The notes under the pieces are model-generated. The model was given only the letters and a program-made list of their open reading frames with translations. It made no database searches and had not been told where the DNA came from. Positions 1 to 64,000 of a DNA stretch of 64,000 bases are shown here, one piece after another; within the stretch, counting starts at the first letter, position 1; the number at the start of each line of letters is the position of its first letter. The translations under genes were made by a program, and so were the position numbers. This DNA comes from Verrucomicrobiota bacterium (GTDB taxonomy: Bacteria > Verrucomicrobiota > Verrucomicrobiia > Limisphaerales > SIBE01). The DNA is taken from NCBI GenBank assembly GCA_016209525.1, contig JACQWK010000074.1:2205-66204 (forward strand), in the 5' to 3' direction.

Positions 1-1400
1 CATTCCGGTGACCAATCGGCGAGAACCACGCTGCCCATCTTGGGCTCAGCTCGGAGGCGTCCACTATAATCCATGGAACGCGGCAACCGGGCCTTCATCG
101 CAGAAGTGAATTCCAGACCTTGATCGCGGAGCCACTCGGAAGGAAACGCTTGGCGCAAGGATTCGAGCACCACGGAATCGTCCCCTTGAGCTGCCGCCGC
201 TCGCTTCGCCAAGTCCAGTTGGACTCCGCGTGCGGAGAGTCCTCGCTCGCGCGCCCCTGGATTCAGCCAGCGCCGCCATTCGCTGAGCCGGAGCTGATCC
301 TCGGCTTGTGCCAGCGTTTCCTCGATCTGACACGGCTCCTCGGTGGCGCCATAATAGCCGAGCCACGAATTCAGCAGAGTTGTGACAGAAGCGATTCTTT
401 CTTCAAGCGCGGCCGTGCCCTTTTCAGAAAGGATCTCTCCAAGGGTGCGTCGAAAATCCTCCAGCGAAGCCGGGCTGATGATGCGCAGGCACCGGCCCCG
501 AGGCCCTGAGCGAAAGCCGAAACCGAGGAACTCAGCTTGGTCCGCCGGGGTCAGGATTGTTTTCTTCTCGTTCAGGCGCAGCGCGAGGGACGAAAGGAAT
601 CCGGACAGCTCGCTTTTGAATCGCTCGCCTTCCGCGCCTGAGTCCACCAACAACGCCCCATCATCGGCGTAGCGGGCAAAGATGGCGCCGCGAGCATCCA
701 ACCATTGATCCAGGGAATCCAGAACCGCGTTGGCCAGCAGGGGCGAGAGCGGGCTTCCTTGGGCAATCCCTTGAACTGTCGGAAGGATACGCCCGTCCTG
801 GAAGACGCCACAATGCAAGGTCGCCCGAATGAGCTCGAGCAACGCGCCGTCAGTGACCTGCCTCGAAAGCACCGTGAGGACCCGATCATGGGAAACCGAG
901 TCGAAAAAGTCCTCCACGTCGAAGTGAAGCACCCAGCCCGCAGTGGGTGACAATCGGCGTTGGATGTATTGAACCGCATCCAATGGCCCTCTTCCAGGGC
1001 GATACGCGAAGCTGTGCGGGGAGAAGAGCGGCTCGAACACCGGCTGGAGCACCTGGACGATGGCCTGGTGGACGACGCGATCGATGACCGTGGGAACACC
1101 CAATTTCCGGGTGCCGCCTGAGGATTTTGGCACTTCTACACGGCGGACCGGTTTTGGCCGATACTCTCCGTTCAACAGAGCGTCAGCTATTCCTTGAGCC
1201 AGTCCCGGAAACTGCGGCTCCAGGTCGGCAATCGTCACGGCGTCCACGCCGGGTGCGCCGTCATTACGCCGGACCCGTTCCCAGGCTTGGAGCAGGTTGG
1301 CTTCGGACGCCACAGCGGCCAGGCCGGGGGCCGACTCTTCCGAGCGCGGTCCATCGGTGCGCGGACTTCTCCACCGTTCGAGTAATGCTTCAGTTTTCAT
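1..1400 (-). CDS. Group II intron-type reverse transcriptase/maturase, 3'-partial (>=466 aa, no stop in window)
   Basis: Manual translation from ATG 1400: RT0 ANLLQAWERVRRNDGAPGVD, YRPKPVRRVEVPKSSGGTRKLGVPTVIDR, FSPHSFAYRPGR, FDVEDFFDSV, GIAQGSPLSPLLAN, catalytic RYADD, EFLGF, X-domain SWLGYYG...WRRW. Missed by the ORF track because it runs off the edge. Confidence 0.95.
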   Translation of the reverse strand, partial: MKTEALLERWRSPRTDGPRSEESAPGLAAVASEANLLQAWERVRRNDGAPGVDAVTIADLEPQFPGLAQGIADALLNGEYRPKPVRRVEVPKSSGGTRKLGVPTVIDRVVHQAIVQVLQPVFEPLFSPHSFAYRPGRGPLDAVQYIQRRLSPTAGWVLHFDVEDFFDSVSHDRVLTVLSRQVTDGALLELIRATLHCGVFQDGRILPTVQGIAQGSPLSPLLANAVLDSLDQWLDARGAIFARYADDGALLVDSGAEGERFKSELSGFLSSLALRLNEKKTILTPADQAEFLGFGFRSGPRGRCLRIISPASLEDFRRTLGEILSEKGTAALEERIASVTTLLNSWLGYYGATEEPCQIEETLAQAEDQLRLSEWRRWLNPGARERGLSARGVQLDLAKRAAAAQGDDSVVLESLRQAFPSEWLRDQGLEFTSAMKARLPRSMDYSGRLRAEPKMGSVVLADWSPE

Positions 1401-1420
1401 TCAAATTGTGGCTTCCGCAC

Positions 1421-1547
1421 CTACTGAGGAGACCGTAGGATGAACGACACGAAAAAAGCATGTAGTCCCGCCTTTAGGCAGCCCGGACCGGCTAAAGCCG
1501 GGACTACGAACGCCGCGATGTCGCTCATCCCACAGTCTCCTCAGTAA
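1421..1547. mobile_element. 127-bp MITE/REPIN-like element, copy 1
   Basis: Terminal inverted repeats TACTGAGGAGACCGTAGGATGA / TCATCCCACAGTCTCCTCAGTA around a GTAGTCCCG...CGGGACTAC palindrome; equal-length copy at 60128-60254. Confidence 0.85.
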
Positions 1548-1891
1548 TGCCGCCAGCTTCGGCGCCCACGCCAACTTTCGTCACGATGGCCCCGCGATCC
1601 GAACGCAAAATGCCCGATGGCATACAGTCCACCGAAAGCAATGACGACGGGCAGCAGCCACAAGAACCCCGCTTTGAAGGTTGCCAAGTCGCCGCCGGAA
1701 TAGCGCGCCGCGAACGCGGCGACAGCGCTGAACACCAATTCCAGACGCCTGGGACTTCGGCAGCACGCGGCGTACATCGCAAGAATACAAAGCGTTGTGG
1801 CGGTGGCCTCGGCCGAATGAAGCCCGGCGCCGGCAGCCGCCACGGTGAAGAAGGCCAAGCGGACAAGCCGCCCTGGGATAAAGACTGTCAT
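1541..1891 (-). CDS. Small multi-pass membrane protein (start could be 1909)
   Basis: Several hydrophobic segments; stop codon lies inside the MITE; ATGA overlap with upstream 35-aa ORF. Confidence 0.65.
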   Translation of the reverse strand: MTVFIPGRLVRLAFFTVAAAGAGLHSAEATATTLCILAMYAACCRSPRRLELVFSAVAAFAARYSGGDLATFKAGFLWLLPVVIAFGGLYAIGHFAFGSRGHRDESWRGRRSWRHY

Positions 1892-1995
1892 GGATATCGG
1901 AGGTTCCACAAGTGGTCGAGACTCAAGGACCAGAGCACGCCGATGCCCAAGACCAGCAGCACGCTCACCAGTAGTGTTCGAATCAATCTCAGCAT
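1888..1995 (-). CDS. 35-aa single-TM peptide (or frameshifted N-terminus of the next gene)
   Basis: MLRLIRTLLVSVLLVLGIGVLWSLSLDHLWNLRYP; fills the operon gap; ATGA coupling at 1888-1891. Confidence 0.5.
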   Translation of the reverse strand: MLRLIRTLLVSVLLVLGIGVLWSLSLDHLWNLRYP

Positions 1996-2005
1996 AGCCG
2001 TTGCA

Positions 2006-2527
2006 TTACTTCGGGCTGGTTTGGTGATGTCCCAAGGTCGAGAGCCGAAACTCGCAAACGACCACTGGGAGATTAAAGATCGTTGCTTTCCTACCGCTGA
2101 CGACGCAAATGCTTGCCGCGGCCGGCAGCCCGTTTGTGGTGACGACGCACACTCGTCCGGTCGGATCTGTGAGAATGAAAAAGGATTCTCCGGGACGCCT
2201 TGCAGCCAGGTGAACCGACTCAACTCGGCCCAGGAGCAGAACTTTGGTTCCATCCTCCGTATCCTGAAGCGTCTCGCACCGATTGAAGACGGTGAAGTAC
2301 AAAAGCACCTGCGCGGCCAGGAGCAGCAGGCCGGCAAGGAAAAGCGATTTCACTCGCCAGAGCCAGATTTGCACGCGAATCACCCGGGCCACCAGGATGG
2401 CGGCAAGACCGAGAACCAGGACCAACAGTGCGCCCGGTTGCAGCAGCGCAGACCAGTCCTGCAAAGAGAAACCAAGAAGAAACAATGGTGTGTGATGGAT
2501 CATGGAGTCAACGATAGGAGTTGCCAC
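2006..2527 (-). CDS. Membrane protein with 2-3 TM helices and a beta-rich C-terminal domain
   Basis: Hydrophobic N-half; C-half VLLLGRVESV...FFILTDPTGRVCVV..VVSG looks OB-fold-like; overlaps upstream gene. Confidence 0.7.
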   Translation of the reverse strand: MATPIVDSMIHHTPLFLLGFSLQDWSALLQPGALLVLVLGLAAILVARVIRVQIWLWRVKSLFLAGLLLLAAQVLLYFTVFNRCETLQDTEDGTKVLLLGRVESVHLAARRPGESFFILTDPTGRVCVVTTNGLPAAASICVVSGRKATIFNLPVVVCEFRLSTLGHHQTSPK

Positions 2528-3509
2528 TGGCCTCTGGTTGCTTTTCCGCCGGGTCGGAAATGTAGATGAATTGGCTGCCCCGCAAGAGAATCCTGTTCAC
2601 GACATAAACCACCGACTGATCGTGGATCAGTAGATCGCCGTCGGTCACCGTCACGGTTTCTGGGTCGCTGATTCCCGCTGCGGCGATGGCGGCGAATTGC
2701 TTCCGAATGATCGACGAACCCACATCCGCCGTCGGGTGAAAAAACAGTTTAGCTGGTCTTCCGGCGAAGCAGAGTTCTACGGCCTCGGACAGCGCGGCAA
2801 ACGTCCCGTTCGGTCGGAGGTTGAGTGCGGAGGCGGAAATGTTTCGGGCGGTCCTCGAATCCAGCTTGATCAGCCTCGGATTCGTCTCCTGTTGCAGCAG
2901 GACGATCATCTTTTCGACCTGCCCGTTGAGTTCACCTTCCGCCACAATGAACCCCCGTTCCTTCCGGGCGAGCGTGAGAATTTCACCCGGAACGTAGCTG
3001 GCGAGCAACAGCGGCGGCCCTTTCCTTTCCAGCATCCACGCTTGGGCCTGTTCGAAATGATGGTCCCGTATCGGAAACGCCTTGCGGGAGTCGGCAGGCC
3101 TGGATTCGATCTCCTCGACCGGTGGCTTTACCTCCTTGGCGACAATCGCGTTGGTGACGGAGTCCTTCACCGGCGGAAGGCTCAACTTTTCCGGCTTGAG
3201 CTCCAGGACGTTGGTTTTGACTGGAAAGGCAGATGGCGTTGGGGGAGGCGCCTGCGGGGCATTGTCCGCAACGAATTCAGCCAGCGGAGGCTCTTGGCGC
3301 CGCTCCGCCGCCGCGACAGCAACAGGCTGGGGGGATGGCGGCGGCGGCTCTTGGCCCAGCCACAGGAACAGAGGTGCGTTCAGTGAAGGGATCAGCTTCT
3401 TGTCGTGTATCCAAACGAGGCCGAGCATCATTAGAATCAGCAGCGCCATAGCGGCGGCAAAAGCCAATTGATATCTGTGTTTGATGGTCAGGTTTTTCCA
3501 GCGTTTCAT
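2508..3509 (-). CDS. TonB/TolA-like architecture protein (N-terminal TM, Pro-rich linker, globular C-domain)
   Basis: TM LAFAAAMALLILMMLGLVWI, then EPPPPSPQP/APPPTP linker; immediately follows the ExbD-like gene. Confidence 0.7.
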   Translation of the reverse strand: MKRWKNLTIKHRYQLAFAAAMALLILMMLGLVWIHDKKLIPSLNAPLFLWLGQEPPPPSPQPVAVAAAERRQEPPLAEFVADNAPQAPPPTPSAFPVKTNVLELKPEKLSLPPVKDSVTNAIVAKEVKPPVEEIESRPADSRKAFPIRDHHFEQAQAWMLERKGPPLLLASYVPGEILTLARKERGFIVAEGELNGQVEKMIVLLQQETNPRLIKLDSRTARNISASALNLRPNGTFAALSEAVELCFAGRPAKLFFHPTADVGSSIIRKQFAAIAAAGISDPETVTVTDGDLLIHDQSVVYVVNRILLRGSQFIYISDPAEKQPEASGNSYR

Positions 3510-3510
3510 A

Positions 3511-3921
3511 TCATTCAGGAATTATGGCCAGGTGTGTCTTGGGCTCACGAAGACCCCTTTGCAGTTGCGCCAGGAGCCGGAAGAGGGACCCAGCCGGCTC
3601 CTTCTCGGTATGATGGATCAGGACGCCAAGGCCGCTGGCAGAGTTCGTAGCCCCGTACCGAGCCAGCCAACGGGCAAACTCTTGCTCGTTCACGGGGACG
3701 CTCTCCCGCGATCCGATCCGCACGCGCGACTCCGAAACATAAAGGGAGAGATCGACCTTGCGCTCCCCATCGCGGCCAGTGCTTCCAGCGCCAACCGGAA
3801 GCTGGGGACTGGCTTGGCTTCCGATGAGAAGCAAGAACACCGCCACGAGATTCATCAGGAGGTCCGATTGAATCACGCTCAGGGTTGGATCATTCGACTC
3901 GCTGAATTTCATAAAACTCAT
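3511..3921 (-). CDS. ExbD/TolR-like protein
   Basis: Single TM with Asp at its start (QSDLLMNLVAVFLLLI) and a small periplasmic alpha/beta domain; downstream of ExbB-like gene. Confidence 0.7.
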   Translation of the reverse strand: MSFMKFSESNDPTLSVIQSDLLMNLVAVFLLLIGSQASPQLPVGAGSTGRDGERKVDLSLYVSESRVRIGSRESVPVNEQEFARWLARYGATNSASGLGVLIHHTEKEPAGSLFRLLAQLQRGLREPKTHLAIIPE

Positions 3922-3956
3922 TGCATAAGCTTTCGCGCAAATTGCACAACGGCCCC

Positions 3957-4724
3957 TCACCCTGAATCCCTCTCCCCGCGCAATTCGCCGGCTTCGCATT
4001 CAACAGCGCGGGGAGAGAGCGCGGGTGAGAGGTGCATGTACTCTTGAAACGCTGCATCCGCTGCTTCAACGGAATTTGCAGAGCCATTGTTCGGCGCCTC
4101 ACCCGCGGCAGGAGTTGTCGGTGGCGGATTCAGACGCGGTTTGGTGAATTGATCCAGGAGTTCTCCGCCTTCAAATTCCAGATCGCTTTCGAGCTTTTCC
4201 AACGCGCGAAGGCTGCCGGCTTCGATCTCGCTGGCAATAGCGCCCAAGAGCGTCGTTCCCAATCCCATGCAAACGGCGGCGACCATATCGACGCTGCTGC
4301 GGCTATCGGCAAATGTCAGGGAACCCAGCAACAAGCCGAGAATCGTGCCCGCGAATCCGGCGACGGCCGCTTGGCCACGATTAGCACGGCATGCGCGGAC
4401 AAGCGGGGCAAGCGCTGATCCGATATCCCGGTTCACCCAGCGCTCGAATGTGTCGGATGGAACCGAGGTCCCCTTCGCCAGCCGGCAGGCCGTATGGATG
4501 GCCGGATGGACATGAACCTGCGCAATACAGTTCAAAGCGGACGCCCGATCCGCCGCCTCGTCGGCCAGGATTTGTTCCAAAGCCTCCTTTCCCAGCGCGA
4601 GTTGCTTGGTCAGACATCGTCTCGAGAAGACATGCCACAGCGCTCTGCCCAAACACCACGCCGAGGTCAAGTAGGCCGCAATGACCGTCGGTGAAAAGCC
4701 AAGGAGTTTATCGAGTGTCGTCAT
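3957..4724 (-). CDS. MotA/TolQ/ExbB proton-channel family protein
   Basis: N-terminal TM, then AGFAGTILGL and MGLGTTLLG matching the family GLxGTVxG / ALxTTxxG TM pair. Confidence 0.8.
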   Translation of the reverse strand: MTTLDKLLGFSPTVIAAYLTSAWCLGRALWHVFSRRCLTKQLALGKEALEQILADEAADRASALNCIAQVHVHPAIHTACRLAKGTSVPSDTFERWVNRDIGSALAPLVRACRANRGQAAVAGFAGTILGLLLGSLTFADSRSSVDMVAAVCMGLGTTLLGAIASEIEAGSLRALEKLESDLEFEGGELLDQFTKPRLNPPPTTPAAGEAPNNGSANSVEAADAAFQEYMHLSPALSPRAVECEAGELRGERDSG

Positions 4725-4731
4725 AGTTCTG

Positions 4732-5235
4732 TCATTTGGACGCCTTTTCCGCTTGGTTTTGAAGCTGTTCGACGCGCCGCTTCAACACATCTAACTGCGC
4801 CGCCAGCAGTCGAACCTGGCTTTCGAGCCGCGCCATTCGCGCGTCCGGAGTCGGCCGTGTGACCGATTCCGGCAGCGGAGCGACGACCGCAGCCTCGGCC
4901 GGGGGCGAATTTACCGCCGCTGGTGGCACGGCATTGGTCCGTGCTGGCCGCATCTGTTCGACCATCGGCTTCAACTCAGACAGAATCGTGGCGGACCGCT
5001 TTTGGAGCGTCTGCAGGTACTTCTGCCGATCGATCGTGCCGGCTTCCGCCGCGATGGCGCGGACGGTTTCCGCGGCTTCGATGAAGTTGAACTCTGGCAG
5101 GACAGGGCTCTGGCCCTGAACTTGGGCCGGAGGACGGTTCGTTGCAGGCGACGCCGAATCCTGGCCGGACAAGGTGGTGGTCATGAGAACGGTGAGTGCG
5201 GTTACGAGTGTGGTTTTCATAGTTAGAATAGTCAT
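4732..5235 (-). CDS. Secreted protein with C-terminal coiled coil
   Basis: Signal peptide MKTTLVTALTVLMTTTLSG; heptad RMARLESQVRLLAAQLDVLKRRVEQLQ; ATGA overlap. Confidence 0.75.
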   Translation of the reverse strand: MTILTMKTTLVTALTVLMTTTLSGQDSASPATNRPPAQVQGQSPVLPEFNFIEAAETVRAIAAEAGTIDRQKYLQTLQKRSATILSELKPMVEQMRPARTNAVPPAAVNSPPAEAAVVAPLPESVTRPTPDARMARLESQVRLLAAQLDVLKRRVEQLQNQAEKASK

Positions 5236-5456
5236 GGTTTTGAGTTCGGGTTTTCGCCTTGCGCCGCGAGTTCCAGCGTGGCGCGGAGTTTCTGCGCCAT
5301 CGCCAGGACTTCCGGATCGACCTGGGGCTTGGGTTTCGCGCTTTCGGGCTGGACGATCTCAGATGGCGTCCGCTCCGAGGTTTCGCTTTTCGAGCAGCCG
5401 CTTGCCAACAGGAGGCTGAAAGTCCCGGCCAGGAGCAAAATTGGTTTCATTCTCAT
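5232..5456 (-). CDS. Small lipoprotein
   Basis: Lipobox LLLASG-C after a basic/hydrophobic N-terminus. Confidence 0.75.
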   Translation of the reverse strand: MRMKPILLLAGTFSLLLASGCSKSETSERTPSEIVQPESAKPKPQVDPEVLAMAQKLRATLELAAQGENPNSKP

Positions 5457-5459
5457 ACG

Positions 5460-6482
5460 TTATTGCGAGTATTGGTTGAGTTGGTCCAACAGGGAACGCG
5501 AGGCTTCCTGTTTCGGTGCCGGTTCCGACTGCTGGGGCTTGGACCGATCCGGAACTTCCGGGGAAAGGCCCAGCAGCACCTGCCGCATCCCGTTCGCGCC
5601 TTTCTCTAGTACGCCCACGACTTCTTTCACGTGCCGGGTCACTTCGGCCGCGCGGCGAGACACCGCTCCTCCTTCGGCGACCACACCGGTCTCGCTGCCC
5701 ACGTAGCTGAAAGCCTCCGCCATCTCCTGATAGTCTTGGACGATGAAACCAAGCTTCTCCGCTTGCCGCGCGAGGTCTGCTTCGGAGTTTCGCAGAATCG
5801 CCTCGGCTTCCGTCAACTCGGCGAACGACCACTCGTTGATCTTGAAAGCAACCTTGGTGGCATTGGCCGCACGAAGGGCCTTCTCGATCATCTTGCGCAA
5901 GGGCGCGGGAATTTCCTCGTCGCTGCCGAAACCGAGGTCGCCCGCGACTTGGGCGAGTTCCTTCAAGCCGCTCTGTAAGGCCTCGGTCGTCTGCCGCAAT
6001 TGGCTGCTGTCGTGCTGGCGTGTGGACGTGTAGCCCTGCACGACGCGCAGCCCATTGACAACCTCGCCGTAGGCCGACCGCGTGACTTCCTGTGTGGCCT
6101 CGGCCTTGCGGACGATCTCGTCGCAGCCGCGTTTGCCAGTCGCCGCGGCGGCGGCCATGGCCTGGAGAAGCGTCGCCAAATTCGGATCGGACGGATCGCC
6201 TTGATACGCTTGGATAGCCGGGGCCAGCCGCTGCGCCGCCGATCCCAACTTGCCCAATTCGGCGCTGATTTCCTTCTTGAACTCTTGCAGGACGGCCGAA
6301 TCAGACCTGGCTCGGCTCGCCTGGGCTTCGGGAATTTCGCGCCGACCGAATTCGCCCACTTCACGCCCCTGCTGGGCGAATGCGGTCGAGGCCAGCAACA
6401 GATAGGAAGAAATGAGGAGGGTGGTTTTCATCGAGAGGATATTTTTCATGGGTATTGCTGTCATGTCTGGCTTCGCGTTCAT
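5460..6482 (-). CDS. Secreted long alpha-helical/coiled-coil protein (in-frame starts at 6701, 6482, 6431)
   Basis: Signal peptide MKTTLLISSYLLLASTAFA-Q; Ala/Glu/Gln-rich amphipathic helices throughout. Confidence 0.8.
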   Translation of the reverse strand: MNAKPDMTAIPMKNILSMKTTLLISSYLLLASTAFAQQGREVGEFGRREIPEAQASRARSDSAVLQEFKKEISAELGKLGSAAQRLAPAIQAYQGDPSDPNLATLLQAMAAAAATGKRGCDEIVRKAEATQEVTRSAYGEVVNGLRVVQGYTSTRQHDSSQLRQTTEALQSGLKELAQVAGDLGFGSDEEIPAPLRKMIEKALRAANATKVAFKINEWSFAELTEAEAILRNSEADLARQAEKLGFIVQDYQEMAEAFSYVGSETGVVAEGGAVSRRAAEVTRHVKEVVGVLEKGANGMRQVLLGLSPEVPDRSKPQQSEPAPKQEASRSLLDQLNQYSQ

Positions 6483-6522
6483 GCTTTCAAGGTTGGCCAT
6501 CGGCGCGCGAAACGCACGGTTC

Positions 6523-6540
6523 CGGATATCCGCGGATGTT
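6523..6540 (-). promoter_or_regulatory. Putative operator GAYRTC-N4-GAYRTY, copy 1
   Basis: CGGATATCCGCGGATGTT, 41 nt from ATG 6482. Confidence 0.7.
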
Positions 6541-6741
6541 CGTATTGCAGGTGCTTCCTTCTGATGGGCTGGCACTCCCGCTGCAGGGACACTTTGGAAA
6601 ATCGCGGAATCGTACTGACTCCTCCTGGGATCAAACGAGGCGGAGAATCGGATTCTTACCGGCCACTTCTGCCTGCGGAGAATTCGCACTTTGAGCTTCA
6701 TGGGGTGAAGCTCTCTCGAATCAGCGGAAAAATACAGCGCC

Positions 6742-6759
6742 CGGACCTCAGCAGATATC
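6742..6759 (-). promoter_or_regulatory. Putative operator, copy 2 (degenerate)
   Basis: CGGACCTCAGCAGATATC, 41 nt from ATG 6701. Confidence 0.55.
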
Positions 6760-6782
6760 AGGAACGGTCGGTCCCAATCCGA

Positions 6783-8066
6783 TCAGTCATTGAGCACGCG
6801 GAAGGATGGCAGGCGCCAAGAGCGCTCAGGAGGCTTCCACTGGCTGTGCTTTTTTCGCAACCAACTTCGGAGCGCGCTCAATGCCGTGGACACCTTATGG
6901 CTGTCAATCGCGTTCACCCAGGCGTCCGGTGGAGGGCCTTTGAATTCGTGGTGGATTCGTTCCGCCAATTCCCGAGTCGCTTTGTGACTGATGCGGCTCT
7001 GGTCTGGTTTGACGCCGCAGCTTGCCTTGAATAACTCGGCAGCCATGACGAAGTCGCGGCAATTGTCGTCATTGACCCATCCTTGTTCGTTGGCTTCGAA
7101 TACGAACCGGACAACATCAAAAGCATTGCGGCCCTCGATGTCACAAACAAGAGCGTTCACCCGCACCCGGCAATTGGCTCGGTCGAAGAGAATGACCGCC
7201 TCCGGCGCACTCATGGCGTCGCGCTTAAGCCAGTTGCTGATTGTCCGCACCAAGCCCATGAATCCTCCCGGCACTTCTCCCAGATCTCGAAATCGGTTGA
7301 TCAGCGGGACAAAGGGAATGTCGGCCAGATCGATTCGGGCGTCAGAAGCGCGCACCGGCTGTTTGTCCCTCCCCGCCGTCAATTCCTGAACGGGCTGTTT
7401 GGGGAAGAAGAAGCCCCGACAATCGTCGAATGGACTGTTGACCAACACGTGAGTCACGCGGTCGGTCTCGCGCCCCAACAGGCTCATGCAAGCGTAGAGT
7501 AATGCTCCCATCGTCTTTCGGCCTCCGGCAATCGACGCAATAACGCGAGTGTCCGGATTGCCGACGAAACGCCGGACTTCCTCGAGCATGAAGTCGGCGG
7601 CGGCCACATTCTGTGCCGGGGTGCGCAGGTCGAGTGCAGGAGCCTTGACGCCGGTTGAAGGATCGGGCAGTTCGATGATGCGGCGACTCGGGATTTGCAG
7701 GCGCAAATCCGACGTTGCGGAAGGGCCCAACACGGCCCGGCGGAGTGTCTGCCACACGCTATATTCTCCCCATCCGGGCAGCGGTTTGACGACTCCGTCC
7801 TGCAAATTGAGAAGGTCTCGCTCGATGTCTTCGTTGCCCTTCGTCGTTGTGATCAAGACTACCTCATCAGGAATGATCCTCTCCTGGCCCTCAGGCGGAT
7901 GGGCCAGTCTCCAGATGGTTTCGGTGATGATCGCCGGCGACATGCCGGTAACGGCGAGCAGGACAGTTTGGCTGGGACCGGCACTGAGTGAGCCAGCGGA
8001 TTCAGCGGCGCTGGATGCTGGCTCCTTGGCGCGGGCGCCAGTCTTGGACTTTGATTTTGGTTTCAT
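6783..8066 (-). CDS. NE0113/TIGR02584-family CARF protein (Csx14-like; often annotated as ring nuclease) with C-terminal wHTH-like region
   Basis: LLAVTGMSPAIITET, PDEVVLITT, DLRT..N..AADF, ASIAGGRKTMG, SLLGRETDRVTHVLV signatures. Confidence 0.9.
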   Translation of the reverse strand: MKPKSKSKTGARAKEPASSAAESAGSLSAGPSQTVLLAVTGMSPAIITETIWRLAHPPEGQERIIPDEVVLITTTKGNEDIERDLLNLQDGVVKPLPGWGEYSVWQTLRRAVLGPSATSDLRLQIPSRRIIELPDPSTGVKAPALDLRTPAQNVAAADFMLEEVRRFVGNPDTRVIASIAGGRKTMGALLYACMSLLGRETDRVTHVLVNSPFDDCRGFFFPKQPVQELTAGRDKQPVRASDARIDLADIPFVPLINRFRDLGEVPGGFMGLVRTISNWLKRDAMSAPEAVILFDRANCRVRVNALVCDIEGRNAFDVVRFVFEANEQGWVNDDNCRDFVMAAELFKASCGVKPDQSRISHKATRELAERIHHEFKGPPPDAWVNAIDSHKVSTALSALRSWLRKKHSQWKPPERSWRLPSFRVLND

Positions 8067-8138
8067 CGGATAATGGATAGCAGCGACTGACGGCTGGAGG
8101 CGAATTGAGGATGTCGGTGGATGTCGGCGGCGGCGCAT

Positions 8139-9230
8139 TCAAGATGCATCAAGGAGTTCTTGCAGGCCGGAGTAGAGGGTTTCTTTAGTTAGTACCGGCA
8201 CGCCAAGATCGGCCGCGAATTGCATGACCTCCGCCGGAAGCACGCTCTTGCGGACGAAAACCACCTTCCCCAGCAGACCGCCAGCTCGCTGGACATCAAG
8301 TATGGCCTGCTTTAGCCAGATGTAGTGGGTCGCTTCAGCTTCATTTTCGAGCTGTTGGAGGCTACGAAAAATGGCATCGGCACCGTCACGTTTCTTGTCG
8401 ATGAAGTGGCGCACTTTCGTGAATTTGGCCCGGTGCGTGGTTCGGTCCTTGCAATCCACCAGCCAGAGTTTTCCGCCATAGTTGAAGACCACATCAAAGT
8501 CTGTTTGCTCCTTCGTCGTTCCGGCTTCGCGGATGCCAACGCTGCGATAAACACTCTTCACTCCACGCCACAGAGCGATTGCCGCCACGGCATATTCCAG
8601 CGAATCGCCCCGCTGCGGCTCGGAAGCAGGACGGCGGCGGCTGGTGAAGAAACTATGGGCGTTGGTCAATAGTTGCTTATGGAAGGACTCGGTTGAAACG
8701 TCCTCCCGCAATTGAAGCTTCTCGCCGCGACCGGACAGTTCGGTGTGGGACATCTGGCAAAGGAGCAGGTCCAAGGCATCCAGCTTGTCGGCAATGTGGC
8801 CGTCGATTTTTTCGGAGGAAGTCGTCAGATCCCGATTCTCAACCTTGAACCAAAACAACCGATTGCCTCGCTCCAGATAACAGGCAGGAACTTTGTTGCG
8901 GATGGCGTCCAGAAAGGCGCCAGTCGCCATCAATTTGTTGCCGCCGGTGAAGTGGGTGAGCCAGGAGGCGTCCTTTGCCTTCCCGCGGATTTCACGGCAA
9001 ATGCTCTCCACTTGGCGCATGTCATCGTGCGGAATTCGAACCGTCTGGATAGAGCTGCCGCTCAACAAGCCGGATTTGATAAAGAAATCTCTGAGGCGCC
9101 GGGCCGGTTTTTCAGATTCCTCCGCTTCGGAACTGTGCAAGAGAATCAAGCGTTCCGGTCGCAAGTGACTCACCACGAGCACATGCGGCCATACTTGTTT
9201 GGAAGCTAACGAAAGAAGAGTGGAGGGCAT
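8139..9230 (-). CDS. Card1/Can2-like CARF + PD-(D/E)xK nuclease (DUF1887)
   Basis: SLASKQVWP, HFTGGNKLMA CARF motifs; GDSLEYAV...DFDVV...LVDCK nuclease motifs. Confidence 0.85.
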   Translation of the reverse strand: MPSTLLSLASKQVWPHVLVVSHLRPERLILLHSSEAEESEKPARRLRDFFIKSGLLSGSSIQTVRIPHDDMRQVESICREIRGKAKDASWLTHFTGGNKLMATGAFLDAIRNKVPACYLERGNRLFWFKVENRDLTTSSEKIDGHIADKLDALDLLLCQMSHTELSGRGEKLQLREDVSTESFHKQLLTNAHSFFTSRRRPASEPQRGDSLEYAVAAIALWRGVKSVYRSVGIREAGTTKEQTDFDVVFNYGGKLWLVDCKDRTTHRAKFTKVRHFIDKKRDGADAIFRSLQQLENEAEATHYIWLKQAILDVQRAGGLLGKVVFVRKSVLPAEVMQFAADLGVPVLTKETLYSGLQELLDAS

Positions 9231-9409
9231 AGGCTTTGTTGAGAGGTTTAGGGTAAGAGATCAGTAGGTGGGCCATCGGATATGATAAGCACGGTTGTGG
9301 CCGTCATGTGGCCGAGGACCCGAAACCGGCAGTGACGTCAGCCAACGCTGTGCCGAAGGCTTCCGACGAGCAAAAGCTGACTTGGGCTTTTCGGATTGCG
9401 GACTGGCCG

Positions 9410-9622
9410 TCAAGGATTCCAGACGCCGCCGTCCAGTTCGGGCGGCCACTCGGCGAGGTCGTCGGGTGTGTTGAAGTTTTCGTGGTACCAGCGGAGTTCC
9501 TTTTCGCGTTCTTCGCGGGGTAGCCGCGCCCAAGCGGCTTTCTCCTCGCCCATGGTCCGGGCCAGATGTTCGTAGTATTCTTCCGAGTATTCGATTTCAG
9601 GTTCAACGGGAACGATTCTCAT
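9410..9622 (-). CDS. Small acidic hypothetical protein
   Basis: 70 aa, ATGA-coupled to the upstream nucleotidyltransferase. Confidence 0.55.
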   Translation of the reverse strand: MRIVPVEPEIEYSEEYYEHLARTMGEEKAAWARLPREEREKELRWYHENFNTPDDLAEWPPELDGGVWNP

Positions 9623-10629
9623 GGCAACAACTCATCTAATGGCGGACAGACCTGGTCCAGTTCAGATTGCGTGGCGGCAGTCAGATTGGCAACTTTGGTC
9701 AGCGCGGCGAGAAGGAGTTCGTGTCGGGGAAGACTCGCCAGGGGATTGGGCTGGAGCCGGTGCGCACGGGCGGCAGATAACAGTTGTTGGTGCTGCGCCA
9801 GAAATGGCTTTTGGGTTGGCCAGATCCAGCCGTCCTCCTTGCGCCAGGAGCGAAAGAACTCCTTCCAAGCGCGGGTGTATTGGCCGTGGCGTTGCGCATT
9901 GACGCATTCCCAAATGAGCCGTTCGATCAGGAGCAGTCGCTCCACCTCATCGACGACGGGTGGCGAGGGGCTTTCAAAGACGCGCAGGAGTGGGCGTCTG
10001 AGCGCCAGTCGCGCACGGGTGGCGGGATCGGTTGCCGTCCCGGTGGATATCAATGCCTGATACTCCTGGAGGTGTAACAGCGCTTCAGGACGGCCGCGCT
10101 CGCCCAACTGACGACCCAGGCCATGGACAATGGGCCAGTCCTTTGGGCGGTCGGTGCGTTTCATCTGGGCCACGACGTGGCGGGTGGCCCAACCCTCAGC
10201 ATCCACTGCGAGATCGTCCGCTCGGACGCGCGGTGGTTTACCGAAAATATCCACTTTGTGTTCCGGCGAAGCTGGACCGTCCCACACGGATAAATGGCTC
10301 GTCCAGCCCATGGCGATGTACTCGAGGTCCAGCGGCGCGCCGCAGATAGACCGGTAAGAAATGCGCCATGCCGGGCTGGCCTGTTCGAGACAGCTCAACA
10401 GTTCGCGCAGTTTGCCCATGTCCTCTGGCGCGATGATCCAATCGGAGTCTTTGGTGGTTTGCTGGAGACCGTAATGGACGCAGGCCATGCCGGAAGTGAT
10501 GGCAAAACGGATGCCGGCGCTCCGGATCTGTCCGGCGAAGATTTTGAGAAAATCAAGCGGCGCGCTCACGGGGAAAGTTGGAGGATTCCGATTTTTGATT
10601 CTTGATTGGCCATTTTCGGTTCGGTTCAA
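9619..10629 (-). CDS. Nucleotidyltransferase-fold protein (AbiEii/DUF6036-like) with helical C-terminal extension; start may be GTG 10569
   Basis: FAITSGMACVHYG..TTKDSDW, VDIF, MKRTDRPKDW motifs. Confidence 0.75.
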   Translation of the reverse strand: MNRTENGQSRIKNRNPPTFPVSAPLDFLKIFAGQIRSAGIRFAITSGMACVHYGLQQTTKDSDWIIAPEDMGKLRELLSCLEQASPAWRISYRSICGAPLDLEYIAMGWTSHLSVWDGPASPEHKVDIFGKPPRVRADDLAVDAEGWATRHVVAQMKRTDRPKDWPIVHGLGRQLGERGRPEALLHLQEYQALISTGTATDPATRARLALRRPLLRVFESPSPPVVDEVERLLLIERLIWECVNAQRHGQYTRAWKEFFRSWRKEDGWIWPTQKPFLAQHQQLLSAARAHRLQPNPLASLPRHELLLAALTKVANLTAATQSELDQVCPPLDELLP

Positions 10630-10755
10630 CGCGCTTCTTGGCGGCGACTCAATTCAGGCGGCGCCGTGGTCGGCCACCGCGACGCGGATTTGAGAGGGCT
10701 TTTAGTTTGAGCCATGTTCGCGTAATTAATTACGGTTCGGCGAAGCTGCCCTACG

Positions 10756-11559
10756 TCAGAGAGGTTGCCACGCACCGAGATCGTTCCAGCGCTGGGGAGA
10801 GGGTTTGGACTTCAAAGCAGCTTCGGCAGCGGTCAACTGTTGTTTCGACGGAGCGAGGACAAGGAGACAAGACCCGGGGTTGAGTTCGACGACTTTGAAC
10901 CGGACAGGGGACGGACGGCGCGGTTGCGCTTGGCCGAATAATTGCGCCGGGCCTTGTGGAGTGTCGGAAGCAGTCTCTCGCAACGCCGTCGCGGTCTTTG
11001 CGGCGGGCTTGCCGGCGAGGGCGGCGGCCCAAGGATTTCCAGGTTTTTTGAGAAGAGGAGCGAGGAGTCCTGACAGCTCGTCTCGCGATCTTGGAGTCCA
11101 CGATTCAAGCGGCCAGACACTGCCGGCGGCGCGGCTGGAGCGATAGCCCAGCGTTCCGGCAAGGATCCATATTCTTGTGGCGGTGAGAGCCTGCTGCCAA
11201 TCATCGTTCGAGCATGCCGGAAGCCTTTGCAATTGGATGGAAGCGGTGGCTCCCGGCGGCAGGGCCGGGCGGCTGGCTCCGTGAGTTTTGTGCGGCAGCA
11301 GCGGCGCATCGCGGCGGCTCGGCGGGAGGCTCTCCCCGATTCTGATGGCCACTCGGCTGCCCTGGCCTTCGTCGCCATCGGTGCTGCCCCAGACGCGGTT
11401 GGCGGACTCGACTCCGAACGTGGCCCGATGCCAAAAACGAATGTGACCGCGAACGGGAGGAACGCGCAGTTCGCTGGTCTTGGCCTCCTTGCCCTCGGCG
11501 CCGCCGCTGAAACAGGCCGTCAGGAAGGTGAAATGAAACGTTTCAGTCCGAAGGTTCAT
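10756..11559 (-). CDS. cmr1: Type III-B RAMP Cmr1 (operon B, short form)
   Basis: FLTACFSGGA..ELRVPPVRGHIRFWHR, VWGST, GTLGYRSSRAAGS Gly loop. Confidence 0.9.
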   Translation of the reverse strand: MNLRTETFHFTFLTACFSGGAEGKEAKTSELRVPPVRGHIRFWHRATFGVESANRVWGSTDGDEGQGSRVAIRIGESLPPSRRDAPLLPHKTHGASRPALPPGATASIQLQRLPACSNDDWQQALTATRIWILAGTLGYRSSRAAGSVWPLESWTPRSRDELSGLLAPLLKKPGNPWAAALAGKPAAKTATALRETASDTPQGPAQLFGQAQPRRPSPVRFKVVELNPGSCLLVLAPSKQQLTAAEAALKSKPSPQRWNDLGAWQPL

Positions 11560-12689
11560 TTTGGATACCAGGGTTGGTCTCGGAGCTTGCGGTAGGCTTT
11601 TCCTGTTGTGTCGCGTTTGAATCGCTCGAACCAGGCGGCGTTCTCCGGTTTCCGCAGCTTTTCCAGCTCTTTTTGAAGCGCGGTCCAGTGGCCCGGATTA
11701 TCCGCCAGACGCAGAACGCTACTCTTGTAAGTTGCTTCGTTGGGATAATCGGATTTCAAAGCCGCTTGCGCCACCGCTTCCTGCTCGGCCTTCGCCTTCG
11801 CCGCGCTTTCTCGGTCGGCAGCGGCTTTGGCTTCGGCTTCGGCTTGTTGCGCCTGATGAGTGAGCCGGGCGCGATCGGAATCGGTCAATTGGCGGAAGCG
11901 GCCGTAGCCACCGGACGTTTTGGCGCCGATGCCGAGTTGGGTCAGGGCTTCAGTCAACCACGCGGTCGTGGCCGAAATCAGTTTCAGATAGTCCGCGACC
12001 CCGGTTCGGACGAAATAGGCGAACCGCCAAACCCCGCCGGGTTCGACACAAAGGAAGGCGTTGGGGGTCAGACGCTCGTTGGCCTGGCCGGCAGCGTCGT
12101 GATGCGGATTGACGATGTCCAGGCCGAGCGTTGGCGGTTGGACCGGAAAGCCGCCAAGGAATATGACTTCGCCAGCGCATTCCGAGCCGTCACGGGCGTT
12201 ATCGCCGAAAACCCGGCGCGCCCACTTTGAATTGAACTCGGCTCGGAACTCCAAGAAATCTGTCGCTTGATTGAAGGAACCTTCGGGGCGCTGGTTAGCC
12301 TCCCAGCAAGCCCACGTGCTCACAACACCTTTGAGCGCGGTACCGGGGATAAGCGGCAGGCCGGTGGTGCGGTCGGCGTAGAGGCCGACGTTTTCCAGCA
12401 CGTTGGCGCGCCCCAAGTGGATGAGGAGTTTGCTTTCCAGGACCAACTCAACAGTATTGAAGCGGTTGCCGTGCTGGTCCTGCAAGGCTTGAAGCAGGCG
12501 CTGGCGGGAGCGGCAAACGCCGAGAAGACGCGCAGAACATTTTTCATAGGTTGCCAGAACGCTCTTAAGGGAGTCCGTTTTGCTGGACGCTTCGCCTCCG
12601 CGCTCGAAACTCAGCTTATCCAGGCGCAGGTGCCAGGCGTCACACACACGGGCGAGGGCGCTGGCTACAGGTTGGGTGACAGCAAGCAT
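11556..12689 (-). CDS. cmr6: Type III-B RAMP Cmr6 (operon B)
   Basis: LENVGL...GLPLIPGTALKG, LDIVNPHH, LGIGAKTSGGYGRF. Confidence 0.95.
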   Translation of the reverse strand: MLAVTQPVASALARVCDAWHLRLDKLSFERGGEASSKTDSLKSVLATYEKCSARLLGVCRSRQRLLQALQDQHGNRFNTVELVLESKLLIHLGRANVLENVGLYADRTTGLPLIPGTALKGVVSTWACWEANQRPEGSFNQATDFLEFRAEFNSKWARRVFGDNARDGSECAGEVIFLGGFPVQPPTLGLDIVNPHHDAAGQANERLTPNAFLCVEPGGVWRFAYFVRTGVADYLKLISATTAWLTEALTQLGIGAKTSGGYGRFRQLTDSDRARLTHQAQQAEAEAKAAADRESAAKAKAEQEAVAQAALKSDYPNEATYKSSVLRLADNPGHWTALQKELEKLRKPENAAWFERFKRDTTGKAYRKLRDQPWYPK

Positions 12690-12692
12690 GGT

Positions 12693-13064
12693 TCAGGCAA
12701 CGAAACGTTTGAGGTAGTTGAGGAACGCGATGGCTTCGGCCGTCGCACGCCGGAGTTGTGAGTCGTCGTTGGCCCGCGCCAACTCGTCCACCAACGCGTC
12801 GGGCTCGTCTGCTTCAGCGATGGCCACGCCTTCGGACGACAAGTGCTCGGCAATGGCTTGCGCGATGAGAAAGCAACCGGGTTGTTTGCGCCCGCCGCCG
12901 GGCTTGCGTTCGACGGCGAATGCAAGCGCAGGGAGCAGCCCATCGGATTTGATGAGCATGGGAAAGCCGCTCAAAGCGTTGCCCCCCTGTTGTCCGAGCC
13001 CCATGCCATCCCGGTGGGCGCTGGTCAGGGCGTTGGCTGCGCGAATCTGTGAAAGGCTTTTCAT
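12693..13064 (-). CDS. cmr5: Type III-B small subunit Cmr5 (operon B)
   Basis: LSQIRAANA, PMLIKSDGL..ALAF, ATAEAIAFLNYLKRF. Confidence 0.95.
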   Translation of the reverse strand: MKSLSQIRAANALTSAHRDGMGLGQQGGNALSGFPMLIKSDGLLPALAFAVERKPGGGRKQPGCFLIAQAIAEHLSSEGVAIAEADEPDALVDELARANDDSQLRRATAEAIAFLNYLKRFVA

Positions 13065-13987
13065 GTCAATTCCTCCCGTTTGGCTTCGCAGAAACCGTGG
13101 CCGGTCGTTTCGTCGCCGCCGATCTGGAGGATGGGGGGCGGCTTGGTTGAAAGCAGCTTTGCCAACCGGTCGTTTGCGTCAAAGGTTGCGGGAAGGCCGT
13201 TGCGGCGCGGCGGCAGCACGGTCAAAACGCTATAGAAGAGTGCTTCGCAAGGCACGTTTTCCTGGTTGAAGAGCGCGCCACTGTCCACCGTTCTGGTCTG
13301 CGAACTGACTTTGATACGCGCAACGACCTCGGTGCAGGTCGTGACGAAGTGCTGAAAGTTCTCGTCATTGAGCACGGCGAGGCGTTGGCCGAGCGATTCG
13401 GTCCAAAGCGGGTCCAGACAGAGCGTGCCCAGGGCGTCAGCCACACTTTTGGCCTTGGCCGAATCGCCGGGCAGCGTGGCCAGAGCGTATTCTTCCAGCA
13501 CGACCCGGGCTTGGCCGGGGATGGTTAATGCACAGGCGCCGGGAACGGCCAGCTTGTCTTTGGCAGGGCACGGCAAATCGAACTTACGCTCGGTGTCACG
13601 CTGGAACCGTTCCAGCACGGCAGGGCAGGTTATCCAAGCGAAACAGCCAGCGAGCGAGCGGACCGGAAAGGCGAGAATCTTGGCCTCCATGATCTGGACG
13701 CAGCCGGCGTGAGCTTTGATTCCTTTCTTTTCATCCAGATCACGATCCTCGCCGAACAAGGTGCGGATATCTTCTTCGGTCAAGATTTTCGATCCGTCGG
13801 GCTTGCATGCGTCTCGGCCCCATTGGCGCAGCACTCCTTTGAGGCTGGTGTTCGGGATGACCGGGAAGCCGGTGATGCGTTCGCGCATGATGGGCAGGTC
13901 CACCACATCGACCGAGGTGCCGCTGCCCACGTGCAACGGCGTGCGCGTGTAGAGGGTGAGGAGGTGTCGTTTCACGTTGTTTGTCAT
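13061..13987 (-). CDS. cmr4: Type III-B RAMP Cmr4 (operon B)
   Basis: TPLHVGSG...VDLPIMRE (catalytic Asp present), LAFPVRS, GALFNQE, QIGGDETTGHG. Confidence 0.97.
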   Translation of the reverse strand: MTNNVKRHLLTLYTRTPLHVGSGTSVDVVDLPIMRERITGFPVIPNTSLKGVLRQWGRDACKPDGSKILTEEDIRTLFGEDRDLDEKKGIKAHAGCVQIMEAKILAFPVRSLAGCFAWITCPAVLERFQRDTERKFDLPCPAKDKLAVPGACALTIPGQARVVLEEYALATLPGDSAKAKSVADALGTLCLDPLWTESLGQRLAVLNDENFQHFVTTCTEVVARIKVSSQTRTVDSGALFNQENVPCEALFYSVLTVLPPRRNGLPATFDANDRLAKLLSTKPPPILQIGGDETTGHGFCEAKREELT

Positions 13988-14027
13988 GGGTTGGTTTTAG
14001 GGATTAGCGAGTTCGCTGGCCATCGTT

Positions 14028-14045
14028 CGGACGTCCGGGGACGTG
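14028..14045 (-). promoter_or_regulatory. Putative operator, copy 3
   Basis: CGGACGTCCGGGGACGTG, 41 nt from cmr4-B ATG 13987. Confidence 0.75.
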
Positions 14046-14047
14046 TT

Positions 14048-14171
14048 GTGGGTCAGACCTCCGGTCTGACGGTTCCGGCTTGCTCCGCAAGCCCGAACTG
14101 GGAGCGGGATCTGGCTCTTGGCCCTGGGAACCGGAGGTTCCCGCAACCGGCAGAGCGGAGCTCTGCCCCAC
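14048..14171. repeat. REPIN-like unit at RAYT 3' end
   Basis: GTGGGTCAGACCTCCGGTCTGAC ... GGCAGAGCGGAGCTCTGCCCCAC; related to 14795-14927. Confidence 0.75.
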
Positions 14172-14794
14172 ATGCAAGCTGCTCCAGCGCCAGCCATCGG
14201 GCCGCGCGCAGAGGCGGGCGTTCACGGGGTTCATCGTGGTGTAGGCGCAACAGCGGGCGAGATCATCGTCGTCACGACAGCAGTGGTCGTAGGATTCGCT
14301 TTGCCAGAATGTCTGGCCTTCGCGCCCGAGGAGGCGGTTGGCATGAACGGCGGTGTAGGTTTTCCAGCTTTTCAGAATCGCACTCAGGGTGTGCGGCGGC
14401 GTAGGATGGACCACCACGTGGGCGTGGTTGGGCATGACTACCCAGGCGTGGAGAGTGTAGCGTTTGCCCTCGAAGTAGCGCACCGCGTTGGCCACCAGTT
14501 CCGCCACGGCCGGATTGCTCAGCCAGCAGTCGCCGTGGCCAGCGTCGAGGTATTTGTCCACGCGGTCGGAATACCAGTTAAAGAGGTCCTTCTGCTCGTG
14601 CCAGGTGAGCGGGCGGTTGTGCGCCAGCGCCTCTTCAAGGATGGCTTCGCGCTCGCGCTTCAACCGCAGGAGCACCTCGCGCGGGAGCGTGTCTGCCAGG
14701 CGAAAGGTTACGAAATAACTGGCGCCTTCGCGCTTGAGATGAGGCAGCGCGCCTCGTGAGTGGACGCCGGAAACGAAGGGAGACGGCTGCGTTT

Positions 14795-14927
14795 CTGGGT
14801 CAGGTCTCCGACCGGACGGTTCGGGCCCTCTCTGAATGCCGGTAGGTGTTTGACTCTCGCCGGTTGCGTGGGTCGAATCCTCGGAGTCGGAGACTCCGGG
14901 AACCGGCAGACCGGAGGTCTGCCCCAC
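14795..14927. repeat. REPIN-like unit at RAYT 5' end
   Basis: GGGTCAGGTCTCCGACCGGACGGTTC ... GGCAGACCGGAGGTCTGCCCCAC. Confidence 0.75.
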
Positions 14928-14965
14928 GATAGGCTGCTCATCCGATCGTTTCCTGTTGTTGTGAT

Positions 14966-16345
14966 TCATTGGAAGACCTCCTTGGCAAGCGCCTCGATTT
15001 TCGTCGAACTTGGATGCATCTGCACGTCGAAACCGACCAGTCCGTAGCCGCAGCCTTTCTCGCCGTAGAAGTCGGAGCGCGGCTGCCAGTGGAGTTTCTT
15101 CGCCAGCGCCGTGGCCGTTTCGCGGTCTTGGCAGAGGAAGTAGAAGACGGAGCCGGGCGGCACCGCGAGCATCGTTGGCTTGGCGCAGCCGTCCACCACA
15201 TCCCAGCCCGAAACCACCAGGGGTTTTCCCAGGCACCAGGAGATGAGTTGAGCGCGTCCGGGAAGTTCGAAGCAAACGCGTCCGACGGGCAGCGGGCCAG
15301 CGGACCGGTCCTTCTTCGTGTCCACGCACCAGCCCGGCAGGCTGCCGTGTGCAAAGATGGCGGGCGTGACGAGCACCCATTTCAGGAGGCATGGACCGCC
15401 CGAGACTGGTGGTGCTGGAGGCGTTATGAGGTCGGCAAAGAAATCGGGCAAGGGCTGGTTGTCGGCCTTCTTTTGCCAGACGCGGGCGAGGCGACGCTCG
15501 CCACCGAGCAGCAGCCAGTCGAGGTTTGAAATTTGCTTTGCTTCCCCATTGGCAGCGGCGCGGGCGTCGCCGAGATCAAGTTGGGCGGCGAAGCGAGTGT
15601 GAGCGTGAGTGCGCAAGAAACTGCCGGCGTAAAGCTGGCCCTCGGCGGCGGCGAAGCTCGTCGGATTGATTTCCACGCCGACGCGATGCTCAGACTGCCA
15701 CAGTTCGTCGGTAGGCAGCGGACGGAAACGTCCGTTCGCGCTATCCGATTCGCCCTCGAGGCAAGCGAGGTATTGGGCGATGGTCCACCAACCGTGGAGT
15801 TGACCGTGCTTGTCGGGCGGAGTCGTAGCCAACGGCAGGCACAGGGGCTCAGTGGTCTCCACTTCCTTCGCTTCGCCGGAGTTGACCGAAGGATTTCGCC
15901 CGAGCTTGAGACGCCGTAGATGCTGGCGACTGTCGTCGAATGCGAGATCAAGCGGGACGGGAAGCAGGGGGCCTTGGTAGGTCACTTGTAATCCGGTGGG
16001 CTGGCCGTTTTTCATTTCTTTCCAAGTGAACGGGTCAGCGAGGAACGGCAGCGGACCAACGATGCGGAGCGAACGAAAGGCGCGAGTGACGATGAGGCGG
16101 CGGTCCTTCTCCGGCCAATCCTCACCACGCCAGTTTCCTCTGCGTGGAGCTGACTTGGGACGTCCCACCTCGCTCTTTTCTCGCACTGATGGGCCCGTGG
16201 CCAAAAGCAGACTGGCGCGGAAAGCTTCGTGCAAGGTGCTGGGGAAAGGCATCCGACATCCGGCCCCTTTACCCTGGCCGGCAGACATTGGGATGGCGTC
16301 GCGGAAGAACAAAACGTCGGCGGGTTCAAGCAAGACGGTGTTCAT
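14966..16345 (-). CDS. cmr3: Type III-B Cmr3 (operon B)
   Basis: LEPADVLFFRD, LGGERR, LVTPAIF, VSGWD..KP..AVPPGSVFYF, GEKGCGYG; ATGA overlap with cas10-B. Confidence 0.95.
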   Translation of the reverse strand: MNTVLLEPADVLFFRDAIPMSAGQGKGAGCRMPFPSTLHEAFRASLLLATGPSVREKSEVGRPKSAPRRGNWRGEDWPEKDRRLIVTRAFRSLRIVGPLPFLADPFTWKEMKNGQPTGLQVTYQGPLLPVPLDLAFDDSRQHLRRLKLGRNPSVNSGEAKEVETTEPLCLPLATTPPDKHGQLHGWWTIAQYLACLEGESDSANGRFRPLPTDELWQSEHRVGVEINPTSFAAAEGQLYAGSFLRTHAHTRFAAQLDLGDARAAANGEAKQISNLDWLLLGGERRLARVWQKKADNQPLPDFFADLITPPAPPVSGGPCLLKWVLVTPAIFAHGSLPGWCVDTKKDRSAGPLPVGRVCFELPGRAQLISWCLGKPLVVSGWDVVDGCAKPTMLAVPPGSVFYFLCQDRETATALAKKLHWQPRSDFYGEKGCGYGLVGFDVQMHPSSTKIEALAKEVFQ

Positions 16346-19161
16346 GGCTGTTCGGTTGGTTGATGGATCCGGTTCACAAAGGCCCAAGCCATCCAGAAGT
16401 GGATGAAGTTGCGCGGAGACAGGGCAGGTTCGTTGAGATTCTCACCAATGAGCGCGCCAATCCAGCGGCCGGCGTTGCTCGTGGCGTCGGCCTGGTCTTG
16501 GTTCGCCTGCTTTTTCAATACATGGCGCAACTCAGCTTCCACAGAGCCCTTCAAGTCCGAAGTCCATTGCTTCTCCCAACCGTCGTCGTTGTTCTTGTCG
16601 GTGGAGCCCAGCAACGGGCGAATCAACTGGAGGTAGCGATAGGCAAAACGTCCGCTCTGATCGAGATGCCCACTGCTGAGTTCGGCCCAAACGCCGGCCA
16701 CGCCGCTGGACCATTTCGCCGCGAACCGGGCCGACTCGCCGCAGCGTTTGAGGATGCTTACACAGAAAGCGCCTTTCCCAGGCACGGACTTGGCCGCGTG
16801 TTCGGCGTCACGCGCGGCCTGAATGGTGTCTTGCATGGGCGTGCGAACGTGGCCGATCGCGATGCCGACCGACGCGGTGGATTCGGGTCCCATGACCATG
16901 AGGGGCCAATTGGGGCGATGATGCTCCTCTGAACTCGCGTGCTCCTGGCAGCAAACGAAACCGGGCGTGGGGAATTCAAAGAGGTTCAACAATACTCGCC
17001 GAACGCGATTGTCTTCGGGCAAAGATTCGATTGCTTTTTTATCTCCACGAAAGGCCAGCGTGAGCGCTTGAGCGCAATCCAGGGCAGTTTCGGCGGGCAA
17101 CATGGCCAGGACGTCGTCGCCTCCAGAGAAAAGAAGCCGCCCGTGAAACTCGTCGTGTTCCACGATGGACTTAACGCAGTAGAGGCCGAAGTTGCTGAGG
17201 GCTTCGGAAAGGGCCACATGGAATCCTGGCGTGAGCACGCGACGAACGCTTTTGAATGGCGGCAGGCCAGCGGAATTGGAGGTATCCCAGTACTTCTTGA
17301 AATAGCCCTTCGGTGATTTCTCGTCTGATTCGTCACCAGCAAGCGAAGTCAAAAGCGGCGGCGCTTTCACTCCACTCACCCATTGGCCCATGTCGTCCCC
17401 GTCCATCGCGAGGACGGCGTAATAGGTCGGTTCTTTCTCTTTAGCTGCCTCGCCCTCTTCGCGGGCAATCGCGACGTCGATGACTGACTCAAACTCCGGT
17501 GGCATACACTTTAGGATTTTCATCATCCAGAGGTTTGAAAGACGTTTGATGACGTTCAAAGCTCCGTACTTTTGTTTGCCTTTGAACTTGCCACGCTCCT
17601 CGCCGCCGTAGGCTTCGCGGAGCACAGCCCAAAACCGATTGTTTGGATTGTCCGGATTGTCTTCGGCCAGCCCTTGAGTCGGGCCGCCCAAAACTTCGCT
17701 CCGTCCATCCAAGTGGTCCTTGGGCACGCCACGTTCCAGTTGCCGGTTGGCGCCATCCCAAGTGGCGAAGGCGCGGGCATTCTTGGCGGCAGCGAATTTC
17801 CAGTCGGTAAGGGCGTAGTTCAGTGCCCAAACCAAGCCCGCGTTGTCGAAAACCGGCATTGCTCCGAGTGCGAGTGGTTGACCGTTCGCGTCCAACAGCA
17901 GAGATTTCCATTCCGTCCCCTCTTTCCACGACTTGCGCTTGTAGCAGCGGGCGTCTCGGTGTTCGGGAAGGATCATCTCTCTGGCCCATTGAACCGCGTG
18001 CCGGAGCGGGTGGTTCTTCCATCCATCCTTCAGCGGCGGTGTGGCAAGCTCTTCGGCTTGTTTGATGGCCTGCTCCGGCCCAAGCCAGTCATGCACGACG
18101 TAATCCACGATTGGGAAGCGGGCGACCTGTTCATCCCAGAACATATCCCAGTCGGGGAAGTGGCCGTCCGTCTGTTTCAGCTCTTCGACAATGTCGTCAC
18201 GGACTGCTTTGGCGATTCGGCTCCATTCGGTACGAACAGACTCCTCGGCAATCTCAGGAAGCGTCTTTCCGTCGGGTTTCGCGTCTTTCCGCCATCCCTT
18301 CGGAATTACCGCGAGGAAGCGGTTGGGTAGGTTCGGCGTGAGCAGTTCGTTTTCGTGCGAAGCGCGCAGCTTGCTTGGCAGGATGCCTTGGTTGTGCCAG
18401 AACCAATCTGCCAAGGGCACGCCGCGCAGTTGAGGGTAGATGATAGCGTCGGGACCGATTTCGCGAGCGATCGCCAACATCGCTTGCGCGATGAGGTAGC
18501 TCAGCAAAAAACTGCCGGCCCATAAATCCTGTGTCTTGCGGGCCTGCTTGATGAAATCCTGAACAGGACCGATCTGGAACAGGAGAAAGGAGACGCCTTG
18601 CTCGCAATTCGCCAAGGCGCTGACCAACCCGTTGTGCTGCCAAAGCGTGTGGTCAGGAATGCGAGTGTCGGCGACCAGGAAGTTGAGTTGTCCGGTCTCG
18701 CGGGCGCAGAGTTCGGGCCAAAGGCGCCAGACCAGTGGGAATTTTCGTTTCCAGTCCTGTCCTTCCTTGGCGCCGACGCGCTGAAGGGCACGGGTCATCA
18801 TGGTTTCCGCGGCTTCAGGCGTGGCCGGAAACTCGGAAAGGGACAACGACGTCCCCGCGAGCGGATGGTGGAATGCGAAGCCGCTTTCCCTCCAATCCGA
18901 CCTGACGCCGCTGAGTTCGGGATGGGGAAAGACAAAACGATCCGCCGCCGCAGCCATGTGATCGTCCATACGGACGAAATGGTGGCGCATGTCATCCAAT
19001 GTCAGACCTACTTCCCGCAGAAATGATTCGCGCGCGTCTTCATGCCCCGCGATGCGGAAAGGCTTGTGCGGCGGATCGTGCAGGAAGGCGAGGAGTTTTC
19101 GTTTCCAGAGTTCAGACATAACGCGAAGAGGGTTTGAAGCGGGCGCAGGACGTTCAGTCAT
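16342..19161 (-). CDS. cas10: Type III-B Cas10/Cmr2 (operon B)
   Basis: KLLAFLHDPP, ADTRIPDHT, IGPVQDFIKQARKTQDLWAGSFLLS, AMDGDDMG, FSGGDD. Confidence 0.97.
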   Translation of the reverse strand: MTERPAPASNPLRVMSELWKRKLLAFLHDPPHKPFRIAGHEDARESFLREVGLTLDDMRHHFVRMDDHMAAAADRFVFPHPELSGVRSDWRESGFAFHHPLAGTSLSLSEFPATPEAAETMMTRALQRVGAKEGQDWKRKFPLVWRLWPELCARETGQLNFLVADTRIPDHTLWQHNGLVSALANCEQGVSFLLFQIGPVQDFIKQARKTQDLWAGSFLLSYLIAQAMLAIAREIGPDAIIYPQLRGVPLADWFWHNQGILPSKLRASHENELLTPNLPNRFLAVIPKGWRKDAKPDGKTLPEIAEESVRTEWSRIAKAVRDDIVEELKQTDGHFPDWDMFWDEQVARFPIVDYVVHDWLGPEQAIKQAEELATPPLKDGWKNHPLRHAVQWAREMILPEHRDARCYKRKSWKEGTEWKSLLLDANGQPLALGAMPVFDNAGLVWALNYALTDWKFAAAKNARAFATWDGANRQLERGVPKDHLDGRSEVLGGPTQGLAEDNPDNPNNRFWAVLREAYGGEERGKFKGKQKYGALNVIKRLSNLWMMKILKCMPPEFESVIDVAIAREEGEAAKEKEPTYYAVLAMDGDDMGQWVSGVKAPPLLTSLAGDESDEKSPKGYFKKYWDTSNSAGLPPFKSVRRVLTPGFHVALSEALSNFGLYCVKSIVEHDEFHGRLLFSGGDDVLAMLPAETALDCAQALTLAFRGDKKAIESLPEDNRVRRVLLNLFEFPTPGFVCCQEHASSEEHHRPNWPLMVMGPESTASVGIAIGHVRTPMQDTIQAARDAEHAAKSVPGKGAFCVSILKRCGESARFAAKWSSGVAGVWAELSSGHLDQSGRFAYRYLQLIRPLLGSTDKNNDDGWEKQWTSDLKGSVEAELRHVLKKQANQDQADATSNAGRWIGALIGENLNEPALSPRNFIHFWMAWAFVNRIHQPTEQP

Positions 19162-19201
19162 GGCGAGACCCTACATCCCGGAAGGGAGAACGTCCTGATT
19201 G

Positions 19202-19354
19202 CGGACGTCCGGGGACGTCGGAGGAAATTCTTGGAGTTTTGGGCTTCTCTTGCACGGTTTTCCTTTGGCTACGGTCGAGAAGTGTATGGCGCGCAGCGGC
19301 CCAGGCAACGGAAAGTTATTGGATGTTGTTCACTGGCTTTTCACAGGTTACTCC
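19202..19354 (-). promoter_or_regulatory. Conserved cas10 leader, copy B (operator copy 4 at 19202-19219 plus upstream sigma70-like promoter)
   Basis: Near-identical to 31941-32091; operator 41 nt from ATG 19161; sense TTGCCT-N16-TACACT upstream. Confidence 0.8.
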
Positions 19355-19689
19355 TGCTCAGCACCCAAACCCTTTCGGTGTCTGCAGAGAAATGGGACGA
19401 GGCGGTCCTGCCAGCCTGCCGGCAAGGTGGCCGTAGTCTCATCCACCCCGTGGGCGTAGTAGCCGAAGGTTTGATGAAACGTGGAAAGCTCGCCGATTGC
19501 GCCGTCGATCAAGATGGATGTGGCTGGAGCATGGTGCGGAAACACATCCGCCTCGATCGAAACCAACAAATCAGTGGGCGCATCGGGAAACTGGCCGAGC
19601 ACAGCTTGGCTTCCAACGACAACGATCTCTCGCTCGTCGGTTATGGCAGCGGCGGCGCGAAGGATGTGTTCAAACTGGCTGCGATTCAT
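19348..19689 (-). pseudogene. Truncated DUF6036-like nucleotidyltransferase
   Basis: MNRSQFEHILRAA..IVVVGSQA..EADV..GYYAHGV..LPAGWQDRL, then stops; lacks the K..GREKD region of the 32228 paralogue. Confidence 0.8.
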
Positions 19690-20020
19690 AGCGCTCCAGG
19701 ATAGCCAGGCGCTCCTGCGGTGTGAGCACGCCCGCAAACGGACTGGACTGGCGCAGGCGCCTGGCGCGCTCGTCCGTTGATCGGAGCAGTGCCAAAAGGT
19801 CGTTGAACGGGAGTGTGTCGAGCAGGTGTTGCCATTCCAGCAGGGCCGGCTGTCGATTCTGCGCCAGCCACCGTCGGAGGTTGCGACGGGCCACTTCCAA
19901 TAACTCGGGATGTTCGGCCAGCTTTTTGGCCACAGCGTCATGCAATGCCAGGCTGCGCTGGTCGATCCATTCGTGCGATCTCATACCGTCAACCGTAAGG
20001 TTTCCTGCTCCATCCGTCAT
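19670..20020 (-). CDS. Partner (putative antitoxin) of DUF6036-like NTase
   Basis: C-terminal RLRQSSPFAGVLTPQER shared with 32752-33066 (RLRDFAPFAGVLTAAER). Confidence 0.75.
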   Translation of the reverse strand: MTDGAGNLTVDGMRSHEWIDQRSLALHDAVAKKLAEHPELLEVARRNLRRWLAQNRQPALLEWQHLLDTLPFNDLLALLRSTDERARRLRQSSPFAGVLTPQERLAILERYESQPV

Positions 20021-20497
20021 GCTTTGACTTCAAACCGGACTGAGATCAAAGGCCAGCGCGCGGGGACAGGTTTCGTAGTCCAGCAGGCCAAAGCCGCAGG
20101 CAAGTCTTCGCGAAAGAGGTTGCGCAGACGATCGGCGATGGACTGAACCTGCCCGGCATCGATGGTTTCCTTGCCGTGGCCGTACAGGCTTTCATTGCGG
20201 CGCTGTAGGCGACGGCATTCGTGAATGTCGTCGTGGTTCGGAATGGCGTGGCAGGCTGCTGACTCCGACCAAGGGCGCGAAGCTGTCCAGGTCGGCTACC
20301 GTCTCGCGGATCAAGTCGGCGACGGGCGTGGATTTCTCCGACGCGCTGGGCACGAGCCAGAAGAGGCGCGGGCGCAATTGGTGGAGCGTGTTGACCAACC
20401 CTTGCGCGAGATTCGAGTGCGTCCCCGACGTGCCCGTGCCAACGGTGAGGATGAGGAGGGAAGATGACTCTTGATGAAATCCGAAATCAGAATTCAT
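20017..20497 (-). pseudogene. CARF-HEPN (TIGR02710-like) remnant with frameshift and large internal deletion
   Basis: CARF start LLILTVGTG...LVPS; after a +1 shift near 20271 reads WSESAACHAIPNHDDIHECRRLQRRNESLYGHG (HEPN RN-x4-H type). Confidence 0.7.
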
Positions 20498-20567
20498 AAA
20501 TCATAAACCCCGGTGACAAGCGCGAATATTGACACGCGGTCCGGACACGGTTAAGCAATTCGGAGTC

Positions 20568-20759
20568 ATGGCTGTTCTGAAAACCAAAGCCAAACCATCG
20601 GCCGGCAAAGCGCGACCGGGACGGCGTCTGGGCGGGCGGCAACTGGCTTTGATCTTGCAGAAAATGGATTCCGCAAAAACTCCGGACGAACGGAAACGGT
20701 GGCGGCGGGAATTCATGCGCGGCTTCTACGGGGACAACCGCGCGGATCGCCGTGCCTAG
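20568..20759 (+). CDS. Small basic protein, putative antitoxin
   Basis: 63 aa; TTGACA promoter-like site at 20529; overlaps the next ORF. Confidence 0.6.
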   Translation: MAVLKTKAKPSAGKARPGRRLGGRQLALILQKMDSAKTPDERKRWRREFMRGFYGDNRADRRA

Positions 20760-20997
20760 AATCAGGCGCGGGAATCTTCCTCCTGCTTTGCTGGCCCATC
20801 TTGTCGATCGAAGAGAGAAATGGTCCATCTCCTACGATCAAATGGCCGCCTTCGCCGATTGGCTGGAGACAGACCCGGAGGTCCCGAATGGAAAATGGTT
20901 CAAACACTTCGCCGGTTTTTGCGTGTGCGGCCAAGGCGAATTGATCAAGACATTTTTGCCAAAGGGACGACTGCCCGAAGGGGTCGAGGTGTTTTGA
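20752..20997 (+). CDS. Small hypothetical protein, putative toxin
   Basis: 81 aa, ..HLVDR...PEVPNGKWFKHF..VCGQGELIKTFL; two-gene cassette layout. Confidence 0.65.
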   Translation: MPRIRRGNLPPALLAHLVDRREKWSISYDQMAAFADWLETDPEVPNGKWFKHFAGFCVCGQGELIKTFLPKGRLPEGVEVF

Positions 20998-21002
20998 GCG
21001 AC

Positions 21003-21168
21003 TGCGGGCGGTGCCGACGGCGAGGATGAGGTTTTCCGCCGCCTGATGAAAACGGTCATCGCGACTGCGGACCTGCACGACCGTCTTGGGCCTGAGGGCC
21101 AGTAGCGGGAACAGGTTGTGCATCGTTTCTTCGCTGATGAGTTGGATGAGGGCGAGGGGCGAAGCCAT
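21003..21168 (-). pseudogene. N-terminal fragment of a DUF1887/Card1-like CARF gene
   Basis: ALIQLISEETMHNLFPLLALRPKTVVQVRS resembles the N-terminus of 8139-9230; cut by the + strand cassette. Confidence 0.65.
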
Positions 21169-21189
21169 TTTCGATGTTATACGAAGGTC

Positions 21190-21612
21190 TCACGCCTGCG
21201 CTTTTTCGCGACCCGCGGGTCTTCGCTCCGAAGCGTGCTCGGAAGCGCGGTTCAGGGCGTTGGCGGTGACGAACAGATTGCGCGAACGAAACTCCATCGG
21301 GCTTTCGAGCAGGAGGGTCGTCCGAAACGCCGGGGACGGCAGGGCGAAGAAAGGCCGGTCCAGGCAACGACCGCGTTCGTAAACCCAGTCCGGAATGGAG
21401 AACTCGAATCGCCGGCAAAGGTGTTCGGCTGCGGCGGCCAGAAAAGCGTCGATCATCGTGCCCTGCGGATGGGCGCTGGCGAGCAGGGCTGGGCGTTCCT
21501 GAACCCGGGCCGGGTCCGGCGCCAGATAAAAGGCATCCAGGAAATCGCCCAACTCGATTTCGAGTGGCCGGCCGTCGCGCACGTTTTCGGCCAGTTCACG
21601 CAGGGTTTTCAT
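21190..21612 (-). CDS. Hypothetical protein, probable NTase partner/antitoxin
   Basis: GDFLDAFY...DAFLAAAAEHL..PDW..LDRPFF..ESPMEFRSRNLFV, a pattern I recall next to DUF6036-type NTases. Confidence 0.7.
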   Translation of the reverse strand: MKTLRELAENVRDGRPLEIELGDFLDAFYLAPDPARVQERPALLASAHPQGTMIDAFLAAAAEHLCRRFEFSIPDWVYERGRCLDRPFFALPSPAFRTTLLLESPMEFRSRNLFVTANALNRASEHASERRPAGREKAQA

Positions 21613-21785
21613 GTTGTATCTCTTCCAGGATGGCTTCGACAAAGAATTGTGTCTTGGGCTGAATCAGGTTCCTCGGATAATAGGCTTCGCCGACCACGCC
21701 ACGCTGCGCGAGGCGACGGGGACAACTCATCGAGGGCGTCGAGGATGCGCTGGCGGTCCAGTGGGATCGTGGTCTGTTCTGCCTT
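21596..21785 (-). pseudogene. DUF6036-like NTase remnant (N- and C-termini joined by deletion)
   Basis: LDRQRILDALDELS/(+1)RRLAQRGVVGE joined directly to AYYPRNLIQPKTQFFVEAILEEI. Confidence 0.6.
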
Positions 21786-21839
21786 TCTACCTATGCGATC
21801 GAATTCTTTGGTTCCCGATAGGCAGCCCCACAAGCGGGC

Positions 21840-23189
21840 TCAGCCAGTGAACGGCTTTAGGGCTTCGTCGTTCTTCATGGCCTCGTAGAGGGTCGGAGAA
21901 CGCGTACCGTCCGGCAAAGTGACCATCGCGACTTGGCGTTCCTGGCCGTTGAGGTAAACCCGCTTTCCGTCGGGCCACTTGTGGGCGTCCACGAAGATGA
22001 CCAGGGCATGCCACTTGCCTTGAGCATCCTTGTGCGGACGGAGCAACACGGGGGAGGCGAAGCGGCCTTCGCTGTCGTTTTGGCCCTTCGGCTTCGTTCC
22101 CCAGTTAACCGTTTTTCGAGGTCTAAAGCTGGAAAACGACTGGATAATAGGCAACCCGATTGCCGGGCGGTAAGTTTCTTCCTGCATTCCTTCTTGCGAT
22201 TCGCTATCTGTGCTGGCCGAGCTTGGCGAACTGCCAGGAGGGAATCCAAGCCGTGCCAACCCCTCATTGTGATCACGACGCGCTTTTGGGAACCCAGGCA
22301 TGTTCCTGTGGTAGTCCTTCTGGTAGCTCGGAATTGGATTTGGCGAGTTGGCCTCCTTGGGCCACGTGACGCTCATCTGCCCGTGCTGCCGCCATGCTCG
22401 TAACCAAACGGCAAGCTTGCTGAGCTCGTCCATTTGTATCGGACTCAACCGCTGAATTGGGTTTCGCGCGTGAGCGGAGTCGGTGTTATAGGCATCCCGG
22501 AACTTGTTTTCTGAGGCGATGAGAGCTTGGAACTTTTGGCTTTCTGAGGCGAGTTCTCGAATCGCTACGTTATCGGGTTGGCCGAAGCGGGCCAAGGCAT
22601 CTTGGACTGAGACCGCAGTTAAGGTTCCGCCAACAACAGGTCGAAGCGCGCCCATGCCTCGGCGAGCTCGGAAACCGAGACTGCCCAGATGCGCGAATAT
22701 GTTCAGTAACGCTTGGATGTCATGAATCACGTCCTGGGCATCGGACCAAGGCGCTTTGTCCCCGCTTAAGTTGAGCCGCAGCTCAAAACGTGGAAGTGCT
22801 TGAACAAATACGCCGCGCTTTCGCGGATCGTCTCCCTGTTTGCGGAGCGGAAATAACAAATAGCCCCGTGGGTCAAACGGCTTTCCAGCATTGAGGTCGT
22901 CAATGTTCTTGGTTTCGTTAGAGAGAAGGGTTGTTGGCGCAAAGGACCGGACTTGCAGCCGAAGTTTCCCTGCTCGCCCTGTATCGCCCGCCGTAGAGCC
23001 AAAGATGATCGCCTCTTGTTTCCGGACGGTCATTCTGCGTTCGAGTGACTTGAAGCCGCCGAGTGTGCGGAACCACCAGCGGAGCTGGCCGCGGATAGAG
23101 GGGGCGCGGATTTCGGCCTGCCGCTCCGGTTCCGCCCCGCCGCAAAAGCAGGGCGTGATGAGTTCGAGATGAAAGGTTTCGGTTTTCAT
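21840..23189 (-). CDS. cmr1: Type III-B RAMP Cmr1 (operon A)
   Basis: ITPCFCGGA..EIRAPSIRGQLRWWFR, GSLGFRARRGMG, GLPI, RFASPV. Confidence 0.95.
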   Translation of the reverse strand: MKTETFHLELITPCFCGGAEPERQAEIRAPSIRGQLRWWFRTLGGFKSLERRMTVRKQEAIIFGSTAGDTGRAGKLRLQVRSFAPTTLLSNETKNIDDLNAGKPFDPRGYLLFPLRKQGDDPRKRGVFVQALPRFELRLNLSGDKAPWSDAQDVIHDIQALLNIFAHLGSLGFRARRGMGALRPVVGGTLTAVSVQDALARFGQPDNVAIRELASESQKFQALIASENKFRDAYNTDSAHARNPIQRLSPIQMDELSKLAVWLRAWRQHGQMSVTWPKEANSPNPIPSYQKDYHRNMPGFPKARRDHNEGLARLGFPPGSSPSSASTDSESQEGMQEETYRPAIGLPIIQSFSSFRPRKTVNWGTKPKGQNDSEGRFASPVLLRPHKDAQGKWHALVIFVDAHKWPDGKRVYLNGQERQVAMVTLPDGTRSPTLYEAMKNDEALKPFTG

Positions 23190-24757
23190 GGTGCCTTGGG
23201 TGGGGCGACGCGAGGGAATTTCGCGGCGAGGTTGGCAATGGCTTTGGCAATCTTGGATTTTGAATTTGCCCGGTCAGCGGCGAAGAGGTCCGGTGCGGTA
23301 ACAAGCAAGAAGTGAAAGAGCGTGAACTGAAATCGCTCGTCCTGCTGCGCCCAGAATCTCTCTTCGGTGGCAAAGGGGTTGATCTGACCTCGGAGGTCCG
23401 GCTCTTTCATGGCACCGAGTTTTTCTATCAGAGCGAGATCCGGTTGGAGAGTCGCGCGGGCAGCCTCGCGGTCGGCCTTTTCCTTCGCTTGGCGGGCTTT
23501 CTCTGCCCGCGCTTCCTTCTCGGCGTCTTGAAGAGCGCGCATGGCATCGGTCACATCGGCAAACCATCCGTAGCCGGCGTTGGTTTTGGCACCGAGGCCG
23601 AAGGTTTCGAGGCCAGTCTTCAGCCACTGGCGGGCAAGCTGGACCAGCTTCGCGTCTCCACCGCGCAGCGGCGCAAGCGCGAAAGCGAAGATGTGGCCGG
23701 GCGCGACGGCGGGGAAGACGTTTGGTACCGGCTCCTCAATATCGGGAGCGGTGCTCCACTTGCGATTCCATTCCTCCCACTCATGCGGTTTCTTGTTCCG
23801 GTCCGGTTCATTGTAATATGCCTGGTGGTGAACCGTGACAACGTCGAGTTCGAGTTTGCCGAGCTCGGGCGGATCGAGCGGCAGGCCCTTCACCCCCTTC
23901 ACATCCACCGAGCAGGCGGGCAGGAAGGAGACGGAGCCGCCGAAGTTCGGAAGCGCCTTCCAAGGGGTCGGTTGTTTCTCCTTCGGAACCTTCCATCCGA
24001 ACTCGGAGCAAAGTTTTTCCGCTGCGACTCGCCAGATATCGGTCGGATTACCGCTGCACGCCCACGCGAAATCGGACTCGTCCTTCCAATCCTGTTCACA
24101 CCAGCCGAAGACGCAGGCGATGGCGGCGAGCATTTCAGCGGGAGTGCTGAATGGTTCGCAGGCGGCCTTGAAGAGGTTGTCTTTGTCCTGCTCCGTTGCG
24201 CCGGGTTTCTGGCCGGATTCGCACCACTCGCGCAGGGCGGCCAACGCGCCGCGCCGGGCGCAACCTTTCACTGCGCTGCCGGGGATGTAAGGCAGGCCGA
24301 AGCGGTCCAAGCACAGGCCGGCGTTTTCCATCACCCCGCCGGTCATGTTGACCATGAGACGGGATTGGAGTTGGGCGTAGAGCAAGCCGGCATCTGCAAT
24401 TGAACTGAGGAGGGCTTGGTGGCTGGACACAGGCTTGAGGGCTTCGGCAGGGCCGATGTCGGCAGTCCGTCGTGCCAGGGGCGCAGTGTCCTCCAGGAAT
24501 TCCTCGAATTTCTGCCGCTCCTCCGGTTTTCGCGCTGTGTTGCGTTCTTTCTCCCAAGTGGCTCGAAGTTTCAAGAGAAACTCAAAGCGGCCCGCCTTGA
24601 ACGAATCCTCGCACACCCGGGCGAAGTGCAGTCGGCGTGCTTCGTCCATTTTTGGATGGTCGTAAACAAAGCGGTCGAGCAGCAGCGAACGGCTGTCGAA
24701 CTTCTCAGCAGACGCTCGAAAGAGCGCGCCAGTGTCGTTGGGCATGAGGGTCGGCAT
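23186..24757 (-). CDS. cmr6: Type III-B RAMP Cmr6 (operon A)
   Basis: ENAGLCLDRFGLPYIPGSAVKG, LDVVTVHH..YY, GLGAKTNAGYGWF. Confidence 0.95.
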   Translation of the reverse strand: MPTLMPNDTGALFRASAEKFDSRSLLLDRFVYDHPKMDEARRLHFARVCEDSFKAGRFEFLLKLRATWEKERNTARKPEERQKFEEFLEDTAPLARRTADIGPAEALKPVSSHQALLSSIADAGLLYAQLQSRLMVNMTGGVMENAGLCLDRFGLPYIPGSAVKGCARRGALAALREWCESGQKPGATEQDKDNLFKAACEPFSTPAEMLAAIACVFGWCEQDWKDESDFAWACSGNPTDIWRVAAEKLCSEFGWKVPKEKQPTPWKALPNFGGSVSFLPACSVDVKGVKGLPLDPPELGKLELDVVTVHHQAYYNEPDRNKKPHEWEEWNRKWSTAPDIEEPVPNVFPAVAPGHIFAFALAPLRGGDAKLVQLARQWLKTGLETFGLGAKTNAGYGWFADVTDAMRALQDAEKEARAEKARQAKEKADREAARATLQPDLALIEKLGAMKEPDLRGQINPFATEERFWAQQDERFQFTLFHFLLVTAPDLFAADRANSKSKIAKAIANLAAKFPRVAPPKAP

Positions 24758-24760
24758 GGC

Positions 24761-25150
24761 TTACCCCTCCGAATTGCTTTTCTCTTTTGTGGTGAATCGC
24801 TTCACGTAGCCGATGAAAACCAAAGCTTCCGCAGTGGCGCGTTGCAGGCGGTTGGAATTGGCCCCGGGGTCGTTCCGGTCTGAGAGTTGGCGGATCAACA
24901 TGTCGCTGTCCGTGACCCCTGGAAGAATACCGATTTCGGGTGACGCCAAGTGCCCGGCCACACCGTTCAGCACGGCCTGCATGGCGGGGCGTTTGGCCTG
25001 TCGCCTTTCGTTCTTCTCGTTGGCGAATGCCGTGGTGGCCAAAAGGCCGTTGGCGATGATCATCGCCGGCAGCTTGTTGACATCCGCCTTCGTTGTGCGT
25101 TCGGCCACCAGCAAAGCGTTTGCCGCCCGGATTTGTTCGAGGTTTTCCAT
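24761..25150 (-). CDS. cmr5: Type III-B small subunit Cmr5 (operon A)
   Basis: NLEQIRAANA, LPAMIIANGL, ATAEALVFIGYVKRF. Confidence 0.95.
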   Translation of the reverse strand: MENLEQIRAANALLVAERTTKADVNKLPAMIIANGLLATTAFANEKNERRQAKRPAMQAVLNGVAGHLASPEIGILPGVTDSDMLIRQLSDRNDPGANSNRLQRATAEALVFIGYVKRFTTKEKSNSEG

Positions 25151-25154
25151 AGGT

Positions 25155-25544
25155 TTACCAGAGGCTTTTGAGGTTGGGGTATTGCCGAATGCGATCGTCG
25201 GGTGTCACGAGCGTGAGAGCATGCTCCATCGCCGTTGCTATTAATATTCGGTCGAAGGGGTCCTTGTGGATTGGGGATAATTCCGTGGATCGTGCTGCCA
25301 ACCGGCTATCGAGAGGCAACTCTACCAGGCCATTCCATCGGCAGACTTCGGGAAACCACTCGCTGACGGGATTGGGAAGTTGCAATTTGCCCTTGGCGAC
25401 CTTGATCCCAAGCTCCCAAGCTGAGACAGGGGAGACGTGGATAACCGAACCGGGTTCGGAGAGAACGCGCCGGACGGACTGTGGCATCTGGTCCGGATCG
25501 TCCGCCAGCCAGAGCAAGGTGCAAGTGTCCAACAAGCAGTTCAT
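25155..25544 (-). CDS. vapC: PIN-domain toxin VapC
   Basis: LLDTCTLLW, SAWEL..K, HKDPFDRILIA, LVTPD. Confidence 0.92.
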   Translation of the reverse strand: MNCLLDTCTLLWLADDPDQMPQSVRRVLSEPGSVIHVSPVSAWELGIKVAKGKLQLPNPVSEWFPEVCRWNGLVELPLDSRLAARSTELSPIHKDPFDRILIATAMEHALTLVTPDDRIRQYPNLKSLW

Positions 25545-25783
25545 CGGTATTCGGAGGGCCACTCGTCTTCCGACAGAGGTTCGGTTGGATCGTAGTTGAT
25601 GGCGATGGGCTTGAGGTCCGGATTTGGTTTTAATCTGTCGATTTTTGCCCGGGGCGTGGTGGCCTTAAGCTCTGCCACCGGTTTCCCTTCGCGGCAAATC
25701 AACACGGTTTCCCCCGTTTCTTCGACCGCGGCCAACAGTTTCGGGAAGCTGGCCGCGGCTTCCTCAACATTTACGGTTGTCAT
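25541..25783 (-). CDS. Phd/YefM-family antitoxin
   Basis: VNVEEA...LL..VE.GETVLICREGKPVAEL; ATGA overlap with PIN gene. Confidence 0.9.
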   Translation of the reverse strand: MTTVNVEEAAASFPKLLAAVEETGETVLICREGKPVAELKATTPRAKIDRLKPNPDLKPIAINYDPTEPLSEDEWPSEYR

Positions 25784-25789
25784 AGGCCA

Positions 25790-26806
25790 TCAAGATTGCG
25801 GCGATTTGGCATTCGAGCAAGGCGCTTTCAGCAGGACCGTGCAATAGCCGAGGCCGGTGGAGGCGTCGCCGCCGAATTGGAAGACCTTGCGGTCGGCCGC
25901 CTTTCCGCCGAAAGCCTCGATCGCCTTGGCGGCATCGCGGCGCTGGTCCTTGGCCTTGTCCGCTGTGCGCTCGTCGAAAGCGTGGATCAAAGAGTAGAAG
26001 AACGTTTCGCTTGGCACGTTCTCCTGATTGAAGAGCGCGCCGCCCTCCGCCGTGCCGGTCTCGTCGCTGATGCGGACGTGTTGAGCGACCGCGCAGGCGT
26101 TCTGCGCAAAAAAACTCATCATGCCGTTGCTGACGATGACAAGGTGGTCTTTTACTTCAGCCCACACCAAATCTCCTGACAGCAGGTCAGACATTCTTTT
26201 TCCAAGCTCCGCCAGTCCCTGCCAGTTGGAATGCTTGAACGTGTATTCCTCCAGCACGATCTGCCCGCTCAAGTCCAGCTTGCTGGCGCTGCCGGCGTCA
26301 AAAATCGCTTGCTCGTCCTTTGGCTCCGGCAAGCCTTGAATCAGAGCCGATGCGAGAACTCCATCACGCACGGCCCGTTGTAACATCAGCGGACACGTAA
26401 TCCAGGCAAAGCTGCCTTTTGCTGAGCGGATGGGAAAGGCCAGGAGGCGCGCTTCAGAGAACTGAAGTGAGCCGGCAAAAGCATGGCTGGCGTTGTCCGA
26501 TCCGAACAGCCAAGCTGCTTCAGCTACCTGGTCGATTACCTCTTCGTTCTTCTCGTTCTTTCTTGTCGTCACGCGCAGGTAACGCTTGCCGTTCTGTTCG
26601 TGAAGTCCTTCGTTCCACGCATCAGCGAACGTGCCTTTCAGGCTGGTAGCGGGGATAATCGGAAATCCGGTGTGACGTTCGCGTTGGATGGGCTGGTCAA
26701 TCGCACCGACGCTGGCGCCGGCGCCGACGTGGAGCGGGGTGCGGGTGAACAGGTAGAGAATTTTCGATTTCTGATTTCTGATTTCTGATTTGGATTCCGT
26801 GTTCAT
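25790..26806 (-). CDS. cmr4: Type III-B RAMP Cmr4 (operon A)
   Basis: TPLHVGAG..IDQPIQRERHTGFP, LAFPIRS, GALFNQE, QFGGDASTGLG. Confidence 0.97.
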   Translation of the reverse strand: MNTESKSEIRNQKSKILYLFTRTPLHVGAGASVGAIDQPIQRERHTGFPIIPATSLKGTFADAWNEGLHEQNGKRYLRVTTRKNEKNEEVIDQVAEAAWLFGSDNASHAFAGSLQFSEARLLAFPIRSAKGSFAWITCPLMLQRAVRDGVLASALIQGLPEPKDEQAIFDAGSASKLDLSGQIVLEEYTFKHSNWQGLAELGKRMSDLLSGDLVWAEVKDHLVIVSNGMMSFFAQNACAVAQHVRISDETGTAEGGALFNQENVPSETFFYSLIHAFDERTADKAKDQRRDAAKAIEAFGGKAADRKVFQFGGDASTGLGYCTVLLKAPCSNAKSPQS

Positions 26807-26846
26807 GGGTTCAGTCTCCTTCGTTGTTGAAAGTTTGTCGCGTTTG

Positions 26847-26864
26847 CGGACGTCGGCGGACGTT
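26847..26864 (-). promoter_or_regulatory. Putative operator, copy 5
   Basis: CGGACGTCGGCGGACGTT, 41 nt from cmr4-A ATG 26806. Confidence 0.7.
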
Positions 26865-26983
26865 CTCGAAAGCGGAGTGCGGACTTGCAGAACGCGGAGT
26901 TGGCTGGCGGTCGAGAGTTGAGAGCCAGGGCCTTGGATGAAGGCCTGCGGGAGGAGCGGGCTGACTCACCGCCAAAATGACGA

Positions 26984-28459
26984 TCATTCGCCATAAAACC
27001 TCCAGGTTCCGCAGACCCCCAGCCCGTAGCCCTTCTCGCCCAGCAGCGTGCTGCGGCGGTTTTGGATTTTGCTCCCGTCACCGCTGCCGTGCCAGTTGAG
27101 AGCGTTGGCGAGCGCAAGGGCATGCGCGGGGCCGCCGTCTTTGTCCGGCTCGGCCTCGAAGTAATACACCGCTCCGGCGGACACGGCGAGGTGAGTGGAT
27201 TTAGCGCCCGATGGGATTTCCGATTTTTGATTTTCAGATTTGGATTCGGCGAGCGACCAACCGGTGACAATTATGGGTTTGGGGACGATGGCGGCGACAA
27301 GGCGGGCGGGGATTGTTGAACCGGGAGCGCCTCCCTTGCGTTTGGCTTTGCGAAGGCCGCTACCGGTGGTCAGCAGTACTTGACCGCCGCGCTCGTCAAA
27401 GCGCGCCTCGCGTTTTTCGCTGTCCCAGTTCACGAAAACCCAGTTGGGCAACCAGCCGCCGGGATGTGGGTTTTGCGGTGAACCGTCCTTCTTCGCGGGG
27501 GGAATCTCCGGCCAGAGTGCGGGCGTCAGGAGCGCCCATTTCACCGGGAACTTGCCGTTGGGCAGTGGTTTGAAATCAACGGCGGCATGCAACCCCTTGG
27601 GGAGCGGCAACGGTTGCGGGGCGTTGCGACGGTGCGCCGTGCAGAGCCGTTGTTGGCCGCCGACGATGATGTTTTGCGGCTGGCCGTTGAGCAGGGTCTG
27701 GAGGAGGTCGCTATTGTGTTGTTTGAATTCCTTGTCCATCGCTTCAGCAAACAGACCGAGCCGGAATTCCTCGCGCAGACGGAGGTAATGGGCGGAGTAG
27801 AAGTTGGTTTTGTCCTGCGTCTGGGTTTCGGGGTCGATGCCGATGCCGATGGCGTACTCTGTGTCGGCAATGTCGGTGTCGCGCAGGAAGTGATCGCCGG
27901 GTTTGTCGGGCTTGAGGTCATCAGAGCCCCGCAGGAAAGAGTTGAACGCATCGGTGGAAATCCACGACTCGCCGCCAGCGTCCTTGGCGGGCGGCCGGCT
28001 GTTGGCCACTGCATACTTGGGCGGCGTGGCAAGGCTGGAGGTCTGCCAAGGTTGTTCAACCCCGGGCAGGGAGATGACCGGGCACAGGGTGACGGCGACG
28101 CTGCCGTTGAGTTGAGCGTCCTTCGGGCGGGGGAAGAACCAAGTCGCCTTGCCTCCTTTTTCGCGCACCGGAAAAGGGCCGGCAGTGAGAAGGGAGCCGA
28201 ACAGTCTCCCGTGTTTCGCTCGGTTTTCATCCGAGTGGTCGCGTTTGTCCGAGGACCGACCGGGGGCATGCCGGTGCAGCTTCACGCCGGTTTCTTGCTC
28301 AAGGCCGGCGCGATGCAACGCGGCGTGGAGCGCGTGGTTGGTGACGTCCGGCAACGGCCAGGCAGCGGTATGGCCAGCGAGCGAACCGCTCATTGGGCGG
28401 CCATCGCGGAAGAACAGCACGTCGGTGGGTTGAAGAAGAATTTGATGCAGGTTGTTCAT
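26984..28459 (-). CDS. cmr3: Type III-B Cmr3 (operon A)
   Basis: PTDVLFFRDGRP, VGGQQR, LLTPA, AVSAGAVYYF, GEKGYGLG. Confidence 0.95.
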   Translation of the reverse strand: MNNLHQILLQPTDVLFFRDGRPMSGSLAGHTAAWPLPDVTNHALHAALHRAGLEQETGVKLHRHAPGRSSDKRDHSDENRAKHGRLFGSLLTAGPFPVREKGGKATWFFPRPKDAQLNGSVAVTLCPVISLPGVEQPWQTSSLATPPKYAVANSRPPAKDAGGESWISTDAFNSFLRGSDDLKPDKPGDHFLRDTDIADTEYAIGIGIDPETQTQDKTNFYSAHYLRLREEFRLGLFAEAMDKEFKQHNSDLLQTLLNGQPQNIIVGGQQRLCTAHRRNAPQPLPLPKGLHAAVDFKPLPNGKFPVKWALLTPALWPEIPPAKKDGSPQNPHPGGWLPNWVFVNWDSEKREARFDERGGQVLLTTGSGLRKAKRKGGAPGSTIPARLVAAIVPKPIIVTGWSLAESKSENQKSEIPSGAKSTHLAVSAGAVYYFEAEPDKDGGPAHALALANALNWHGSGDGSKIQNRRSTLLGEKGYGLGVCGTWRFYGE

Positions 28460-31400
28460 GGCGTCGCGAGTTGCCTTTCGGCAGCGGGTTGAGTTTCGAA
28501 TGTTTCGTTTGGAGTTTCGGGTTTCTCCTCAGACAGATTGCGTGCGATGAAGGCGGCGGTCTGGCAAAGGCCGATGAGGGCCTGAATCGGGTCTTCGGTT
28601 CGCTGCCGATCAAGCTGCCTGCGCGTGCTTTCCACCTGGCTCTTGAGCCACTTCGCGTCCGCATCCGGCAAGCCCTGCAGTGATTCAGCTTCATCCAGCA
28701 GATCCCGGAGTTCCCCTTCGCGGTCTTGCTCGGAGACGACTTTAGCCTCGCCGAGTTCCTTCAGTTTCTTGGTCATTTGAGCGGTTACCGCCAATTTCGC
28801 GAGCCGAACTTCGAGCCGCTCGCAAAGATTCGCGGCCAAAGCAACGGCGGCGCGCTGGATTACGTGGTTCAGGTAGCGATCTATTGAAACTTGATTGGAA
28901 GACCCGTTCCGAGGCTCCGCGAGTTCCTTCAGCTTGGCATGCTCGTCTTTCATATCCTTCTGCTTCTGCCGCTCGACAGCATGGCGGAACTCACGGCGGA
29001 CGATGTCCACGACGGGGAAGTCCTTCACGGGTTCAAGGCTTTTGGCGGCAAGCGGGCTGGTCTCGGTGAGATAGGCACCGAGCAACTCGACCACGCGATG
29101 GGGGAACTTGTTGCTGACCGCGCCAGCGCCGATGGCCTCGAGGATAGCACCGTGAATCTCCAGGCCGCCGCTGTCCCACTGGCAGCCCCATTCGATAGTT
29201 TCGCCACTGCGTTTCATGAGCGTGACGGCTACGGCGCTGCGGCCCAGTTCGTTCTTGGCGCGTTTCTCGGCGCGTTGCGCTTCGCGCACGACGTCCTGGA
29301 GCGGCGACTTGAAATGGGCGATGGCGATCCCGACGGAGCAGTCGGCGGCAGAGCCGGGGACAAGGAAGGGAAAGCGCACCGGTTCATCGAGCAGGCCGGC
29401 TTCGGCACCCGATCCTTTTGGCGCGGCCTGTTCTGTCAGCTTGATGAAGCCGGGATGTTCGACAGCGAACAGAGGCGTCTTGCCGTCCGACTTCCATTCC
29501 TCGCGATTCCGCGGCCCGCGGTTCACGATGCCCTTGGCAAGCTCGGACAGACGTGGTTCGCCTTTGAAGGCAGCCCGCAGCGCACGGGCGCAGGCCAGCG
29601 CGGTGTCTGCCGGAAGCATCGCCAGCACATCGTCGCCGCCGGAATAAATGAGACAGCCATCGTGGGCTTCGACAATGGGCCGGGCGCAGTGTAGGCCGAA
29701 GTTGGCGAGGAGTTCGGAGAACTGGAGATGAAACGAGGGCGAAAGCGGACGGCGTCCCTTGAGGAATTCCGCGTTGCCGTGCCGGGTGAAGTAAGCGTGA
29801 GCTTCACGCGAAAGCTGTCCGGCCACCTCCGGGCACTTCGCGCCGGATATCCACTTGCCCACCTCGTCGCCATCCAGGGCAAGCACGGCAAAGTATTTGC
29901 CCTCATCCTCACTGCCGGATTCGTCGTCTGCTGACAAGGCGAACGGCTGATGTGCAGCGATGGAGCGCGTATTCGGCATGGCGAAGTCGCCCTCGTTGGG
30001 GAAAAAGGCGTGTTCCTTGGACAACCACGTGAGGTGCCAAAGGCGCTTAAGCAGCGTGGAGGCTCCGAGCAGGTCGCGGGGTTTGAAAGCGTTTTCGTTG
30101 CCATCGGCTAACCGGCGGGAGATATTCTTGGCTTCGTTTTGGTCCGTCGGCACTTCCAGACAGGCTTCTTCTTTGCCGTTGAGCGAGTCTTTGTTCTGCC
30201 ACCGGTCCACCCGCCAGCCGCCGTCGCTCCAAGCCAAAAAGCTGCGCGTGGTCTTCGCCGCGTCCAATTGCCAAGAAACCAGGGCGAACAAGGCGGACCA
30301 GGCATTGGAAACTTGCGAAAGCGGCCCGGCTTTGTCTGGGGAGCCGAGTTGCTGGTCTCTGAAGCACCACGGGTCCCGGTGTTCAGGCCGCATGCGGTCC
30401 AGCATGGCGAGCACACCGCGCAACGGATCGAGCGGGTGCTCTCGCTCTTCCCCCGGCAGGCGCGCCGTGGATTCGATTGCGCTTTTGATTGATTCCGGCC
30501 ACGGCAGAACCTGCCAGTGGACTTCGAGCAGTTTTTCCAACTGAGCCCTAAAGCGCGCAATATCGACGCTGCCCGGCACCTTGTCAGCACAATGCTCGGC
30601 CACCGAATCCCCGATTCGGCGTAATTGCGCACGGACTTCGGATTCGAGGTGCGCAGCGTAGCGCGCGGCTCCCGTGCGCCCCACGCTGTCCGGCGTCTGC
30701 CATTGAGGATGCTCGGCCATCGTCGCGGGCAACAGCGCAAGAACGCGATTCGGCAGGCTGGGCGTCAGCAGCCGTTCCCTCTCTCGCTGGTCGTAGTAAC
30801 CGAAGGCCCGCCAGAGTTCCGTCCCGTCCGCCGCTTTGTGGTGATCCCAAAGCTCCCGGCGCAAGAGGAGGTCCAGAATCGGCTGGTTGGCCAGGTTTGG
30901 GAACAGGACGTGATCCGGCCCGAAATCCAGAGCGATCCGGGCGAGCGCGGTGCCGATGAGATAGCTCAACAGATAGGAACCGCTCCACAGGTCCCGGGTG
31001 CTGCGCGCAGCGGCGATGAGCTCCTGCACCGGCCCGATGGTAAAGAGCAGGAACGCGGGTCGGTCAGGTGGAGGCTGGGGCCTTTGGCCTTTGCTCCTGG
31101 CGTCCAGCCAGTCCTTCAAACTGCCGCCAAGACAGCCTTGGAATGCGCTGGTGACGGCCAAGTGGTTCCAAATGGTGTGATCTGGAAGGCGCGTCTCCGC
31201 CGGCAGGCAGGAAAACCGTTCGTCCGCTGCCGAAGCCCAGTTCTGCCAGAAACGCCAGGCACAGATGAACGCGGCCCGCGGGTCATCATCCGTGATGAGT
31301 GGCCGTGATTTCTGCGAAATCTCCAATGCGGCCGTTGGCGAGGCAAACGGCTGGAGAAAGTGGATTGACGTCATCCCCAATGGGTGGCGGAGAGCGTTGT

Positions 31401-31650
31401 CCGTGGCGTCGAATTCCGAGCGGCAGAGCACCGTATCGCCGAGTTTTGTCTTGGGCCATGGCAGCCGGTCGGCGGCTGAGGCGGCGATGTCGGCCGACTT
31501 GCGGGTGGTTTCTTCCGGATGAAAACCTTCGGCTTGCGCCAGTGACCTGGCTCGGTCCTCATGGTCCACGATGCTGATAACTTTGTCAGGGCTGTCGTGA
31601 AGATAGGCGCTGAGTTTGCGGCGCCAATAGGTTGGATTATCGAGGCTCAT
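28456..31650 (-). CDS. cas10: Type III-B Cas10/Cmr2 (operon A)
   Basis: KLSAYLHDSP, PAETRLPDHT, IGPVQELIAAARSTRDLWSGSYLLS, ALDGDEVG, YSGGDD. Confidence 0.97.
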   Translation of the reverse strand: MSLDNPTYWRRKLSAYLHDSPDKVISIVDHEDRARSLAQAEGFHPEETTRKSADIAASAADRLPWPKTKLGDTVLCRSEFDATDNALRHPLGMTSIHFLQPFASPTAALEISQKSRPLITDDDPRAAFICAWRFWQNWASAADERFSCLPAETRLPDHTIWNHLAVTSAFQGCLGGSLKDWLDARSKGQRPQPPPDRPAFLLFTIGPVQELIAAARSTRDLWSGSYLLSYLIGTALARIALDFGPDHVLFPNLANQPILDLLLRRELWDHHKAADGTELWRAFGYYDQRERERLLTPSLPNRVLALLPATMAEHPQWQTPDSVGRTGAARYAAHLESEVRAQLRRIGDSVAEHCADKVPGSVDIARFRAQLEKLLEVHWQVLPWPESIKSAIESTARLPGEEREHPLDPLRGVLAMLDRMRPEHRDPWCFRDQQLGSPDKAGPLSQVSNAWSALFALVSWQLDAAKTTRSFLAWSDGGWRVDRWQNKDSLNGKEEACLEVPTDQNEAKNISRRLADGNENAFKPRDLLGASTLLKRLWHLTWLSKEHAFFPNEGDFAMPNTRSIAAHQPFALSADDESGSEDEGKYFAVLALDGDEVGKWISGAKCPEVAGQLSREAHAYFTRHGNAEFLKGRRPLSPSFHLQFSELLANFGLHCARPIVEAHDGCLIYSGGDDVLAMLPADTALACARALRAAFKGEPRLSELAKGIVNRGPRNREEWKSDGKTPLFAVEHPGFIKLTEQAAPKGSGAEAGLLDEPVRFPFLVPGSAADCSVGIAIAHFKSPLQDVVREAQRAEKRAKNELGRSAVAVTLMKRSGETIEWGCQWDSGGLEIHGAILEAIGAGAVSNKFPHRVVELLGAYLTETSPLAAKSLEPVKDFPVVDIVRREFRHAVERQKQKDMKDEHAKLKELAEPRNGSSNQVSIDRYLNHVIQRAAVALAANLCERLEVRLAKLAVTAQMTKKLKELGEAKVVSEQDREGELRDLLDEAESLQGLPDADAKWLKSQVESTRRQLDRQRTEDPIQALIGLCQTAAFIARNLSEEKPETPNETFETQPAAERQLATP

Positions 31651-31659
31651 GGGTGGTGG

Positions 31660-31842
31660 TCAGCAAAGTGAATCGGCAATGGCAGCAGCGAGAATTGCAT
31701 TGGCGAAGACCCGGGATTCTTGCTTGGCGAATCCGCCTGTCTGCATGGCGCGCTCGATGGGTTGGTCATGCGTGGCGAGGTGCGCGCACTTGCTCGGCGG
31801 GTCGTGCAAGAAGGCGAGGAGTTTGCGTTGCCAGAGGTTCAT
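31660..31842 (-). pseudogene. 60-aa N-terminal remnant of a third cas10
   Basis: MNLWQRKLLAFLHDPPSK is nearly identical to cas10-B LWKRKLLAFLHDPPHK, also at DNA level. Confidence 0.85.
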
Positions 31843-31940
31843 TCGGGATTTATGAGTTCTGATTTATGATTTCTGGATTTCGACGTCCGAATTCTGATTC
31901 TTGGGGAGAATAGGCGGGAGAGGGCGCGAGCGCCAAAGTT

Positions 31941-32091
31941 CGGACGTCCGGGGACGTCGGATCAGGCTTGGCGTTGGGCGGTTCTCGGGCACGGATTCCT
32001 TTTGGCTACGGTCGAGAAGCGTAAGGCGCGCAGCAGCCCAAGCAACGGAAAGTTATTGGATGTTGTTCACCGGCTTTTCACAGGTCACTCC
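31941..32091 (-). promoter_or_regulatory. Conserved cas10 leader, copy A (operator copy 6 at 31941-31958)
   Basis: Near-identical to 19202-19354; downstream sense TTGGCG-N18-TATTCT. Confidence 0.8.
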
Positions 32092-32227
32092 CGCCACGAA
32101 CTGAAGCTCTGTGCCGCCCCGCGACCGGTTTGCTGACGGCGAGATCGCGGACTTCCAGGCCCCAGCCGGTGGAGCCGCCGCTGCTTTCATCGGACTTCGG
32201 ACTTCGGATTCGGATTTCCGTTTCGCG

Positions 32228-32770
32228 TCACGGCTGAGCGAACTCGCGGAGCACGAGGGCCAGGTTGCGCCCGGCCGTGACCGCCTCGCGCTCGCCGAGC
32301 GGTGTTTGTTGGTAATGCCGGCGAAGCCGGTCCGGCTCGACGATTTTGAGCCGCAGCATGGCGCGGAGCAGGTCCAAATCTTTCTCGCGCCCGACCATCA
32401 GCTTCACCACGGCCAGGTCGTAGGGATCGAGGGAGAAGACATTGTCGTAGCCTTCGACGCGGTGGAGGCGGGATTCCCAACCGGCGGGTAGGGTTTCGCC
32501 AATCACCGGACGGAGGATGTCAACGTAGTAACCGTTTTGGGACATGAACGCGCTGTCCCGTCCCGCCGCAAACTGCAAACTTTCCGCGATGGCCTCGCTG
32601 CTGGGTTCCAACAGAAAATCCGCGTCGGTCGTCCTTTCGAGGACCCCACCGGGGATGCCCAGTTCCGGATGGCTGGGGAGAAGTGAAGCCGACCCAAGAA
32701 TCTGGACGCGCTGAGGCCGGGCTACAGCACGCACCACTTCGATCAAATGGTTCAATGACTGTAGGCGCAT
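32228..32770 (-). CDS. DUF6036-like nucleotidyltransferase (intact)
   Basis: ILGSASL..TTDADF..GYYVD..LPAGWESRL..DLAVVKL.VGREKD. Confidence 0.85.
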   Translation of the reverse strand: MRLQSLNHLIEVVRAVARPQRVQILGSASLLPSHPELGIPGGVLERTTDADFLLEPSSEAIAESLQFAAGRDSAFMSQNGYYVDILRPVIGETLPAGWESRLHRVEGYDNVFSLDPYDLAVVKLMVGREKDLDLLRAMLRLKIVEPDRLRRHYQQTPLGEREAVTAGRNLALVLREFAQP

Positions 32771-33066
32771 TGGCGGATGATGACGGCGCGTTCGGCTGCG
32801 GTGAGCACGCCGGCGAAGGGAGCGAAGTCGCGCAGGCGTTCCGTGGCCTCGCTGCGGTCCCGAAACAGGCGCAGCAATTCCTGAAACCCATCCGGTGTTC
32901 CCTGAGCGCGCAGAATGATCTGGCGCCATTGCTCCAGCCGCTGTGGCGCGGTGTGGCCATTGGCGATCCAACGGTCGATGTTCTCCAGCGGGATACGCAG
33001 CAAGGCCTGCCGGGTTTCGGGGTCAGCCCGCTCCAGTTTATCGGCGATCAGGTCGTGCAGAGTCAT
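32752..33066 (-). CDS. Partner (putative antitoxin) of DUF6036-like NTase
   Basis: Homologous to 19670-20020; overlaps the NTase start. Confidence 0.75.
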   Translation of the reverse strand: MTLHDLIADKLERADPETRQALLRIPLENIDRWIANGHTAPQRLEQWRQIILRAQGTPDGFQELLRLFRDRSEATERLRDFAPFAGVLTAAERAVIIRQCAYSH

Positions 33067-33101
33067 AGGGAATCTATGATTTATGATTTATGATTTACGA
33101 T

Positions 33102-33542
33102 TTATGATTGGGATGAGGCGGCGCCGCAGCATTTCTTGAATTTCTTGCCGCTGCCGCAAGGACACGGATCGTTGCGTCCGACCTTTGGCTGGCCGACCGG
33201 CCTGGGCGCCGCCATCTGTTCACGGATGCCTCTCGCGCGGCGAAACAGGTAACGGAGTTGGCAATGCCGTCTCGCGACAACCGCGTCGAGGTCCGGTTGG
33301 GCCGATTGCAACGCTTCCAACAAATCATGGGCAATCGCTTCCTCAGAGTCGGCGCAGGAATCGTCGAGCTGCATGAGGTCACGAACATAATTGTAAAAGA
33401 CGGTGGGGCCGGAGAAAGTCTTGCCCGGATTCCGCCTGGGCTCGTCCTCAACGCGGACGAAGGTCCGGCGCGCATCCTGGCAGGAGCACGAAGGGTTGAT
33501 GCAATAATCATGGCTCAAGTTCTCGGGCAACTCCATTTTCAT
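33102..33542 (-). CDS. SEC-C motif protein
   Basis: [21 protein letters not shown]-terminal YCINPSCSC. Confidence 0.85.
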
Positions 33543-33701
33543 AGCCGCGCCAGTCTAAGCCGCGCCTCGCAAACTTGCCATTGCGTTTCTCCGCCGTTTG
33601 TGCGGACCCAGATCAGTTTTTGCAGACCGGCTCTTTTGACCTTTCGCTTTGTTCTTCGTCGCGAATCACGTAATAGTCTCTGCGCTGTCTCAAACTGAAA
33701 G

Positions 33702-34916
33702 ATGCAAACTTTACCGACTGTGCTCCTTCGTCCTGGCGAAGCTGATCGTGTCGTCGCAGGACATCCATGGATTTACGCGGCGTCGATTCTGCGCCTGAGC
33801 CAACCGGCCGGCGACGGCGACGTGGTTCAGGTGAAAGATCACCGGCAACGTTTCCTTGGAATCGGCTTCTTTAATTCGAAATCCAAGATCCACGTCCGCA
33901 TGCTGTCTCCGGAAAGAGTGGCGATTGATCAGGCGTTTTTCGAGCGACGGATCAGGGGCGCCTTGGCGCTTCGACAAAAGCACTTGGCCGAGGCCGCCTG
34001 CTTCCGAGTGGTCAACGCCGAGAGCGATTTCTTGAGCGGGTTGATCATCGACAAGTATGGCGATGTGATCGTCATCCAGACCTCGGCGCTGGGAATGGAT
34101 CGACGAAAAGAGATGATCGTCGGCGCTGTGAAAGAACTCTTCGCGCCACGCGCCATTGTCGAGCGCAACGAGTTCTCTTCGCGGAAATACGAAGGACTGC
34201 CCGACTCGAACGGCGTGCTCGACGGCCAACTGCCTTCTGGACCGGGTTCATTGCTGCGAGTGGAGTTGAACGGCCTCAGTTTTGAGGTGGACATTCTCGG
34301 CGGACATAAGACCGGCCTCTATTTGGATCAACAGTTGAATTGGCGTCAGGTGGCCCAACTCGCGCGCGGAGGACAAGTCTTGGATTGCTTCACGTTTCAA
34401 GGAGGATTTGCGCTCCATGCAGCCCGCGCCGGAGCGGTTCACGTCCACGCGATCGACCAGAGCGCGGAGGCGATCGCAACGGCGGCGCGCAACGCGGCGG
34501 AGAACGGACTGGCCAGCCAATGCACGTTCGAAGCGGCCAATGTCTTTGACTGGTTCAAGGCCCAGACCACGGCCGGTCCGCACGAGAAAGTCGTGCCGCG
34601 TTTTGATCTGATCGTTCTGGACCCCCCATCCTTCACACGCAACCGCGCGGCGATCCCGGATGCGCTTCGCGGGTATAAGGAGATTCATCTGCGAGCGCTG
34701 AAGCTGTTGAAGCCGGGCGGAACTCTGGCCACGTTCTGTTGCTCTCACCACATTGACGGCCAAACCTTCCAAGACGTGATACTCGACGCGGCTTTCGACA
34801 CCCATCGCGTGCTCCGGCGGATCGCCACCTACACCCAGTCGCCGGATCATCCCGTCATTCCGGTCATCCGGGAGACGGAGTATCTCAAAGGGTTCGCATT
34901 CGAGATTGCCCGCTGA
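33702..34916 (+). CDS. rlmI: RlmI-family SAM-dependent rRNA methyltransferase
   Basis: GHPWIY PUA domain, GHKTGLYLDQ, IVLDPPSF, ETEYLKG. Confidence 0.85.
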   Translation: MQTLPTVLLRPGEADRVVAGHPWIYAASILRLSQPAGDGDVVQVKDHRQRFLGIGFFNSKSKIHVRMLSPERVAIDQAFFERRIRGALALRQKHLAEAACFRVVNAESDFLSGLIIDKYGDVIVIQTSALGMDRRKEMIVGAVKELFAPRAIVERNEFSSRKYEGLPDSNGVLDGQLPSGPGSLLRVELNGLSFEVDILGGHKTGLYLDQQLNWRQVAQLARGGQVLDCFTFQGGFALHAARAGAVHVHAIDQSAEAIATAARNAAENGLASQCTFEAANVFDWFKAQTTAGPHEKVVPRFDLIVLDPPSFTRNRAAIPDALRGYKEIHLRALKLLKPGGTLATFCCSHHIDGQTFQDVILDAAFDTHRVLRRIATYTQSPDHPVIPVIRETEYLKGFAFEIAR

Positions 34917-34962
34917 TTGCTGTACTGACACAGTATCCACAGCGGGGCGCCGCTGGAACCGA

Positions 34963-35754
34963 ATGGATGCACATCGAACATCCAACATTGAACGTCCAAC
35001 TTTGAATGTGGAAGAGGGCCGTCCGACGTTCAGGGTTCAACGCCGGTTCGCCTTCACGCTGATCGAATTGTTGGTCGTGATCGCGATCATCGCCATCCTC
35101 GCGGGCATGTTGTTGCCGGCGATCGCGCGGTCCAAAGCGAAGGCGCAGCGCATCCAGTGTGTCAACAACGAGCGGCAAATCGGGATTGGTTACCAGCTTT
35201 ACACGGAGGATAATCGCGAGTCTTACCCCGTGCACGGAGATTGGGCGACCTACGGCGGCAACATCAAAGGCACAGTGACGACGCACAACCGGCTGAACGA
35301 AACGAACCGGCCATTGAACAACTATTTGCAGTCGGTCGAGCTCTTCCGATGCCCGGCAGACCGGGGCGACTCGTACTGGCCCACGGCCAAGACGGCGTAC
35401 GAGGGCTGGGGAAACAGCTACCTGGGCATGTGGTCGGTGGACTGGTTCCGCACGAAACACGTCACCGGGGATTCACAGGCCGCGCGCGGAAGCAAGGAGG
35501 CGACTCCGATCAAATCCGGCGAGGTGGCCTTGGGCGCATCCACCAAGATCCTCCAGGGCGATTGGCCATGGCACGGCTCCCGCCATGACACAGAGCGCCG
35601 GTGGCGAAAGCAAAACGATTGGCACCAGGACCGGGGCAAGACAATTTTCAACATGCTTTTCGGCGACGGACACGTGGAGAATTATCTGTTTCCCAAAGGC
35701 TACGAGAATTGGCTTCTCGCGCCGCCTCCGGATTTGAACTTCAAGTGGTGGTAG
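34963..35754 (+). CDS. Prepilin-type N-methylation domain protein (PVC H-X-DG family)
   Basis: [30 protein letters not shown]...NMLFGDGH. Confidence 0.9.
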   Translation: MDAHRTSNIERPTLNVEEGRPTFRVQRRFAFTLIELLVVIAIIAILAGMLLPAIARSKAKAQRIQCVNNERQIGIGYQLYTEDNRESYPVHGDWATYGGNIKGTVTTHNRLNETNRPLNNYLQSVELFRCPADRGDSYWPTAKTAYEGWGNSYLGMWSVDWFRTKHVTGDSQAARGSKEATPIKSGEVALGASTKILQGDWPWHGSRHDTERRWRKQNDWHQDRGKTIFNMLFGDGHVENYLFPKGYENWLLAPPPDLNFKWW

Positions 35755-35810
35755 GCGACAAGTCGGCCACCGGCGCTGAGTTGTAGCCTCTCGACCCGCA
35801 TACTTAAGGC

Positions 35811-36686
35811 TCAGTTGCAGAACCCCTGCTGTCGGAGCCAGAAAAGACAGTCTTGGGCCCAGGGGTGGACATTGGTGAAGGGCGGTTTGTCCGCCAGGCC
35901 GATGCCGTGCCGGCCTTTCTGATAGATGTGGAGGTCGAAAGGGACTCCGGCTTTCCTTAACGCCGCGCCGAAGTGGAGCGTGTTTTCGACTGGCACCGCG
36001 GCATCCTCAAAAGTGTGCCAGATGAACGTCGGAGGGGTTTGTGGCGTCACTTGAAGCTCGTTGGAAAGCAGTTTGATTGACTCCGGAGATGGATTATCAC
36101 CCAAGAGATTCTTGCGGGAGCCGTGGTGAGTGAAGCTTCCCATCGTGATCACGGGATAGCAAAGGATCCCCAAATCCGGTCGTGAACTCTGGCGTTCGAT
36201 GGGATCGTCTGCGTCCGCCCGGCCGGAATCAAAGTGTGTGAGGAGCGTCGAGGCGAGATGGCCGCCGGCGGACGATCCGATCACGCCGATCCGCTTAGGA
36301 TCGACCTTCCACGCCGGTGCGTTGGCTCGCACGTAGCGGACGGCTCGTGAGACGTCTTGCAGCATGATAGGGTGTCGATAGCCGGCCGAACCAAGACGAT
36401 ATTTCAACACGAAGGCCGCGATGCCGCGCTGATTGAACCATAACGCATAGTCCTTTCCTTCATGCGCCGCCAATCCGCCGTAACCTCCGCCCGGGCATAC
36501 GACCATCGCTGATCCGGTGGCTTGCGTCGGCTCCGGCAGGTACGGAGTCAGCGTTGGGATGTCCTTGTCGTCTGCGCCCAGGGCGCCGGGAGCACCGTTT
36601 GGCCAAAGAAGATTTGGCAATGGATTTTGGGCGTGGAGAAGGTACGAGAGGAGAACGACACCGGCTGAAGCCGCCAATTTTTTCAT
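35811..36686 (-). CDS. Secreted alpha/beta hydrolase (esterase)
   Basis: PGGGY, GSSAGGHL, D..V, HGIG triad. Confidence 0.9.
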   Translation of the reverse strand: MKKLAASAGVVLLSYLLHAQNPLPNLLWPNGAPGALGADDKDIPTLTPYLPEPTQATGSAMVVCPGGGYGGLAAHEGKDYALWFNQRGIAAFVLKYRLGSAGYRHPIMLQDVSRAVRYVRANAPAWKVDPKRIGVIGSSAGGHLASTLLTHFDSGRADADDPIERQSSRPDLGILCYPVITMGSFTHHGSRKNLLGDNPSPESIKLLSNELQVTPQTPPTFIWHTFEDAAVPVENTLHFGAALRKAGVPFDLHIYQKGRHGIGLADKPPFTNVHPWAQDCLFWLRQQGFCN

Positions 36687-36817
36687 GCAGCGAATTTCGC
36701 TAAGTCCTTGCCGGAACATATGCGGGTGGAAGCAGGATTCAATGAAGAAGTTTTCTTGGATCTTGGACTCATCGGAGCCAGAGGAGGCGACCCACATGTG
36801 AACGCTGCCTCCGAATT

Positions 36818-37903
36818 TCAAAGAGTCCCCACCTTATTTATGAAGGAAATTTGCAGGCTGACTGCCGCAGTGCTACTCGAGATCTTTGCCAGGTCTTGCA
36901 GCGTGGTTTCCTGCTCTTTCACGGCCTTGGCAATTAACTCCGAAAGTGTGGAATCAATTCTGTCCAACTCGGAAGTCAGGGCAGTTTCTATCTCCCCGAC
37001 CACCCCTGTCGGGCCTGCAAAAACTTCCGCGATATCTTGGACGCTCTTGGCAAAACCGCTTCCACTGCTGGTCGTGTCTTCAAAGAGCGAGGCGATGGCT
37101 TGCGGATTCGCGGAAAGCTGGCTCTGCAACGAAGTTTCGTCCACCGTTAGGGTTCTGTCGCTGCTGTTCGAGGTTAACGCCGGTCCGAAGTTTGCGTCCT
37201 TCAGAAGCCCTACCACCGCTTGTGAAAGTTGTGCGGGGAGCGACTTAAGCTGAGTCTCGTCCGCCAGAGAACCGCCGCGCACTAACTTTTCAGCTAAGAA
37301 GTCCTGCACATCGTTGTAGGCCGTGAAGAACTCTTCAATGCCCGTTTCGGGCTCGGGGATGATCTGCTTCGCTTTGACGCTGCTGTCGATATTGTCGGCA
37401 AAGGTGATCGCGTTTGTATTGTTTAGGGCGTCGCTCCTCGTATTAAAAAGCGTAAAATCAGTATTACCACCCCCGGTCGCGCCTCGGCTAACGTAGTAAG
37501 GCGTATTGAGCTGCAGGCCAGAGCTGAAGCTCCCCGACGTAAACATAATCTTGTCCCCAGTTTGAAGGCTCGCACTGTCAGTATCATCCAATTCGAGCAC
37601 GTTCGCGTCGGTGTCGTCCACGTCCATCTCAGAACCGAGGCTGGTTGGAGAAGGCCTCAGGCTGGAGGCGGCTGAAATCAGCGCCTGAAGCAGGTCGTCT
37701 AGGGTGTCTAAATCGTCGAGCTTGGTTGAGATTGTAGATTGGGAGCTTTCCGACCGCGTCTGCCGAGCCTGGGTCAGTTCCGACGCGCCAAAAGTGGTCG
37801 AAGTTTGTGTAACCAGTGCCGTGGCCACAAAGGCCGCGACGCTTTGGTTTTGGGAAATGCTGATGGCTTGAATAAGGGAGATTGCGTCCGCGCTTAGGGC
37901 CAT
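36818..37903 (-). CDS. Divergent FliD-like protein
   Basis: FliD-C-like IEEFFTAYNDV, LTVDETSLQSQLSANPQAIASLF, GFA; N-terminal helical part. Confidence 0.7.
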   Translation of the reverse strand: MALSADAISLIQAISISQNQSVAAFVATALVTQTSTTFGASELTQARQTRSESSQSTISTKLDDLDTLDDLLQALISAASSLRPSPTSLGSEMDVDDTDANVLELDDTDSASLQTGDKIMFTSGSFSSGLQLNTPYYVSRGATGGGNTDFTLFNTRSDALNNTNAITFADNIDSSVKAKQIIPEPETGIEEFFTAYNDVQDFLAEKLVRGGSLADETQLKSLPAQLSQAVVGLLKDANFGPALTSNSSDRTLTVDETSLQSQLSANPQAIASLFEDTTSSGSGFAKSVQDIAEVFAGPTGVVGEIETALTSELDRIDSTLSELIAKAVKEQETTLQDLAKISSSTAAVSLQISFINKVGTL

Positions 37904-38269
37904 AATATCCTGCTGAGAGGTACGTTCGTGCGAGCCACGCTTCATGGAGAATTTATCCTGGCACTTGGCGGCAGTCTAGCCGAAAATTGCCAAAACGATG
38001 GGCCCGATTTGGGAAGATTTTGGGAAGGTTTTGCTGGACAGCCGATGGGCCAAGCGGTATAAAGCGGGCAGTTTAGCAAGAACAGCGTGGGAATTAGTGA
38101 CTTCAACTAAGCGGTCAACAGAAGAAAGATAGATTTGCACTCCCTGTTTTGGCTCGCCGACGCGCACTGGACGTGGCTCTTCACGTCGGCTGAACGCCAA
38201 TCGCCGTTGCTCGTAAAACAGTGGCCGTGATGAGGCAGCAAAGGCACAACAATTATTAAGGAACTTCAC

Positions 38270-38557
38270 ATGCAAGTTAGCCCATCAAATCTTTCAAATC
38301 TTTCGAACATCCCTCTAGCACTCCAAGCTGCCCCCCTCCGCAACCTTACTGATCCTACGGTCGCTGCGGTCAGCAAGCGTACTGAAGCCCAAGAAGATTA
38401 TTACCAAGCAGGGGCACACTCTTCGGGAGTCACAGATCTGGCTTCCGACACGGAAAAGCGACTGGGGCGAATCAAGGAAGTGCAAGTTGCCTTCAAAGCC
38501 GCGCTAAATATCACGGCGTCCATCGAAGAACAGTACTTGTTGGACCCCATCGTTTAA
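38270..38557 (+). CDS. Small protein resembling the flagellin/FlgL C-terminal helix
   Basis: TDLASD...VQVAFKAALNITASIEEQYLLD. Confidence 0.55.
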   Translation: MQVSPSNLSNLSNIPLALQAAPLRNLTDPTVAAVSKRTEAQEDYYQAGAHSSGVTDLASDTEKRLGRIKEVQVAFKAALNITASIEEQYLLDPIV

Positions 38558-38714
38558 TTCCGGTCGCAGGATCGACTCCGCAAGAGTCTGCGCTTCAGCC
38601 CGCCCACGCAGGTGAACCTAAGCACTTCCGGCTCATGAAGGTTCTGCGCCTGCACGGCGCGGGGACACCGCAGGCGCGGGGTCCCTACCTCTTCGGTTTG
38701 TTAGTTCTGCCGGC

Positions 38715-38741
38715 TAAAGTCCAATCCCAAACTGCCGATTC
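38715..38741 (+). promoter_or_regulatory. Sigma28 (FliA)-type promoter of fliD
   Basis: TAAA-N15-GCCGATTC about 50 nt before fliD. Confidence 0.75.
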
Positions 38742-38789
38742 TCAATTCGGCTTGAGTAAACGCCCTGGCCACATGGTGCGTAAACTGGT

Positions 38790-40481
38790 TTGGAACTCTT
38801 TCTTTCAGGATTAGCTTCCGGCTTCGATTGGAAGTCGATGGTGGACCAACTGGCAGATGTCCAGCGGGCTCCGCAGCGTCGTCTCCGGGTCGAACAAACA
38901 AGCCTTAATCGAGTCAGCGATGCCCTCTCAGGCCTTGTTGCGGAATTTGAGGGTTTGTTGGCCAAGGCAAAAGCTCTCAAAGAGGAGCGCCTTTACAACA
39001 CTCGCGTAGCAACCGTGACCGGAAGCGACGTTGCTGCCGCCAGCGCTAGTGCAAAGGCTGCGCCCGGCAATTTCGCCTTCAATCTGACTCAGCTTGCCAC
39101 AGCCGCCGCGCAGCAGGGGGGTGCCGACGTGGGGGAGGGCATCGACGGCTCCAAAGACATCACATCTGCGAGCGCTGGTTTCGCGGTTGCCGTGACAGCG
39201 GGCCGGTTTACGGTCAACGGCCAGCAGATCGATCTCCAGTCTGGCGACTCGTTGAACGACGTTCTTGCCAGAATCGCTTCGCAGACAGGTTTGGCGGCAA
39301 CCTACGACCCGGCCACGGACAAGTTATCGCTCACGGATGAGGGGGGCGCAGCCATCGTGCTGGGAAGCGCCGCCGATACCAGCAATTTCCTGCAAGCGGC
39401 ACGGCTCACGCAAAACGGCACCGATTCGGTCACCAGCAACCGGCCGCTCGGTGGCCTGAGCACGTCCGCCACCTTGGCTTCCGCCCGGTTCAGCACTTCC
39501 GTAACTTCCGGAACTTTTGCCATCAATGGCGTGAACTTCACCGTAGATACGGGCGTGGACACGGTTGCGGATGTGCTGAATCGGATCAATCAATCTGGCG
39601 CCGGCGTGGTGAGCAGTTACGACTCGGTGAACGACCGCTTTGTGCTGACGAACAAAGTCACGGGCGACATCGGGATTTCATTGGCGGAGGGTACGAGCAA
39701 CTTCCTCACGGCGGCTCGGCTCACTTCGTCCGCCGGAGGCGTGTTCGTGAACGGGCAAGATGCGCAATTTACCGTGAACGGCGGCTCGCTTCTAACAAGC
39801 CGCACAAACAGTTTGACGGCTGAAAGCCATGGCATCGATGGCTTGACGGTGACCGCGCTTGCCACGGGCAATACCACGGTCAGCATCACCGGCGACTCGG
39901 CTCCTCTCAAAGAGGCGATCACGGATTTCATCGATCAATTCAACAAGGTGCAAAAGTTGATCGCGATCCAGACGGCAAGTTCGACCGACGCCAAAGGAAC
40001 AGTAAGCGCCGGTCTTTTGGCGGGAGACCCCCAAGCAGCGGAGAGCACGAGAGAATTACGACGTCTGCTCACCTCGGAGACCTCGGGGATTTCGAGCGCG
40101 ATCCGAAGGCTGGAATCGCTGGGTTACAGCACCGATGGCTACTCGAATGAGGTGTCGCTGGAAAATTCGGGAGCGCTCGACGCCGCATTGTCGAACGCAA
40201 TCGACAGCATCCGGACCCTCTTCGCTGATCCAACGAACGGGATTGCGACGCGTGTCGGCAATTACCTGGAGAGGCTGGTCGGGCTGGACGGTTCGTTCTT
40301 GCGGCACCGGGAAGCCATTGGCAAACGGGCCGCGAACATCGATGAGCAGGTGGGCCAACTGGAGAAAGTCGTGCTGGCGAGCCGGGCTGCGCTGTTCGAA
40401 AAGTTCAGGGCGATGGAAAAGACCATGGCTCAGATCAACCGACAGGCCGAGTTCTTTACGGCGCGCTTCGGGATTACTTAA
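38790..40481 (+). CDS. fliD: Flagellar filament cap protein FliD
   Basis: SGLASGFDWKSMVDQL, QLATA, GQDAQFTVNG, FIDQFN, FRAMEKTMAQIN. Confidence 0.92.
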   Translation: MELFLSGLASGFDWKSMVDQLADVQRAPQRRLRVEQTSLNRVSDALSGLVAEFEGLLAKAKALKEERLYNTRVATVTGSDVAAASASAKAAPGNFAFNLTQLATAAAQQGGADVGEGIDGSKDITSASAGFAVAVTAGRFTVNGQQIDLQSGDSLNDVLARIASQTGLAATYDPATDKLSLTDEGGAAIVLGSAADTSNFLQAARLTQNGTDSVTSNRPLGGLSTSATLASARFSTSVTSGTFAINGVNFTVDTGVDTVADVLNRINQSGAGVVSSYDSVNDRFVLTNKVTGDIGISLAEGTSNFLTAARLTSSAGGVFVNGQDAQFTVNGGSLLTSRTNSLTAESHGIDGLTVTALATGNTTVSITGDSAPLKEAITDFIDQFNKVQKLIAIQTASSTDAKGTVSAGLLAGDPQAAESTRELRRLLTSETSGISSAIRRLESLGYSTDGYSNEVSLENSGALDAALSNAIDSIRTLFADPTNGIATRVGNYLERLVGLDGSFLRHREAIGKRAANIDEQVGQLEKVVLASRAALFEKFRAMEKTMAQINRQAEFFTARFGIT

Positions 40482-41487
40482 GCCGGGGCGGAGCCGTGCT
40501 CGCCCGAACAACGATCTGAGCAGGGAGGCGCTTCGCGTCGGGACGTTCGCCTTTGAGCAGTTTTTGCATCAATTCCATCGCGGCGACTCCCAGGCGGAAT
40601 TTGGGCTGGCGAACTGTGGTGAGCGGCACTTTGAAATACTCGCTCACCAAGATATTTCCGAACCCGGCCAAGGAAATATCCTGTGGGATCTTCAAGCCTT
40701 GGCCGATCAGGACGTTGGCGGCGCCGATCGCAACGAGGTCGTTGACCGCCTGAACCGCAGTCACATCCGTGCGTTCCTGAAGCATCTGCAACGCCGCCTT
40801 TTCTCCATCTTCAATCGTGCCGCCGGCGGTAAAAACAAGTCCATCGTCCACGCTGAGATCGGCTTCACGCAGGGCGCGGCGATAGCCTTCAGCCCGTTCC
40901 TGTGCCCAAGGCGCTGCCGCCGGACCTGAAAGGAAGGCGATGCGCCGATGCCCCAGTTCCAAGAGGTGCTTCGTCACGGCCTGGCTGGCGGGCAGGTCAT
41001 CCGTCTCCACGCTCGCAAACTGTGTGCAGAAAGAGGCGCGCTGGCCGAGAATGACGGTGGGTGTGCCGTTCTTCAGGATTTCTTCGTAAATCTGAGCGGT
41101 GGGCGCCAAGCGGTACACCGGGGACACGAAGAGGCCATCGACACGGCGCGACAGAAGTTTGCGGATGCACGCCTCTTCTCGTTCCGGCAGGTTCAGCGTG
41201 TGGGCGAGGATCAAATCGTAACCTTGCTCGAAGGCGAGTTCTTCGATGGCGAGGGCCGTGCGGGCGAATACTGGAGCGGTGATGGCCGGGATAACCAATC
41301 CAAAGAGTTTCGTGGTGCGGGTTCGGAGGCCTTGGGCCATGGAGTCAGGCATGTAGCCCATCTCCTCCGCCAATCGCCGGATGCGCGTCTTCGTCGCGAC
41401 AGAGATATCCGGTGCGTCACGCATGACTTTGGAGACCGTCATGACTGACACGCCTGCCCTCGCCGCGATGTCCTTGAGCCGAACCAT
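40474..41487 (-). CDS. LacI-family transcriptional regulator
   Basis: LKDIAARAGVSVMTVSKV HTH; LTTVRQP. Confidence 0.95.
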   Translation of the reverse strand: MVRLKDIAARAGVSVMTVSKVMRDAPDISVATKTRIRRLAEEMGYMPDSMAQGLRTRTTKLFGLVIPAITAPVFARTALAIEELAFEQGYDLILAHTLNLPEREEACIRKLLSRRVDGLFVSPVYRLAPTAQIYEEILKNGTPTVILGQRASFCTQFASVETDDLPASQAVTKHLLELGHRRIAFLSGPAAAPWAQERAEGYRRALREADLSVDDGLVFTAGGTIEDGEKAALQMLQERTDVTAVQAVNDLVAIGAANVLIGQGLKIPQDISLAGFGNILVSEYFKVPLTTVRQPKFRLGVAAMELMQKLLKGERPDAKRLPAQIVVRASTAPPRLK

Positions 41488-41510
41488 TGGATGCAGCGAT
41501 TTCTGCGAAC

Positions 41511-42404
41511 CTACTCCGCCGGAATGTTCGAACCACTCCAGTGAAGTTTATGCCTTAAGGTCTCGAAAAAAGACGTTCCCGTCAAATGGACCAACCGGAT
41601 CGAATGACGGCTGCGGCGGATCGTGACGACATCGCCGGCGCTCAGTTGGCGTTCGTTCTGGCCGTCCCCGCTCAGCACGGTTTCGGGTTTGGGACTGATC
41701 ACTTTGACTCGGATCGTTGAGTTGAGGTTCACGATGACCGACCGATTCGAAAGGGTGTGCGGACAAATAGGAGTCAGCGTGAAAACCTCGGCGGTCGGAT
41801 AAACGACCGCCCCCCCGGCCGCCAGCGAGTAGGCCGTGGAACCGGTCGGAGAACTGATGATCAATCCGTCGCCTCGATAGCGGGTGAGGACCTGGCCATC
41901 GACGCTGGCTTCCAGCTCGATCAACCGGGAAATCATCCGGCGGCTGATGACGAACTCATTGAGGGCATTGGCTTGAAAGCTCTGCCCGCGAGAATTGCCG
42001 ACGGCTTCGATCAACGCGCGGGATTCCACCCGAAAATCACCCCTCCAAACCCGGTCAAGCGCGCTGGGCAAATCGGACGACCGGACATCGGTCAAGAAGC
42101 CCAAAGCGCCGAGGTTGATTCCGAGCAAAGGAGTCGAAGATTCCGCTGTTTCTCTGGCCACTCGCAACATCGTCCCGTCCCCTCCGAAGACCAAGACCAA
42201 ATCGACTTCCAGCGCCAGGCTCAGGGCATCCGGGAGCACCGGCATCGCCAGTCCCGCGGAGAGGGAAGTGGTTGAATCTGTGAGGACCTTGCGCCCGCTG
42301 CGGAGGATCAGTTTGGCGGCTTTCCGCACGAATTCCGGCGCCTGGTCCTTCCCGGAGTTGGCGACAATGCCGACGCGTCGAATGGCTCTAGCGAATTTTT
42401 TCAA
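41511..42404 (-). CDS. nadK: NAD kinase
   Basis: GGDGT, GxLGFL, NE, DGLIISSPTGSTAYSLAAGG. Confidence 0.95.
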   Translation of the reverse strand: MKKFARAIRRVGIVANSGKDQAPEFVRKAAKLILRSGRKVLTDSTTSLSAGLAMPVLPDALSLALEVDLVLVFGGDGTMLRVARETAESSTPLLGINLGALGFLTDVRSSDLPSALDRVWRGDFRVESRALIEAVGNSRGQSFQANALNEFVISRRMISRLIELEASVDGQVLTRYRGDGLIISSPTGSTAYSLAAGGAVVYPTAEVFTLTPICPHTLSNRSVIVNLNSTIRVKVISPKPETVLSGDGQNERQLSAGDVVTIRRSRHSIRLVHLTGTSFFETLRHKLHWSGSNIPAE

Positions 42405-43131
42405 GCAAGATCAGGAACTCTGTGTTGCCCGACGGCCCGCGCAACGGTGACTCGGTCCAGCCGCGCCAAACCAAGCGCGGACGGGATCTGACGAACTGCT
42501 CAAGCTCGGCCAAGACGCGGGCATGAATCGCTGGATCGGTGATGACCCCGCCCCCTCGGTCCGCCTCAAGTTTGCCGGCTTCGAACTGTGGTTTCAACAA
42601 TGCGACGATTCTGCCCGGGGCTCGCAGCAACGCTTCCGCCGACGGAAGAATCTTCTGAAGGGAGATGAACGAGCAGTCGATGGTCACAAGATCAGCCAGA
42701 TCAAAGGGAGGCGGGAGTTGCTGCGGCGTGAGCTCGCGAGCATTCACCTTCTCTAAAACGACAACTCGGGAATCCCGGCGCAGCCGCCAGGCGAGCTGGC
42801 CCTGGCCGACATCGACGGCATAGACTCTTGCCGCTCCGTGCTGCAGCAGACAATCGGTGAACCCGCCGGTTGAGGCACCCAAATCGACGGCCACCGAGCC
42901 TTCCACCTCAACTTGGAAGTGCCGCAGCGCGTGTTCGAGCTTGTGGCCGCCCCGGCTCACGTAGCGATCCGGAGAATCCAACGTGATGTCGTCGGTGGTG
43001 TTCACCTGATCGCTCGGTTTGCGCGCCCGCTGGCAATTTACTCGAACACCGCCTGCCAGAATGACACGTTTGGCCTTTTCGCGGCTCTCGCATAGCCCCC
43101 GTTCCACCAAGATTTGATCAAGACGGGCCAC
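42388..43131 (-). CDS. tlyA: TlyA-family rRNA methyltransferase
   Basis: RLD S4 domain, YVSRGGHKL, DLGASTGGFTD, KPQFE, GNTEF. Confidence 0.95.
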   Translation of the reverse strand: MARLDQILVERGLCESREKAKRVILAGGVRVNCQRARKPSDQVNTTDDITLDSPDRYVSRGGHKLEHALRHFQVEVEGSVAVDLGASTGGFTDCLLQHGAARVYAVDVGQGQLAWRLRRDSRVVVLEKVNARELTPQQLPPPFDLADLVTIDCSFISLQKILPSAEALLRAPGRIVALLKPQFEAGKLEADRGGGVITDPAIHARVLAELEQFVRSRPRLVWRGWTESPLRGPSGNTEFLILLEKIR

Positions 43132-43132
43132 C

Positions 43133-43597
43133 TTATTTGCCTTGAGCCAAACGAAGTTGGGCATCCCGGAAGATGCCGTAGAGCAGCGCATGGTCGGCGA
43201 CGACCTTGGCAACGATCTGGCCCAGTTTTTCCGTGTCGGCGGTATTGATGACCGCATGCACGCTCTGTTGGAAAGCCTGCATGGGATGAAGCGTCTGAAA
43301 GGTGCGCCCGAAGAGCAAGCTGACCGCGGCTCGCCGCTGGGCCATAGGCATGGACTGAAGGCTCGTCAAGGCCCGGTTTTCCAGCGAGGTGCTGGCATTG
43401 AACAATTCCTCAAGAACGACCACTTGGTATTGAATCTGCGCGAAACGAGCGAGAAATTCCGCGTGGTTGGCGACCGTATGGACTTTGTATCCAAGTTCCT
43501 CCAGCGCCTTGCGCGCCAGTCCTTGCAGCGTTGGGTCGCTGAGCCCGAGCAAGGCCGGTTTGTCGGACGGACCGAGCAGCTCGAATTCGGCCGCCAT
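43133..43597 (-). CDS. Receiver-like domain protein
   Basis: ALEELGYKVHTV...YQVVVL CheY-like pattern; in operon with pilT genes. Confidence 0.65.
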   Translation of the reverse strand: MAAEFELLGPSDKPALLGLSDPTLQGLARKALEELGYKVHTVANHAEFLARFAQIQYQVVVLEELFNASTSLENRALTSLQSMPMAQRRAAVSLLFGRTFQTLHPMQAFQQSVHAVINTADTEKLGQIVAKVVADHALLYGIFRDAQLRLAQGK

Positions 43598-43598
43598 A

Positions 43599-44807
43599 TC
43601 ACTTGATCTTGAGGGTGGTCGGGGCCGGCTTCACTTCGACCTTTTTCCCCGCTTCTTCAGGCTTCTTCATCTGCAAATGCGGCATGTTGCTCGTGGCTTC
43701 TCCTCGCTTCTTCTTGATGTTATCGATGCCGCGTGTCACCGGCCCTCGTTTGCTGCAATAGAGGAGAGTCGTCTCCTCGGTGATCAGTCCCTGGTCGAAG
43801 GCATCCAGACATGCCTGGTCGAACGTTCGCCAGCCAAACGTGTAGCTGGCTTCGATGATTTCGTAAAAGCTCTTTCCTTCGCTTTCTCCCATGATGATGC
43901 TGTCTTTGGTCCGGAGATTGGAGCCCATGATCTCGAGAAGCGCCACGCGGCCGCCTCCGATCTTGGGGGCCAGGCGCTGGCTGACGATCCAGCGGATCGT
44001 ATCCGCCAAACGAACCCGAATCTGCTCCTGTTCCTCCTGCTCGAACATGCCCAAGATGCGGTTGATCGTTTGTCCCGCGTCGATGGTGTGCAGCGTGCTG
44101 ACGACCAAATGGCCGGTCTCCGCAGCGCTGAGACCAATCTCGACAGTTTGGCGGTCGCGCATTTCCCCGACCAGAATCACCTTGGGCGCCTGCCGCAACG
44201 CGGCGCGCAGGCCGCTGGCGAAGGTGTCAAAATCATTGCCCATTTCGCGCTGATTAAACGTGGCCTTTTTCTGAGGATGAACGAACTCAACCGGGTCCTC
44301 CAGCGTGATCACATGGATGGACTTGGATTCGTTAATCTCATTCAGCAAGGCCGCGAGAGTCGTGGATTTGCCCGAGCCCGTCGCGCCCGTGACCAGAATC
44401 AGGCCGGTCTTCTCTTTGGCCATTTGTTGAAAAATCTCGGGCAGCTTCATCTCGGCCAGGGTCGGGATTCGGGTCGCGAGCTTGCGCAAGACGATTGAGT
44501 AATTGCCCCGCTGGGAAAAGATATTGACGCGAAAACGCGCTTTGCCCGCCGGACTGTAGGAAGCGTCGCAGGATCCGGTGCGAAGCAGGTCATCGGTCAA
44601 CCGGCGGCTGCCGCCCATCAGGTTGAGAGCGATCATTTCGCTTTGGAAAGGAGTCAATTTCTCAACCGGTGGATTGATCGCCACCGGCACGAGTTGGCCG
44701 GAGCTTTCCACTTGCAGCGGCTTGTCCACAGTAATGTTCAGATCGGAGACATCTTTCTGCGAATCCAGCATGGTCCCCAAAACATAGTCGAGTTCGTTGC
44801 GCTGCAT
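43599..44807 (-). CDS. pilT: PilT/PilU-family ATPase
   Basis: GATGSGKST, TLEDPVE, ALRQAPKVILVGEMRD, TGHLV.STLHT. Confidence 0.9.
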   Translation of the reverse strand: MQRNELDYVLGTMLDSQKDVSDLNITVDKPLQVESSGQLVPVAINPPVEKLTPFQSEMIALNLMGGSRRLTDDLLRTGSCDASYSPAGKARFRVNIFSQRGNYSIVLRKLATRIPTLAEMKLPEIFQQMAKEKTGLILVTGATGSGKSTTLAALLNEINESKSIHVITLEDPVEFVHPQKKATFNQREMGNDFDTFASGLRAALRQAPKVILVGEMRDRQTVEIGLSAAETGHLVVSTLHTIDAGQTINRILGMFEQEEQEQIRVRLADTIRWIVSQRLAPKIGGGRVALLEIMGSNLRTKDSIIMGESEGKSFYEIIEASYTFGWRTFDQACLDAFDQGLITEETTLLYCSKRGPVTRGIDNIKKKRGEATSNMPHLQMKKPEEAGKKVEVKPAPTTLKIK

Positions 44808-45028
44808 GTCAGCAATTTGAGATTTGCGCTACTAAAATCGCAAGAGTGATTCGATAGTTCATCAGTAAACCGACAAGAAACATGCCCCTCACCCCGTCCT
44901 TCTCCCCATCCGATGGGGAGAGGGACGGGGTGAGGGGCTTTGCTTCAAGCTGATGACAAAACTGATGCAATGATTCCTATCAGTCCTGTCGCCGCTCAAG
45001 CAAAGGGACTTGCACGATCGCTTTCCCA

Positions 45029-46123
45029 TTAGGCATCTTCGTCTTCCGGTGCATGGGCGAGGAAAGGCCTGAATTTTTTCTTGTCGAGGCACTTCTCGTA
45101 CGCTTCTTCCGGGGAAATCCGCTTCATCCGGACGTGTTCCATAATCGCGTCGTCCAGCGGTTGGTTGCCGAGCTTCTTGCCGACCTGGATCATCCCGGGA
45201 ATTTGGTGGGTCTTCCCTTCGCGAACCAAATTCGCGATGGCCGTCGTGAACACCAAAATCTCCAGCGCGGCGACCCGGCCTTTTTTGTCGATGCGCTTGA
45301 AGAGATTTTGCGCGACGACACCCCGCAGGGATTCCGAGAGTGTGGCGCGAATTTTGTTCTGCTGCTCGGCTGGAAACACGTCGATAATGCGATCGACCGT
45401 CTTGGCGGCGCTCTGGGTGTGAAGGGTTCCGAAGACAAGGTGGCCCGTACTGGCGGCCGTGAGCGCCAGCTCAATCGTCTCCAAGTCGCGAAGTTCGCCC
45501 ACGAGAATGATATCCGGGTCTTCGCGCAGCGCGCCGCGCAACGCCGAGGCGAACGAGCGGGTGTGAATGCCAACCTCGCGGTGGTTCACCAAGGAATTCT
45601 TGCTTTCGTGGACAAACTCGATTGGATCTTCGATCGTCAGAATGTGGTCCCGGCGGTTCTTGTTCGAGTAATCGATAATGGCCGCGAGGGTCGTGGATTT
45701 CCCTGAACCGGTCGGGCCGGTCACCACGACCAAGCCCTTATTGAGCATGGCAAACTTCTTCAGGACGGCCGGCAGCGGAGCATCGAACTTTTCAAAATCC
45801 TCGAAAGACAGGACTTTGGAGGGGATTTGCCGGAAGACGGCGGCCACGCCATTCTTTTGGTTGAAAAAGTTCGCGCGAAAACGGGAGACATTCGGAATTT
45901 CATAGCCAAAATCCACGTCCCCGGTTTCCTCGTACACTTTGATTTTGTATTCGGGAGCGATCTCGTAGAGCATCGCCTTCAGATTGTCGTTCTCCAGCGG
46001 GGGAAAGTCCACGCGGTGCAGTTCGCCGTTGATGCGGAGCATCGGCGGATTTCCGGAGGACAAATGAAGATCTGAAGCTTTCTGCTCGAACATCAGATTG
46101 AAGAAAGCGTCGATTTTGGCCAT
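45029..46123 (-). CDS. pilT: Type IV pilus retraction ATPase PilT
   Basis: GPTGSGKST, ALREDPDIILVGELRD, AIANLVRE. Confidence 0.95.
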   Translation of the reverse strand: MAKIDAFFNLMFEQKASDLHLSSGNPPMLRINGELHRVDFPPLENDNLKAMLYEIAPEYKIKVYEETGDVDFGYEIPNVSRFRANFFNQKNGVAAVFRQIPSKVLSFEDFEKFDAPLPAVLKKFAMLNKGLVVVTGPTGSGKSTTLAAIIDYSNKNRRDHILTIEDPIEFVHESKNSLVNHREVGIHTRSFASALRGALREDPDIILVGELRDLETIELALTAASTGHLVFGTLHTQSAAKTVDRIIDVFPAEQQNKIRATLSESLRGVVAQNLFKRIDKKGRVAALEILVFTTAIANLVREGKTHQIPGMIQVGKKLGNQPLDDAIMEHVRMKRISPEEAYEKCLDKKKFRPFLAHAPEDEDA

Positions 46124-46207
46124 ATGAGGACAGTTTCGTCGGGCTCTCTGTAGCAAACTGTCGCCCATACTGCAAGCCAATGAATGCGGGAATTCTCATC
46201 TTGAGTG

Positions 46208-46269
46208 TAACGCGGACATTCTTGTCCGCGATGTCCACGAAAATGCGCGGACAGGAGTGTCCGCGCTAC
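46208..46269. repeat. REP doublet
   Basis: GTAACGCGGACATTCTTGTCCGCG ... CGCGGACAGGAGTGTCCGCGCTAC inverted pair. Confidence 0.8.
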
Positions 46270-46310
46270 GATCGCAAACCGCGCCCGCTGTCGCAGCGCG
46301 AACTCCTGCA

Positions 46311-47480
46311 ATGAGCGAACTGGCTGAACTGGTCCGGCGGGAAATTCTCGAGCAAGGCCCCATCTCCTTTGCCCGCTTTATGGAGTTGGCGCTGTATTGT
46401 CCTCAACTCGGATACTACGAACGGCAGCCGGGGCGTGTTGGACGGAGCGGCGATTTTTACTCCAGCGTCAGTGTGGGGAGCCTTTTCGGGGAACTTCTCG
46501 CCTGCCAGTTTGTCGAATGGCTGGGACATCTTGGACGAGCGTTTCCGCCGGGAGAAAACGGCACTCATCAGCCCAGTGTTGCGGAATGCCGCTCCTTTCA
46601 GTCGCGGCCACTTCAGATTGTCGAGGCCGGCTCGCACGATGGCCGTCTGGCTTTGGACATATTGTCCTGGATGAGTGAGTACCGATCGGATGCGCTGCGG
46701 GAGCTGGAGTACTGGATTATCGAACCGTCTTCCGCCCGGCGCGCCTGGCAGCGCCAGACCCTGCGCGAATTCGAACGGCATGTTCAATGGTTTGAATCCT
46801 GGGAAACGATTTCGTCCGCTTCGGTTCAAGGCGTCATTTTCTGCAACGAGCTGTTGGATGCGTTCCCTGTTCGCCGCATCGGCTGGGACGCTCAGGCGCA
46901 CACGTGGTACGAATGGGGAGTGACCTGGACCAATGATCGCTTCGATTGGTGCCGAATTGATGAGCCGCACTCCCAAGACCTGCGTGGCGCTCCAACGGTC
47001 GTATGGCCGGAGCTTCCCGCCGAATTCCTCCGGATTCTGCCGGACGGCTTCACGACGGAAATCTCAGCCGCGGCGGAAACCTGGTGGCGGCAAGCCGCCG
47101 AAAAACTTGGCTGCGGATGGCTTCTGACGATTGATTATGGGCTTAGCGGCGACCAATTCTTCCTTCCGGAAAGAGCGCAGGGAACTTTGCGGGGCTATCA
47201 CGAGCATCACGTGACTTCGGATGTGTTGGCGCGGATCGGCGAACAGGACTTGACTAGTCACGTCAATTTCTCCGCCCTGCAGAATTGCGGCGAGCGCTTG
47301 GGCTTGCGGACCTGCAGCCTGGTTCCACAAGCCAAGTTTCTGGCCGAGATCGTGGCCAAGACTGAAGCGTCGCGGCTGCCCCTTGGCGCGTGGAATCCTC
47401 AACGCGTCCGGCAGTTTCAAACCCTCACGCACCCCGAACATTTGGGGCGGTCGTTTCAAGTGCTCGTGCAGTCGCGATGA
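46311..47480 (+). CDS. MidA/NDUFAF7-family SAM-dependent methyltransferase
   Basis: FARFMELALY..GYY, GDFYSS, NELLDAFP, IDYG, QDLTSHVNF. Confidence 0.92.
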   Translation: MSELAELVRREILEQGPISFARFMELALYCPQLGYYERQPGRVGRSGDFYSSVSVGSLFGELLACQFVEWLGHLGRAFPPGENGTHQPSVAECRSFQSRPLQIVEAGSHDGRLALDILSWMSEYRSDALRELEYWIIEPSSARRAWQRQTLREFERHVQWFESWETISSASVQGVIFCNELLDAFPVRRIGWDAQAHTWYEWGVTWTNDRFDWCRIDEPHSQDLRGAPTVVWPELPAEFLRILPDGFTTEISAAAETWWRQAAEKLGCGWLLTIDYGLSGDQFFLPERAQGTLRGYHEHHVTSDVLARIGEQDLTSHVNFSALQNCGERLGLRTCSLVPQAKFLAEIVAKTEASRLPLGAWNPQRVRQFQTLTHPEHLGRSFQVLVQSR

Positions 47481-47870
47481 GTTCAAATTGCTCTCCATGA
47501 ACCGACCCACCCCTGCACCCCTCCCAGGAGGGGAACCTGCGATTGGCGCACGCAACGTAGCTCCCCTCCTGGGCGGGGAAGGGGTGGGTTCATGGTCCCA
47601 ATGCGCGCCAAATTTGGCGTGGGGGCTTTCGATGAACATCCTGGTGGGGCGAGCCTCCTGTCGAGCCCTCGCATTATTTCAGGCAAAAAAGTCAGGACTC
47701 GACAGAGTCTCGCCCCACCGGTTTTGGTTGCGGCTTCGCCGCGGCGCGCTGCATCGCCGACTTGGAATTGGCAGGGCGCCGAACGCTCCGAGCGGCTCGG
47801 AAATGTCGAACCGGTGCAGCCTGCCAGCCTCACTTCGCCGGTTTGCGATTCAGGGATTCGGAGAGCCTAA

Positions 47871-49487
47871 TCAGACCGCATCCGCCCGGTTGGCGCCGTT
47901 CGAGGGTCCAGACGCCTCTTCCCGAAACGCCAGGGCGCCGGTGGGGCAGTGCTCAACACATTCTGCGGCCACCTTCTGGAGCCCTTCGGCGAAGGTCCGG
48001 TTGAGCGGCGCGCTGACACGCACATCAAAACCGCGATTGACGAAGGCCAGTCCAAGAGGTTCGCGTGCTTGTTCGGCCAGGCGAACGCAGATGCCGCAGA
48101 CGATGCATTTGCCGGGTTCGAAAATGACTCCGCCGGGCCGCAAGTGCTGTTCGAAGCGGCGGCGTTCGGCCCGGAAGTGGGCCGGGTTGGCTCCGTAAAG
48201 CGCGCCGTAATGCTGGAGTTTGCACTGGCCGGCGGCGCGGCAATCGCAGTGCAGGCACCGTTGAGCCTCCGCGCAGGCCTCGGTCTTGGTGTAGCCGCAG
48301 GCTAAACCGCACGAAGGAGACACGCGCGGATTCGGGCTCGGGCCGTTCAGAAAAAGCTTAAGTTCGTCAGCCTCCAATCGGCCCATGACGCTCGAAAATT
48401 CTTTGTCGGGTCGCTCAACTTTTTGGCGGAAGAGAAATCGGTGAATGCACGTGGCCGCGGCTTTGCCTTCGCTCATGGCGCGCGCGACCTGTTTCATCGG
48501 CTTCACGACACTGCCGGCGGCAAACACTTTGGCCGTTTGAGTTTGGTAAGAGTCCGGATCGGCTTTCACTCCGCTCCCTGCCCACACCAGTCCAAGCGCT
48601 ACGGCTTCGGATTTCTCCATTTCGCCCGTCGCCAAAAGCACGGCGTCATGGCGGCCCAGGAGATCCGCCAGTTCACTGGTTCCTAAGGAACATCCGAGGC
48701 GGAATCGAGCCCCCATTTTTTCGATCTGAGAAATCTCAGCCTCGAGGAATTCCCGAGGAAGCTCTTTTTCATCGGTTTGCCGGCGCAAAGTCCCGCCAGC
48801 AGTTTCATGGCGGTCGATCAGGGTGCAGGCGTGGCCTTCACGTAACAAGTGATACGCCGCGGTGAGGCCGGTCGGGCCGGCACCCACAATGGCGACGGAC
48901 TTGCCCGTGGCCGGCTGGCAAGGAGGCAAGTAGGGTTGCGCTGAATAGAGGTCGGTATCCGCCGCGAATCGCTCCAATTCCCGAATCGCAGCCGGGCTAT
49001 CCCAAGTCCCGCGCCGGCAACCGTTCTCACAAGGATGATGGCAAAGCCGGCCCAGCACCGCCGGCATGGCCAGCGCACTCTTGACGGTGGCGATCGCCTC
49101 TTTCGTTTGTCCGGCTTCAATCTGCCGGATCATCAACGGGATGTTCAGGTGCAACGGGCAAATTCGGTGACAAGGCGAAAGACAGTCTCCGGCGTGGTCG
49201 CTCAAGAGCAATTCCAATGCGGTTCGCCGGGCTTCACGAATCTCCTCGATTTCGGATTCGACTACCATGCCGGGTTGCGCTTTGGTTCCACACGAGGGCA
49301 CGACGCGGCTTTGGCCGTTGGGGCCATTAATTTTTACCAAGCAGGCGAGGCATGAAGTCATCGGTCCGCACTTTTCGACGTAACACAGAGTGGGAATGTC
49401 GATGCCCAGTTTGGTCGCGACCTGGAGAATGGTCTGGCCCGGGTGGACTTCCACTTCACGGCCATCGATGGCAAATTTGAAACTCAT
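47871..49487 (-). CDS. Fe-S flavoprotein: NuoG-like 2Fe-2S + GltD-like FAD domain + 2x4Fe-4S
   Basis: IPTLC..C..C, HAGDCLSPC..CP, GRLC..PCE..CRR, GAGPTG, CIVCGICV, CVEHCPTGAL. Confidence 0.9.
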   Translation of the reverse strand: MSFKFAIDGREVEVHPGQTILQVATKLGIDIPTLCYVEKCGPMTSCLACLVKINGPNGQSRVVPSCGTKAQPGMVVESEIEEIREARRTALELLLSDHAGDCLSPCHRICPLHLNIPLMIRQIEAGQTKEAIATVKSALAMPAVLGRLCHHPCENGCRRGTWDSPAAIRELERFAADTDLYSAQPYLPPCQPATGKSVAIVGAGPTGLTAAYHLLREGHACTLIDRHETAGGTLRRQTDEKELPREFLEAEISQIEKMGARFRLGCSLGTSELADLLGRHDAVLLATGEMEKSEAVALGLVWAGSGVKADPDSYQTQTAKVFAAGSVVKPMKQVARAMSEGKAAATCIHRFLFRQKVERPDKEFSSVMGRLEADELKLFLNGPSPNPRVSPSCGLACGYTKTEACAEAQRCLHCDCRAAGQCKLQHYGALYGANPAHFRAERRRFEQHLRPGGVIFEPGKCIVCGICVRLAEQAREPLGLAFVNRGFDVRVSAPLNRTFAEGLQKVAAECVEHCPTGALAFREEASGPSNGANRADAV

Positions 49488-49732
49488 GGCTGAACCTCAA
49501 GTCCGTGAGCTGCCGTGGCGGAGGCGGCTTTTCCCCTCACCCCGGCCCTCTCCCGGCGGAAGAGGGTTAGGGGCCTCTAGGGTTGAATTAGGGATAGCCG
49601 GAAGTTTCTTACGCTTGATCGTGCTCTCACTCCTACTCCGCAACTCCCTTGAGAGATTACGATTAGGAGTAGGAGTAAGAGCACGATGTGATCGGAATTG
49701 GTTTTTCAGATCCGTCCTGAGTTCGTGCACAT

Positions 49733-52087
49733 TCACTTTACCTCAATCGCTTGATGCGGACAGACCACCCGGCACGTGTCACATCGGGTGCAAAGGTCCT
49801 GGTTGATCTGATGTCGTTGATACGGCGCCATCGGAATCGCGTTAACCGGACAGTGCTGGGCGCAGATCGTGCAACCGGTGCACTCTTCAGTCACCTGGTA
49901 CTGGATCAGAGTCCGGCAGCGCCGGGCAGGGCATCGGCCTTGCAGGTGCCCCTCATATTCTTCGCGGAAATAGCGCAAGGTCGTGAGGACCGGATTGGGC
50001 GCGGTTTTGCCCAAACCGCAGAGGCTCCCCTGGCCGACTTGCTTGGAGAGCCGTTCGAGTTCTGGCAGGTCTTGCTTCTGGCCCTTGCCCGCGCAGAGCC
50101 GATCCAGAATGTCCAACATGCGGCGGGTACCAATTCGGCAGAAGGTGCATTTGCCGCACGACTGATTCTGGGTGAACTCCAGGAAGTAGCGCGCGATATC
50201 GACCATGCAATCCGCATCATCCATCACCACCAACCCGCCCGAGCCCATGATCGCGCCGACTTCCCGGAGCGATTCGTAATCCACCGGCGTATCGGCCAAG
50301 CGCGCCGGGATGCATCCTCCTGACGGCCCGCCGATCTGCACCGCCTTGAACCGATGTCCAGCGGCCGCCCCTCCGCCGATCTCTTCGACGATTTCACGAA
50401 TGGTCGTGCCCATCGGCACCTCGATCAAACCTCCCCGGCGAATCTTGCCGGCGAGGGCAAATACTTTGGTTCCTTTGCTCGTCCGTGTGCCCAAAGCGCT
50501 GAACGCCTCCGCACCGTGGCGGATGATCCAAGGCACCAATGCCAGCGTCTCGACGTTGTTGATCACGGTCGGTTTTCCCCAAAGACCGGCCTCAGCGGGA
50601 AACGGAGGTCGAAGCCGTGGCATGCCTCGCTGTCCTTCCACCGAAGCAATCAGCGCAGTCTCTTCTCCGCAGACAAATGCGCCGGCTCCTTCTTTAATCG
50701 TGAGTCGCAGCGGATAATCGGCGCCGAGCAAACGATCGCCCAGCCAGCCTCGCCTCTGACAGGCTTCGATGGCCGAGCGAACGCGCCGAACCGCGAGCGG
50801 ATATTCGCGCCGGATGTAAAAGATGCCTTCGTGCGCGCCCACTGCAAGGGCCGAGATCGCCAGGCCTTCGATGACGCGAAACGGGAAGGATTCCAGAATC
50901 ATCCGGTCCATGAAGGCGCCGGGATCGCCCTCGTCGCCGTTGCAAATCACGTATTTGGTCTCGCCGGACTGCGCGCGCGCGTAACGCCATTTTTGTCCGG
51001 TTGGAAAACCGGCGCCGCCGCGTCCTCGCAACCCTGAACGCTCGATCGTTTCGATTGTTTGCTCAGGCGACAGATTCTCCAGACAACGGCGCAACGCGGC
51101 GAAACCGTCATGCGCCAGGTATTCGTCGAGGTCGAGAGGATCCAATTTGCCGAAGTGCTCGGTCGCGATTCGCACTTGGCGCCCGAGAAACGCTTTGACG
51201 GTGGTGTCCCGGAGGTTGAGCGCGTAGCGATTGACTTCGGATTTCGTGCCATCCAAGAGCAAGCCGTCCAGGGCCCGGTTGCAGAGGCCGGACAGGCGGT
51301 GAATCAGTCCGCGGGGCCGGAAGTGCCGTTGAATGATCCAACTGGCTTGACCGGCGCCTAATCCGGCATAAAGCGTGGCGGGCTTTCCGGAAGCGGCGAC
51401 TTCAATCATAGGGGTGCGATGACACATGCCGACGCAGCCGACACGTTTCACGTCGATATGGGCGCCCGTCTTCTGGGCCTGCTGCTGGAGGGCTCGAAAC
51501 AGGCGGTCGCTCCCTTTGGCCATGCAACAGGAGCCGAGGCCGACATGAATCACCGCCTTCCCATTGCCGGCGCGTTTCTGGCCGTCTCCGACCTTCTCCG
51601 GGGCGCACTCCTGTTCGCTGGCGAGGAGGAAGTCGCGAATGATCGACGGCACCTTCTGGGCGGTGACATGCCCGAAGGTGGTTTTTTCCATGCGCACCAC
51701 CGGGGCGAGCGTGCAACAGCCGATACAGGCCACTGGCTCGATGGTGAATTGGCGGTCCGGATCGGTTTCGTCGCCGGCGGGAATCCGCAAACGCTGGCGC
51801 AGCGCGTCCTCAATTCGTTCGGCGCCCGCCACGTGGCAAGCTGTGCCTCGGCAGACATGGACGATGAATCTCCCGACGGGTTTGTGGCGGAACATGTCGT
51901 AGAAGGTCGCCACGCCGCTGATCGAGGCCGGAGTGATTTGGGTCGTGCTGCAAACGCGCTCCAGAGCTTCCGCGGGCAAGTAACCGTAGTGCTCCTGAAG
52001 TGCTTGCAGGATTGGAATGACGGAATCCGGCGTGGAGCCGATTTGCTGCACGGCCTGATCGACGAAGGTGAGATCAACTTTTTCCAT
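49733..52087 (-). CDS. NuoE-NuoF (HydC-HydB-like) fusion diaphorase with C-terminal ferredoxin
   Basis: CRGTACH, CIGCC, GLRGRGGAGFPTG, NGDEGDPG, CGEETAL, SCGKCTFCR, two CxxCxxCxxxCP. Confidence 0.92.
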   Translation of the reverse strand: MEKVDLTFVDQAVQQIGSTPDSVIPILQALQEHYGYLPAEALERVCSTTQITPASISGVATFYDMFRHKPVGRFIVHVCRGTACHVAGAERIEDALRQRLRIPAGDETDPDRQFTIEPVACIGCCTLAPVVRMEKTTFGHVTAQKVPSIIRDFLLASEQECAPEKVGDGQKRAGNGKAVIHVGLGSCCMAKGSDRLFRALQQQAQKTGAHIDVKRVGCVGMCHRTPMIEVAASGKPATLYAGLGAGQASWIIQRHFRPRGLIHRLSGLCNRALDGLLLDGTKSEVNRYALNLRDTTVKAFLGRQVRIATEHFGKLDPLDLDEYLAHDGFAALRRCLENLSPEQTIETIERSGLRGRGGAGFPTGQKWRYARAQSGETKYVICNGDEGDPGAFMDRMILESFPFRVIEGLAISALAVGAHEGIFYIRREYPLAVRRVRSAIEACQRRGWLGDRLLGADYPLRLTIKEGAGAFVCGEETALIASVEGQRGMPRLRPPFPAEAGLWGKPTVINNVETLALVPWIIRHGAEAFSALGTRTSKGTKVFALAGKIRRGGLIEVPMGTTIREIVEEIGGGAAAGHRFKAVQIGGPSGGCIPARLADTPVDYESLREVGAIMGSGGLVVMDDADCMVDIARYFLEFTQNQSCGKCTFCRIGTRRMLDILDRLCAGKGQKQDLPELERLSKQVGQGSLCGLGKTAPNPVLTTLRYFREEYEGHLQGRCPARRCRTLIQYQVTEECTGCTICAQHCPVNAIPMAPYQRHQINQDLCTRCDTCRVVCPHQAIEVK

Positions 52088-54338
52088 GGCCTGCTGCGGG
52101 GGACTCGAATCGAGCGCCGGGCGTGCACTCGGCCGTAGCGCAGATTTTCAATCTGCTGTCTCGCCGATTTGGTATCGGCAGAACGTCGAATCGGCTCAGA
52201 GTTCTGGAACTTGGCAGTGTGCCACTGAGTTGAGTTCCGCGTTCCAGCGCAGCGTGGCGAAGCCGCAAGCAAAACGGAGCGCGGCTGTGGTCGGAGACCC
52301 AGCCGCAGCACGTCGGAATTGTCGGCCCGCTGCGGCTGGTGCTGCGCACACAGCCGCGCTCCGGACAATTTGCGCGCGTGGCAACGATTCCGGGCGACGC
52401 CAATCGACCGAAGTCGAGCAGTCCTGGTCTCCCCACTCGCTGCGATACGTTCTCCTTCTCCCCTTGGGAGAGGGCCGGGGTGAGGGGAAAGGCAGCATCC
52501 TTAAACCGGGCCTGGGAGGCTCGTGCGCGGACTTGGTTGGCCACCTTCGGCTCTTTTGTACCAATGCAGTAAAGATTCCGGGCCGTGCGCAGATACATGC
52601 GCCCATTGGAAAATCCCGGACTGGCCACAATGGGCTCGCCCATTTCAAACCGAACCAGTTGGTTAAACTGGCGGCTCGTCTCCACTACGACGACGGTTCC
52701 TTTCATCCCAAACAGATACAATCGATTTCCGGCGATGCTCGGCGACGCTTGGAACTCGGTCTCGAAGTCGTGCTCCCATTGCTTCTTTCCGTCCTTGATG
52801 TCGAGACATGTCAATACGCCGTGAGTCGCCAAAGTGAAAACAAGTTCGCCATTGCTGGCCGGACAGGTGATGTCTGGGACGTTCTCCTCGGCCGACCAAG
52901 CAAGATGAGTCTTGGTCACATCGCCTCGGCCATCGGGACGAATCGCCATCAGCTTCTCCATCGGGCTGATGGCGAGCACGAAGCCGCCGGCGAAGATCGG
53001 CGAAGGAGTGATCTCGCCGTTCAGACATTCCGCGCGCCATAGTTCGGTGCCGTCACTCGCCGCGTAGGCGATCAGCCAAGGCACACCCAGCGTGATGATT
53101 TGGGCTTTGTCCGCAGCTTGAATCACGATGGGTGTCGCCCACGAACTGGGCACAGGGCGCTGGCGCTGCCAAAGAATGCGTCCCGTAGGGCCCTCGAACG
53201 CATAGAGGCGCGATCTTCGTTCTTCGGCTTCACCTTGGTCCAGTTGGACGATGAGCTTCCCTTCCCAGGTGAGGAGCGAAGAAGCGTGGCCGTAAGCGTT
53301 CTTCGGGAAACCCAAACTTTTCGTCCACACCGTTTTGCCCGCAAAATCCAGCGCCACCAGATCGCCTGTGCTAAAAATGGCATACGCGCGTTTGCCGTCG
53401 GACGCCATCGTGGCGGCCGCGTATCCGGCTTGGAGCGGCGTGTCGGGCATTTCGCTAGGCTCGCCCGGCTTTCGTTCAATGGCTCGTTCCCACAGAAGAT
53501 CGCCGTTGACGGCGTTCAAACAAATCACGGCACACTTGTTTGAATCGCCGCTGGAAAGAAACACGCGGTCGTTCCAGATCACCGGCGAACTGAACCCCGT
53601 CCCGGGAACCGCGGCCTTCCAGAGGATGCCGCTCCCGGTGTTTGTTTCCCACGTTGGAGGAAGGTTGGTTTGTATCGACCCGCCGCTCCCATCGGCACCT
53701 CGGAAGCGCGGCCAGTTGGCTTGCATTTCTTCCAGGGAAGGCGCATCCACAGCGGCCGCGTCGGAGGTGGAGGCAGCGGCCCCCGTGAATTTGGCGAGAT
53801 CGGCCGGGTGATGTGGAATCGTCGAGGACGCCGTCATGGCAAGAGCAAGGAACGTCACCAGCACCAGACTTCCCGCAGCCGCGACCGACCAGCGCTGACC
53901 AGGGACACCGGTCGCCGATTCTCCTGATCCTTCAGGTCTGGGCTGCGGCAAGGGAAGTTTGCGATGGAACGTCGCGGCCAACTTGGCGGCGAAGAGAAAA
54001 ACAACCGCGCCACACCAAAGCAGGCTGCTTCCCGTGGCCGACAGAGCTAATCGTTTGAAATAGCGCTCCCGGAGCTCAAGGTCCAAAACGCGAATCTGAT
54101 TCTTGAGCGGCTCGTCCTGGGGGGATGCACGCAGCTTCACCTTGAAGTTTTCGATCTCCGGCGATTTCCAAGTGGCGTTGGCGCTCGCAAAGATTCGCTG
54201 GCCGATCAAGGTGGCGGACACGATCAGGCAAAACAGACCGGAGATCACCGCGATGGCTCTCGCGGACCGATAGAAGGCAAGGTCGCGAGCAGTTCGGATC
54301 GCGCCGGCTACGGGCAATATGTTGCTGTGAAATTTCAA
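52074..54338 (-). CDS. Membrane-anchored PQQ-like (BamB-type) beta-propeller protein; start uncertain, last ~155 codons run through REP DNA
   Basis: WPRFRG, GFSSP, repeated G..W motifs ending NLYCIG near 52555. Confidence 0.85.
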   Translation of the reverse strand: MKFHSNILPVAGAIRTARDLAFYRSARAIAVISGLFCLIVSATLIGQRIFASANATWKSPEIENFKVKLRASPQDEPLKNQIRVLDLELRERYFKRLALSATGSSLLWCGAVVFLFAAKLAATFHRKLPLPQPRPEGSGESATGVPGQRWSVAAAGSLVLVTFLALAMTASSTIPHHPADLAKFTGAAASTSDAAAVDAPSLEEMQANWPRFRGADGSGGSIQTNLPPTWETNTGSGILWKAAVPGTGFSSPVIWNDRVFLSSGDSNKCAVICLNAVNGDLLWERAIERKPGEPSEMPDTPLQAGYAAATMASDGKRAYAIFSTGDLVALDFAGKTVWTKSLGFPKNAYGHASSLLTWEGKLIVQLDQGEAEERRSRLYAFEGPTGRILWQRQRPVPSSWATPIVIQAADKAQIITLGVPWLIAYAASDGTELWRAECLNGEITPSPIFAGGFVLAISPMEKLMAIRPDGRGDVTKTHLAWSAEENVPDITCPASNGELVFTLATHGVLTCLDIKDGKKQWEHDFETEFQASPSIAGNRLYLFGMKGTVVVVETSRQFNQLVRFEMGEPIVASPGFSNGRMYLRTARNLYCIGTKEPKVANQVRARASQARFKDAAFPLTPALSQGEKENVSQRVGRPGLLDFGRLASPGIVATRANCPERGCVRSTSRSGPTIPTCCGWVSDHSRAPFCLRLRHAALERGTQLSGTLPSSRTLSRFDVLPIPNRRDSRLKICATAECTPGARFESPAAGHGKS

Positions 54339-55732
54339 ATTTGAGATTTGAGATTCATAGACTGAGGCTCCGGGTTTTGCGCCGGGAGAACCAGAGGCGC
54401 CAAGCCCAGCCGCGATCGTTCGTTCGGACAGGAGGAAAAACAGCGGGCGCAAGCGAAGCAACTTGCACGATTGGGTTCGTAGTTGGTCCGGTTGCGCCGA
54501 ACCGATAAGCCGATGAGTTTGACGGCCACCACCAATCCGATCCATCCGCCGAGCCACCATCCGCCTGTTTGGAATTTCCGCCGGACGGAGAGCGCGTTCT
54601 CGAGCAGTTCCTTTGCGTTTTGCTCCGCCCGCCGCATCGAGAGGCTTTCGGCGGTCTGGAGACTCAAGTCAATCCGTGCCGCCGACGGAGCGGTGAAGCG
54701 TTCCGCGAGAGCGACCGTCGGACTAAGCTGCGAGGCCGCCAGGCTTAATTGCGAACCAATCCATCCACCCAGCAGGACCAACACGGGCAGGAGAAAGACA
54801 AATCCGGCCAGTCGCTTGCGCTCGCCACGAAGAGCTTCCCATTGGCCTTGCGCGGAAGTCGGCTCCTCGATAGCGCCAAACGGACAGGACTCCTCGCAGA
54901 GCCGGCAGCGAGTGCAGGAATCGGGCGTCACCGTCACCCGCCATTTTGACACACTGCCCGCAAGCCGCAGCAGAGCGCCGTACGGGCATAGAAACCGGCA
55001 GTAGGGCCGCCCAACAACGGTCGCCAACAAGAGGAAGGCCGCGCCAAGGAGCAGCATTCCGTGGCTGCCGCTCAGTCGAAACAGCGGCACGAACGGATCG
55101 TACTCACAAATAACAAAGGCACTTCCGGTCGCCGCGAACAGTACGGCTGCGCCCAGATATACAAACGGCATGACGCCTAAGCCTTGCTCCAGCCAAGAGG
55201 GAACCTTGAGCGGCTTCAAGAGCATGAGGTCCTGGATCGCGCCATGGGGACAGACCGCAGCGCAGAACGTCCGACCTGCGAAAAGGGCGACCGCTAACGG
55301 CGCGATGAAGAACAGTGTGACCGCTATCGGGACGGCGTAGGAAGAATCGAACAACGCAGTCGCGACATTCTGAATCGAGCCGATGGCGCACACGCAGCCC
55401 TTCCGATAAAAGCCGAAATAGGCCAGCGAGAAAATCGACAGCGCCAACACACCGTTCCGAGACCGTTTTTTGAGCACCAGATACGATGCCAGGGCCAGCG
55501 CGCCCAATAACACTCCCACGTCGAGGTACTGCATGACAATCGTTCGCGGCAAAGGTGTCTGAGCCACCGGCAGTTTGTAGCCGCTTTCGAATTCGGGCGG
55601 TGGGAAGCGTTGTTCGCCGAAGGCAGCGAAAGTGAACGCCAAGGCAACCAAGGCAAAAGCCTTCCGGAGGAGGCAAAGCCCTACCCCGTAGAGTCCGCGC
55701 GTTGTTCGAGAGGTTTGAAGGCAGCGGCGCAT
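54335..55732 (-). CDS. Membrane polyferredoxin (NapH/MauN-like 4Fe-4S binding)
   Basis: GRTFCAAVCPHG, RPYCRFLCPYG, CTRCRLCEESCP, CFACARCFSSCP; many TM helices. Confidence 0.9.
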   Translation of the reverse strand: MRRCLQTSRTTRGLYGVGLCLLRKAFALVALAFTFAAFGEQRFPPPEFESGYKLPVAQTPLPRTIVMQYLDVGVLLGALALASYLVLKKRSRNGVLALSIFSLAYFGFYRKGCVCAIGSIQNVATALFDSSYAVPIAVTLFFIAPLAVALFAGRTFCAAVCPHGAIQDLMLLKPLKVPSWLEQGLGVMPFVYLGAAVLFAATGSAFVICEYDPFVPLFRLSGSHGMLLLGAAFLLLATVVGRPYCRFLCPYGALLRLAGSVSKWRVTVTPDSCTRCRLCEESCPFGAIEEPTSAQGQWEALRGERKRLAGFVFLLPVLVLLGGWIGSQLSLAASQLSPTVALAERFTAPSAARIDLSLQTAESLSMRRAEQNAKELLENALSVRRKFQTGGWWLGGWIGLVVAVKLIGLSVRRNRTNYEPNRASCFACARCFSSCPNERSRLGLAPLVLPAQNPEPQSMNLKSQI

Positions 55733-55736
55733 CTTT

Positions 55737-56309
55737 TCAGTGGCTCATCGTCTTCAGCAAATAGGGATGCTGGACTGGCACCCGTCGGAAGGCATCGCCC
55801 GGACAGACTTTCGCGATGGAGCACTCGTTGCAGTTGACGCAGCGGTCGTGTCGAATCTGGAGGAAGAGCGAACCATTGCCGAACCGGTTGCATCCCTCCA
55901 CACATTTGGCGCAGCCGATGCACAATTTCTCGTCAATCACATATTCGTAGTAAGGATCTTCGACAAAGGTCCGTTTGATGGCGGCGGTCGGGCACAATTG
56001 ATTCTCCGCGGCGGTGTTCAGGTCGCTCGGCTCGGGCACGAAATAACCGGTGCACAATTGGCAATAACCGCAGATGGCATGAGCGTGTACGCACTTCACC
56101 GCCGACTGCTCCAGCACGCAGTCCGTCGCGCACCGATCACAGCGCAGGCATTTGCTGGGATCGATCTGCCAGACGGTCGTGGCGGCGGTGCTGCGCGCGG
56201 CCAGCACTCCCACGAGCCCGCCCAGGCCGGTCATGGCGGCGACCCGCGTTCCATCACGCAGGAATTGGCGGCGGGTGACTGGAGGCGGATGGGGTGGGGT
56301 GGGGTCCAT
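55737..56309 (-). CDS. Tat-exported multi-Fe-S ferredoxin
   Basis: TRRQFL signal; four Cys clusters. Confidence 0.9.
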   Translation of the reverse strand: MDPTPPHPPPVTRRQFLRDGTRVAAMTGLGGLVGVLAARSTAATTVWQIDPSKCLRCDRCATDCVLEQSAVKCVHAHAICGYCQLCTGYFVPEPSDLNTAAENQLCPTAAIKRTFVEDPYYEYVIDEKLCIGCAKCVEGCNRFGNGSLFLQIRHDRCVNCNECSIAKVCPGDAFRRVPVQHPYLLKTMSH

Positions 56310-56910
56310 GCCAAAGCGACGCGGATTAGCAGCCGTTGGGGGATTGGGTGAGCGGCAACTGGTGGAATCCGGGCACCCAGTCGTCCAGCTCCGGAATGTT
56401 GTCGCGGTTCAGCCACGGAGTAGCGACAGAACACAGTCCACAGCGTGAGCTGTGGGATCGGAGCAATCCAATCCCCAAATCCCCAGGCGGGGCGCCGGAC
56501 CTGAGAATTGATTCATATTCGGGGACCAGCTCGGAACCTCCGTCACATGTCCGCTCAAAAGTTGCGCGATAAACAGACTTCTCCCTCTCCTCCTCATGAG
56601 GAGGAGAGGGCCGGGGAGAGGAGGTCCGTTGCCGTGGCAGAGGAAGCCCCTCTCCCCAGCCCTCTCCCCGCTGCGCAGGGAGAGGGAGAATTGGCTCCGT
56701 CGTTGTGAGCGACCTCGCTGGAGTCATGCGCGTCCATCCAGAATTCTGGCTGACGACAGGGCTCCGTCGCCCCTCCGGGGCTGGATCACACAACGGGCAC
56801 ATTTCCCATGGCTTGCGCCATGGGCTACGGTCTGGCCGCCCCTCCGGGGCTTCAGCTCTTTCACCAAAGATTTTGCGGTCACTGCGCATCTGCAATGGAT
56901 CGGTTTCGGG

Positions 56911-57987
56911 TCAGGCTGTCTTATCCGGCGGAATTGTCTTCTTGACCATGATGCCCACCTCGCCCGCAACAGGATCCAGAATGTAAATTCGCCCGTTCGC
57001 ATCCACCGTGGCGTCCAGTCCTCCGAACGCGCCGTCCGCGTCGTCCTTGGCAGACGATTTGGCGTACTCAGGAAACGATTCGGGGCCTCTCACGACGGAC
57101 TCAAAGGTCCCGTCGGGAGCGTACACTTTCACCCGCGGCAATCCTTTCTCGCAAGTTATGGAGCGTCCATCGGGGAGCAACGCCAGATGAATCGGGTTGC
57201 AGCAGCCGCAAAACCCTTCGATGGCGGAGGAAGCTCTGCCCCAAGCGAACTCGAAGTCGCCTTCCGGAGTGTAAGCCTCCACGCGGTGCCGTCCGGGATT
57301 GGTAATGCGCAACAAGCCGTCGCGGGCCAGTTCGAGGTCGAAAAACGGGCTGGGCACGATGAAGCCGGGAATATCTCGCTCCGCATTGCGCTCTCCGATC
57401 CGGCCGAGCAGTTTTCCTGCGCGGTCATAGCGAAGGACAACCCGATGGCCGGCATCTGCCGCGAACACTTCGTTGTCGCTCACCGTCAGGCCGGACAACC
57501 AGGTTCGCGCCCCGGGCGATTCCCAGGCCGCGCGGCGCTGACCCTTCCGATCGAAAATCTCAATGTGATCGCGCAAGCTGACGTAAACAAGCCCGTCACC
57601 ACTGGCCGCCAACGCTCTCGGCGGCGCGGAGAGAGCGATCTCGAACAGGATCCCGCCGTTTGGGTCCAGGGCACTCACATAATTCGATGCGGCCAGGAAG
57701 AGAAGACTTTCCAGACCACAGGCGATTCTTCTGGGTTCCTCATGCGGGCATTGAAAGCCGCCGACTTGTTCGTAATGGATCAAGTTGGGGTCGGTTTTCG
57801 GCAGGTGAGACAAATCGTAGGCAAAAGGATTGGAGGCTGTGGAGCGAGCGCCCGATTTGGCGCGCTGGTACACATGGCTGGAGAGAGCGGCACCGACGCC
57901 TATGGCGCCGAGTGCCGCAGCCCCGCGGGCACCGGCGCTCAAGAAGCGGCGGCGGCTGAGGGATCTGGTTCTTTGAAGTTCGCTCAT
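56911..57987 (-). CDS. Tat-exported NHL-repeat protein
   Basis: SRRRFL; NHL repeats; GFCGCCNP. Confidence 0.85.
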   Translation of the reverse strand: MSELQRTRSLSRRRFLSAGARGAAALGAIGVGAALSSHVYQRAKSGARSTASNPFAYDLSHLPKTDPNLIHYEQVGGFQCPHEEPRRIACGLESLLFLAASNYVSALDPNGGILFEIALSAPPRALAASGDGLVYVSLRDHIEIFDRKGQRRAAWESPGARTWLSGLTVSDNEVFAADAGHRVVLRYDRAGKLLGRIGERNAERDIPGFIVPSPFFDLELARDGLLRITNPGRHRVEAYTPEGDFEFAWGRASSAIEGFCGCCNPIHLALLPDGRSITCEKGLPRVKVYAPDGTFESVVRGPESFPEYAKSSAKDDADGAFGGLDATVDANGRIYILDPVAGEVGIMVKKTIPPDKTA

Positions 57988-58005
57988 ACTGCTAGCCCGA
58001 ATACT

Positions 58006-58416
58006 TCATACGGTGCTGCCCGAGGCGCATTTCGAAGGCAGGGACGGCGCGCTCGCGCCGTTCCCGCCGCGTGCAGCGGCGGAATAGAAACGGGTGTCGT
58101 TGAAAGTGTGATCGCGCTCGTCGAGAGGAATTCCGCGCCTGCACGGCGCGGAGACGCCGCGGCACGGCCTCCCTACCTCATTTGGCATCTGCCTCTTGGA
58201 GATAAGGGCCGGTTTCCTCGCCGACAGCGCGCGAGGCAAGTTGCACTCAGGGAAAATTCTGCAATCAGAGCAAACGGATGCCCGAAGCCGATCAGGATGG
58301 CAGGATCGGCGAAGATGCGGTTTCGCCGCCAGCGCGGCAACGGCTGCAAGGACAATCCCGGAGAGCGCTCGCATGGCGTCGCGGAAGAATTCGCGCCGAT
58401 TAGCAGGTTGGTCCAT
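58006..58416 (-). CDS. Small Tat-signal Cys protein (tail derived from REP DNA)
   Basis: NRREFFRD; C...CSDC...C.LP. Confidence 0.6.
   Translation of the reverse strand: MDQPANRREFFRDAMRALSGIVLAAVAALAAKPHLRRSCHPDRLRASVCSDCRIFPECNLPRALSARKPALISKRQMPNEVGRPCRGVSAPCRRGIPLDERDHTFNDTRFYSAAARGGNGASAPSLPSKCASGSTV
58037..58179. repeat. REPIN family shared with 61208-61351 and partially 38642-38690
   Basis: AGGGACGGCGCG...CCGCCGCGTGCAGCGGCGGAA...TTCCGCGCCTGCACGGCGCGG...CCCTACCT. Confidence 0.85.
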
Positions 58417-58619
58417 GTCCGAGCGTTTCATCGATGCTTTACTGGCAAACACTCTGGTTATCCAAACCCGATCCGCAGGAGTTTTCGGAGGATTCCGCTG
58501 AACTCCAGGGATCAAGCCAACTGGGGCGACCTTCCACTTCATCAACCGGTTTGGCTACGCGCGGATTGGCCATTGATAAACTTTTTTTGCTTCCACCTGA
58601 GCAGGCATCGTTCTGGGCC

Positions 58620-60032
58620 CTACCTCGCTGCGACGTCCAGGCATACCATCCGCGTGAAATCACGCGCGATGAGGCGTCCACCGGCCAGGGCGAGCGGCCC
58701 CCAGGATTCTCTGCCGTGGAGAATCTGCGCCTCGGCAAGTTTGGTGAATTTGAGAGGACTCGCCTCGGCCAAGGTCAGTTTCCCGGAATCGTTCATCGCG
58801 AAGAGCAGGCCGTTGCTGATCAAGAATGGGCCGAGCCCAAATGTGAGGTTCGGACCGCTGCTCCAGAGGACTTTTCCATCGAGAGCCAGGCACACCAATT
58901 GTCCATCAGGCCTGATCCCATAAATGTGGCCCGCGTAGTAGGCCGGTGTGTGCTGTGTTGCTCCAAAAACTCGGGGCTCCAGCTTGAACAACGTGCGGGG
59001 CACGATCCGCTCGGCTTCCTTCTGCAACTGCAGCATCAGACTGCCGGCGTCGTAGCCGCCCGAGAGAAAAATGCGGCCCTCGTCCAGAATGACCGGCGAA
59101 GGGATCGTCGCGATGCTGATTTTCCAGTCCGATGTCTCCCAAAAGAGCGTTCCGTCTTTTGCGGATATTCCGGCGACGCCCTGGTTCGCGCAATACACGT
59201 AGGTGCGCTGGCCTTCGAACTCCATCGGCACGACCGAGGAATGAGTCATCTTCCACTTCTTTGGATTCGGCGCCTTCCACACAACTCGGCCGCTTTCGAT
59301 CTCGACCGCGAGGATCAGAGCCTCCTCGCCTCCGACCGCTAGGATGGCCCGTCCGTTGTCGATCAGCGGACATTGGCCGGCGTACCACGGAGGAACGGTC
59401 GCGCCGTGGTCCCGCACCAAATCCAGCGTCCATCGCAGTTCCCCGCTCGCCGCGTCCAGACAGACGACGTGGCATTTGGGTCCCATGGCCACGACGAATT
59501 TTTCGGTGATGGCGGGCACCGTCCGCGACATGCCGTGGTTGCGCTTTACGGGCAAGGGATAGGCATAGCGCCAGATCTCCTTGCCATCAGCGAGCGACAG
59601 GCAACGCAGCGCGTCCTGCCGCTTTTCCAGATCGTAGTCCATGACATAAACCCGTCCGCGCTCCACCGCCGCGCCGGCGTATCCTTCGCCAACGTCCTTC
59701 GACCAAAGAGGCTTCGGTCCGGAAGGTTCCCAAGCCTTGGCTAAGGGCGTCGGGTCGTCGCTAATCCCGTCAAGGTTCGGACCGCGGAAGCGCGGCCACG
59801 AACCGGACAAATCGGCGGGCCGCCCGTCGGCAAGGATCAGCTTTCCCGACAGGACGGGATTGGCTTTCGCGCCACCCTCCGCGGTTCCTGGCGCTTGATC
59901 TGTCCCCGGCACGCGCAGTTGCAGCACGACCCGTGGAGCGCGCCACAACCACACGACCACGACGGTAACGGCGAGAAGGGCCACGGCTCCCGGCACCCAG
60001 GGAATCACAGGACTCGCGAGAGTTCGCTTCAT
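58620..60032 (-). CDS. PQQ-like (BamB-type) beta-propeller protein
   Basis: N-terminal TM; WPRFRGP, GEGY, repeated G...W blades. Confidence 0.9.
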   Translation of the reverse strand: MKRTLASPVIPWVPGAVALLAVTVVVVWLWRAPRVVLQLRVPGTDQAPGTAEGGAKANPVLSGKLILADGRPADLSGSWPRFRGPNLDGISDDPTPLAKAWEPSGPKPLWSKDVGEGYAGAAVERGRVYVMDYDLEKRQDALRCLSLADGKEIWRYAYPLPVKRNHGMSRTVPAITEKFVVAMGPKCHVVCLDAASGELRWTLDLVRDHGATVPPWYAGQCPLIDNGRAILAVGGEEALILAVEIESGRVVWKAPNPKKWKMTHSSVVPMEFEGQRTYVYCANQGVAGISAKDGTLFWETSDWKISIATIPSPVILDEGRIFLSGGYDAGSLMLQLQKEAERIVPRTLFKLEPRVFGATQHTPAYYAGHIYGIRPDGQLVCLALDGKVLWSSGPNLTFGLGPFLISNGLLFAMNDSGKLTLAEASPLKFTKLAEAQILHGRESWGPLALAGGRLIARDFTRMVCLDVAAR

Positions 60033-60127
60033 GAGTCTAATCTCACGCTCTCAACTAAGCTTGGGGTTTGCCTGGGAACATTGATACGGATCAACACTCT
60101 TGGGGATTTTCGCCGTCCATCGTCGAG

Positions 60128-60254
60128 TTACAGAGGAGACCGTGGGATGGACTACACGCGGAAGGTTTGTAGTCCCGCCTTTAGGCGGCCCGATCCGGCT
60201 AAAGCCGGGACTACATACGCCGACCTGTCGTTGATCCAACAGTCTCGTCAATAA
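60128..60254. mobile_element. 127-bp MITE/REPIN-like element, copy 2
   Basis: Collinear with 1421-1547 including TIRs and the central GTAGTCCCGCCTTTAGGC...GGCTAAAGCCGGGACTAC. Confidence 0.85.
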
Positions 60255-60335
60255 GCCTTCGCCTGGACCTCTGGCAGAGCCCAGAAACGCAGAATTGGTG
60301 GCTAAATTGGGACAAGCCTTGTAGGCTCCCAAGCA

Positions 60336-61136
60336 ATGCGAATTGCTTCATTGATTTTACGGCGTCGGCACGGTTTCACACTCATCGAACTTCTGGTGGT
60401 GATTGCGATCATCGCCATATTGGCGGGGATGCTCTTGCCGGCCTTGAGCAAGTCGAAAGCGAAGGCCCAAGGCATCCTGTGCCTGAGTCATGCCAAACAG
60501 TTGACGCTGGCGTGGTTTCTCTACACCGACGACCACGACGATTCTTTCGTGAACAACCATGGCCGGGATGAGACCCGGGCTTCTCGGCAAGGCTGGGCCA
60601 ACAACGTCCAGGATTGGAGCGCCAGCGAAGACAACACGAATTTGATCTATCTCACCGAAGCGAAACTCTCCCCTTACCTGAGCCGTTCCGCGGCAGTGTT
60701 CAAATGTCCTTCTGACAAATCCGTGGCGGAGTGCGGGCCCCGCATTCGCAGCATGTCGATGAACGCGATGGTCGGGAACACGGGGACCTTGACCAACCGA
60801 TTCAATCCGGAGTATCGGCAGTTCCGCAAACCTTCGGAGCTGCTGGAACCCGCCATGACTTTTCTGTTCGTGGACGAGCATCCAGACACGATCAATGACG
60901 GCTTTTTCGTCAACACCTTGGACGATTTCAAATGGGGAAACTTGCCCGCCTCCTACCATAATGGCGCCTCCAGCTTCTCCTTCACCGACGGGCATGCCGA
61001 ACCCCATCGCTGGTCCGTCGGAGGCCCGACAGGCACGATTCGACCCCCGGTCAAAGGTGGAGTGGGCGGCATCTTCGACGCCGTGCCGCGGACGGATTTT
61101 CTGTGGCTGAAGGAGCGGACGAGCGTCCGGCGATAA
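60336..61136 (+). CDS. Prepilin-type N-methylation domain protein (H-X9-DG family)
   Basis: [53 protein letters not shown]. Confidence 0.92.
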
Positions 61137-61207
61137 AACGTGGGTGGGAGCAGGGCGATTCCTAGCCCAAATACTTCACACATCCGTTTGCTGGATGCCT
61201 GTGTCAA

Positions 61208-61351
61208 CGGTAGGGACGGCGCGCCCGCGCTGTCTCCGCCGCGTGCAGCGGCGGAACAGAGTGAGTTTCCGAGAAGGAATCACCGCTCCCGTTGACGAGG
61301 ATTCCGCGCCTGCACGGCGCGGGGACGCCGCAGCGCGGCGTCCCTACCTCA
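61208..61351. repeat. REPIN copy
   Basis: GGTAGGGACGGCGCG...GCGGCGTCCCTACC; matches 58037-58179. Confidence 0.85.
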
Positions 61352-61491
61352 CTTCGCGTGTAATTGATGCAGGCTTATGAAGGCTGCGCTCCGGAGGCAG
61401 GGTTCACGGAATGCACCAATAAACGGTTCCTTTTTGGCAAAGGAAGTGAAGCGCAGCCAGCAGCTCTTGCTCACATTCTCTGCAAAATAGA

Positions 61492-62457
61492 GTGCAATCT
61501 ATGAGCAAAGATTTCAGACGCGGACTACATCGCAAGCGATTGTTTTATCATTTTCGCGTGGTCGGCTGGACAGTTATGAGCGCCATTTGGGCGCTGGGCG
61601 CGGAGGAGAAGAGCAATAATACCCCGCCGAACTTCACCAATTACGTTCAGCACATCCCCGGCACGGAGGCCTCGTTCGAGTTAGTCGCCATCCCGGGGGG
61701 CACGATCACGGTGGGCAGCCCGGAGAACGAAGCAGATCGGGAACCCTCCGACCTTCCGCAAAAGACGGTCACCATCCAGCCGTTCTGGATGGGTCGTTAC
61801 GAGATTCGATGGGACGCCTTCATGCCGTTCGTTTTTGCCGAATGGGACAAAACAGAAGTGAAGGAGGGGGAGGCGGACGGCTTCACTCGGCCGACCAAAC
61901 CCTACGGCTCGCTCTTCCGTGAGCACGGCCAGGACGGACATCCGGCGCTTGGAATGTCTCATTTCGCGGCGACGCAGTTCTGCAAATGGCTGAGCGTGCG
62001 AACGGGTCTCGAATTCCACCTGCCGACCGAGGCGGAGTGGGAATATGCGTGCCGCGCCGGAGCAACGACAGCCTACTTTTGGGGCAATGATGCCGCGCAA
62101 GCGGATTCCTATGGATGGTTCGTGGACAATTCGGATTTGACCACTCATCCCTTGGGCAAAAAGGCTCCGAACAAATTCGGGCTTTACGACATGGTGGGCA
62201 ACCTCGCCGAGTGGTGCGCTCCGGAAACCGATGACGGCCCGCGCGCAGCCCGCGGCGGAGCGTTTACTGAACCAGTCACGAGGTTGCGCTGTGCGGCCCG
62301 AATGATCGATGTCCCGGAATGGAACGCGTTGGATCCACAAATCCCCAAGAGCATCTGGTGGCTTTCGTCCGCGGATTATGTTGGCATCCGAGTCGTGCGG
62401 TCGCTGCCGGATCAGACCAAGACGACGGCGAGCTCAACCGCAGGGGGGCAGCCCTGA
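61492..62457 (+). CDS. Formylglycine-generating-enzyme (SUMF1/EgtB) family protein
   Basis: LPTEAEWEYACRAG, PNKFGLYDMVGNLAEW, RGG, GIRVVR. Confidence 0.92.
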   Translation: MQSMSKDFRRGLHRKRLFYHFRVVGWTVMSAIWALGAEEKSNNTPPNFTNYVQHIPGTEASFELVAIPGGTITVGSPENEADREPSDLPQKTVTIQPFWMGRYEIRWDAFMPFVFAEWDKTEVKEGEADGFTRPTKPYGSLFREHGQDGHPALGMSHFAATQFCKWLSVRTGLEFHLPTEAEWEYACRAGATTAYFWGNDAAQADSYGWFVDNSDLTTHPLGKKAPNKFGLYDMVGNLAEWCAPETDDGPRAARGGAFTEPVTRLRCAARMIDVPEWNALDPQIPKSIWWLSSADYVGIRVVRSLPDQTKTTASSTAGGQP

Positions 62458-62609
62458 TGCGCAGATTTCGAAGTTGAAACCGAACGTGCAACGTGCAACG
62501 TCCAACGCTCAACGTTCATCCTTAGTGAGATGTTTGGAGTTGAGCGTCGAGCGTTGAACGTTTCTGGCGGTTATCGTGGCAGAGAAGAGTCTTCGCGATC
62601 GCAAATTGT

Positions 62610-63935
62610 ATGAAAAAATCCCTCATAGATTCCTCGACTTTCCCCGACGGCGTTTCTCGCCGTCGATTCCTCCACCATTCATCCCTGGCCGCGACCAGCG
62701 TGGCGGTGGCGGCTCAATTCCCATTTGTCACGACCAGTCGCGCCGCGCCGGACGATCCGATCCGCATCGGTTTGATCGGATGCGGAGGGCGCGGCAACGG
62801 GGCCGCCTTCGACGCGCTGGCGGCGGGGACAAACGTGCGGGTCGTGGCGTTGGGCGACATTTTCAAAAACCGGATGGAGTTGGCCCAATTCGCGTTCCAG
62901 ACCAAACAGCAGAATATCCCGGAAGAACATTGTTTCCTTGGCTTCGATGCTTACCAGAAAGTGCTGGCAGTTCCCGAAGTCAACTGCGTCATTCTAGCCA
63001 CCCCCCCTGGATTTCGCCCAATCCATCTGCGCGCGGCCGTCGAGGCAGGCAAGCATGTGTTCATGGAGGCGCCGGTCGCCGTTGATCCCGTGGGCGTGCG
63101 TTCGATCCTCGAATCCGGAGAAATCGCGGCCAAAAAGAAGCTAAGCCTCGTCGCCGGAACCCAGCGGCGGCATCAGAACAACTACAAAGAAACGGTCAAA
63201 CGGCTCCAGGACGGCGCGATTGGCGAAATCCTGGTCGCGAGGGTTTATGGAAATTCTCAAGGGGACGGCCAACTGGCGCGGGACCCTGCCTTGAGCGACA
63301 TGGAGTGGCACTTGCGCGCCTGGCATACGCACACTTGGCTGTCGGGCGACTTAATCGTCGAACAGCACGTTCACAATTTGGATGTGGTCAACTGGATATT
63401 GAATGGGCATCCGATACGCGCATCAGGGATGGGTGGAAGGCAAGTTCGGACGCTTGGCTATGCCTACGATCATTTCGCCGTTGAATTCGAGTACGCGAAC
63501 GGGACCCGGATGTTCAGCCAATGCCGTCAGATCAATGGTTGCCAGGATAACATGAGCGAGGCGGTCACCGGCCTCAAAGGAACCAGCGATTGCTTCCAAA
63601 GCATTCAGGTGAAAGGCGAGAAAACTTGGCGCTTCCCAAAAGTCACGACGAACTTCAAGGCGGGTCGTGGCGACGGCGGCACCAACCTGGGATACCCGCA
63701 GGAGCATATCGATTGGATTCAGAGCATTCGGTCTGGCCAACCGATGAACGACGCGAAACAAGCAGCCGAAAGCACCCTGACCGCCATCCTGGGCCGATTG
63801 TCGGCATATACCGGCAAGGTTTTGGACTGGGACGCGGTTCTCAACGCTAAACTGAATCTGTCGCCGCCCAAGTTCGAGATCGGTCCAATCCCCACTCCCC
63901 CAGTGCCGGTGCCCGGGCAGTACAAAATCGGCTAG
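62610..63935 (+). CDS. Tat-exported Gfo/Idh/MocA oxidoreductase
   Basis: SRRRFL, IGLIGCGGRG, GKHVFMEAP, EQHVHNLD. Confidence 0.93.
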   Translation: MKKSLIDSSTFPDGVSRRRFLHHSSLAATSVAVAAQFPFVTTSRAAPDDPIRIGLIGCGGRGNGAAFDALAAGTNVRVVALGDIFKNRMELAQFAFQTKQQNIPEEHCFLGFDAYQKVLAVPEVNCVILATPPGFRPIHLRAAVEAGKHVFMEAPVAVDPVGVRSILESGEIAAKKKLSLVAGTQRRHQNNYKETVKRLQDGAIGEILVARVYGNSQGDGQLARDPALSDMEWHLRAWHTHTWLSGDLIVEQHVHNLDVVNWILNGHPIRASGMGGRQVRTLGYAYDHFAVEFEYANGTRMFSQCRQINGCQDNMSEAVTGLKGTSDCFQSIQVKGEKTWRFPKVTTNFKAGRGDGGTNLGYPQEHIDWIQSIRSGQPMNDAKQAAESTLTAILGRLSAYTGKVLDWDAVLNAKLNLSPPKFEIGPIPTPPVPVPGQYKIG

Positions 63936-64000
63936 AGCCTGAGCTATGGCACGTGCCGCCCCGCGCGAGATTCAGGAGCGCGGCTGTGTGCGGAGCACCA

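Follow-up and report, generated by a model that had tools for sequence, protein, structure and literature searches.

By sequence comparison, six genes (A to F) in the 64,000-nucleotide stretch of Verrucomicrobiota DNA analyzed here (the window) form a rare and divergent yet conserved six-gene cassette. We consider it probable that A-F are a proton-motor cassette carried into a CRISPR locus as a mobile passenger, beside a reverse transcriptase (RT) that is an ordinary acquisition RT. The cassette would have inserted with the CARF genes of the locus on one side and its RT-cas1-cas2 module on the other. A role in defense is possible.

Open reading frame calls in the window placed nine co-directional, abutting minus-strand frames between the NE0113 gene and the RT (Table 1), with intergenic gaps of −4 to 35 nt across the A-H region. 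This bears out the arrangement reported in a first-pass annotation of the sequence, namely, abutting envelope genes in one direction after NE0113 and then a YADD RT. That annotation also had the operon starting about 80 nt after NE0113, a figure that relies on an ATG at 6701 and places 90 residues ahead of the signal peptide of A; the database protein starts at 6431, and the gap is 351 nt. Positions 1 to 10000 are covered at even depth by contigs of two DNA runs from the same study, and the junction of A with NE0113 lies within a single contig of the second run. The cmr1-6 genes lie upstream of the RT-cas1 module, and the locus is type III-B. GC and GC3 of A-F are those of the cas genes, so composition gives no sign of recent transfer. 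Scans of A-H with Pfam, NCBIfam, and PADLOC returned no significant match, the Pfam match of gene G to DUF4131 being weak (E 0.016). No counterpart of gene G accompanies the cassette of a related genome, G008, and gene H has no match near the cassettes of G008 or of metagenome contig L026. In related loci, the corresponding slot holds membrane TM-CARF effectors; descent of G and H from these as remnants was rejected after comparison.

Table 1. Features of the locus (window positions unless a contig is named)
Feature	Coordinates	Strand	Description
NE0113-family CARF protein	6783..8066	-	type III-B ancillary, upstream neighbor; PF09623 E 3e-24, TIGR02584 E 1e-56
Degenerate cas-operator palindrome	6521..6541	-	90-110 nt before gene A
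Gene A	5460..6431	-	323 aa; signal peptide; exported long helical bundle, cassette core
Gene B	5232..5456	-	74 aa; membrane-anchored, lipobox
Gene C	4732..5235	-	predicted exported, small, helical, low-complexity
Gene D	3957..4724	-	divergent MotA/TolQ/ExbB-fold motor subunit
Gene E	3511..3921	-	ExbD/TolR-like, single TM with Asp20; assigned by motif and position
Gene F	2508..3509	-	N-terminal TM, Pro-rich linker, conserved C-terminal domain (~180 aa) without a known family
Gene G	2006..2503	-	2-TM; C terminus OB-fold-like (by eye)
35-aa ORF	1888..1995	-	predicted single TM
Gene H	1541..1891	-	116 aa, hydrophobic
REP/MITE-like hairpin repeat	1422..1546		between H and RT
RT	1..1400, ends 144 nt beyond window edge	-	514 aa; CRISPR-associated, group II-like
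cas1	contig C412 2055-1054	-	downstream of RT
cas2	contig C412 810-532	-	downstream of cas1

Feature and structure comparison assigns gene D the three-TM MotA/ExbB fold. Pfam itself gives no match for D, and comparison with PF01618 clusters in the ESM Atlas gave a feature score of 0.91 and a structural TM score of 0.62 over 200 residues, with 27 of the 30 feature matches being MotA_ExbB clusters. Thr127 and Thr158 of D are invariant between this copy and that of G008; the last ~30 codons of the gene overlap a genomic repeat, which covers the D/E junction. Gene E, with Asp20 inside its TM helix in both copies, is likely ExbD-like, as judged by motif and position; its hhalign comparison with the host ExbDs was not significant (probability 0.9%, E 0.06) and was the best of the six cassette alignments. 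D measures 221 to 255 aa and E 136 to 139 aa in the two copies. Gene F is a predicted force transducer of TonB-like architecture, with its TM at residues 16 to 34 and its Pro-rich segment at 54 to 140, a layout repeated in G008. Neither copy has a His inside this helix, and the SHLS motif is missing. The C-terminal domain of F matched neither TonB_C nor any other family in Pfam, PDB, or the Atlas, and a single-sequence AF2 model (pLDDT 43) was unusable for fold comparison. TonB-dependent receptors, TolB, and Pal were not found among the flanking genes in this genome (G000) or in G008; the host carries separate canonical ExbB/TolQ/MotA genes. The first impression of D-E-F as an ExbB/ExbD/TonB-like motor with no receptor, TolB/Pal, or OmpA domain is upheld by these comparisons.

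The gene order motor-A, motor-B, transducer is that of ExbB-ExbD-TonB and TolQ-TolR-TolA. Likeness to these systems extends to the ExbB fold of D with its two conserved TM threonines, the TM Asp of E, and the TM, Pro-rich linker, and globular domain of F. Unlike them, the cassette has no Pfam match to PF01618, ExbD, or TonB_C, lacks a TonB-dependent receptor or TolB/Pal, and adds three upstream envelope genes, A-B-C. The F domain is of no known family, and F also differs from TonB in having no SHLS motif, which the available part of Williams-Jones et al. (2025, PMC12204202) gives as a TM-helix feature of TonB/TolA-type transducers. The same part describes vWA force transducers from Verrucomicrobia and Planctomycetes, function unknown, that combine a TolQ/TolR-like motor with a TonB-shaped transducer bearing a non-TonB head. 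The cassette shares this combination; unlike the systems described there, it has no vWA match in the F head, a single E in place of a heterologous pair, no SHLS His, and no TPR gene. Zorya ZorAB, as presented in the accessible portion of PMC11946911, likewise places a MotA/MotB-like ion motor in a defense setting. In contrast to Zorya as presented there, D does not carry the extended coiled-coil tail of ZorA, the peptidoglycan-binding domain of ZorB is missing, and the cassette encodes its transducer separately, along with exported partners. OmpA and Zorya HMMs gave no match, and ZorC/D/E were not found among A-H or in the G008 flanks. A literature search, covering mostly open-access main texts, returned nothing relevant that pairs ExbB or MotA/TolQ with type III CRISPR.

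The AF2 model of gene A (pLDDT 75) is wholly helical, and its relatives comprise five remote homologues and the G008 copy. Among the fold matches of the model, alpha-pore-forming toxin chains (Z 11.2, rmsd 6.1, 230 residues aligned) rank level with coiled coils of unrelated proteins; because the model matched generic coiled coils alone, A was not assigned as a pore-forming toxin. Gene B is anchored by its lipobox here, its G008 and L026 counterparts have a plain TM helix instead, and 1 of 300 shuffles scored as high as its comparison with the G008 positional homologue. The positional counterparts of gene C are both weak (9 of 300 shuffles as high for G008; 7 of 300 for L026).

From these parts, a working mechanism can be proposed. 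D and E would assemble into a 5:2 inner-membrane motor, with a putative proton path along Asp20 of E and the threonines of D. As a single-pass transducer, F would have a part on either side of its TM helix, its Pro-rich linker crossing the periplasm and its new C-terminal domain pulling on a target, most likely the co-encoded exported helical protein A, which the small partners B and C may hold. Contact between F and A is predicted here, and the resulting function would be accessory envelope remodeling or membrane stress.

A-F recur in the same order, abutting, in G008. The two copies are ~20-27% identical, and pairwise shuffle Z values were 10.0 for A, 5.0 for B, 2.1 for C, 8.5 for D, 4.2 for E, and 14.4 for F. 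Neither Cas1 nor the Cas10 palm was found in the G008 genome (95% complete) by searches whose positive controls were found in 7/14 and 6/14 genomes, respectively, and no RT or cas gene lies in the 60 kb around its cassette. The neighbors there are T2SS, DUF1592/1552, and PCMT genes, with no defense genes, and a divergent XRE regulator that has no match in G000. On L026, gene A is followed by B- and C-like genes behind a TerY-P-like triad, and TerY-P is counted as a defense system in the available part of PMC11090510. D-E-F were not found in the 21 kb of L026 covered, and A-C may therefore be independent of the motor. In a further genome (G076), a decayed F pseudogene lies ~370 nt from the 3′ end of tRNA-His. 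Association of homologous neighborhoods with RT, cas, or defense genes was seen in part, in the defense-associated triad of L026; the surroundings of the G008 cassette hold no such genes.

A full-length match to A occurred in 1 genome among the 400 others sampled from the order, and none occurred in the 11 other genomes of the family. Complete A-F cassettes were found in this genome and G008 only, one of the two being tied to a cas10 locus; because there is one other complete cassette, its independence from CRISPR rests on few cases. Searches of 5.8 billion proteins with D and F returned nothing beyond the window's own proteins, and with the A alignment nothing beyond two members of that alignment; D alone matched 0 of 100 relatives. 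Weak partial matches to the A profile in the phylum (2/400) and class (1/250) samples were dropped as short or low-complexity, as were two weak A matches in the order sample and one weak F match. Searches with the F-domain profile, run without a positive control, gave no match in sets of 80 and 79 further genomes. The order, class, phylum, and further samples overlap, and their counts are not additive. No relative of A emerged when species genomes and viral contigs were scanned with patterns, which would miss the G008 copy too. Plasmids searched by tblastn gave no match to D or A, and no second cassette was found in the genome itself. No cOA sensor domain (CARF, SAVED) was detected in A-H by scans that do detect CARF in the neighbors.

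The RT domain contains the YADD motif (PF00078 E 6e-34) and exceeds the NCBIfam group II intron cutoff (TIGR04416, 311 versus 300 bits). Group II intron identity was nevertheless rejected: no Rfam intron RNA matched within the window, and there is no space for domains V-VI, since cas1 begins 4 nt past the RT stop. Beyond it, also outside the window, lie cas2 and a CRISPR array of four repeats cut by the contig end, whose spacers, searched against the genome, match only the array itself. cas1 is directly downstream in 4 of 24 related RT loci. In an RT tree of 23 rows, with long branches flagged and no outgroup root, this RT and those four (five cas1-adjacent rows) make up one side of a 100/100 branch. 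The RT is likely a known kind of CRISPR RT, part of an RT-cas1-cas2 adaptation module. It matches the stand-alone RTs that neighbor cas1 in type III CRISPR-Cas loci, as treated in the available parts of PMC6013744 and PMC5513706: both are group II-like, without intron RNA, and directly upstream of cas1-cas2-array, here in a III-B locus, with no substantive difference in a comparison made from genes alone.

The 140-nt spacing between H and the RT holds a 126-nt hairpin repeat (folding energy, −96 kcal/mol) for which blastn gave 518 rows spread over 218 contigs when both orientations are included. Homologues of A-H were not found in the readable flanks of three related RT-cas1 loci. The envelope genes and the RT are two units, not one operon. 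The annotated operon ending in the RT was therefore abandoned, as the repeat parts H from an RT that runs on into cas1, cas2, and the array. An envelope machine working with the RT fared no better, given that the RT belongs to RT-cas1-cas2 and its cas1-adjacent relatives with readable flanks lack the envelope genes.

The first-pass annotation had placed two copies of the Cmr operator in the envelope operon. The operator is real, and one weak, degenerate copy precedes A (PWM score 9.0, reached by 193 of 20.2 million genome positions); no second copy is present, the second-best site in 1 to 6800 scoring at chance level. At a score of 9.0, chance predicts 0.007 sites per 370-nt gap and 0.13 per 6.8 kb. 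Being above chance for that gap, the weak copy counts against A-F as a passenger. Co-regulation of A-F with the cas genes is possible in this one genome; the wider proposal of a machine dedicated to CRISPR gives way before the G008 cassette, where neither Cas1 nor Cas10 was found.

A mobile passenger is favored because the cassette exists in G008, where neither Cas1 nor Cas10 was found, is patchily present, and appears as a decayed F beside a tRNA. A less likely alternative is that A-F work on their own as an envelope system against phages or antagonists, one that gathers in defense islands. Two of four contexts are defense-linked (the III-B locus and the position behind the TerY-P-like triad), a third is the tRNA-side remnant, the weak operator copy stands before A, membrane TM-CARF effectors fill the same slot in related loci, and toxin chains appear among the fold matches of A, level with unrelated coiled coils. 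Against this, the complete G008 copy sits among genes other than defense genes, PADLOC gave no Zorya match, the fold matches of A are generic for helical bundles, and a ZorA-type tail, peptidoglycan-binding domain, nuclease, CARF, and SAVED were not detected. With similarly low likelihood, the motor of such a system might sense that the envelope is breached and push A into or through a membrane, for entry block or depolarization, and A-F might share the cas operator at this locus. We are slightly more doubtful that the cassette moves between defense islands and is controlled here by the operator of the type III-B cmr operons.

That A-F are a decaying or non-motor envelope operon, with a superficial likeness of E and F to ExbD and TonB, seems very improbable. 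The low identity between the copies, the G076 pseudogene, the absence of significant profile matches for E and F, and the repeat overlapping the D/E junction would fit, but in two genera the six reading frames are all open and coupled, both copies retain the threonines of D and the aspartate of E, and D has the MotA/ExbB fold. The model of the first reading, a dedicated type III-B ancillary machine with Cmr signaling and the RT, is largely refuted and retains very little credence. Position between NE0113 and the RT on the same strand and the single weak operator copy suit it; a complete cassette in G008, where searches found neither Cas1 nor Cas10, the failure to find it in three related RT-cas1 loci whose flanks could be read, an RT tied to cas1 and parted from H by a high-copy hairpin, and no cOA-binding domain detected in A-H speak against it.

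The RT part of this locus is known biology. The conserved operator ahead of cas genes across this order, on which a search of mostly open-access main texts returned nothing relevant, is a separate lead on CRISPR regulation. Ton/Tol-type motors are emerging with new output domains; new here are a transducer head of no known family and three partner proteins, kept as a unit at such low identity. Should the cassette turn out to act in defense, it would join Zorya as a second immune design built around a motor. Being small and testable, it lends itself to finding out on which other targets Ton/Tol-type motors pull.

Eight minus-strand envelope genes (A to H) lie end to end, the distance between neighbours ranging from -4 to 35 nt. 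None gave a significant family match, and D and F had no sequence relative at E 0.01 among 5.8 billion proteins. A had five remote relatives among 1.84 billion representatives, and when a profile built from these was run on 400 other genomes of the taxonomic order, a single full-length match emerged. It lies in G008, where A-B-C-D-E-F abut in the order seen in the source genome (G000). Pairwise comparison of these two copies against 300 shuffles gave Z values of 10.0 (A), 5.0 (B), 2.1 (C, weak by itself), 8.5 (D), 4.2 (E), and 14.4 (F). G and H are missing beside the G008 cassette, which is followed by DUF1592/DUF1552, deacetylase, phospholipase C, and T2SS genes. On a metagenome contig (L026), an A homologue lies directly behind a triad of the TerY-P kind (PMC11090510), comprising vWA-like (by eye), PP2C, and kinase-zinc-ribbon proteins. 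A small transmembrane (TM) protein and a C-like protein follow it; shuffle scores were not significant for the B counterpart and weak for the C counterpart, and the 21 kb examined of this 36-kb contig gave no D, E, or F. A third genome, G076, carries only the C-terminal part of F, which is interrupted by two in-frame stops and lies near a tRNA-His gene whose 3' end is ~370 nt away; A was not found in that genome. From the copies in G008, L026, and G076, we therefore conclude that conservation extends over A-F as a unit, within which A-B-C may be able to stand apart from D-E-F. The cassette is rare and patchy.

The source is a draft genome of 10.1 Mb (GC 59%) whose gene content points to a verrucomicrobium. 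In it, the minus strand reads cmr2, cmr3, a REP-associated transposase, cmr4, cmr5, cmr6, cmr1, an open reading frame without family match, a CARF-nuclease, NE0113, A-H, and a reverse transcriptase (RT). The GDD motifs of Cmr2 fit a role in making cOA for the CARF-nuclease. The first-pass annotation had taken the RT as the end of the envelope operon. That reading was not borne out: cas1 begins 4 nt after the RT and is followed by cas2 and an array of four repeats truncated where the contig stops, all outside the window, and a 126-nt hairpin repeat (518 blastn rows on 218 contigs) separates H from the RT. Contigs from two DNA runs of one study gave even depth over window positions 1-10000, and a contig of the second run reaches from 5474 to 7007; the pieces break at the hairpin core, and none bridges H and the RT.

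Features of the locus and of related loci (window coordinates unless a locus is named)
Feature	Position	Strand	Remarks
RT	1400 to 144 nt beyond window edge	minus	514 aa
Repeat over D/E junction	3952-4040		second genomic repeat; 24 blastn rows, 23 contigs; D's last ~30 codons
CARF-nuclease	8139-9230	minus	
REP-associated tyrosine transposase	14004-14970	minus	flanking inverted repeats; between cmr3 and cmr4
Cmr2	16342-19161	minus	GDD in both palm motifs (AMDGDDMG, SGGDDV), by eye
Second, divergent type III-B cmr operon	~21.8-31.7 kb (21840-31650)		~2.7 kb upstream of first, by eye
Small nucleotidyltransferase-like or antitoxin-like genes among cas operons	9619-10629, 19348-20020, 21190-21642, 32228-32971		by eye; no significant family match where scanned
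Acido-Lenti-1 RNA (Rfam)	56805-56851		40.8 bits
Large TM-CARF effectors, related RT-cas1 type III-B loci	L052 13304-14716; L054 10431-11932		one with Csx3
Stretches beside TerY-P-like triad	L026 2749-9569, 14178-16928		unclassified lipoprotein; multi-TM coiled-coil protein; ClpX-like AAA ATPase fused to type IV coupling-protein-like domain
XRE-HTH regulator	L060 16801-17949 (G008)	divergent from cassette	382 aa; large unclassified C-terminal region; upstream of cassette

With 311 bits, the RT exceeds the NCBIfam threshold for group II introns (300 bits). No intron RNA was matched by Rfam within the window, and the adjoining cas1 leaves no space for one 3' of the RT. At E 1e-60 or better, an order-level sample of 401 genomes held RT matches in 19 genomes (25 loci). 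With the RT's own locus excluded, cas1 lay directly downstream in 4 of 24, an arrangement already described for type III loci (PMC6013744; PMC5513706). These four RTs are 41-45% identical to ours, versus 33-39% for the others. In a 23-row tree, from which two identical copies had been removed, a 100/100 branch sets these four and our RT apart from the remaining rows. Because long branches were flagged and the tree has no outgroup, the grouping is best read as a split and falls short of a demonstrated clade. Of the four loci, three had flanks that were read, the fourth contig being 3 kb; A-H homologues were absent from all three. In two of the three, TM-CARF effectors occupy the position between cmr1 and the RT.

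The operator palindrome ACGTCC-NN-GGACGT, within one mismatch, occurred across the order in 15 of 101 genomes versus none for a reversed control, and is real; a literature search found no description of it. As read by eye from translations, the gene after it was cas10, cmr4, or cas1 in 10 of 18 non-self loci (L005, L006, L009-L011, L013, L015, L017-L019); it is found ahead of some non-cas genes as well (argH-like on C552, L003, L022). A matrix of 12 cas-linked sites, two of them from the window, ranked the minus-strand sites at 19220, 31959, 14046, and 26865 first, second, third, and fifth in the genome. These precede both cmr2 and both cmr4 genes, including those of the second operon and the cmr4 behind the transposase, which has its own copy. 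The degenerate site before A (6521-6541) scored 9.0, a value reached at 193 genome positions; by expectation, a gap this long would contain 0.007 such sites and the full 6.8 kb would contain 0.13, figures that overstate its significance because the site was picked before the matrix was built. Of the two operator copies first attributed to the envelope operon, this weak one stands and the next-best is at chance level. With one weak copy, co-regulation with the cas genes may occur in this genome.

Among Atlas feature hits for D, 27 of 30 were MotA_ExbB clusters (score 0.91; an unnamed cluster came first at 0.92), and its best structural match was a MotA/ExbB cluster (TM 0.62 over 200 residues). 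Thr127 and Thr158 of D are invariant in the G000/G008 pair, and E, with one TM, has Asp20 in both copies; its alignment to host ExbDs was the best of the six cassette alignments and not significant. F comprises a TM, a linker rich in Pro, and a conserved domain of ~180 aa; this domain occurs in three genomes and had no family or fold match. A is a signal peptide plus a predicted long helical bundle (pLDDT 75) with generic coiled-coil matches only; a short amphipathic helix ends several homologues, less clearly in G000. Five canonical ExbB/TolQ/MotA genes occur separately in the host, so a D-E-F motor would be accessory.

The cassette would work like ExbBD-TonB or TolQRA, but F lacks an SHLS motif, and, as first noted, no TonB-dependent receptor or TolB/Pal is linked. 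It does not pass the tests for Zorya (PMC11946911). The vWA transducers of PMC12204202 are closest in spirit, though the F head differs. Searching the literature for a motor of this type in association with type III CRISPR returned nothing relevant, one of the two complete A-F copies lies within a CRISPR locus, and neither Cas1 nor the Cas10 palm domain was found in G008 (95% complete). In the proposed mechanism, direct observation covers no more than D's fold class and the conserved residues; the rest draws on established ExbBD/TolQR biology and on inference. D and E would form a 5:2 proton motor driving F, which would in turn exert a pull in the periplasm on A, or on an assembly of A, B, and C. 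The XRE-HTH regulator of G008 might report the signal that induces the cassette. A defensive role has a real but minority chance; overall, we read the cassette as a variation on a known type of motor that most likely operates independently of both CRISPR and the RT.

Follow-up and report, generated by a model that had tools for sequence, protein, structure and literature searches.

Seven copies of a 20-base symmetric word, GGAYRTCC-N2-GGAYRTCC, lie in a type III-B CRISPR locus of the window (the whole 64,000-nt stretch of DNA analysed here), at the predicted promoter position -60 to -41. We propose, with moderate confidence in the reading as a whole, that the word is the operator of P0001, a CARF-winged-helix protein encoded in the same locus, and that P0001 is a cA4-sensing, self-amplifying activator of this locus. 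Little is established about the means by which bacteria increase type III CRISPR expression on infection; the accessible text of one review names archaeal Csa3 as the sole characterised cOA-responsive regulator and calls Csa3 regulation complex (PMC9704534). The locus and its surroundings comprise the following features:

31660-31842, minus strand: 60-aa ORF similar to the N-terminus of Cas10, preceded by a 58-nt leader made of short simple repeats; probably what is left of an earlier cas10 start
28456-31650, minus strand: cas10/cmr2-A, GGDD cyclase motif intact
21840-28459, minus strand: module A (cmr3, cmr4, a PIN gene, cmr5, cmr6, cmr1)
16342-19161, minus strand: cas10/cmr2-B, GGDD cyclase motif intact
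10756-16387, minus strand: module B (cmr3, a Y1 transposase-like ORF, cmr4, cmr5, cmr6, cmr1)
8139-9230, minus strand: CARF-PD-(D/E)xK effector, Card1/Can2-like (CARF4--CARF_PDDEXK, 3.5e-16)
6783-8066, minus strand: candidate regulator P0001, 427 aa, with an NE0113/TIGR02584 CARF domain (about 33-260) and an OmpR/PhoB-like winged helix (about 289-421)
1541-6482, minus strand: orphan envelope operon, including the next six features
5460-6482, minus strand: signal-peptide coiled-coil protein
same operon, minus strand: small lipoprotein-like ORF
4732-5235, minus strand: further ORF of the envelope operon
3957-4724, minus strand: MotA/TolQ/ExbB-like channel
3511-3999, minus strand: putative ExbD-like ORF, judged by position and anchor
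2508-3509, minus strand: anchored protein
1-1400, minus strand: reverse transcriptase (RVT_1), followed beyond the window by cas1-like and cas2-like genes (named by inspection, not by library match) and, where the contig ends, a CRISPR array

With the GGDD motif in both Cas10 proteins, this NE0113/TIGR02584-family locus holds a cyclase-competent Cas10. Small membrane proteins also occur in the envelope operon. The seven sites are:

31941-31960, minus strand: operator 1, 25.1 bits; -10-like TATTCT at 31912-31907, predicted start 31900; Cmr-A operon
26847-26866, minus strand: operator 2, 21.4 bits; GAGACT at 26818-26813, overlapping AAGGAG; cmr4-A ATG 26806
19202-19221, minus strand: operator 3, 25.1 bits; TAGGGT at 19173-19168; cas10-B ATG 19161
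14028-14047, minus strand: operator 4, 18.9 bits; TAAAAC at 13999-13994; cmr4-B ATG 13987
8108-8127, minus strand: operator 5, 17.4 bits; TATCCA at 8079-8074; CARF-wHTH gene ATG 8066
6742-6761, minus strand: operator 6, 14.5 bits, the weakest; GAGCTT at 6713-6708; ATG 6701, in frame with 6482
6523-6542, minus strand: operator 7, 22.7 bits; AACCTT at 6494-6489; ATG 6482

The initial annotation had described six 18-mers, each with a -10-like hexamer, five of them 41 nt from a minus-strand start codon. All six 18-mers are present, the hexamers read as given, and the spacing holds for the five (ATGs 6482, 6701, 13987, 19161 and 26806). An ATG at one offset in five of six sites would arise by chance with a probability of 1.2e-9 (1.2e-7 if 100 offsets are allowed for); the sites at 19202 and 31941 are not independent, as both adjoin a 128-nt duplication of 87% identity. 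The consensus first given, CG-GAYRTC-N4-GAYRTY, fits four of the six (6742 has GACCTC and 14028 ends in GACGTG), and the count of six overlooked the site at 8108-8127, where TATCCA keeps the common spacing and the ATG lies one base further than in the other copies. The location of this seventh site ahead of the CARF-wHTH gene predicts autoregulation. Operator 6 stands directly 3' of the regulator stop, and a site just after the regulator gene is also seen in other loci. Contigs from a second DNA sample of the same study, covering 6523, 6742, 8108 and 14028, show no variant letters.

The word keeps a fixed phase and is confined to type III loci. With a symmetric matrix trained on other genomes, only four sites of the 10.09-Mb assembly reach at least 21 bits; all four belong to this locus, and the rest of this genome carries the word at background level; its two best other sites lie antisense inside an ORF (contig C689) and without a -10 box (contig C552). 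No operator was found directly 5' of the reverse transcriptase, cas1, cas2 or array, where the best score in the contig's first 2.4 kb is 7.5 bits, and nothing above 10.3 bits was found at this contig's CRISPR leader, reverse transcriptase or cas1, nor at the arrays of contigs C325, C341 and C461. In other loci, only 8 sites, counted irrespective of direction, fall no further than 350 nt from one of 84 arrays. The initial annotation's tie to the membrane operon holds in this locus but was not seen in others: no homologue of that operon was detected in 258 loci, in the protein collection (near lengths only) or in 200 genomes of the class. A conserved operator link to it was therefore rejected, and the membrane/ExbB-like operon is local cargo.

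The geometry of these sites recurs across genomes. In a logo of 54 sites, 45 have A at -11, 37 have T at -7, 40 have G at -33 and 46 have C at -1. Among 50 held-out unseen sites, an ATG falls at offset 40 in 23 (0-7 at other offsets) and YANNNT at offset 28 in 18 (0-8 at other offsets). These data support the earlier proposal of a dimeric site centred near -50 with a weak -35 and a -10 box. The -10 hexamer ends 6 nt 5' of the ATG, as in leaderless sigma-70 promoters, a geometry that also peaks genome-wide (67 of 3214 at -12 versus 0-51 at other offsets). Judged from such spacing, the promoters would be sigma-70-like and mostly leaderless, with predicted transcript starts in the window at 31900, 26806, 19161, 13987, 8067, 6701 and 6482.

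The consensus is perfectly palindromic and this genome has many short inverted repeats, as would suit an RNA hairpin, terminator or REP-like repeat instead of a DNA site. We disfavour this reading as highly improbable: at 226 unique sites, direct-repeat dinucleotides (CA/CA 15, TG/TG 11, TA/TA 8, GG/GG 3, CC/CC 3) prevail over hairpin-keeping pairs (CA/TG 9, TG/CA 2), none of the three sites within positions 1-11000 is called by a terminator scan of that stretch, and the word occurs at one locus, in phase with a -10 box.

The half-sites have a 10-bp period and adjoin the -35; because the site abuts a weak -35 at fixed phase, activation is preferred over repression, and P0001 likely activates. 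The same binder could act as a repressor, with the CARF-wHTH protein blocking the UP-element region until released by cA4. The site covers -60 to -41, where the RNA polymerase alpha subunit binds, autoregulation and a palindrome are equally compatible with this, and Csa3b, reportedly a repressor, offers a precedent. We nevertheless consider repression unlikely, since the operator overlaps the -35, -10 or +1 in no case, its phase is kept within about one base in both operator classes (the second is described below), the -35 boxes are poor, and OmpR/PhoB-type domains mostly activate from this position.

The word is also widespread among related bacteria. Loci around homologues contain 195 strand-hits of at least 15 bits (173 loci, 1.80 Mb); the rate in this genome, leaving out the contig, is 3.6 per Mb. 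A scan of 151 genomes of the order gave 31 matches, of which 21 lie at loci with Cas10 or PF09623 and 10 at other places, compared with 6 for a reversed control; a global SOS-like regulon was rejected, as matches outside type III loci are near control level. In this order-level set, operator matches occur in 14 of 27 genomes with PF09623 versus 9 of 124 without, and where Cas10 regions were compared, a promoter-phased site is present in 21 of the 24 genomes that have PF09623 and in 2 of the 7 that lack it. Four of the no-regulator controls have a different short-Cas10, cmr1-first layout and two have no cmr gene in the region. The targets of 232 sites (redundant loci included) comprise cmr4 (44), the regulator (27), cas10 (26) and cas1 (12), together with effectors and a prokaryotic viperin.

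An alternative is that a host-encoded factor, for instance a WYL or two-component regulator that differs between phyla, recognises the word, with the NE0113 gene as just another target. In its favour, two genomes, each 96% complete (G002 and G121), have two phased sites each; no regulator was found in them, profile search included, and both loci reach a contig edge on the gene's usual side. Further departures from the main reading are G015, which lacks a regulator and has three sites out of phase, and 3 of 24 genomes with the regulator, in which a site of at least 14 bits is absent near the region taken. Operator class, moreover, tracks phylum besides regulator clade. Such a factor would be expected to have non-CRISPR sites, yet these stay near control (10 versus 6). 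In one genome (G074), where only the winged-helix end of the regulator gene is left, no site of at least 14 bits remains, and within a single order the second operator tracks regulator clade, as described next. We give little credence to a host factor and regard P0001 as the likely binder of the operator. No other DNA-binding family stood out on inspection among the gene clusters of 92 motif-positive loci, and no convincing third operator class emerged from motif-negative ones.

Homologues from Proteobacteria differ in the recognition helix, and in place of the window's word they have GGCAAGCTTGCC, whose position is similarly fixed. Their 29 loci hold 0 matches to the window's word and 47 to GGCAAGCTTGCC, and 130 other loci hold 174 and 16, respectively, where the own-clade counts come from matrices trained on those same loci. 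De novo motif discovery gave GGCAAGCTTGCC (p 3e-44; 14 of 23 loci), and 42 of 131 oriented reads have YANNNT 27 nt downstream of it. Within one proteobacterial order, all 10 loci whose regulator belongs to the canonical clade have 2-6 sites; none of 5 with divergent regulators and none of 5 lacking a regulator has any. In a FastTree tree, which came with a long-branch warning, 24 of 25 GGCAAGCTTGCC rows fall on one 30-row branch; this is no proof of operator-regulator co-evolution, because kin share labels. Regulator clade also varies together with the phylum of the host and the lineage of the locus, and so is confounded with both. A genome-wide count of GGCAAGCTTGCC was dropped as evidence, the pattern being too loose (155 of 301 genomes match).

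P0001 belongs to the NE0113/TIGR02584 family (TIGR02584, 192.1 bits against a cut-off of 80.65; PF09623, 86.4 against 23), labelled 'CRISPR-associated ring nuclease Csm6' by NCBIfam and CARF5 by PADLOC. Its winged helix gives profile matches to PrrA (1.7e-4), ArlR and PhoP and has the N-terminal beta-sheet of the OmpR/PhoB domain (PF00486); residues 289-421 align with the VanR DNA-binding domain (129-219) at a middling Z of 6.0 (rmsd 3.4, 88 residues). The Atlas comparison of this domain (TM 0.51) lies below the bar for naming, its single-sequence fold (pLDDT 46.6) is unusable, the full model in Foldseek matches CARF only, and Pfam Trans_reg_C does not match it, with 6 of 56 family members at E of at most 0.1 (best 0.0072). 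The CARF domain is closest to Cad1 and to the ring nuclease Sso2081 (cA4-bound form, Z 14.3, rmsd 2.1). Across 67 sequences S43 is nearly invariant and G181-G182-R183-K184 invariant, with a putative equivalence to the Crn1 Ser/Lys pair by motif position; the count of GGRK in 121 of 121 is circular, as those loci were fetched with that peptide.

These folds and the conserved Ser-Pro and GGRK motifs would also fit a CARF domain that is mainly a ring nuclease, P0001 activating without cOA or being turned off by cA4 and the operator working constitutively or in negative feedback, and the available text on Csa3a reports an affinity not raised by cA4 (PMC8699464). The targets, including effectors, Cmr genes and viperin, fit alarm induction instead, and cA4 binding rotates the wHTH pair of Sis0811 (PMC8643638, as far as its text is available), so that coupling of cA4 to a winged helix is structurally possible. 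We regard this reading as quite improbable and take cA4 as the presumed ligand of P0001.

We propose that the circuit operates as follows. Upon target recognition, Cas10 would make cA4, to be sensed by P0001, which would bind the operator as a dimer and raise transcription. A positive loop would then increase the supply of Cmr complexes, effectors, adaptation genes and the regulator, limited by ligand decay, as the Crn1-like Ser/Lys residues may slowly destroy the ligand. More tentatively, the 'ring nuclease Csm6' family could plausibly be a widespread, built-in transcription switch of type III systems, cA4-sensing and self-activating, with clade-specific operators for Cmr/Csm, effectors, cas1 and cargo (viperin, the ExbB-like envelope module) and signal destruction as its timer. 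If so, this common annotation would be corrected, and the two pairs of operator and regulator would serve as ready-made genetic sensors of cOA that are orthogonal to each other. The genes behind the operator offer a route to new defence genes, and the operator itself a possible genetic cOA reporter.

In a 2014 study, NE0113 proteins were predicted to regulate transcription directly, with no operator given in the text available (PMC4012209); the protein, two operators, promoter geometry and target list make this prediction directly testable. The current label of the family (NE0113/TIGR02584/PF09623) implies a nuclease only, and the literature searched, which leaves aside a 2020 CARF classification that may cover the family, gives no operator, regulon, sign or ligand for it. 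The Crn1 ring nucleases Sso2081 and Sso1393/Sis0811 are among the closest CARF folds to P0001 (Z 14.3 and 10.3), and have Ser and Lys motifs in what may be equivalent positions. Unlike P0001, Sso2081 has no wHTH, and that of Sis0811 is MarR-like and, in the accessible part of PMC8643638, judged structural. P0001 shares with PrrA, PhoP, ArlR and VanR a winged helix with an N-terminal beta-sheet and 10-bp-period half-sites by the -35, but differs from OmpR/PhoB activators in its input, a CARF domain rather than a phosphorylated receiver, in a long helical insert and in weak sequence similarity.

Like Csa3, P0001 joins CARF to a winged helix at the C-terminus and has no enzymatic effector domain. 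No Csa3 model is found among its PADLOC or NCBIfam matches, and the locus is type III-B, not type I-A. The closest parallel is Csa3a with the CAPPa palindrome (TCCC-N8-GGGA) of Sulfolobales, described in the accessible texts as CRISPR-confined and co-occurring with the gene, with cA4 feedback proposed (PMC8699464, PMC8284326); gene and palindrome co-occur near-exactly, yet binding in vitro was nonspecific and cA4-independent (PMC8699464, available text). The window's system shares the CRISPR-confined promoter palindrome that co-occurs with the regulator gene. Csa3a is an archaeal protein of 212 aa (6wxq, Z 11.3 versus P0001) from type I-A loci with TATA/BRE promoters, whereas the system described here is bacterial, with sigma-70-like promoters, an OmpR/PhoB-like helix domain and an unrelated operator; the window has no CAPPa-type palindrome beside BRE/TATA, its operator and promoter elements being different. 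Unlike those of Csa3a, the targets of the window's operator are the type III interference genes themselves.

Based on scans of the window, its assembly and related genomes, combined with structure prediction, we observe the sites, their phase, their confinement to type III loci, the domain architecture of the candidate regulator and a swap of operator with regulator clade. The operator, GGAYRTCC-N2-GGAYRTCC, is real, conserved and type III-specific, and its probable reader is the NE0113-family CARF-winged-helix protein encoded in the same locus. The names of the nearest named homologues point to a verrucomicrobial-type assembly. The locus is arranged as follows.

31650-21840, minus strand: Cmr module A
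19161-10756, minus strand: Cmr module B
8139-9230, minus strand: CARF-PD-(D/E)xK effector
6783-8066, minus strand: CARF protein P0001
6482-1541, minus strand: orphan envelope operon
next, minus strand: reverse transcriptase followed by genes resembling cas1 and cas2, with a CRISPR array at the contig end

GGDD is kept in both Cas10 proteins, cas6 is absent among the ORFs scanned in window 1-34000, and an array whose repeat ends similarly lies on contig C341 of the assembly. Small gene pairs (19348-20020 and 32228-33064), with one gene matching the nucleotidyltransferase family DUF6036, lie ahead of both cas10 promoters and terminate in the same 128-nt duplicated stretch; possibly they are toxin-antitoxin-like modules that travelled with the promoter. 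Two truncated CARF-type frames occupy 20020-21168 between the Cmr modules, one (20192-20497) clustering with CARF-HEPN proteins, the other (20713-21168) starting like a Card1-type gene. A Y1 transposase-like ORF (14004-15392) separates cmr3-B from the cmr4-B operator.

The six words of the initial annotation (6523, 6742, 14028, 19202, 26847 and 31941) and their hexamers at -12 to -7 were confirmed, as was a minus-strand ATG 41 nt from five of them (p = 1.2e-9, or 1.2e-7 across 100 offsets); the consensus written there is exact at four sites and fails at the other two. In a partly circular scan of the 10.09-Mb assembly with the six-site matrix, these sites took ranks 1-4, 7 and 8, and a seventh (8108-8127) was revealed, with TATCCA at the same spacing; the ATG beyond it, at 8066, opens the 427-aa P0001, and close homologues share this start. 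With a symmetric matrix derived from other genomes, 24 assembly matches reach at least 15 bits, and all four of at least 21 bits fall in this locus. The seven sites are not fully independent, because 19202 and 31941 have a common duplicated flank; four are unchanged in a second DNA sample from the same study. The site at 31941 lacks an ATG at +1; instead, a simple-repeat leader of 58 nt and a 60-aa Cas10 N-terminal remnant precede cas10-A. The leader repeats are short and the remnant is closer to cas10-B than to cas10-A (31660-31900), which suggests that the original cas10 was replaced. The cmr4-A promoter overlaps AAGGAG, which could serve read-through transcripts, and therefore both leaderless and SD-like routes may be used there.

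Around CARF-protein homologues, 173 loci (1.80 Mb) gave 195 strand-hits of at least 15 bits, against a background of 3.6 per Mb. The proposed positional bias held: among 504 matches of at least 11 bits, ATG peaks at offset 40 (64 matches, against 2-22 at the rest) and YANNNT peaks at 28 (74). Fifty held-out sites from additional loci had ATG at 40 in 23 cases and YANNNT at 28 in 18 cases. In the logo of 54 sites the word spans -60 to -41 and the -35 box that follows it is weak, with G at -33 in 40 sites; position -11 is A in 45, position -7 is T in 37 and position -1 is C in 46. The leaderless geometry, in which a -10 hexamer lies just ahead of the ATG, also gives a modest peak genome-wide. 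Half-site variants follow the pattern of direct repeats and not that of paired hairpin arms, and this favours a DNA site.

For 232 sites, counted with redundant loci, the genes that follow include cmr4 (44), the CARF gene (27), cas10 (26), cas1 (12), a ~130-aa protein (11), DUF2130 (9), Card1/Can2-like genes (8) and viperin (4); DUF2130 and pVip are confirmed, and the other names were given by inspection. A prokaryotic viperin gene follows the operator directly, in leaderless position, in L032 (13479-14429), L028, L063 and L105, and non-Cas antiviral genes therefore join the regulon. The ~130-aa protein, with an N-terminal GNSFP motif (L142, L077, L087, L088, L094 and others), is a candidate ring nuclease; one homologue gave no Pfam or PADLOC match. 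A short MKFELAA-like frame, possibly a conserved leader peptide or RNA, often opens the predicted transcript right after the regulator gene, whatever gene comes next (L003:2790, L008, L015, L016, L055).

A pattern of operator plus -10 box gave 31 matches across 151 genomes of the order. Cas10 or PF09623 loci account for 21 of them and other places for 10; a reversed control gave 6. The regulon is therefore type III-specific, which bears out the CRISPR regulon first suggested; a global regulon was set aside on the count elsewhere. A phased site lies in the Cas10 region of 21 of the 24 genomes that have PF09623, versus 2 of 7 without it; in the other three with the regulator gene, the region covered shows none. 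G140 is a single-contig genome in which three phased sites lie at the Cas10 locus and the CARF gene 1.3 Mb away, which fits a trans-acting factor. Two genomes speak against the proposed reader: G002 and G121 have phased sites and no regulator found by Pfam or profile search; both loci end at a contig edge on the regulator gene's usual side.

Blind dyad discovery recovered the GGAYRTCC word from PVC loci; from proteobacterial loci it yielded another palindrome, GGCAAGCTTGCC (p 3e-44, 14/23). This proteobacterial word, also written CAAGCTTG, likewise lies ahead of the regulator gene, with YANNNT 27 nt downstream in 42 of 131 oriented reads. Within one order, 11 of 16 further loci also carried it, leaving out two that overlap the discovery set and one fragment. 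In 20-kb regions, 10/10 genomes with the canonical regulator clade have 2-6 sites, and none was found in five with divergent regulators or five without a regulator. Proteobacterial-type loci (29) hold 47 proteobacterial words and no copy of the GGAYRTCC word, versus 16 (~10 expected by chance) and 174 in 130 other loci. Regulator clade, phylum and locus layout are mutually confounded, and several negative controls represent a different Cmr lineage or have no cmr gene in view. The proteobacterial pattern was too loose for a genome-wide count. A GAGGTC variant in both halves (L188 and L190, one genus) is possibly a finer case of regulator-operator co-variation. In G074, a single case, only the winged-helix end of the regulator gene is left and no site reaches 14 bits; a 500-aa ORF, TIR-SAVED-like by inspection, occupies the place of the CARF half (L180:2224-4600).

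P0001 is a member of TIGR02584/NE0113. In its structure model (pLDDT 91.4), the CARF domain is nearest Cad1 (Z 14.9) and the cA4-bound ring nuclease Sso2081 (Z 14.3), and 88 residues of the C-terminal domain align with the DNA-binding domain of VanR (Z 6.0). A profile of 56 such C-terminal domains has OmpR/PhoB-family regulators as top matches (PrrA 1.7e-4), with weak Pfam support. PVC-type and proteobacterial-type members have different predicted recognition helices. The annotation of a close homologue (P0003) includes an HD domain at the N-terminus (PF13328), which may reflect either a fusion or an error in gene calling. Two precedents in the literature call for caution: Csa3a co-occurs with its palindrome, yet binds nonspecifically and independently of cA4 (PMC8699464), and the Sis0811 wHTH was judged structural (PMC8643638).

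We propose that a dimeric regulator would bind beside the weak -35 and recruit sigma-70 polymerase, with cA4 made by Cas10 as the trigger and transcription at most PVC sites presumably starting at or near the ATG. The site ahead of the regulator's own gene would create positive feedback, which its Crn1-like residues may limit.

The initial annotation tied the Cmr operons to the membrane operon. The operator link is present in the window, and no homologue of the envelope-operon proteins was found elsewhere, in 258 loci, the protein collection at near lengths or 200 class genomes. The protein at 3957-4724 has a MotA/TolQ/ExbB-like fold (TM 0.62). A promoter after the regulator gene is common, with cas1, DUF2130 or viperin behind it in other genomes, and the envelope operon looks like cargo placed there; co-transcription on into RT-cas1-cas2 is possible.

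In the literature, NE0113 and Csa3 were predicted as transcription regulators (PMC4012209), related Csx14/Crn1 proteins are handled as ring nucleases (PMC12409355, PMC8284326), and a type III-B cluster with a "ring nuclease Csm6" gene is mentioned (PMC12825302). The literature searched, mostly open-access main texts, yielded no operator for the NE0113 family. As of 2022, Csa3 is listed as the sole cOA-responsive regulator to have been characterised (PMC9704534). The working mode proposed here resembles that of Csa3a-CAPPa, although the NE0113 protein of the window is not a Csa3.

What the first reader, a model, noticed from the sequence alone, without database searches (positions are those of the whole stretch)
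6783..8066. NE0113 CARF protein has an OmpR-like winged-helix tail: candidate cOA-responsive regulator of the operator
Seen: after the CARF domain, ILFDRANCRVRVNALVCDIEG..FDVVRFV ... W...DSHKVSTALSALRSWL follows the beta-sheet/helix/recognition-helix pattern of OmpR/PhoB wHTH domains. Known: CARF domains bind cyclic oligoadenylate from GGDD-intact Cas10, CARF-HTH regulators exist (Csa3), and OmpR-type wHTHs bind 10-bp-periodic repeats, matching the two GAYRTC halves 10 bp apart. Inference: a signal-driven transcriptional loop rather than, or in addition to, ring nuclease activity.
Basis: inference. Interest (0 to 1): 0.7.

Follow-up and report, generated by a model that had tools for sequence, protein, structure and literature searches.

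The report
CRISPR alarm-sensing activator and its operator
A CRISPR accessory protein joins a sensor domain for the immune alarm signal to a predicted OmpR-type DNA-binding domain, and a conserved DNA box sits at a fixed place before its own gene and other defence genes, so it likely turns the alarm into more defence-gene transcription.

Summary
The 427-aa ORF (6783-8066, minus strand) is a TIGR02584/NE0113 CARF protein. Its C-terminal domain matches OmpR/PhoB winged helices by profile (best PrrA, E 3.5e-5) and by predicted fold (best BaeR, Z 6.4).

The box GAYRTC-N4-GAYRTC is real: seven sites in this type III-B locus, six of them 43-44 nt before an ATG. Across related loci a -10 element lies 30 nt after it, placing it at -58 to -43: activator geometry.

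In a phylum sample the box was in 18 of 30 Cas10 loci of genomes with the gene and 2 of 25 without. A closer, order-level sample was weaker (7 of 20 versus 2 of 18, not significant), and some gene-less loci keep the box. Gammaproteobacterial homologues have a different palindrome whose core occupies the same promoter position.

The CARF keeps both ring-nuclease motifs. Best model: a cOA-switched, self-limiting activator of cas, effector and other defence genes. DNA binding, ligand and sign of control are untested. CARF-wHTH regulation by NE0113 was predicted in 2014; the OmpR fold, operator and regulon were not found in the papers searched.

The parts
6783..8066 (-). NE0113/TIGR02584 gene, 427 aa: CARF5-clade domain (about residues 33-261) plus OmpR/PhoB-type winged helix (about 283-427)
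6786..7220 (-). C-terminal winged-helix domain (residues 283-427); predicted recognition helix 389-405; extra helices inserted relative to canonical OmpR domains
8110..8125 (-). Box (exact) 44 nt before the ATG of the NE0113 gene; inferred autoregulation site
19204..19219 (-). Box (exact) 43 nt before cas10/cmr2 copy A; TAGGGT in the -10 slot
14030..14045 (-). Box (1 mismatch) 43 nt before cmr4 copy A
26849..26864 (-). Box (1 mismatch) 43 nt before cmr4 copy B
31943..31958 (-). Box (exact) with TATTCT in the -10 slot, about 290 nt upstream of cas10/cmr2 copy B
6744..6759 (-). Box (1 mismatch) 43 nt before ATG 6701 of the downstream operon
6525..6540 (-). Box (1 mismatch) 43 nt before in-frame ATG 6482, the likelier start of the first gene of the downstream operon
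16342..19161 (-). Cas10/Cmr2 copy A, GGDD intact (inferred cOA source)
28456..31650 (-). Cas10/Cmr2 copy B, GGDD intact
8139..9230 (-). Card1/Can2-like CARF4 PD-(D/E)xK effector directly upstream of the gene
2508..6482 (-). Five-gene operon behind two boxes, including a MotA/TolQ/ExbB-like protein (3957-4724); inferred regulon member of unknown role

Best explanation
This protein has a CARF domain and a predicted OmpR/PhoB-type winged helix, and is likely the activator that binds the GAYRTC-N4-GAYRTC box, predicted to be switched on by cyclic oligoadenylate from Cas10 and to switch itself off by slowly cleaving it. Shown: the domains, the box, its fixed distance to a -10-like element and to start codons, and its partial co-occurrence with the gene. 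Inferred steps: (1) Cmr recognises target RNA and Cas10 makes cOA, probably cA4. (2) cA4 binds the CARF dimer and re-orients the two winged helices. (3) They bind the two hexamers one helical turn apart, at -58 to -43. (4) RNA polymerase is recruited to sigma70-type promoters with a poor -35, many of them leaderless. (5) cas10, cmr4, cas1, effectors, other defence genes and the regulator itself are upregulated. (6) The G-x-S and G-R-K motifs cleave cA4 and reset the switch.
For: Fold and sequence. Promoter geometry: TAnnnT starts 31 nt after the box in 24 of 76 exact sites on the operon strand versus 2 of 75 on the opposite strand (40 versus 6 at offsets 30-32), with a weak TTG at the -35 slot and an ATG peak at 43-44 nt. 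Six window sites have an ATG at 43-44 nt. Not a host-wide regulon in G000: 7 exact sites against 9.4 expected; 5 of the 6 intergenic-proxy sites with an ATG at 41-47 nt are in this locus; none at the third Cas10 locus. Co-occurrence in the phylum: 18 of 30 versus 2 of 25, while spacers of 3, 5 and 6 nt gave 0-2 genomes per group. About seven sister contrasts on a Cas10 tree point the same way and one the other way. Among all gene families in those loci this one predicts the box best (16 of 24 versus 4 of 31 by the exact rule), and it is the only family associated with a box in both clades. In closed genome G943 the gene lies 1.27 Mb from the cmr locus in a two-gene operon headed by the box, with ATG at 43 nt. 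Gammaproteobacterial loci have no exact PVC box (0 in 40 loci) but carry GCAAGCTTGC in 13 of 28 versus 1 of 10 genomes. Its AAGCTT core lies at -48 to -43, exactly where the proximal GAYRTC lies, and the recognition helix differs there. CARF residues G41, S43, E49, D146, G182, R183, K184 are conserved in 40-43 of 43 and match Crn1 motifs I and II (PMC10018336).
Against: No binding, ligand or expression data. The order-level replicate was weak: exact box in 7 of 20 versus 2 of 18 (p 0.13); 9 of 20 versus 2 of 18 with a start-codon rule (p 0.03). Six of the 18 gene-less genomes carry real-looking sites (G807, G820 twice, G892, G924, G1099, G1072), and G1016 a 2-mismatch one. G354 (99% complete) has a site at the canonical distance before cas10 and no gene. 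Twelve of 30 gene-bearing phylum loci lack an exact box. The gammaproteobacterial test is only p 0.06, and I widened its pattern after seeing variants. Box and gene are partly confounded with operon lineage, and kin are not independent. This protein and its three closest relatives differ from the clade consensus at predicted base-facing positions (K391 for D, T394 for K/R/H) yet the window's boxes are canonical. Fold Z values are under 8. For the archaeal ring nuclease Sis0811, docking did not support DNA binding by its winged helix (PMC8643638).
Confidence: 0.5

Rival explanations
1. Another factor, such as a host OmpR-family regulator or an unrecognised locus protein, binds the box. This protein is a co-regulated ring nuclease whose winged helix is only structural, as proposed for Sis0811.
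For: The box persists in gene-less genomes G354, G820, G1072, G807 and others. The catalytic motifs are intact. The recognition helix of this subclade has drifted without a change of box. A small candidate ring-nuclease family tends to be absent where this gene is present (7 of 24 versus 16 of 31, p 0.11).
Against: No box regulon outside the locus in G000. Genomes without the gene show only background counts of box plus -10 (about 0.4 per genome, at most 4). No other family in the loci tracks the box as well. Two unrelated host groups place different boxes at the same promoter position next to homologous genes. Most exceptions are on contigs that end in or within about 3 kb of the cmr operon, or are degraded loci; G128 has no RAMP gene assembled at all.
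Confidence: 0.25
2. The protein binds the box, but cOA is not an on-switch: the apo form drives basal cas expression and cOA releases it, or it acts as a roadblock or repressor relieved by cOA.
For: The same co-occurrence data. S. islandicus Csa3b acts as both repressor and activator (PMC8844856). cA4 moves the Sis0811 winged helices apart.
Against: The box lies at a fixed spacing upstream of a weak -35 and never over the -35 or -10, which fits recruitment better than occlusion (general knowledge of bacterial promoters). Turning off effectors and viperin on infection would be counter-adaptive (inference).
Confidence: 0.2
3. The box is a co-inherited promoter relic or repeat of one cmr lineage with no current binder.
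For: Relic-like single sites at degraded loci (G1072, G1016).
Against: Spacer and flanks vary freely while both hexamers and the 30-nt distance to the -10 are kept over 76 sites, in front of unrelated genes.
Confidence: 0.05

Closest known systems
TIGR02584 / PF09623 Cas_NE0113 (CARF5 clade; NCBIfam name 'CRISPR-associated ring nuclease Csm6')
   Same: It is a member. Makarova et al. 2014 (PMC4012209, passages read) predicted that NE0113 and Csa3 regulate transcription directly.
   Different: The models cover only the CARF part. The passages read give no OmpR-type assignment, binding site or regulon. It has no HEPN domain despite the Csm6 name.
Csa3a/Csa3b (archaeal CARF-wHTH transcription factors)
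   Same: CARF plus winged helix; cA4 binding; control of cas genes (PMC8844856, passages).
   Different: Csa3 is encoded with type I systems and Csa3Sso lacks ring nuclease activity. This protein is bacterial, twice as long, inside type III loci, has an OmpR-type domain and keeps the catalytic motifs.
Crn1 ring nucleases Sso2081, Sso1393, Sis0811
   Same: CARF fold (Sso2081 Z 13.9); motifs I and II conserved; some carry a winged helix.
   Different: Csx14/Crn1 model scores 21 bits against a cut-off of 90. The Sis0811 winged helix is MarR-like and was judged structural. The ring-nuclease census PMC12409355 capped length at 250 aa, which excludes this family.
OmpR/PhoB-type activators without a receiver domain (CadC, ToxR; TcpP and SARPs recalled)
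   Same: Same DNA-binding fold on a non-phosphorylation sensor (CadC and ToxR appear); sites one helical turn apart upstream of the -35 (recalled).
   Different: The sensor is a CARF domain N-terminal to the winged helix, and the winged helix has a 30-45 residue helical insertion.

Membership tests
Cas_NE0113 / TIGR02584 (CARF5) | Score above the curated cut-off | tested here: met
   Pfam 86.7 vs 23 bits; NCBIfam 192 vs 80.65; best PADLOC models are CARF5
Cas_NE0113 / TIGR02584 (CARF5) | Encoded with a type III system that has a cyclase-intact Cas10 | tested here: met
   Two Cmr2 proteins with GGDD; 48 of 52 gene-bearing genomes in the order sample have Cmr2
OmpR/PhoB winged helix (Trans_reg_C) | N-terminal beta sheet, helical core with recognition helix, C-terminal wing | tested here: met
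   Models; BaeR Z 6.4 over the whole domain; profile hits to PrrA, SaeR, CadC, PhoP. Z is middling.
OmpR/PhoB winged helix (Trans_reg_C) | Pfam PF00486 at the gathering threshold | tested here: not met
   4 of 89 homologous domains match weakly (best E 0.0046); this protein does not
OmpR/PhoB winged helix (Trans_reg_C) | Sequence-specific binding to repeated half-sites | not testable with these tools
   Only indirect co-occurrence
OmpR-family response regulator | N-terminal receiver domain | tested here: not met
   The N-terminal domain is CARF
Crn1 ring nuclease | Motif I G-x-S and motif II G-R-K | tested here: met
   G41/S43 and G182-R183-K184 conserved; motifs as defined in PMC10018336
Crn1 ring nuclease | Csx14/Crn1 family profile | tested here: not met
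   TIGR03642 21.4 bits vs cut-off 90.35
Crn1 ring nuclease | Cleaves cA4 | not testable with these tools
   Needs an assay
Csa3 | CARF plus C-terminal winged helix, no nuclease effector domain | tested here: met
Csa3 | Encoded with archaeal type I systems | tested here: not met
   Bacterial type III-B locus
Csa3 | MarR-like winged helix (recalled for Csa3) | tested here: inconclusive
   OmpR-type chains rank first; other winged helices follow within 1.5-2 Z units
Csm6 (CARF-HEPN ribonuclease) | HEPN domain with conserved R-x4-6-H | tested here: not met
   No HEPN family hit; R400 is conserved but no following His in the consensus

The most novel reading that the evidence does not exclude
The widespread TIGR02584 family, annotated as a ring nuclease, is a bacterial one-component activator that reads cOA, drives a positive-feedback regulon (cas10, cmr4, cas1, Card1/Csm6 effectors, viperin, DUF2130, ARPP-1 genes and itself) from a box whose proximal core is fixed at -48 to -43, and times itself out by cleaving its ligand, with clade-specific operator codes in PVC bacteria and Gammaproteobacteria.
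Probability: 0.45. Interest if true: 0.85.

Novelty: new variant of a known kind. Interest (0 to 1): 0.72.

Why it matters
How bacteria raise type III CRISPR expression on infection is poorly known. This gene is common: 30 of 55 PVC and 30 of 43 gammaproteobacterial Cas10 genomes sampled. Its length excludes it from a recent ring-nuclease census. The finding supplies what a 2014 prediction lacked: a DNA-binding fold, two candidate operators, the promoter position and a target list that reaches beyond cas genes to viperin. That makes a cOA-to-transcription loop directly testable with one protein and a 16-bp probe. A cOA-responsive activator and promoter pair would also be a ready reporter for Cas10 activity.

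Tried and rejected
Foldseek on the whole model returned only CARF matches; on the C-terminal domain nothing significant. Homodimer prediction gave no answer; it is not used either way. No RNA holder was listed for the locus, so the start sites are untested. The metagenome scan for close relatives found none, so the boxes of the subclade with the drifted helix could not be examined. A GC-weighted matrix missed AT-rich sites and was replaced by a fixed IUPAC rule. The first Cas10 tree timed out; FastTree on the region around GGDD was used, and the G337 row may be mis-windowed. A host-wide regulon such as an SOS box was rejected for G000. A transmembrane reading from the PADLOC label CARF_TM was rejected (highest 19-residue hydropathy 1.3). 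The longer 451-aa start at 8138 was rejected because it overlaps the box and the closest homologues are 427-428 aa. The 124-aa protein found behind several boxes had no match in Pfam, PADLOC or PDB. The ESM Atlas gave no usable hit for ORF 5463-6701. Literature: ten full-text searches found no report of either box or of an OmpR-type domain in this family. Makarova et al. 2020 on CARF classification was not held; it and its supplements may describe this domain. No supplements were read.

Full report
Observation. The ORF at 6783-8066 on the minus strand encodes 427 aa. It matches Cas_NE0113 at residues 43-261, TIGR02584 far above cut-off and CARF5-clade models. It ends a type III-B region with two cmr operons whose Cas10 proteins keep GGDD, directly behind a Card1/Can2-like gene. 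Named relatives are mostly Verrucomicrobiota.

The tail is an OmpR/PhoB-type winged helix. The full model has mean pLDDT 90.5. In a search of 48,161 chains the only top-50 rows covering residues 289-427 were BaeR, VanR and CadC (Z 6.3, 6.0, 5.9). The domain folded alone ranks BaeR first (Z 6.4, rmsd 3.3, 95 aligned), followed by PhoP, CadC, GlnR, VanR and PrrA among other winged helices. These Z values are middling, and Foldseek was not significant. Independent sequence support comes from a profile of 89 homologous tails, whose best PDB matches are nearly all OmpR/PhoB domains (PrrA E 3.5e-5). Pfam Trans_reg_C matches only 4 of 89 weakly. There is no HEPN motif.

The box is real and behaves like an activator site. 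GAYRTC-N4-GAYRTC occurs 3 times exactly and 9 times with one mismatch in the window (0.03 and 1.37 expected). Six sites end 43-44 nt before an ATG: the gene itself, cas10 A, both cmr4 genes, and two in-frame starts of the downstream operon. A seventh has TATTCT in the same -10 slot upstream of cas10 B. Over 76 exact sites in related loci (three duplicate loci left out), TAnnnT begins 31 nt after the box in 24 cases versus 2 of 75 on the opposite strand. A weak TTG sits at the -35 slot and start codons peak at 43-44 nt. This puts the box at -58 to -43 of sigma70-type promoters that are often leaderless (inference; no start-site data). Genome-wide the box is not enriched (7 seen, 9.4 expected), sites with this geometry cluster in this locus, and the genome's third Cas10 locus has none. 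Genes behind boxes elsewhere include cas10, cmr4, cas1, Card1-like and Csm6 effectors, the gene itself, a viperin, DUF2130 and ARPP-1 genes.

Does the box belong to this protein? Of 401 genomes of the phylum, 72 had a Cas10 match; I took the 55 besides G000 with E at or below 1e-8. Thirty had the gene (one weak fusion hit, G222, counted as absent). An exact box lay in the fetched stretch of up to 20 kb around cas10 in 18 of 30 versus 2 of 25 (p 6e-5, inflated by kinship); other spacer lengths gave 0-2 genomes per group. On a Cas10 tree about seven sister comparisons agree and one, G354, disagrees. G128, the other exception, has no RAMP gene assembled. A screen of all gene families in these loci ranks this family first: 20 of 24 versus 4 of 31 when four loci with 1-mismatch sites are accepted after the fact, 16 of 24 versus 4 of 31 by the exact rule. 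In closed genome G943 the gene sits 1.27 Mb from the cmr genes, beside an array, in an operon headed by the box.

A second clade gives a natural control. I fetched 40 loci from 38 of 43 gammaproteobacterial Cas10 genomes. None has the exact PVC box. GCAAGCTTGC is present in 13 of 28 with the gene and 1 of 10 without (p 0.06). With a pattern widened after inspection, 57 sites show a -10-like element 33 nt after the centre (15 versus 1). The AAGCTT core therefore lies at -48 to -43, the position of the proximal GAYRTC. The predicted recognition helix differs between the clades, but this is one evolutionary transition.

Results against. In the window's own order, 66 of 300 other genomes had Cmr2, 48 with the gene and 18 without. 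I examined all 18 and 20 of the 48. The exact box was in 7 of 20 versus 2 of 18 (p 0.13), or 9 of 20 versus 2 of 18 with a start-codon rule (p 0.03). Six gene-less genomes have real-looking sites. Five lie on contigs that end in or within about 3 kb of the cmr operon, where the gene could be unassembled; G1072 is an orphan cas10. Seven gene-less loci without a box have a different gene order, so box and gene are partly confounded with lineage. This protein and its three closest relatives have also drifted at predicted base-facing helix positions while the window's boxes stay canonical.

Mechanism. The CARF domain resembles Cad1 (Z 15.0) and Sso2081 (Z 13.9) and conserves G41, S43, E49, D146 and G182-R183-K184, the motifs needed for cA4 cleavage in Crn1 (PMC10018336, passages). 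The most likely reading is an activator switched on by cA4 that amplifies the defence locus and ends the response by cleaving its ligand. I put the protein being the binder at about 0.7 and the whole mechanism at 0.5. Rivals are another binder with this protein as a ring nuclease only (0.25), binding with the opposite or no ligand effect (0.2), and a relic (0.05).

What is known. PMC4012209 (passages) predicted that NE0113 regulates transcription. Csa3 is the characterised CARF-wHTH factor and lacks ring nuclease activity (PMC8844856, passages). The Sis0811 winged helix was judged structural (PMC8643638, passages and Discussion). PMC12409355 (passages) capped ring nucleases at 250 aa. PMC11229360 (passages) showed no such regulator in the passages read. 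Ten searches found neither box nor the OmpR assignment. The 2020 CARF classification was not held, so its text and supplements may bear on novelty.

Verdict. Observation confirmed; interpretation partly supported. This is a new variant of a known kind: a member of TIGR02584 that works like Csa3 but with a different DNA-binding fold, a defined candidate operator and likely self-inactivation. Interest 0.72.

Noticed in passing
window 2508-6482 (-): Five-gene operon behind two boxes, with a MotA/TolQ/ExbB-like protein at 3957-4724 (Atlas score 0.91, structure TM 0.62) and coiled-coil proteins that look secreted. No Pfam, NCBIfam or PADLOC hit in those tested. Possibly a proton-channel defence module under the same control.
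   Followed up: partly
L014:13479-14429 and L044:11255-12193: Radical SAM genes start 43 nt after a box; the L014 protein is a prokaryotic viperin by PADLOC (E 5e-85). DUF2130, ARPP-1, a UvrD helicase, cas1, Card1-like and Csm6 genes also follow boxes.
   Followed up: partly
L061, L064, L066, L071, L159-L186: Gammaproteobacterial type III loci carry a different palindrome, GCAAGCTTGC and variants, with a -10-like element 33 nt after its centre.
   Followed up: yes
window 10756-31650 (-): Two complete cmr operons in tandem, separated by broken CARF-gene fragments (20192-21168) and small toxin-antitoxin-like genes. A short copy of the cas10 start lies at 31766-31836.
   Followed up: no
window 1-1400 (-): Reverse transcriptase (RVT_1 E 5e-34) next to a cas1 just outside the window: likely an RT-Cas1 adaptation module.
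   Followed up: partly
protein P0003: A close homologue (69% identity) has an HD_4 (RelA/SpoT-type HD) domain fused N-terminal to the CARF-winged helix.
   Followed up: no
L103:7694-8065, L059:1295-1666 and relatives: A 124-aa family that often starts 44-47 nt after a box and tends to be absent where the NE0113 gene is present (p 0.11). No library match; candidate small ring nuclease (inference).
   Followed up: partly
L096 (G002): Only a remnant of the NE0113 gene remains before cas10, and no box was found in the locus.
   Followed up: partly
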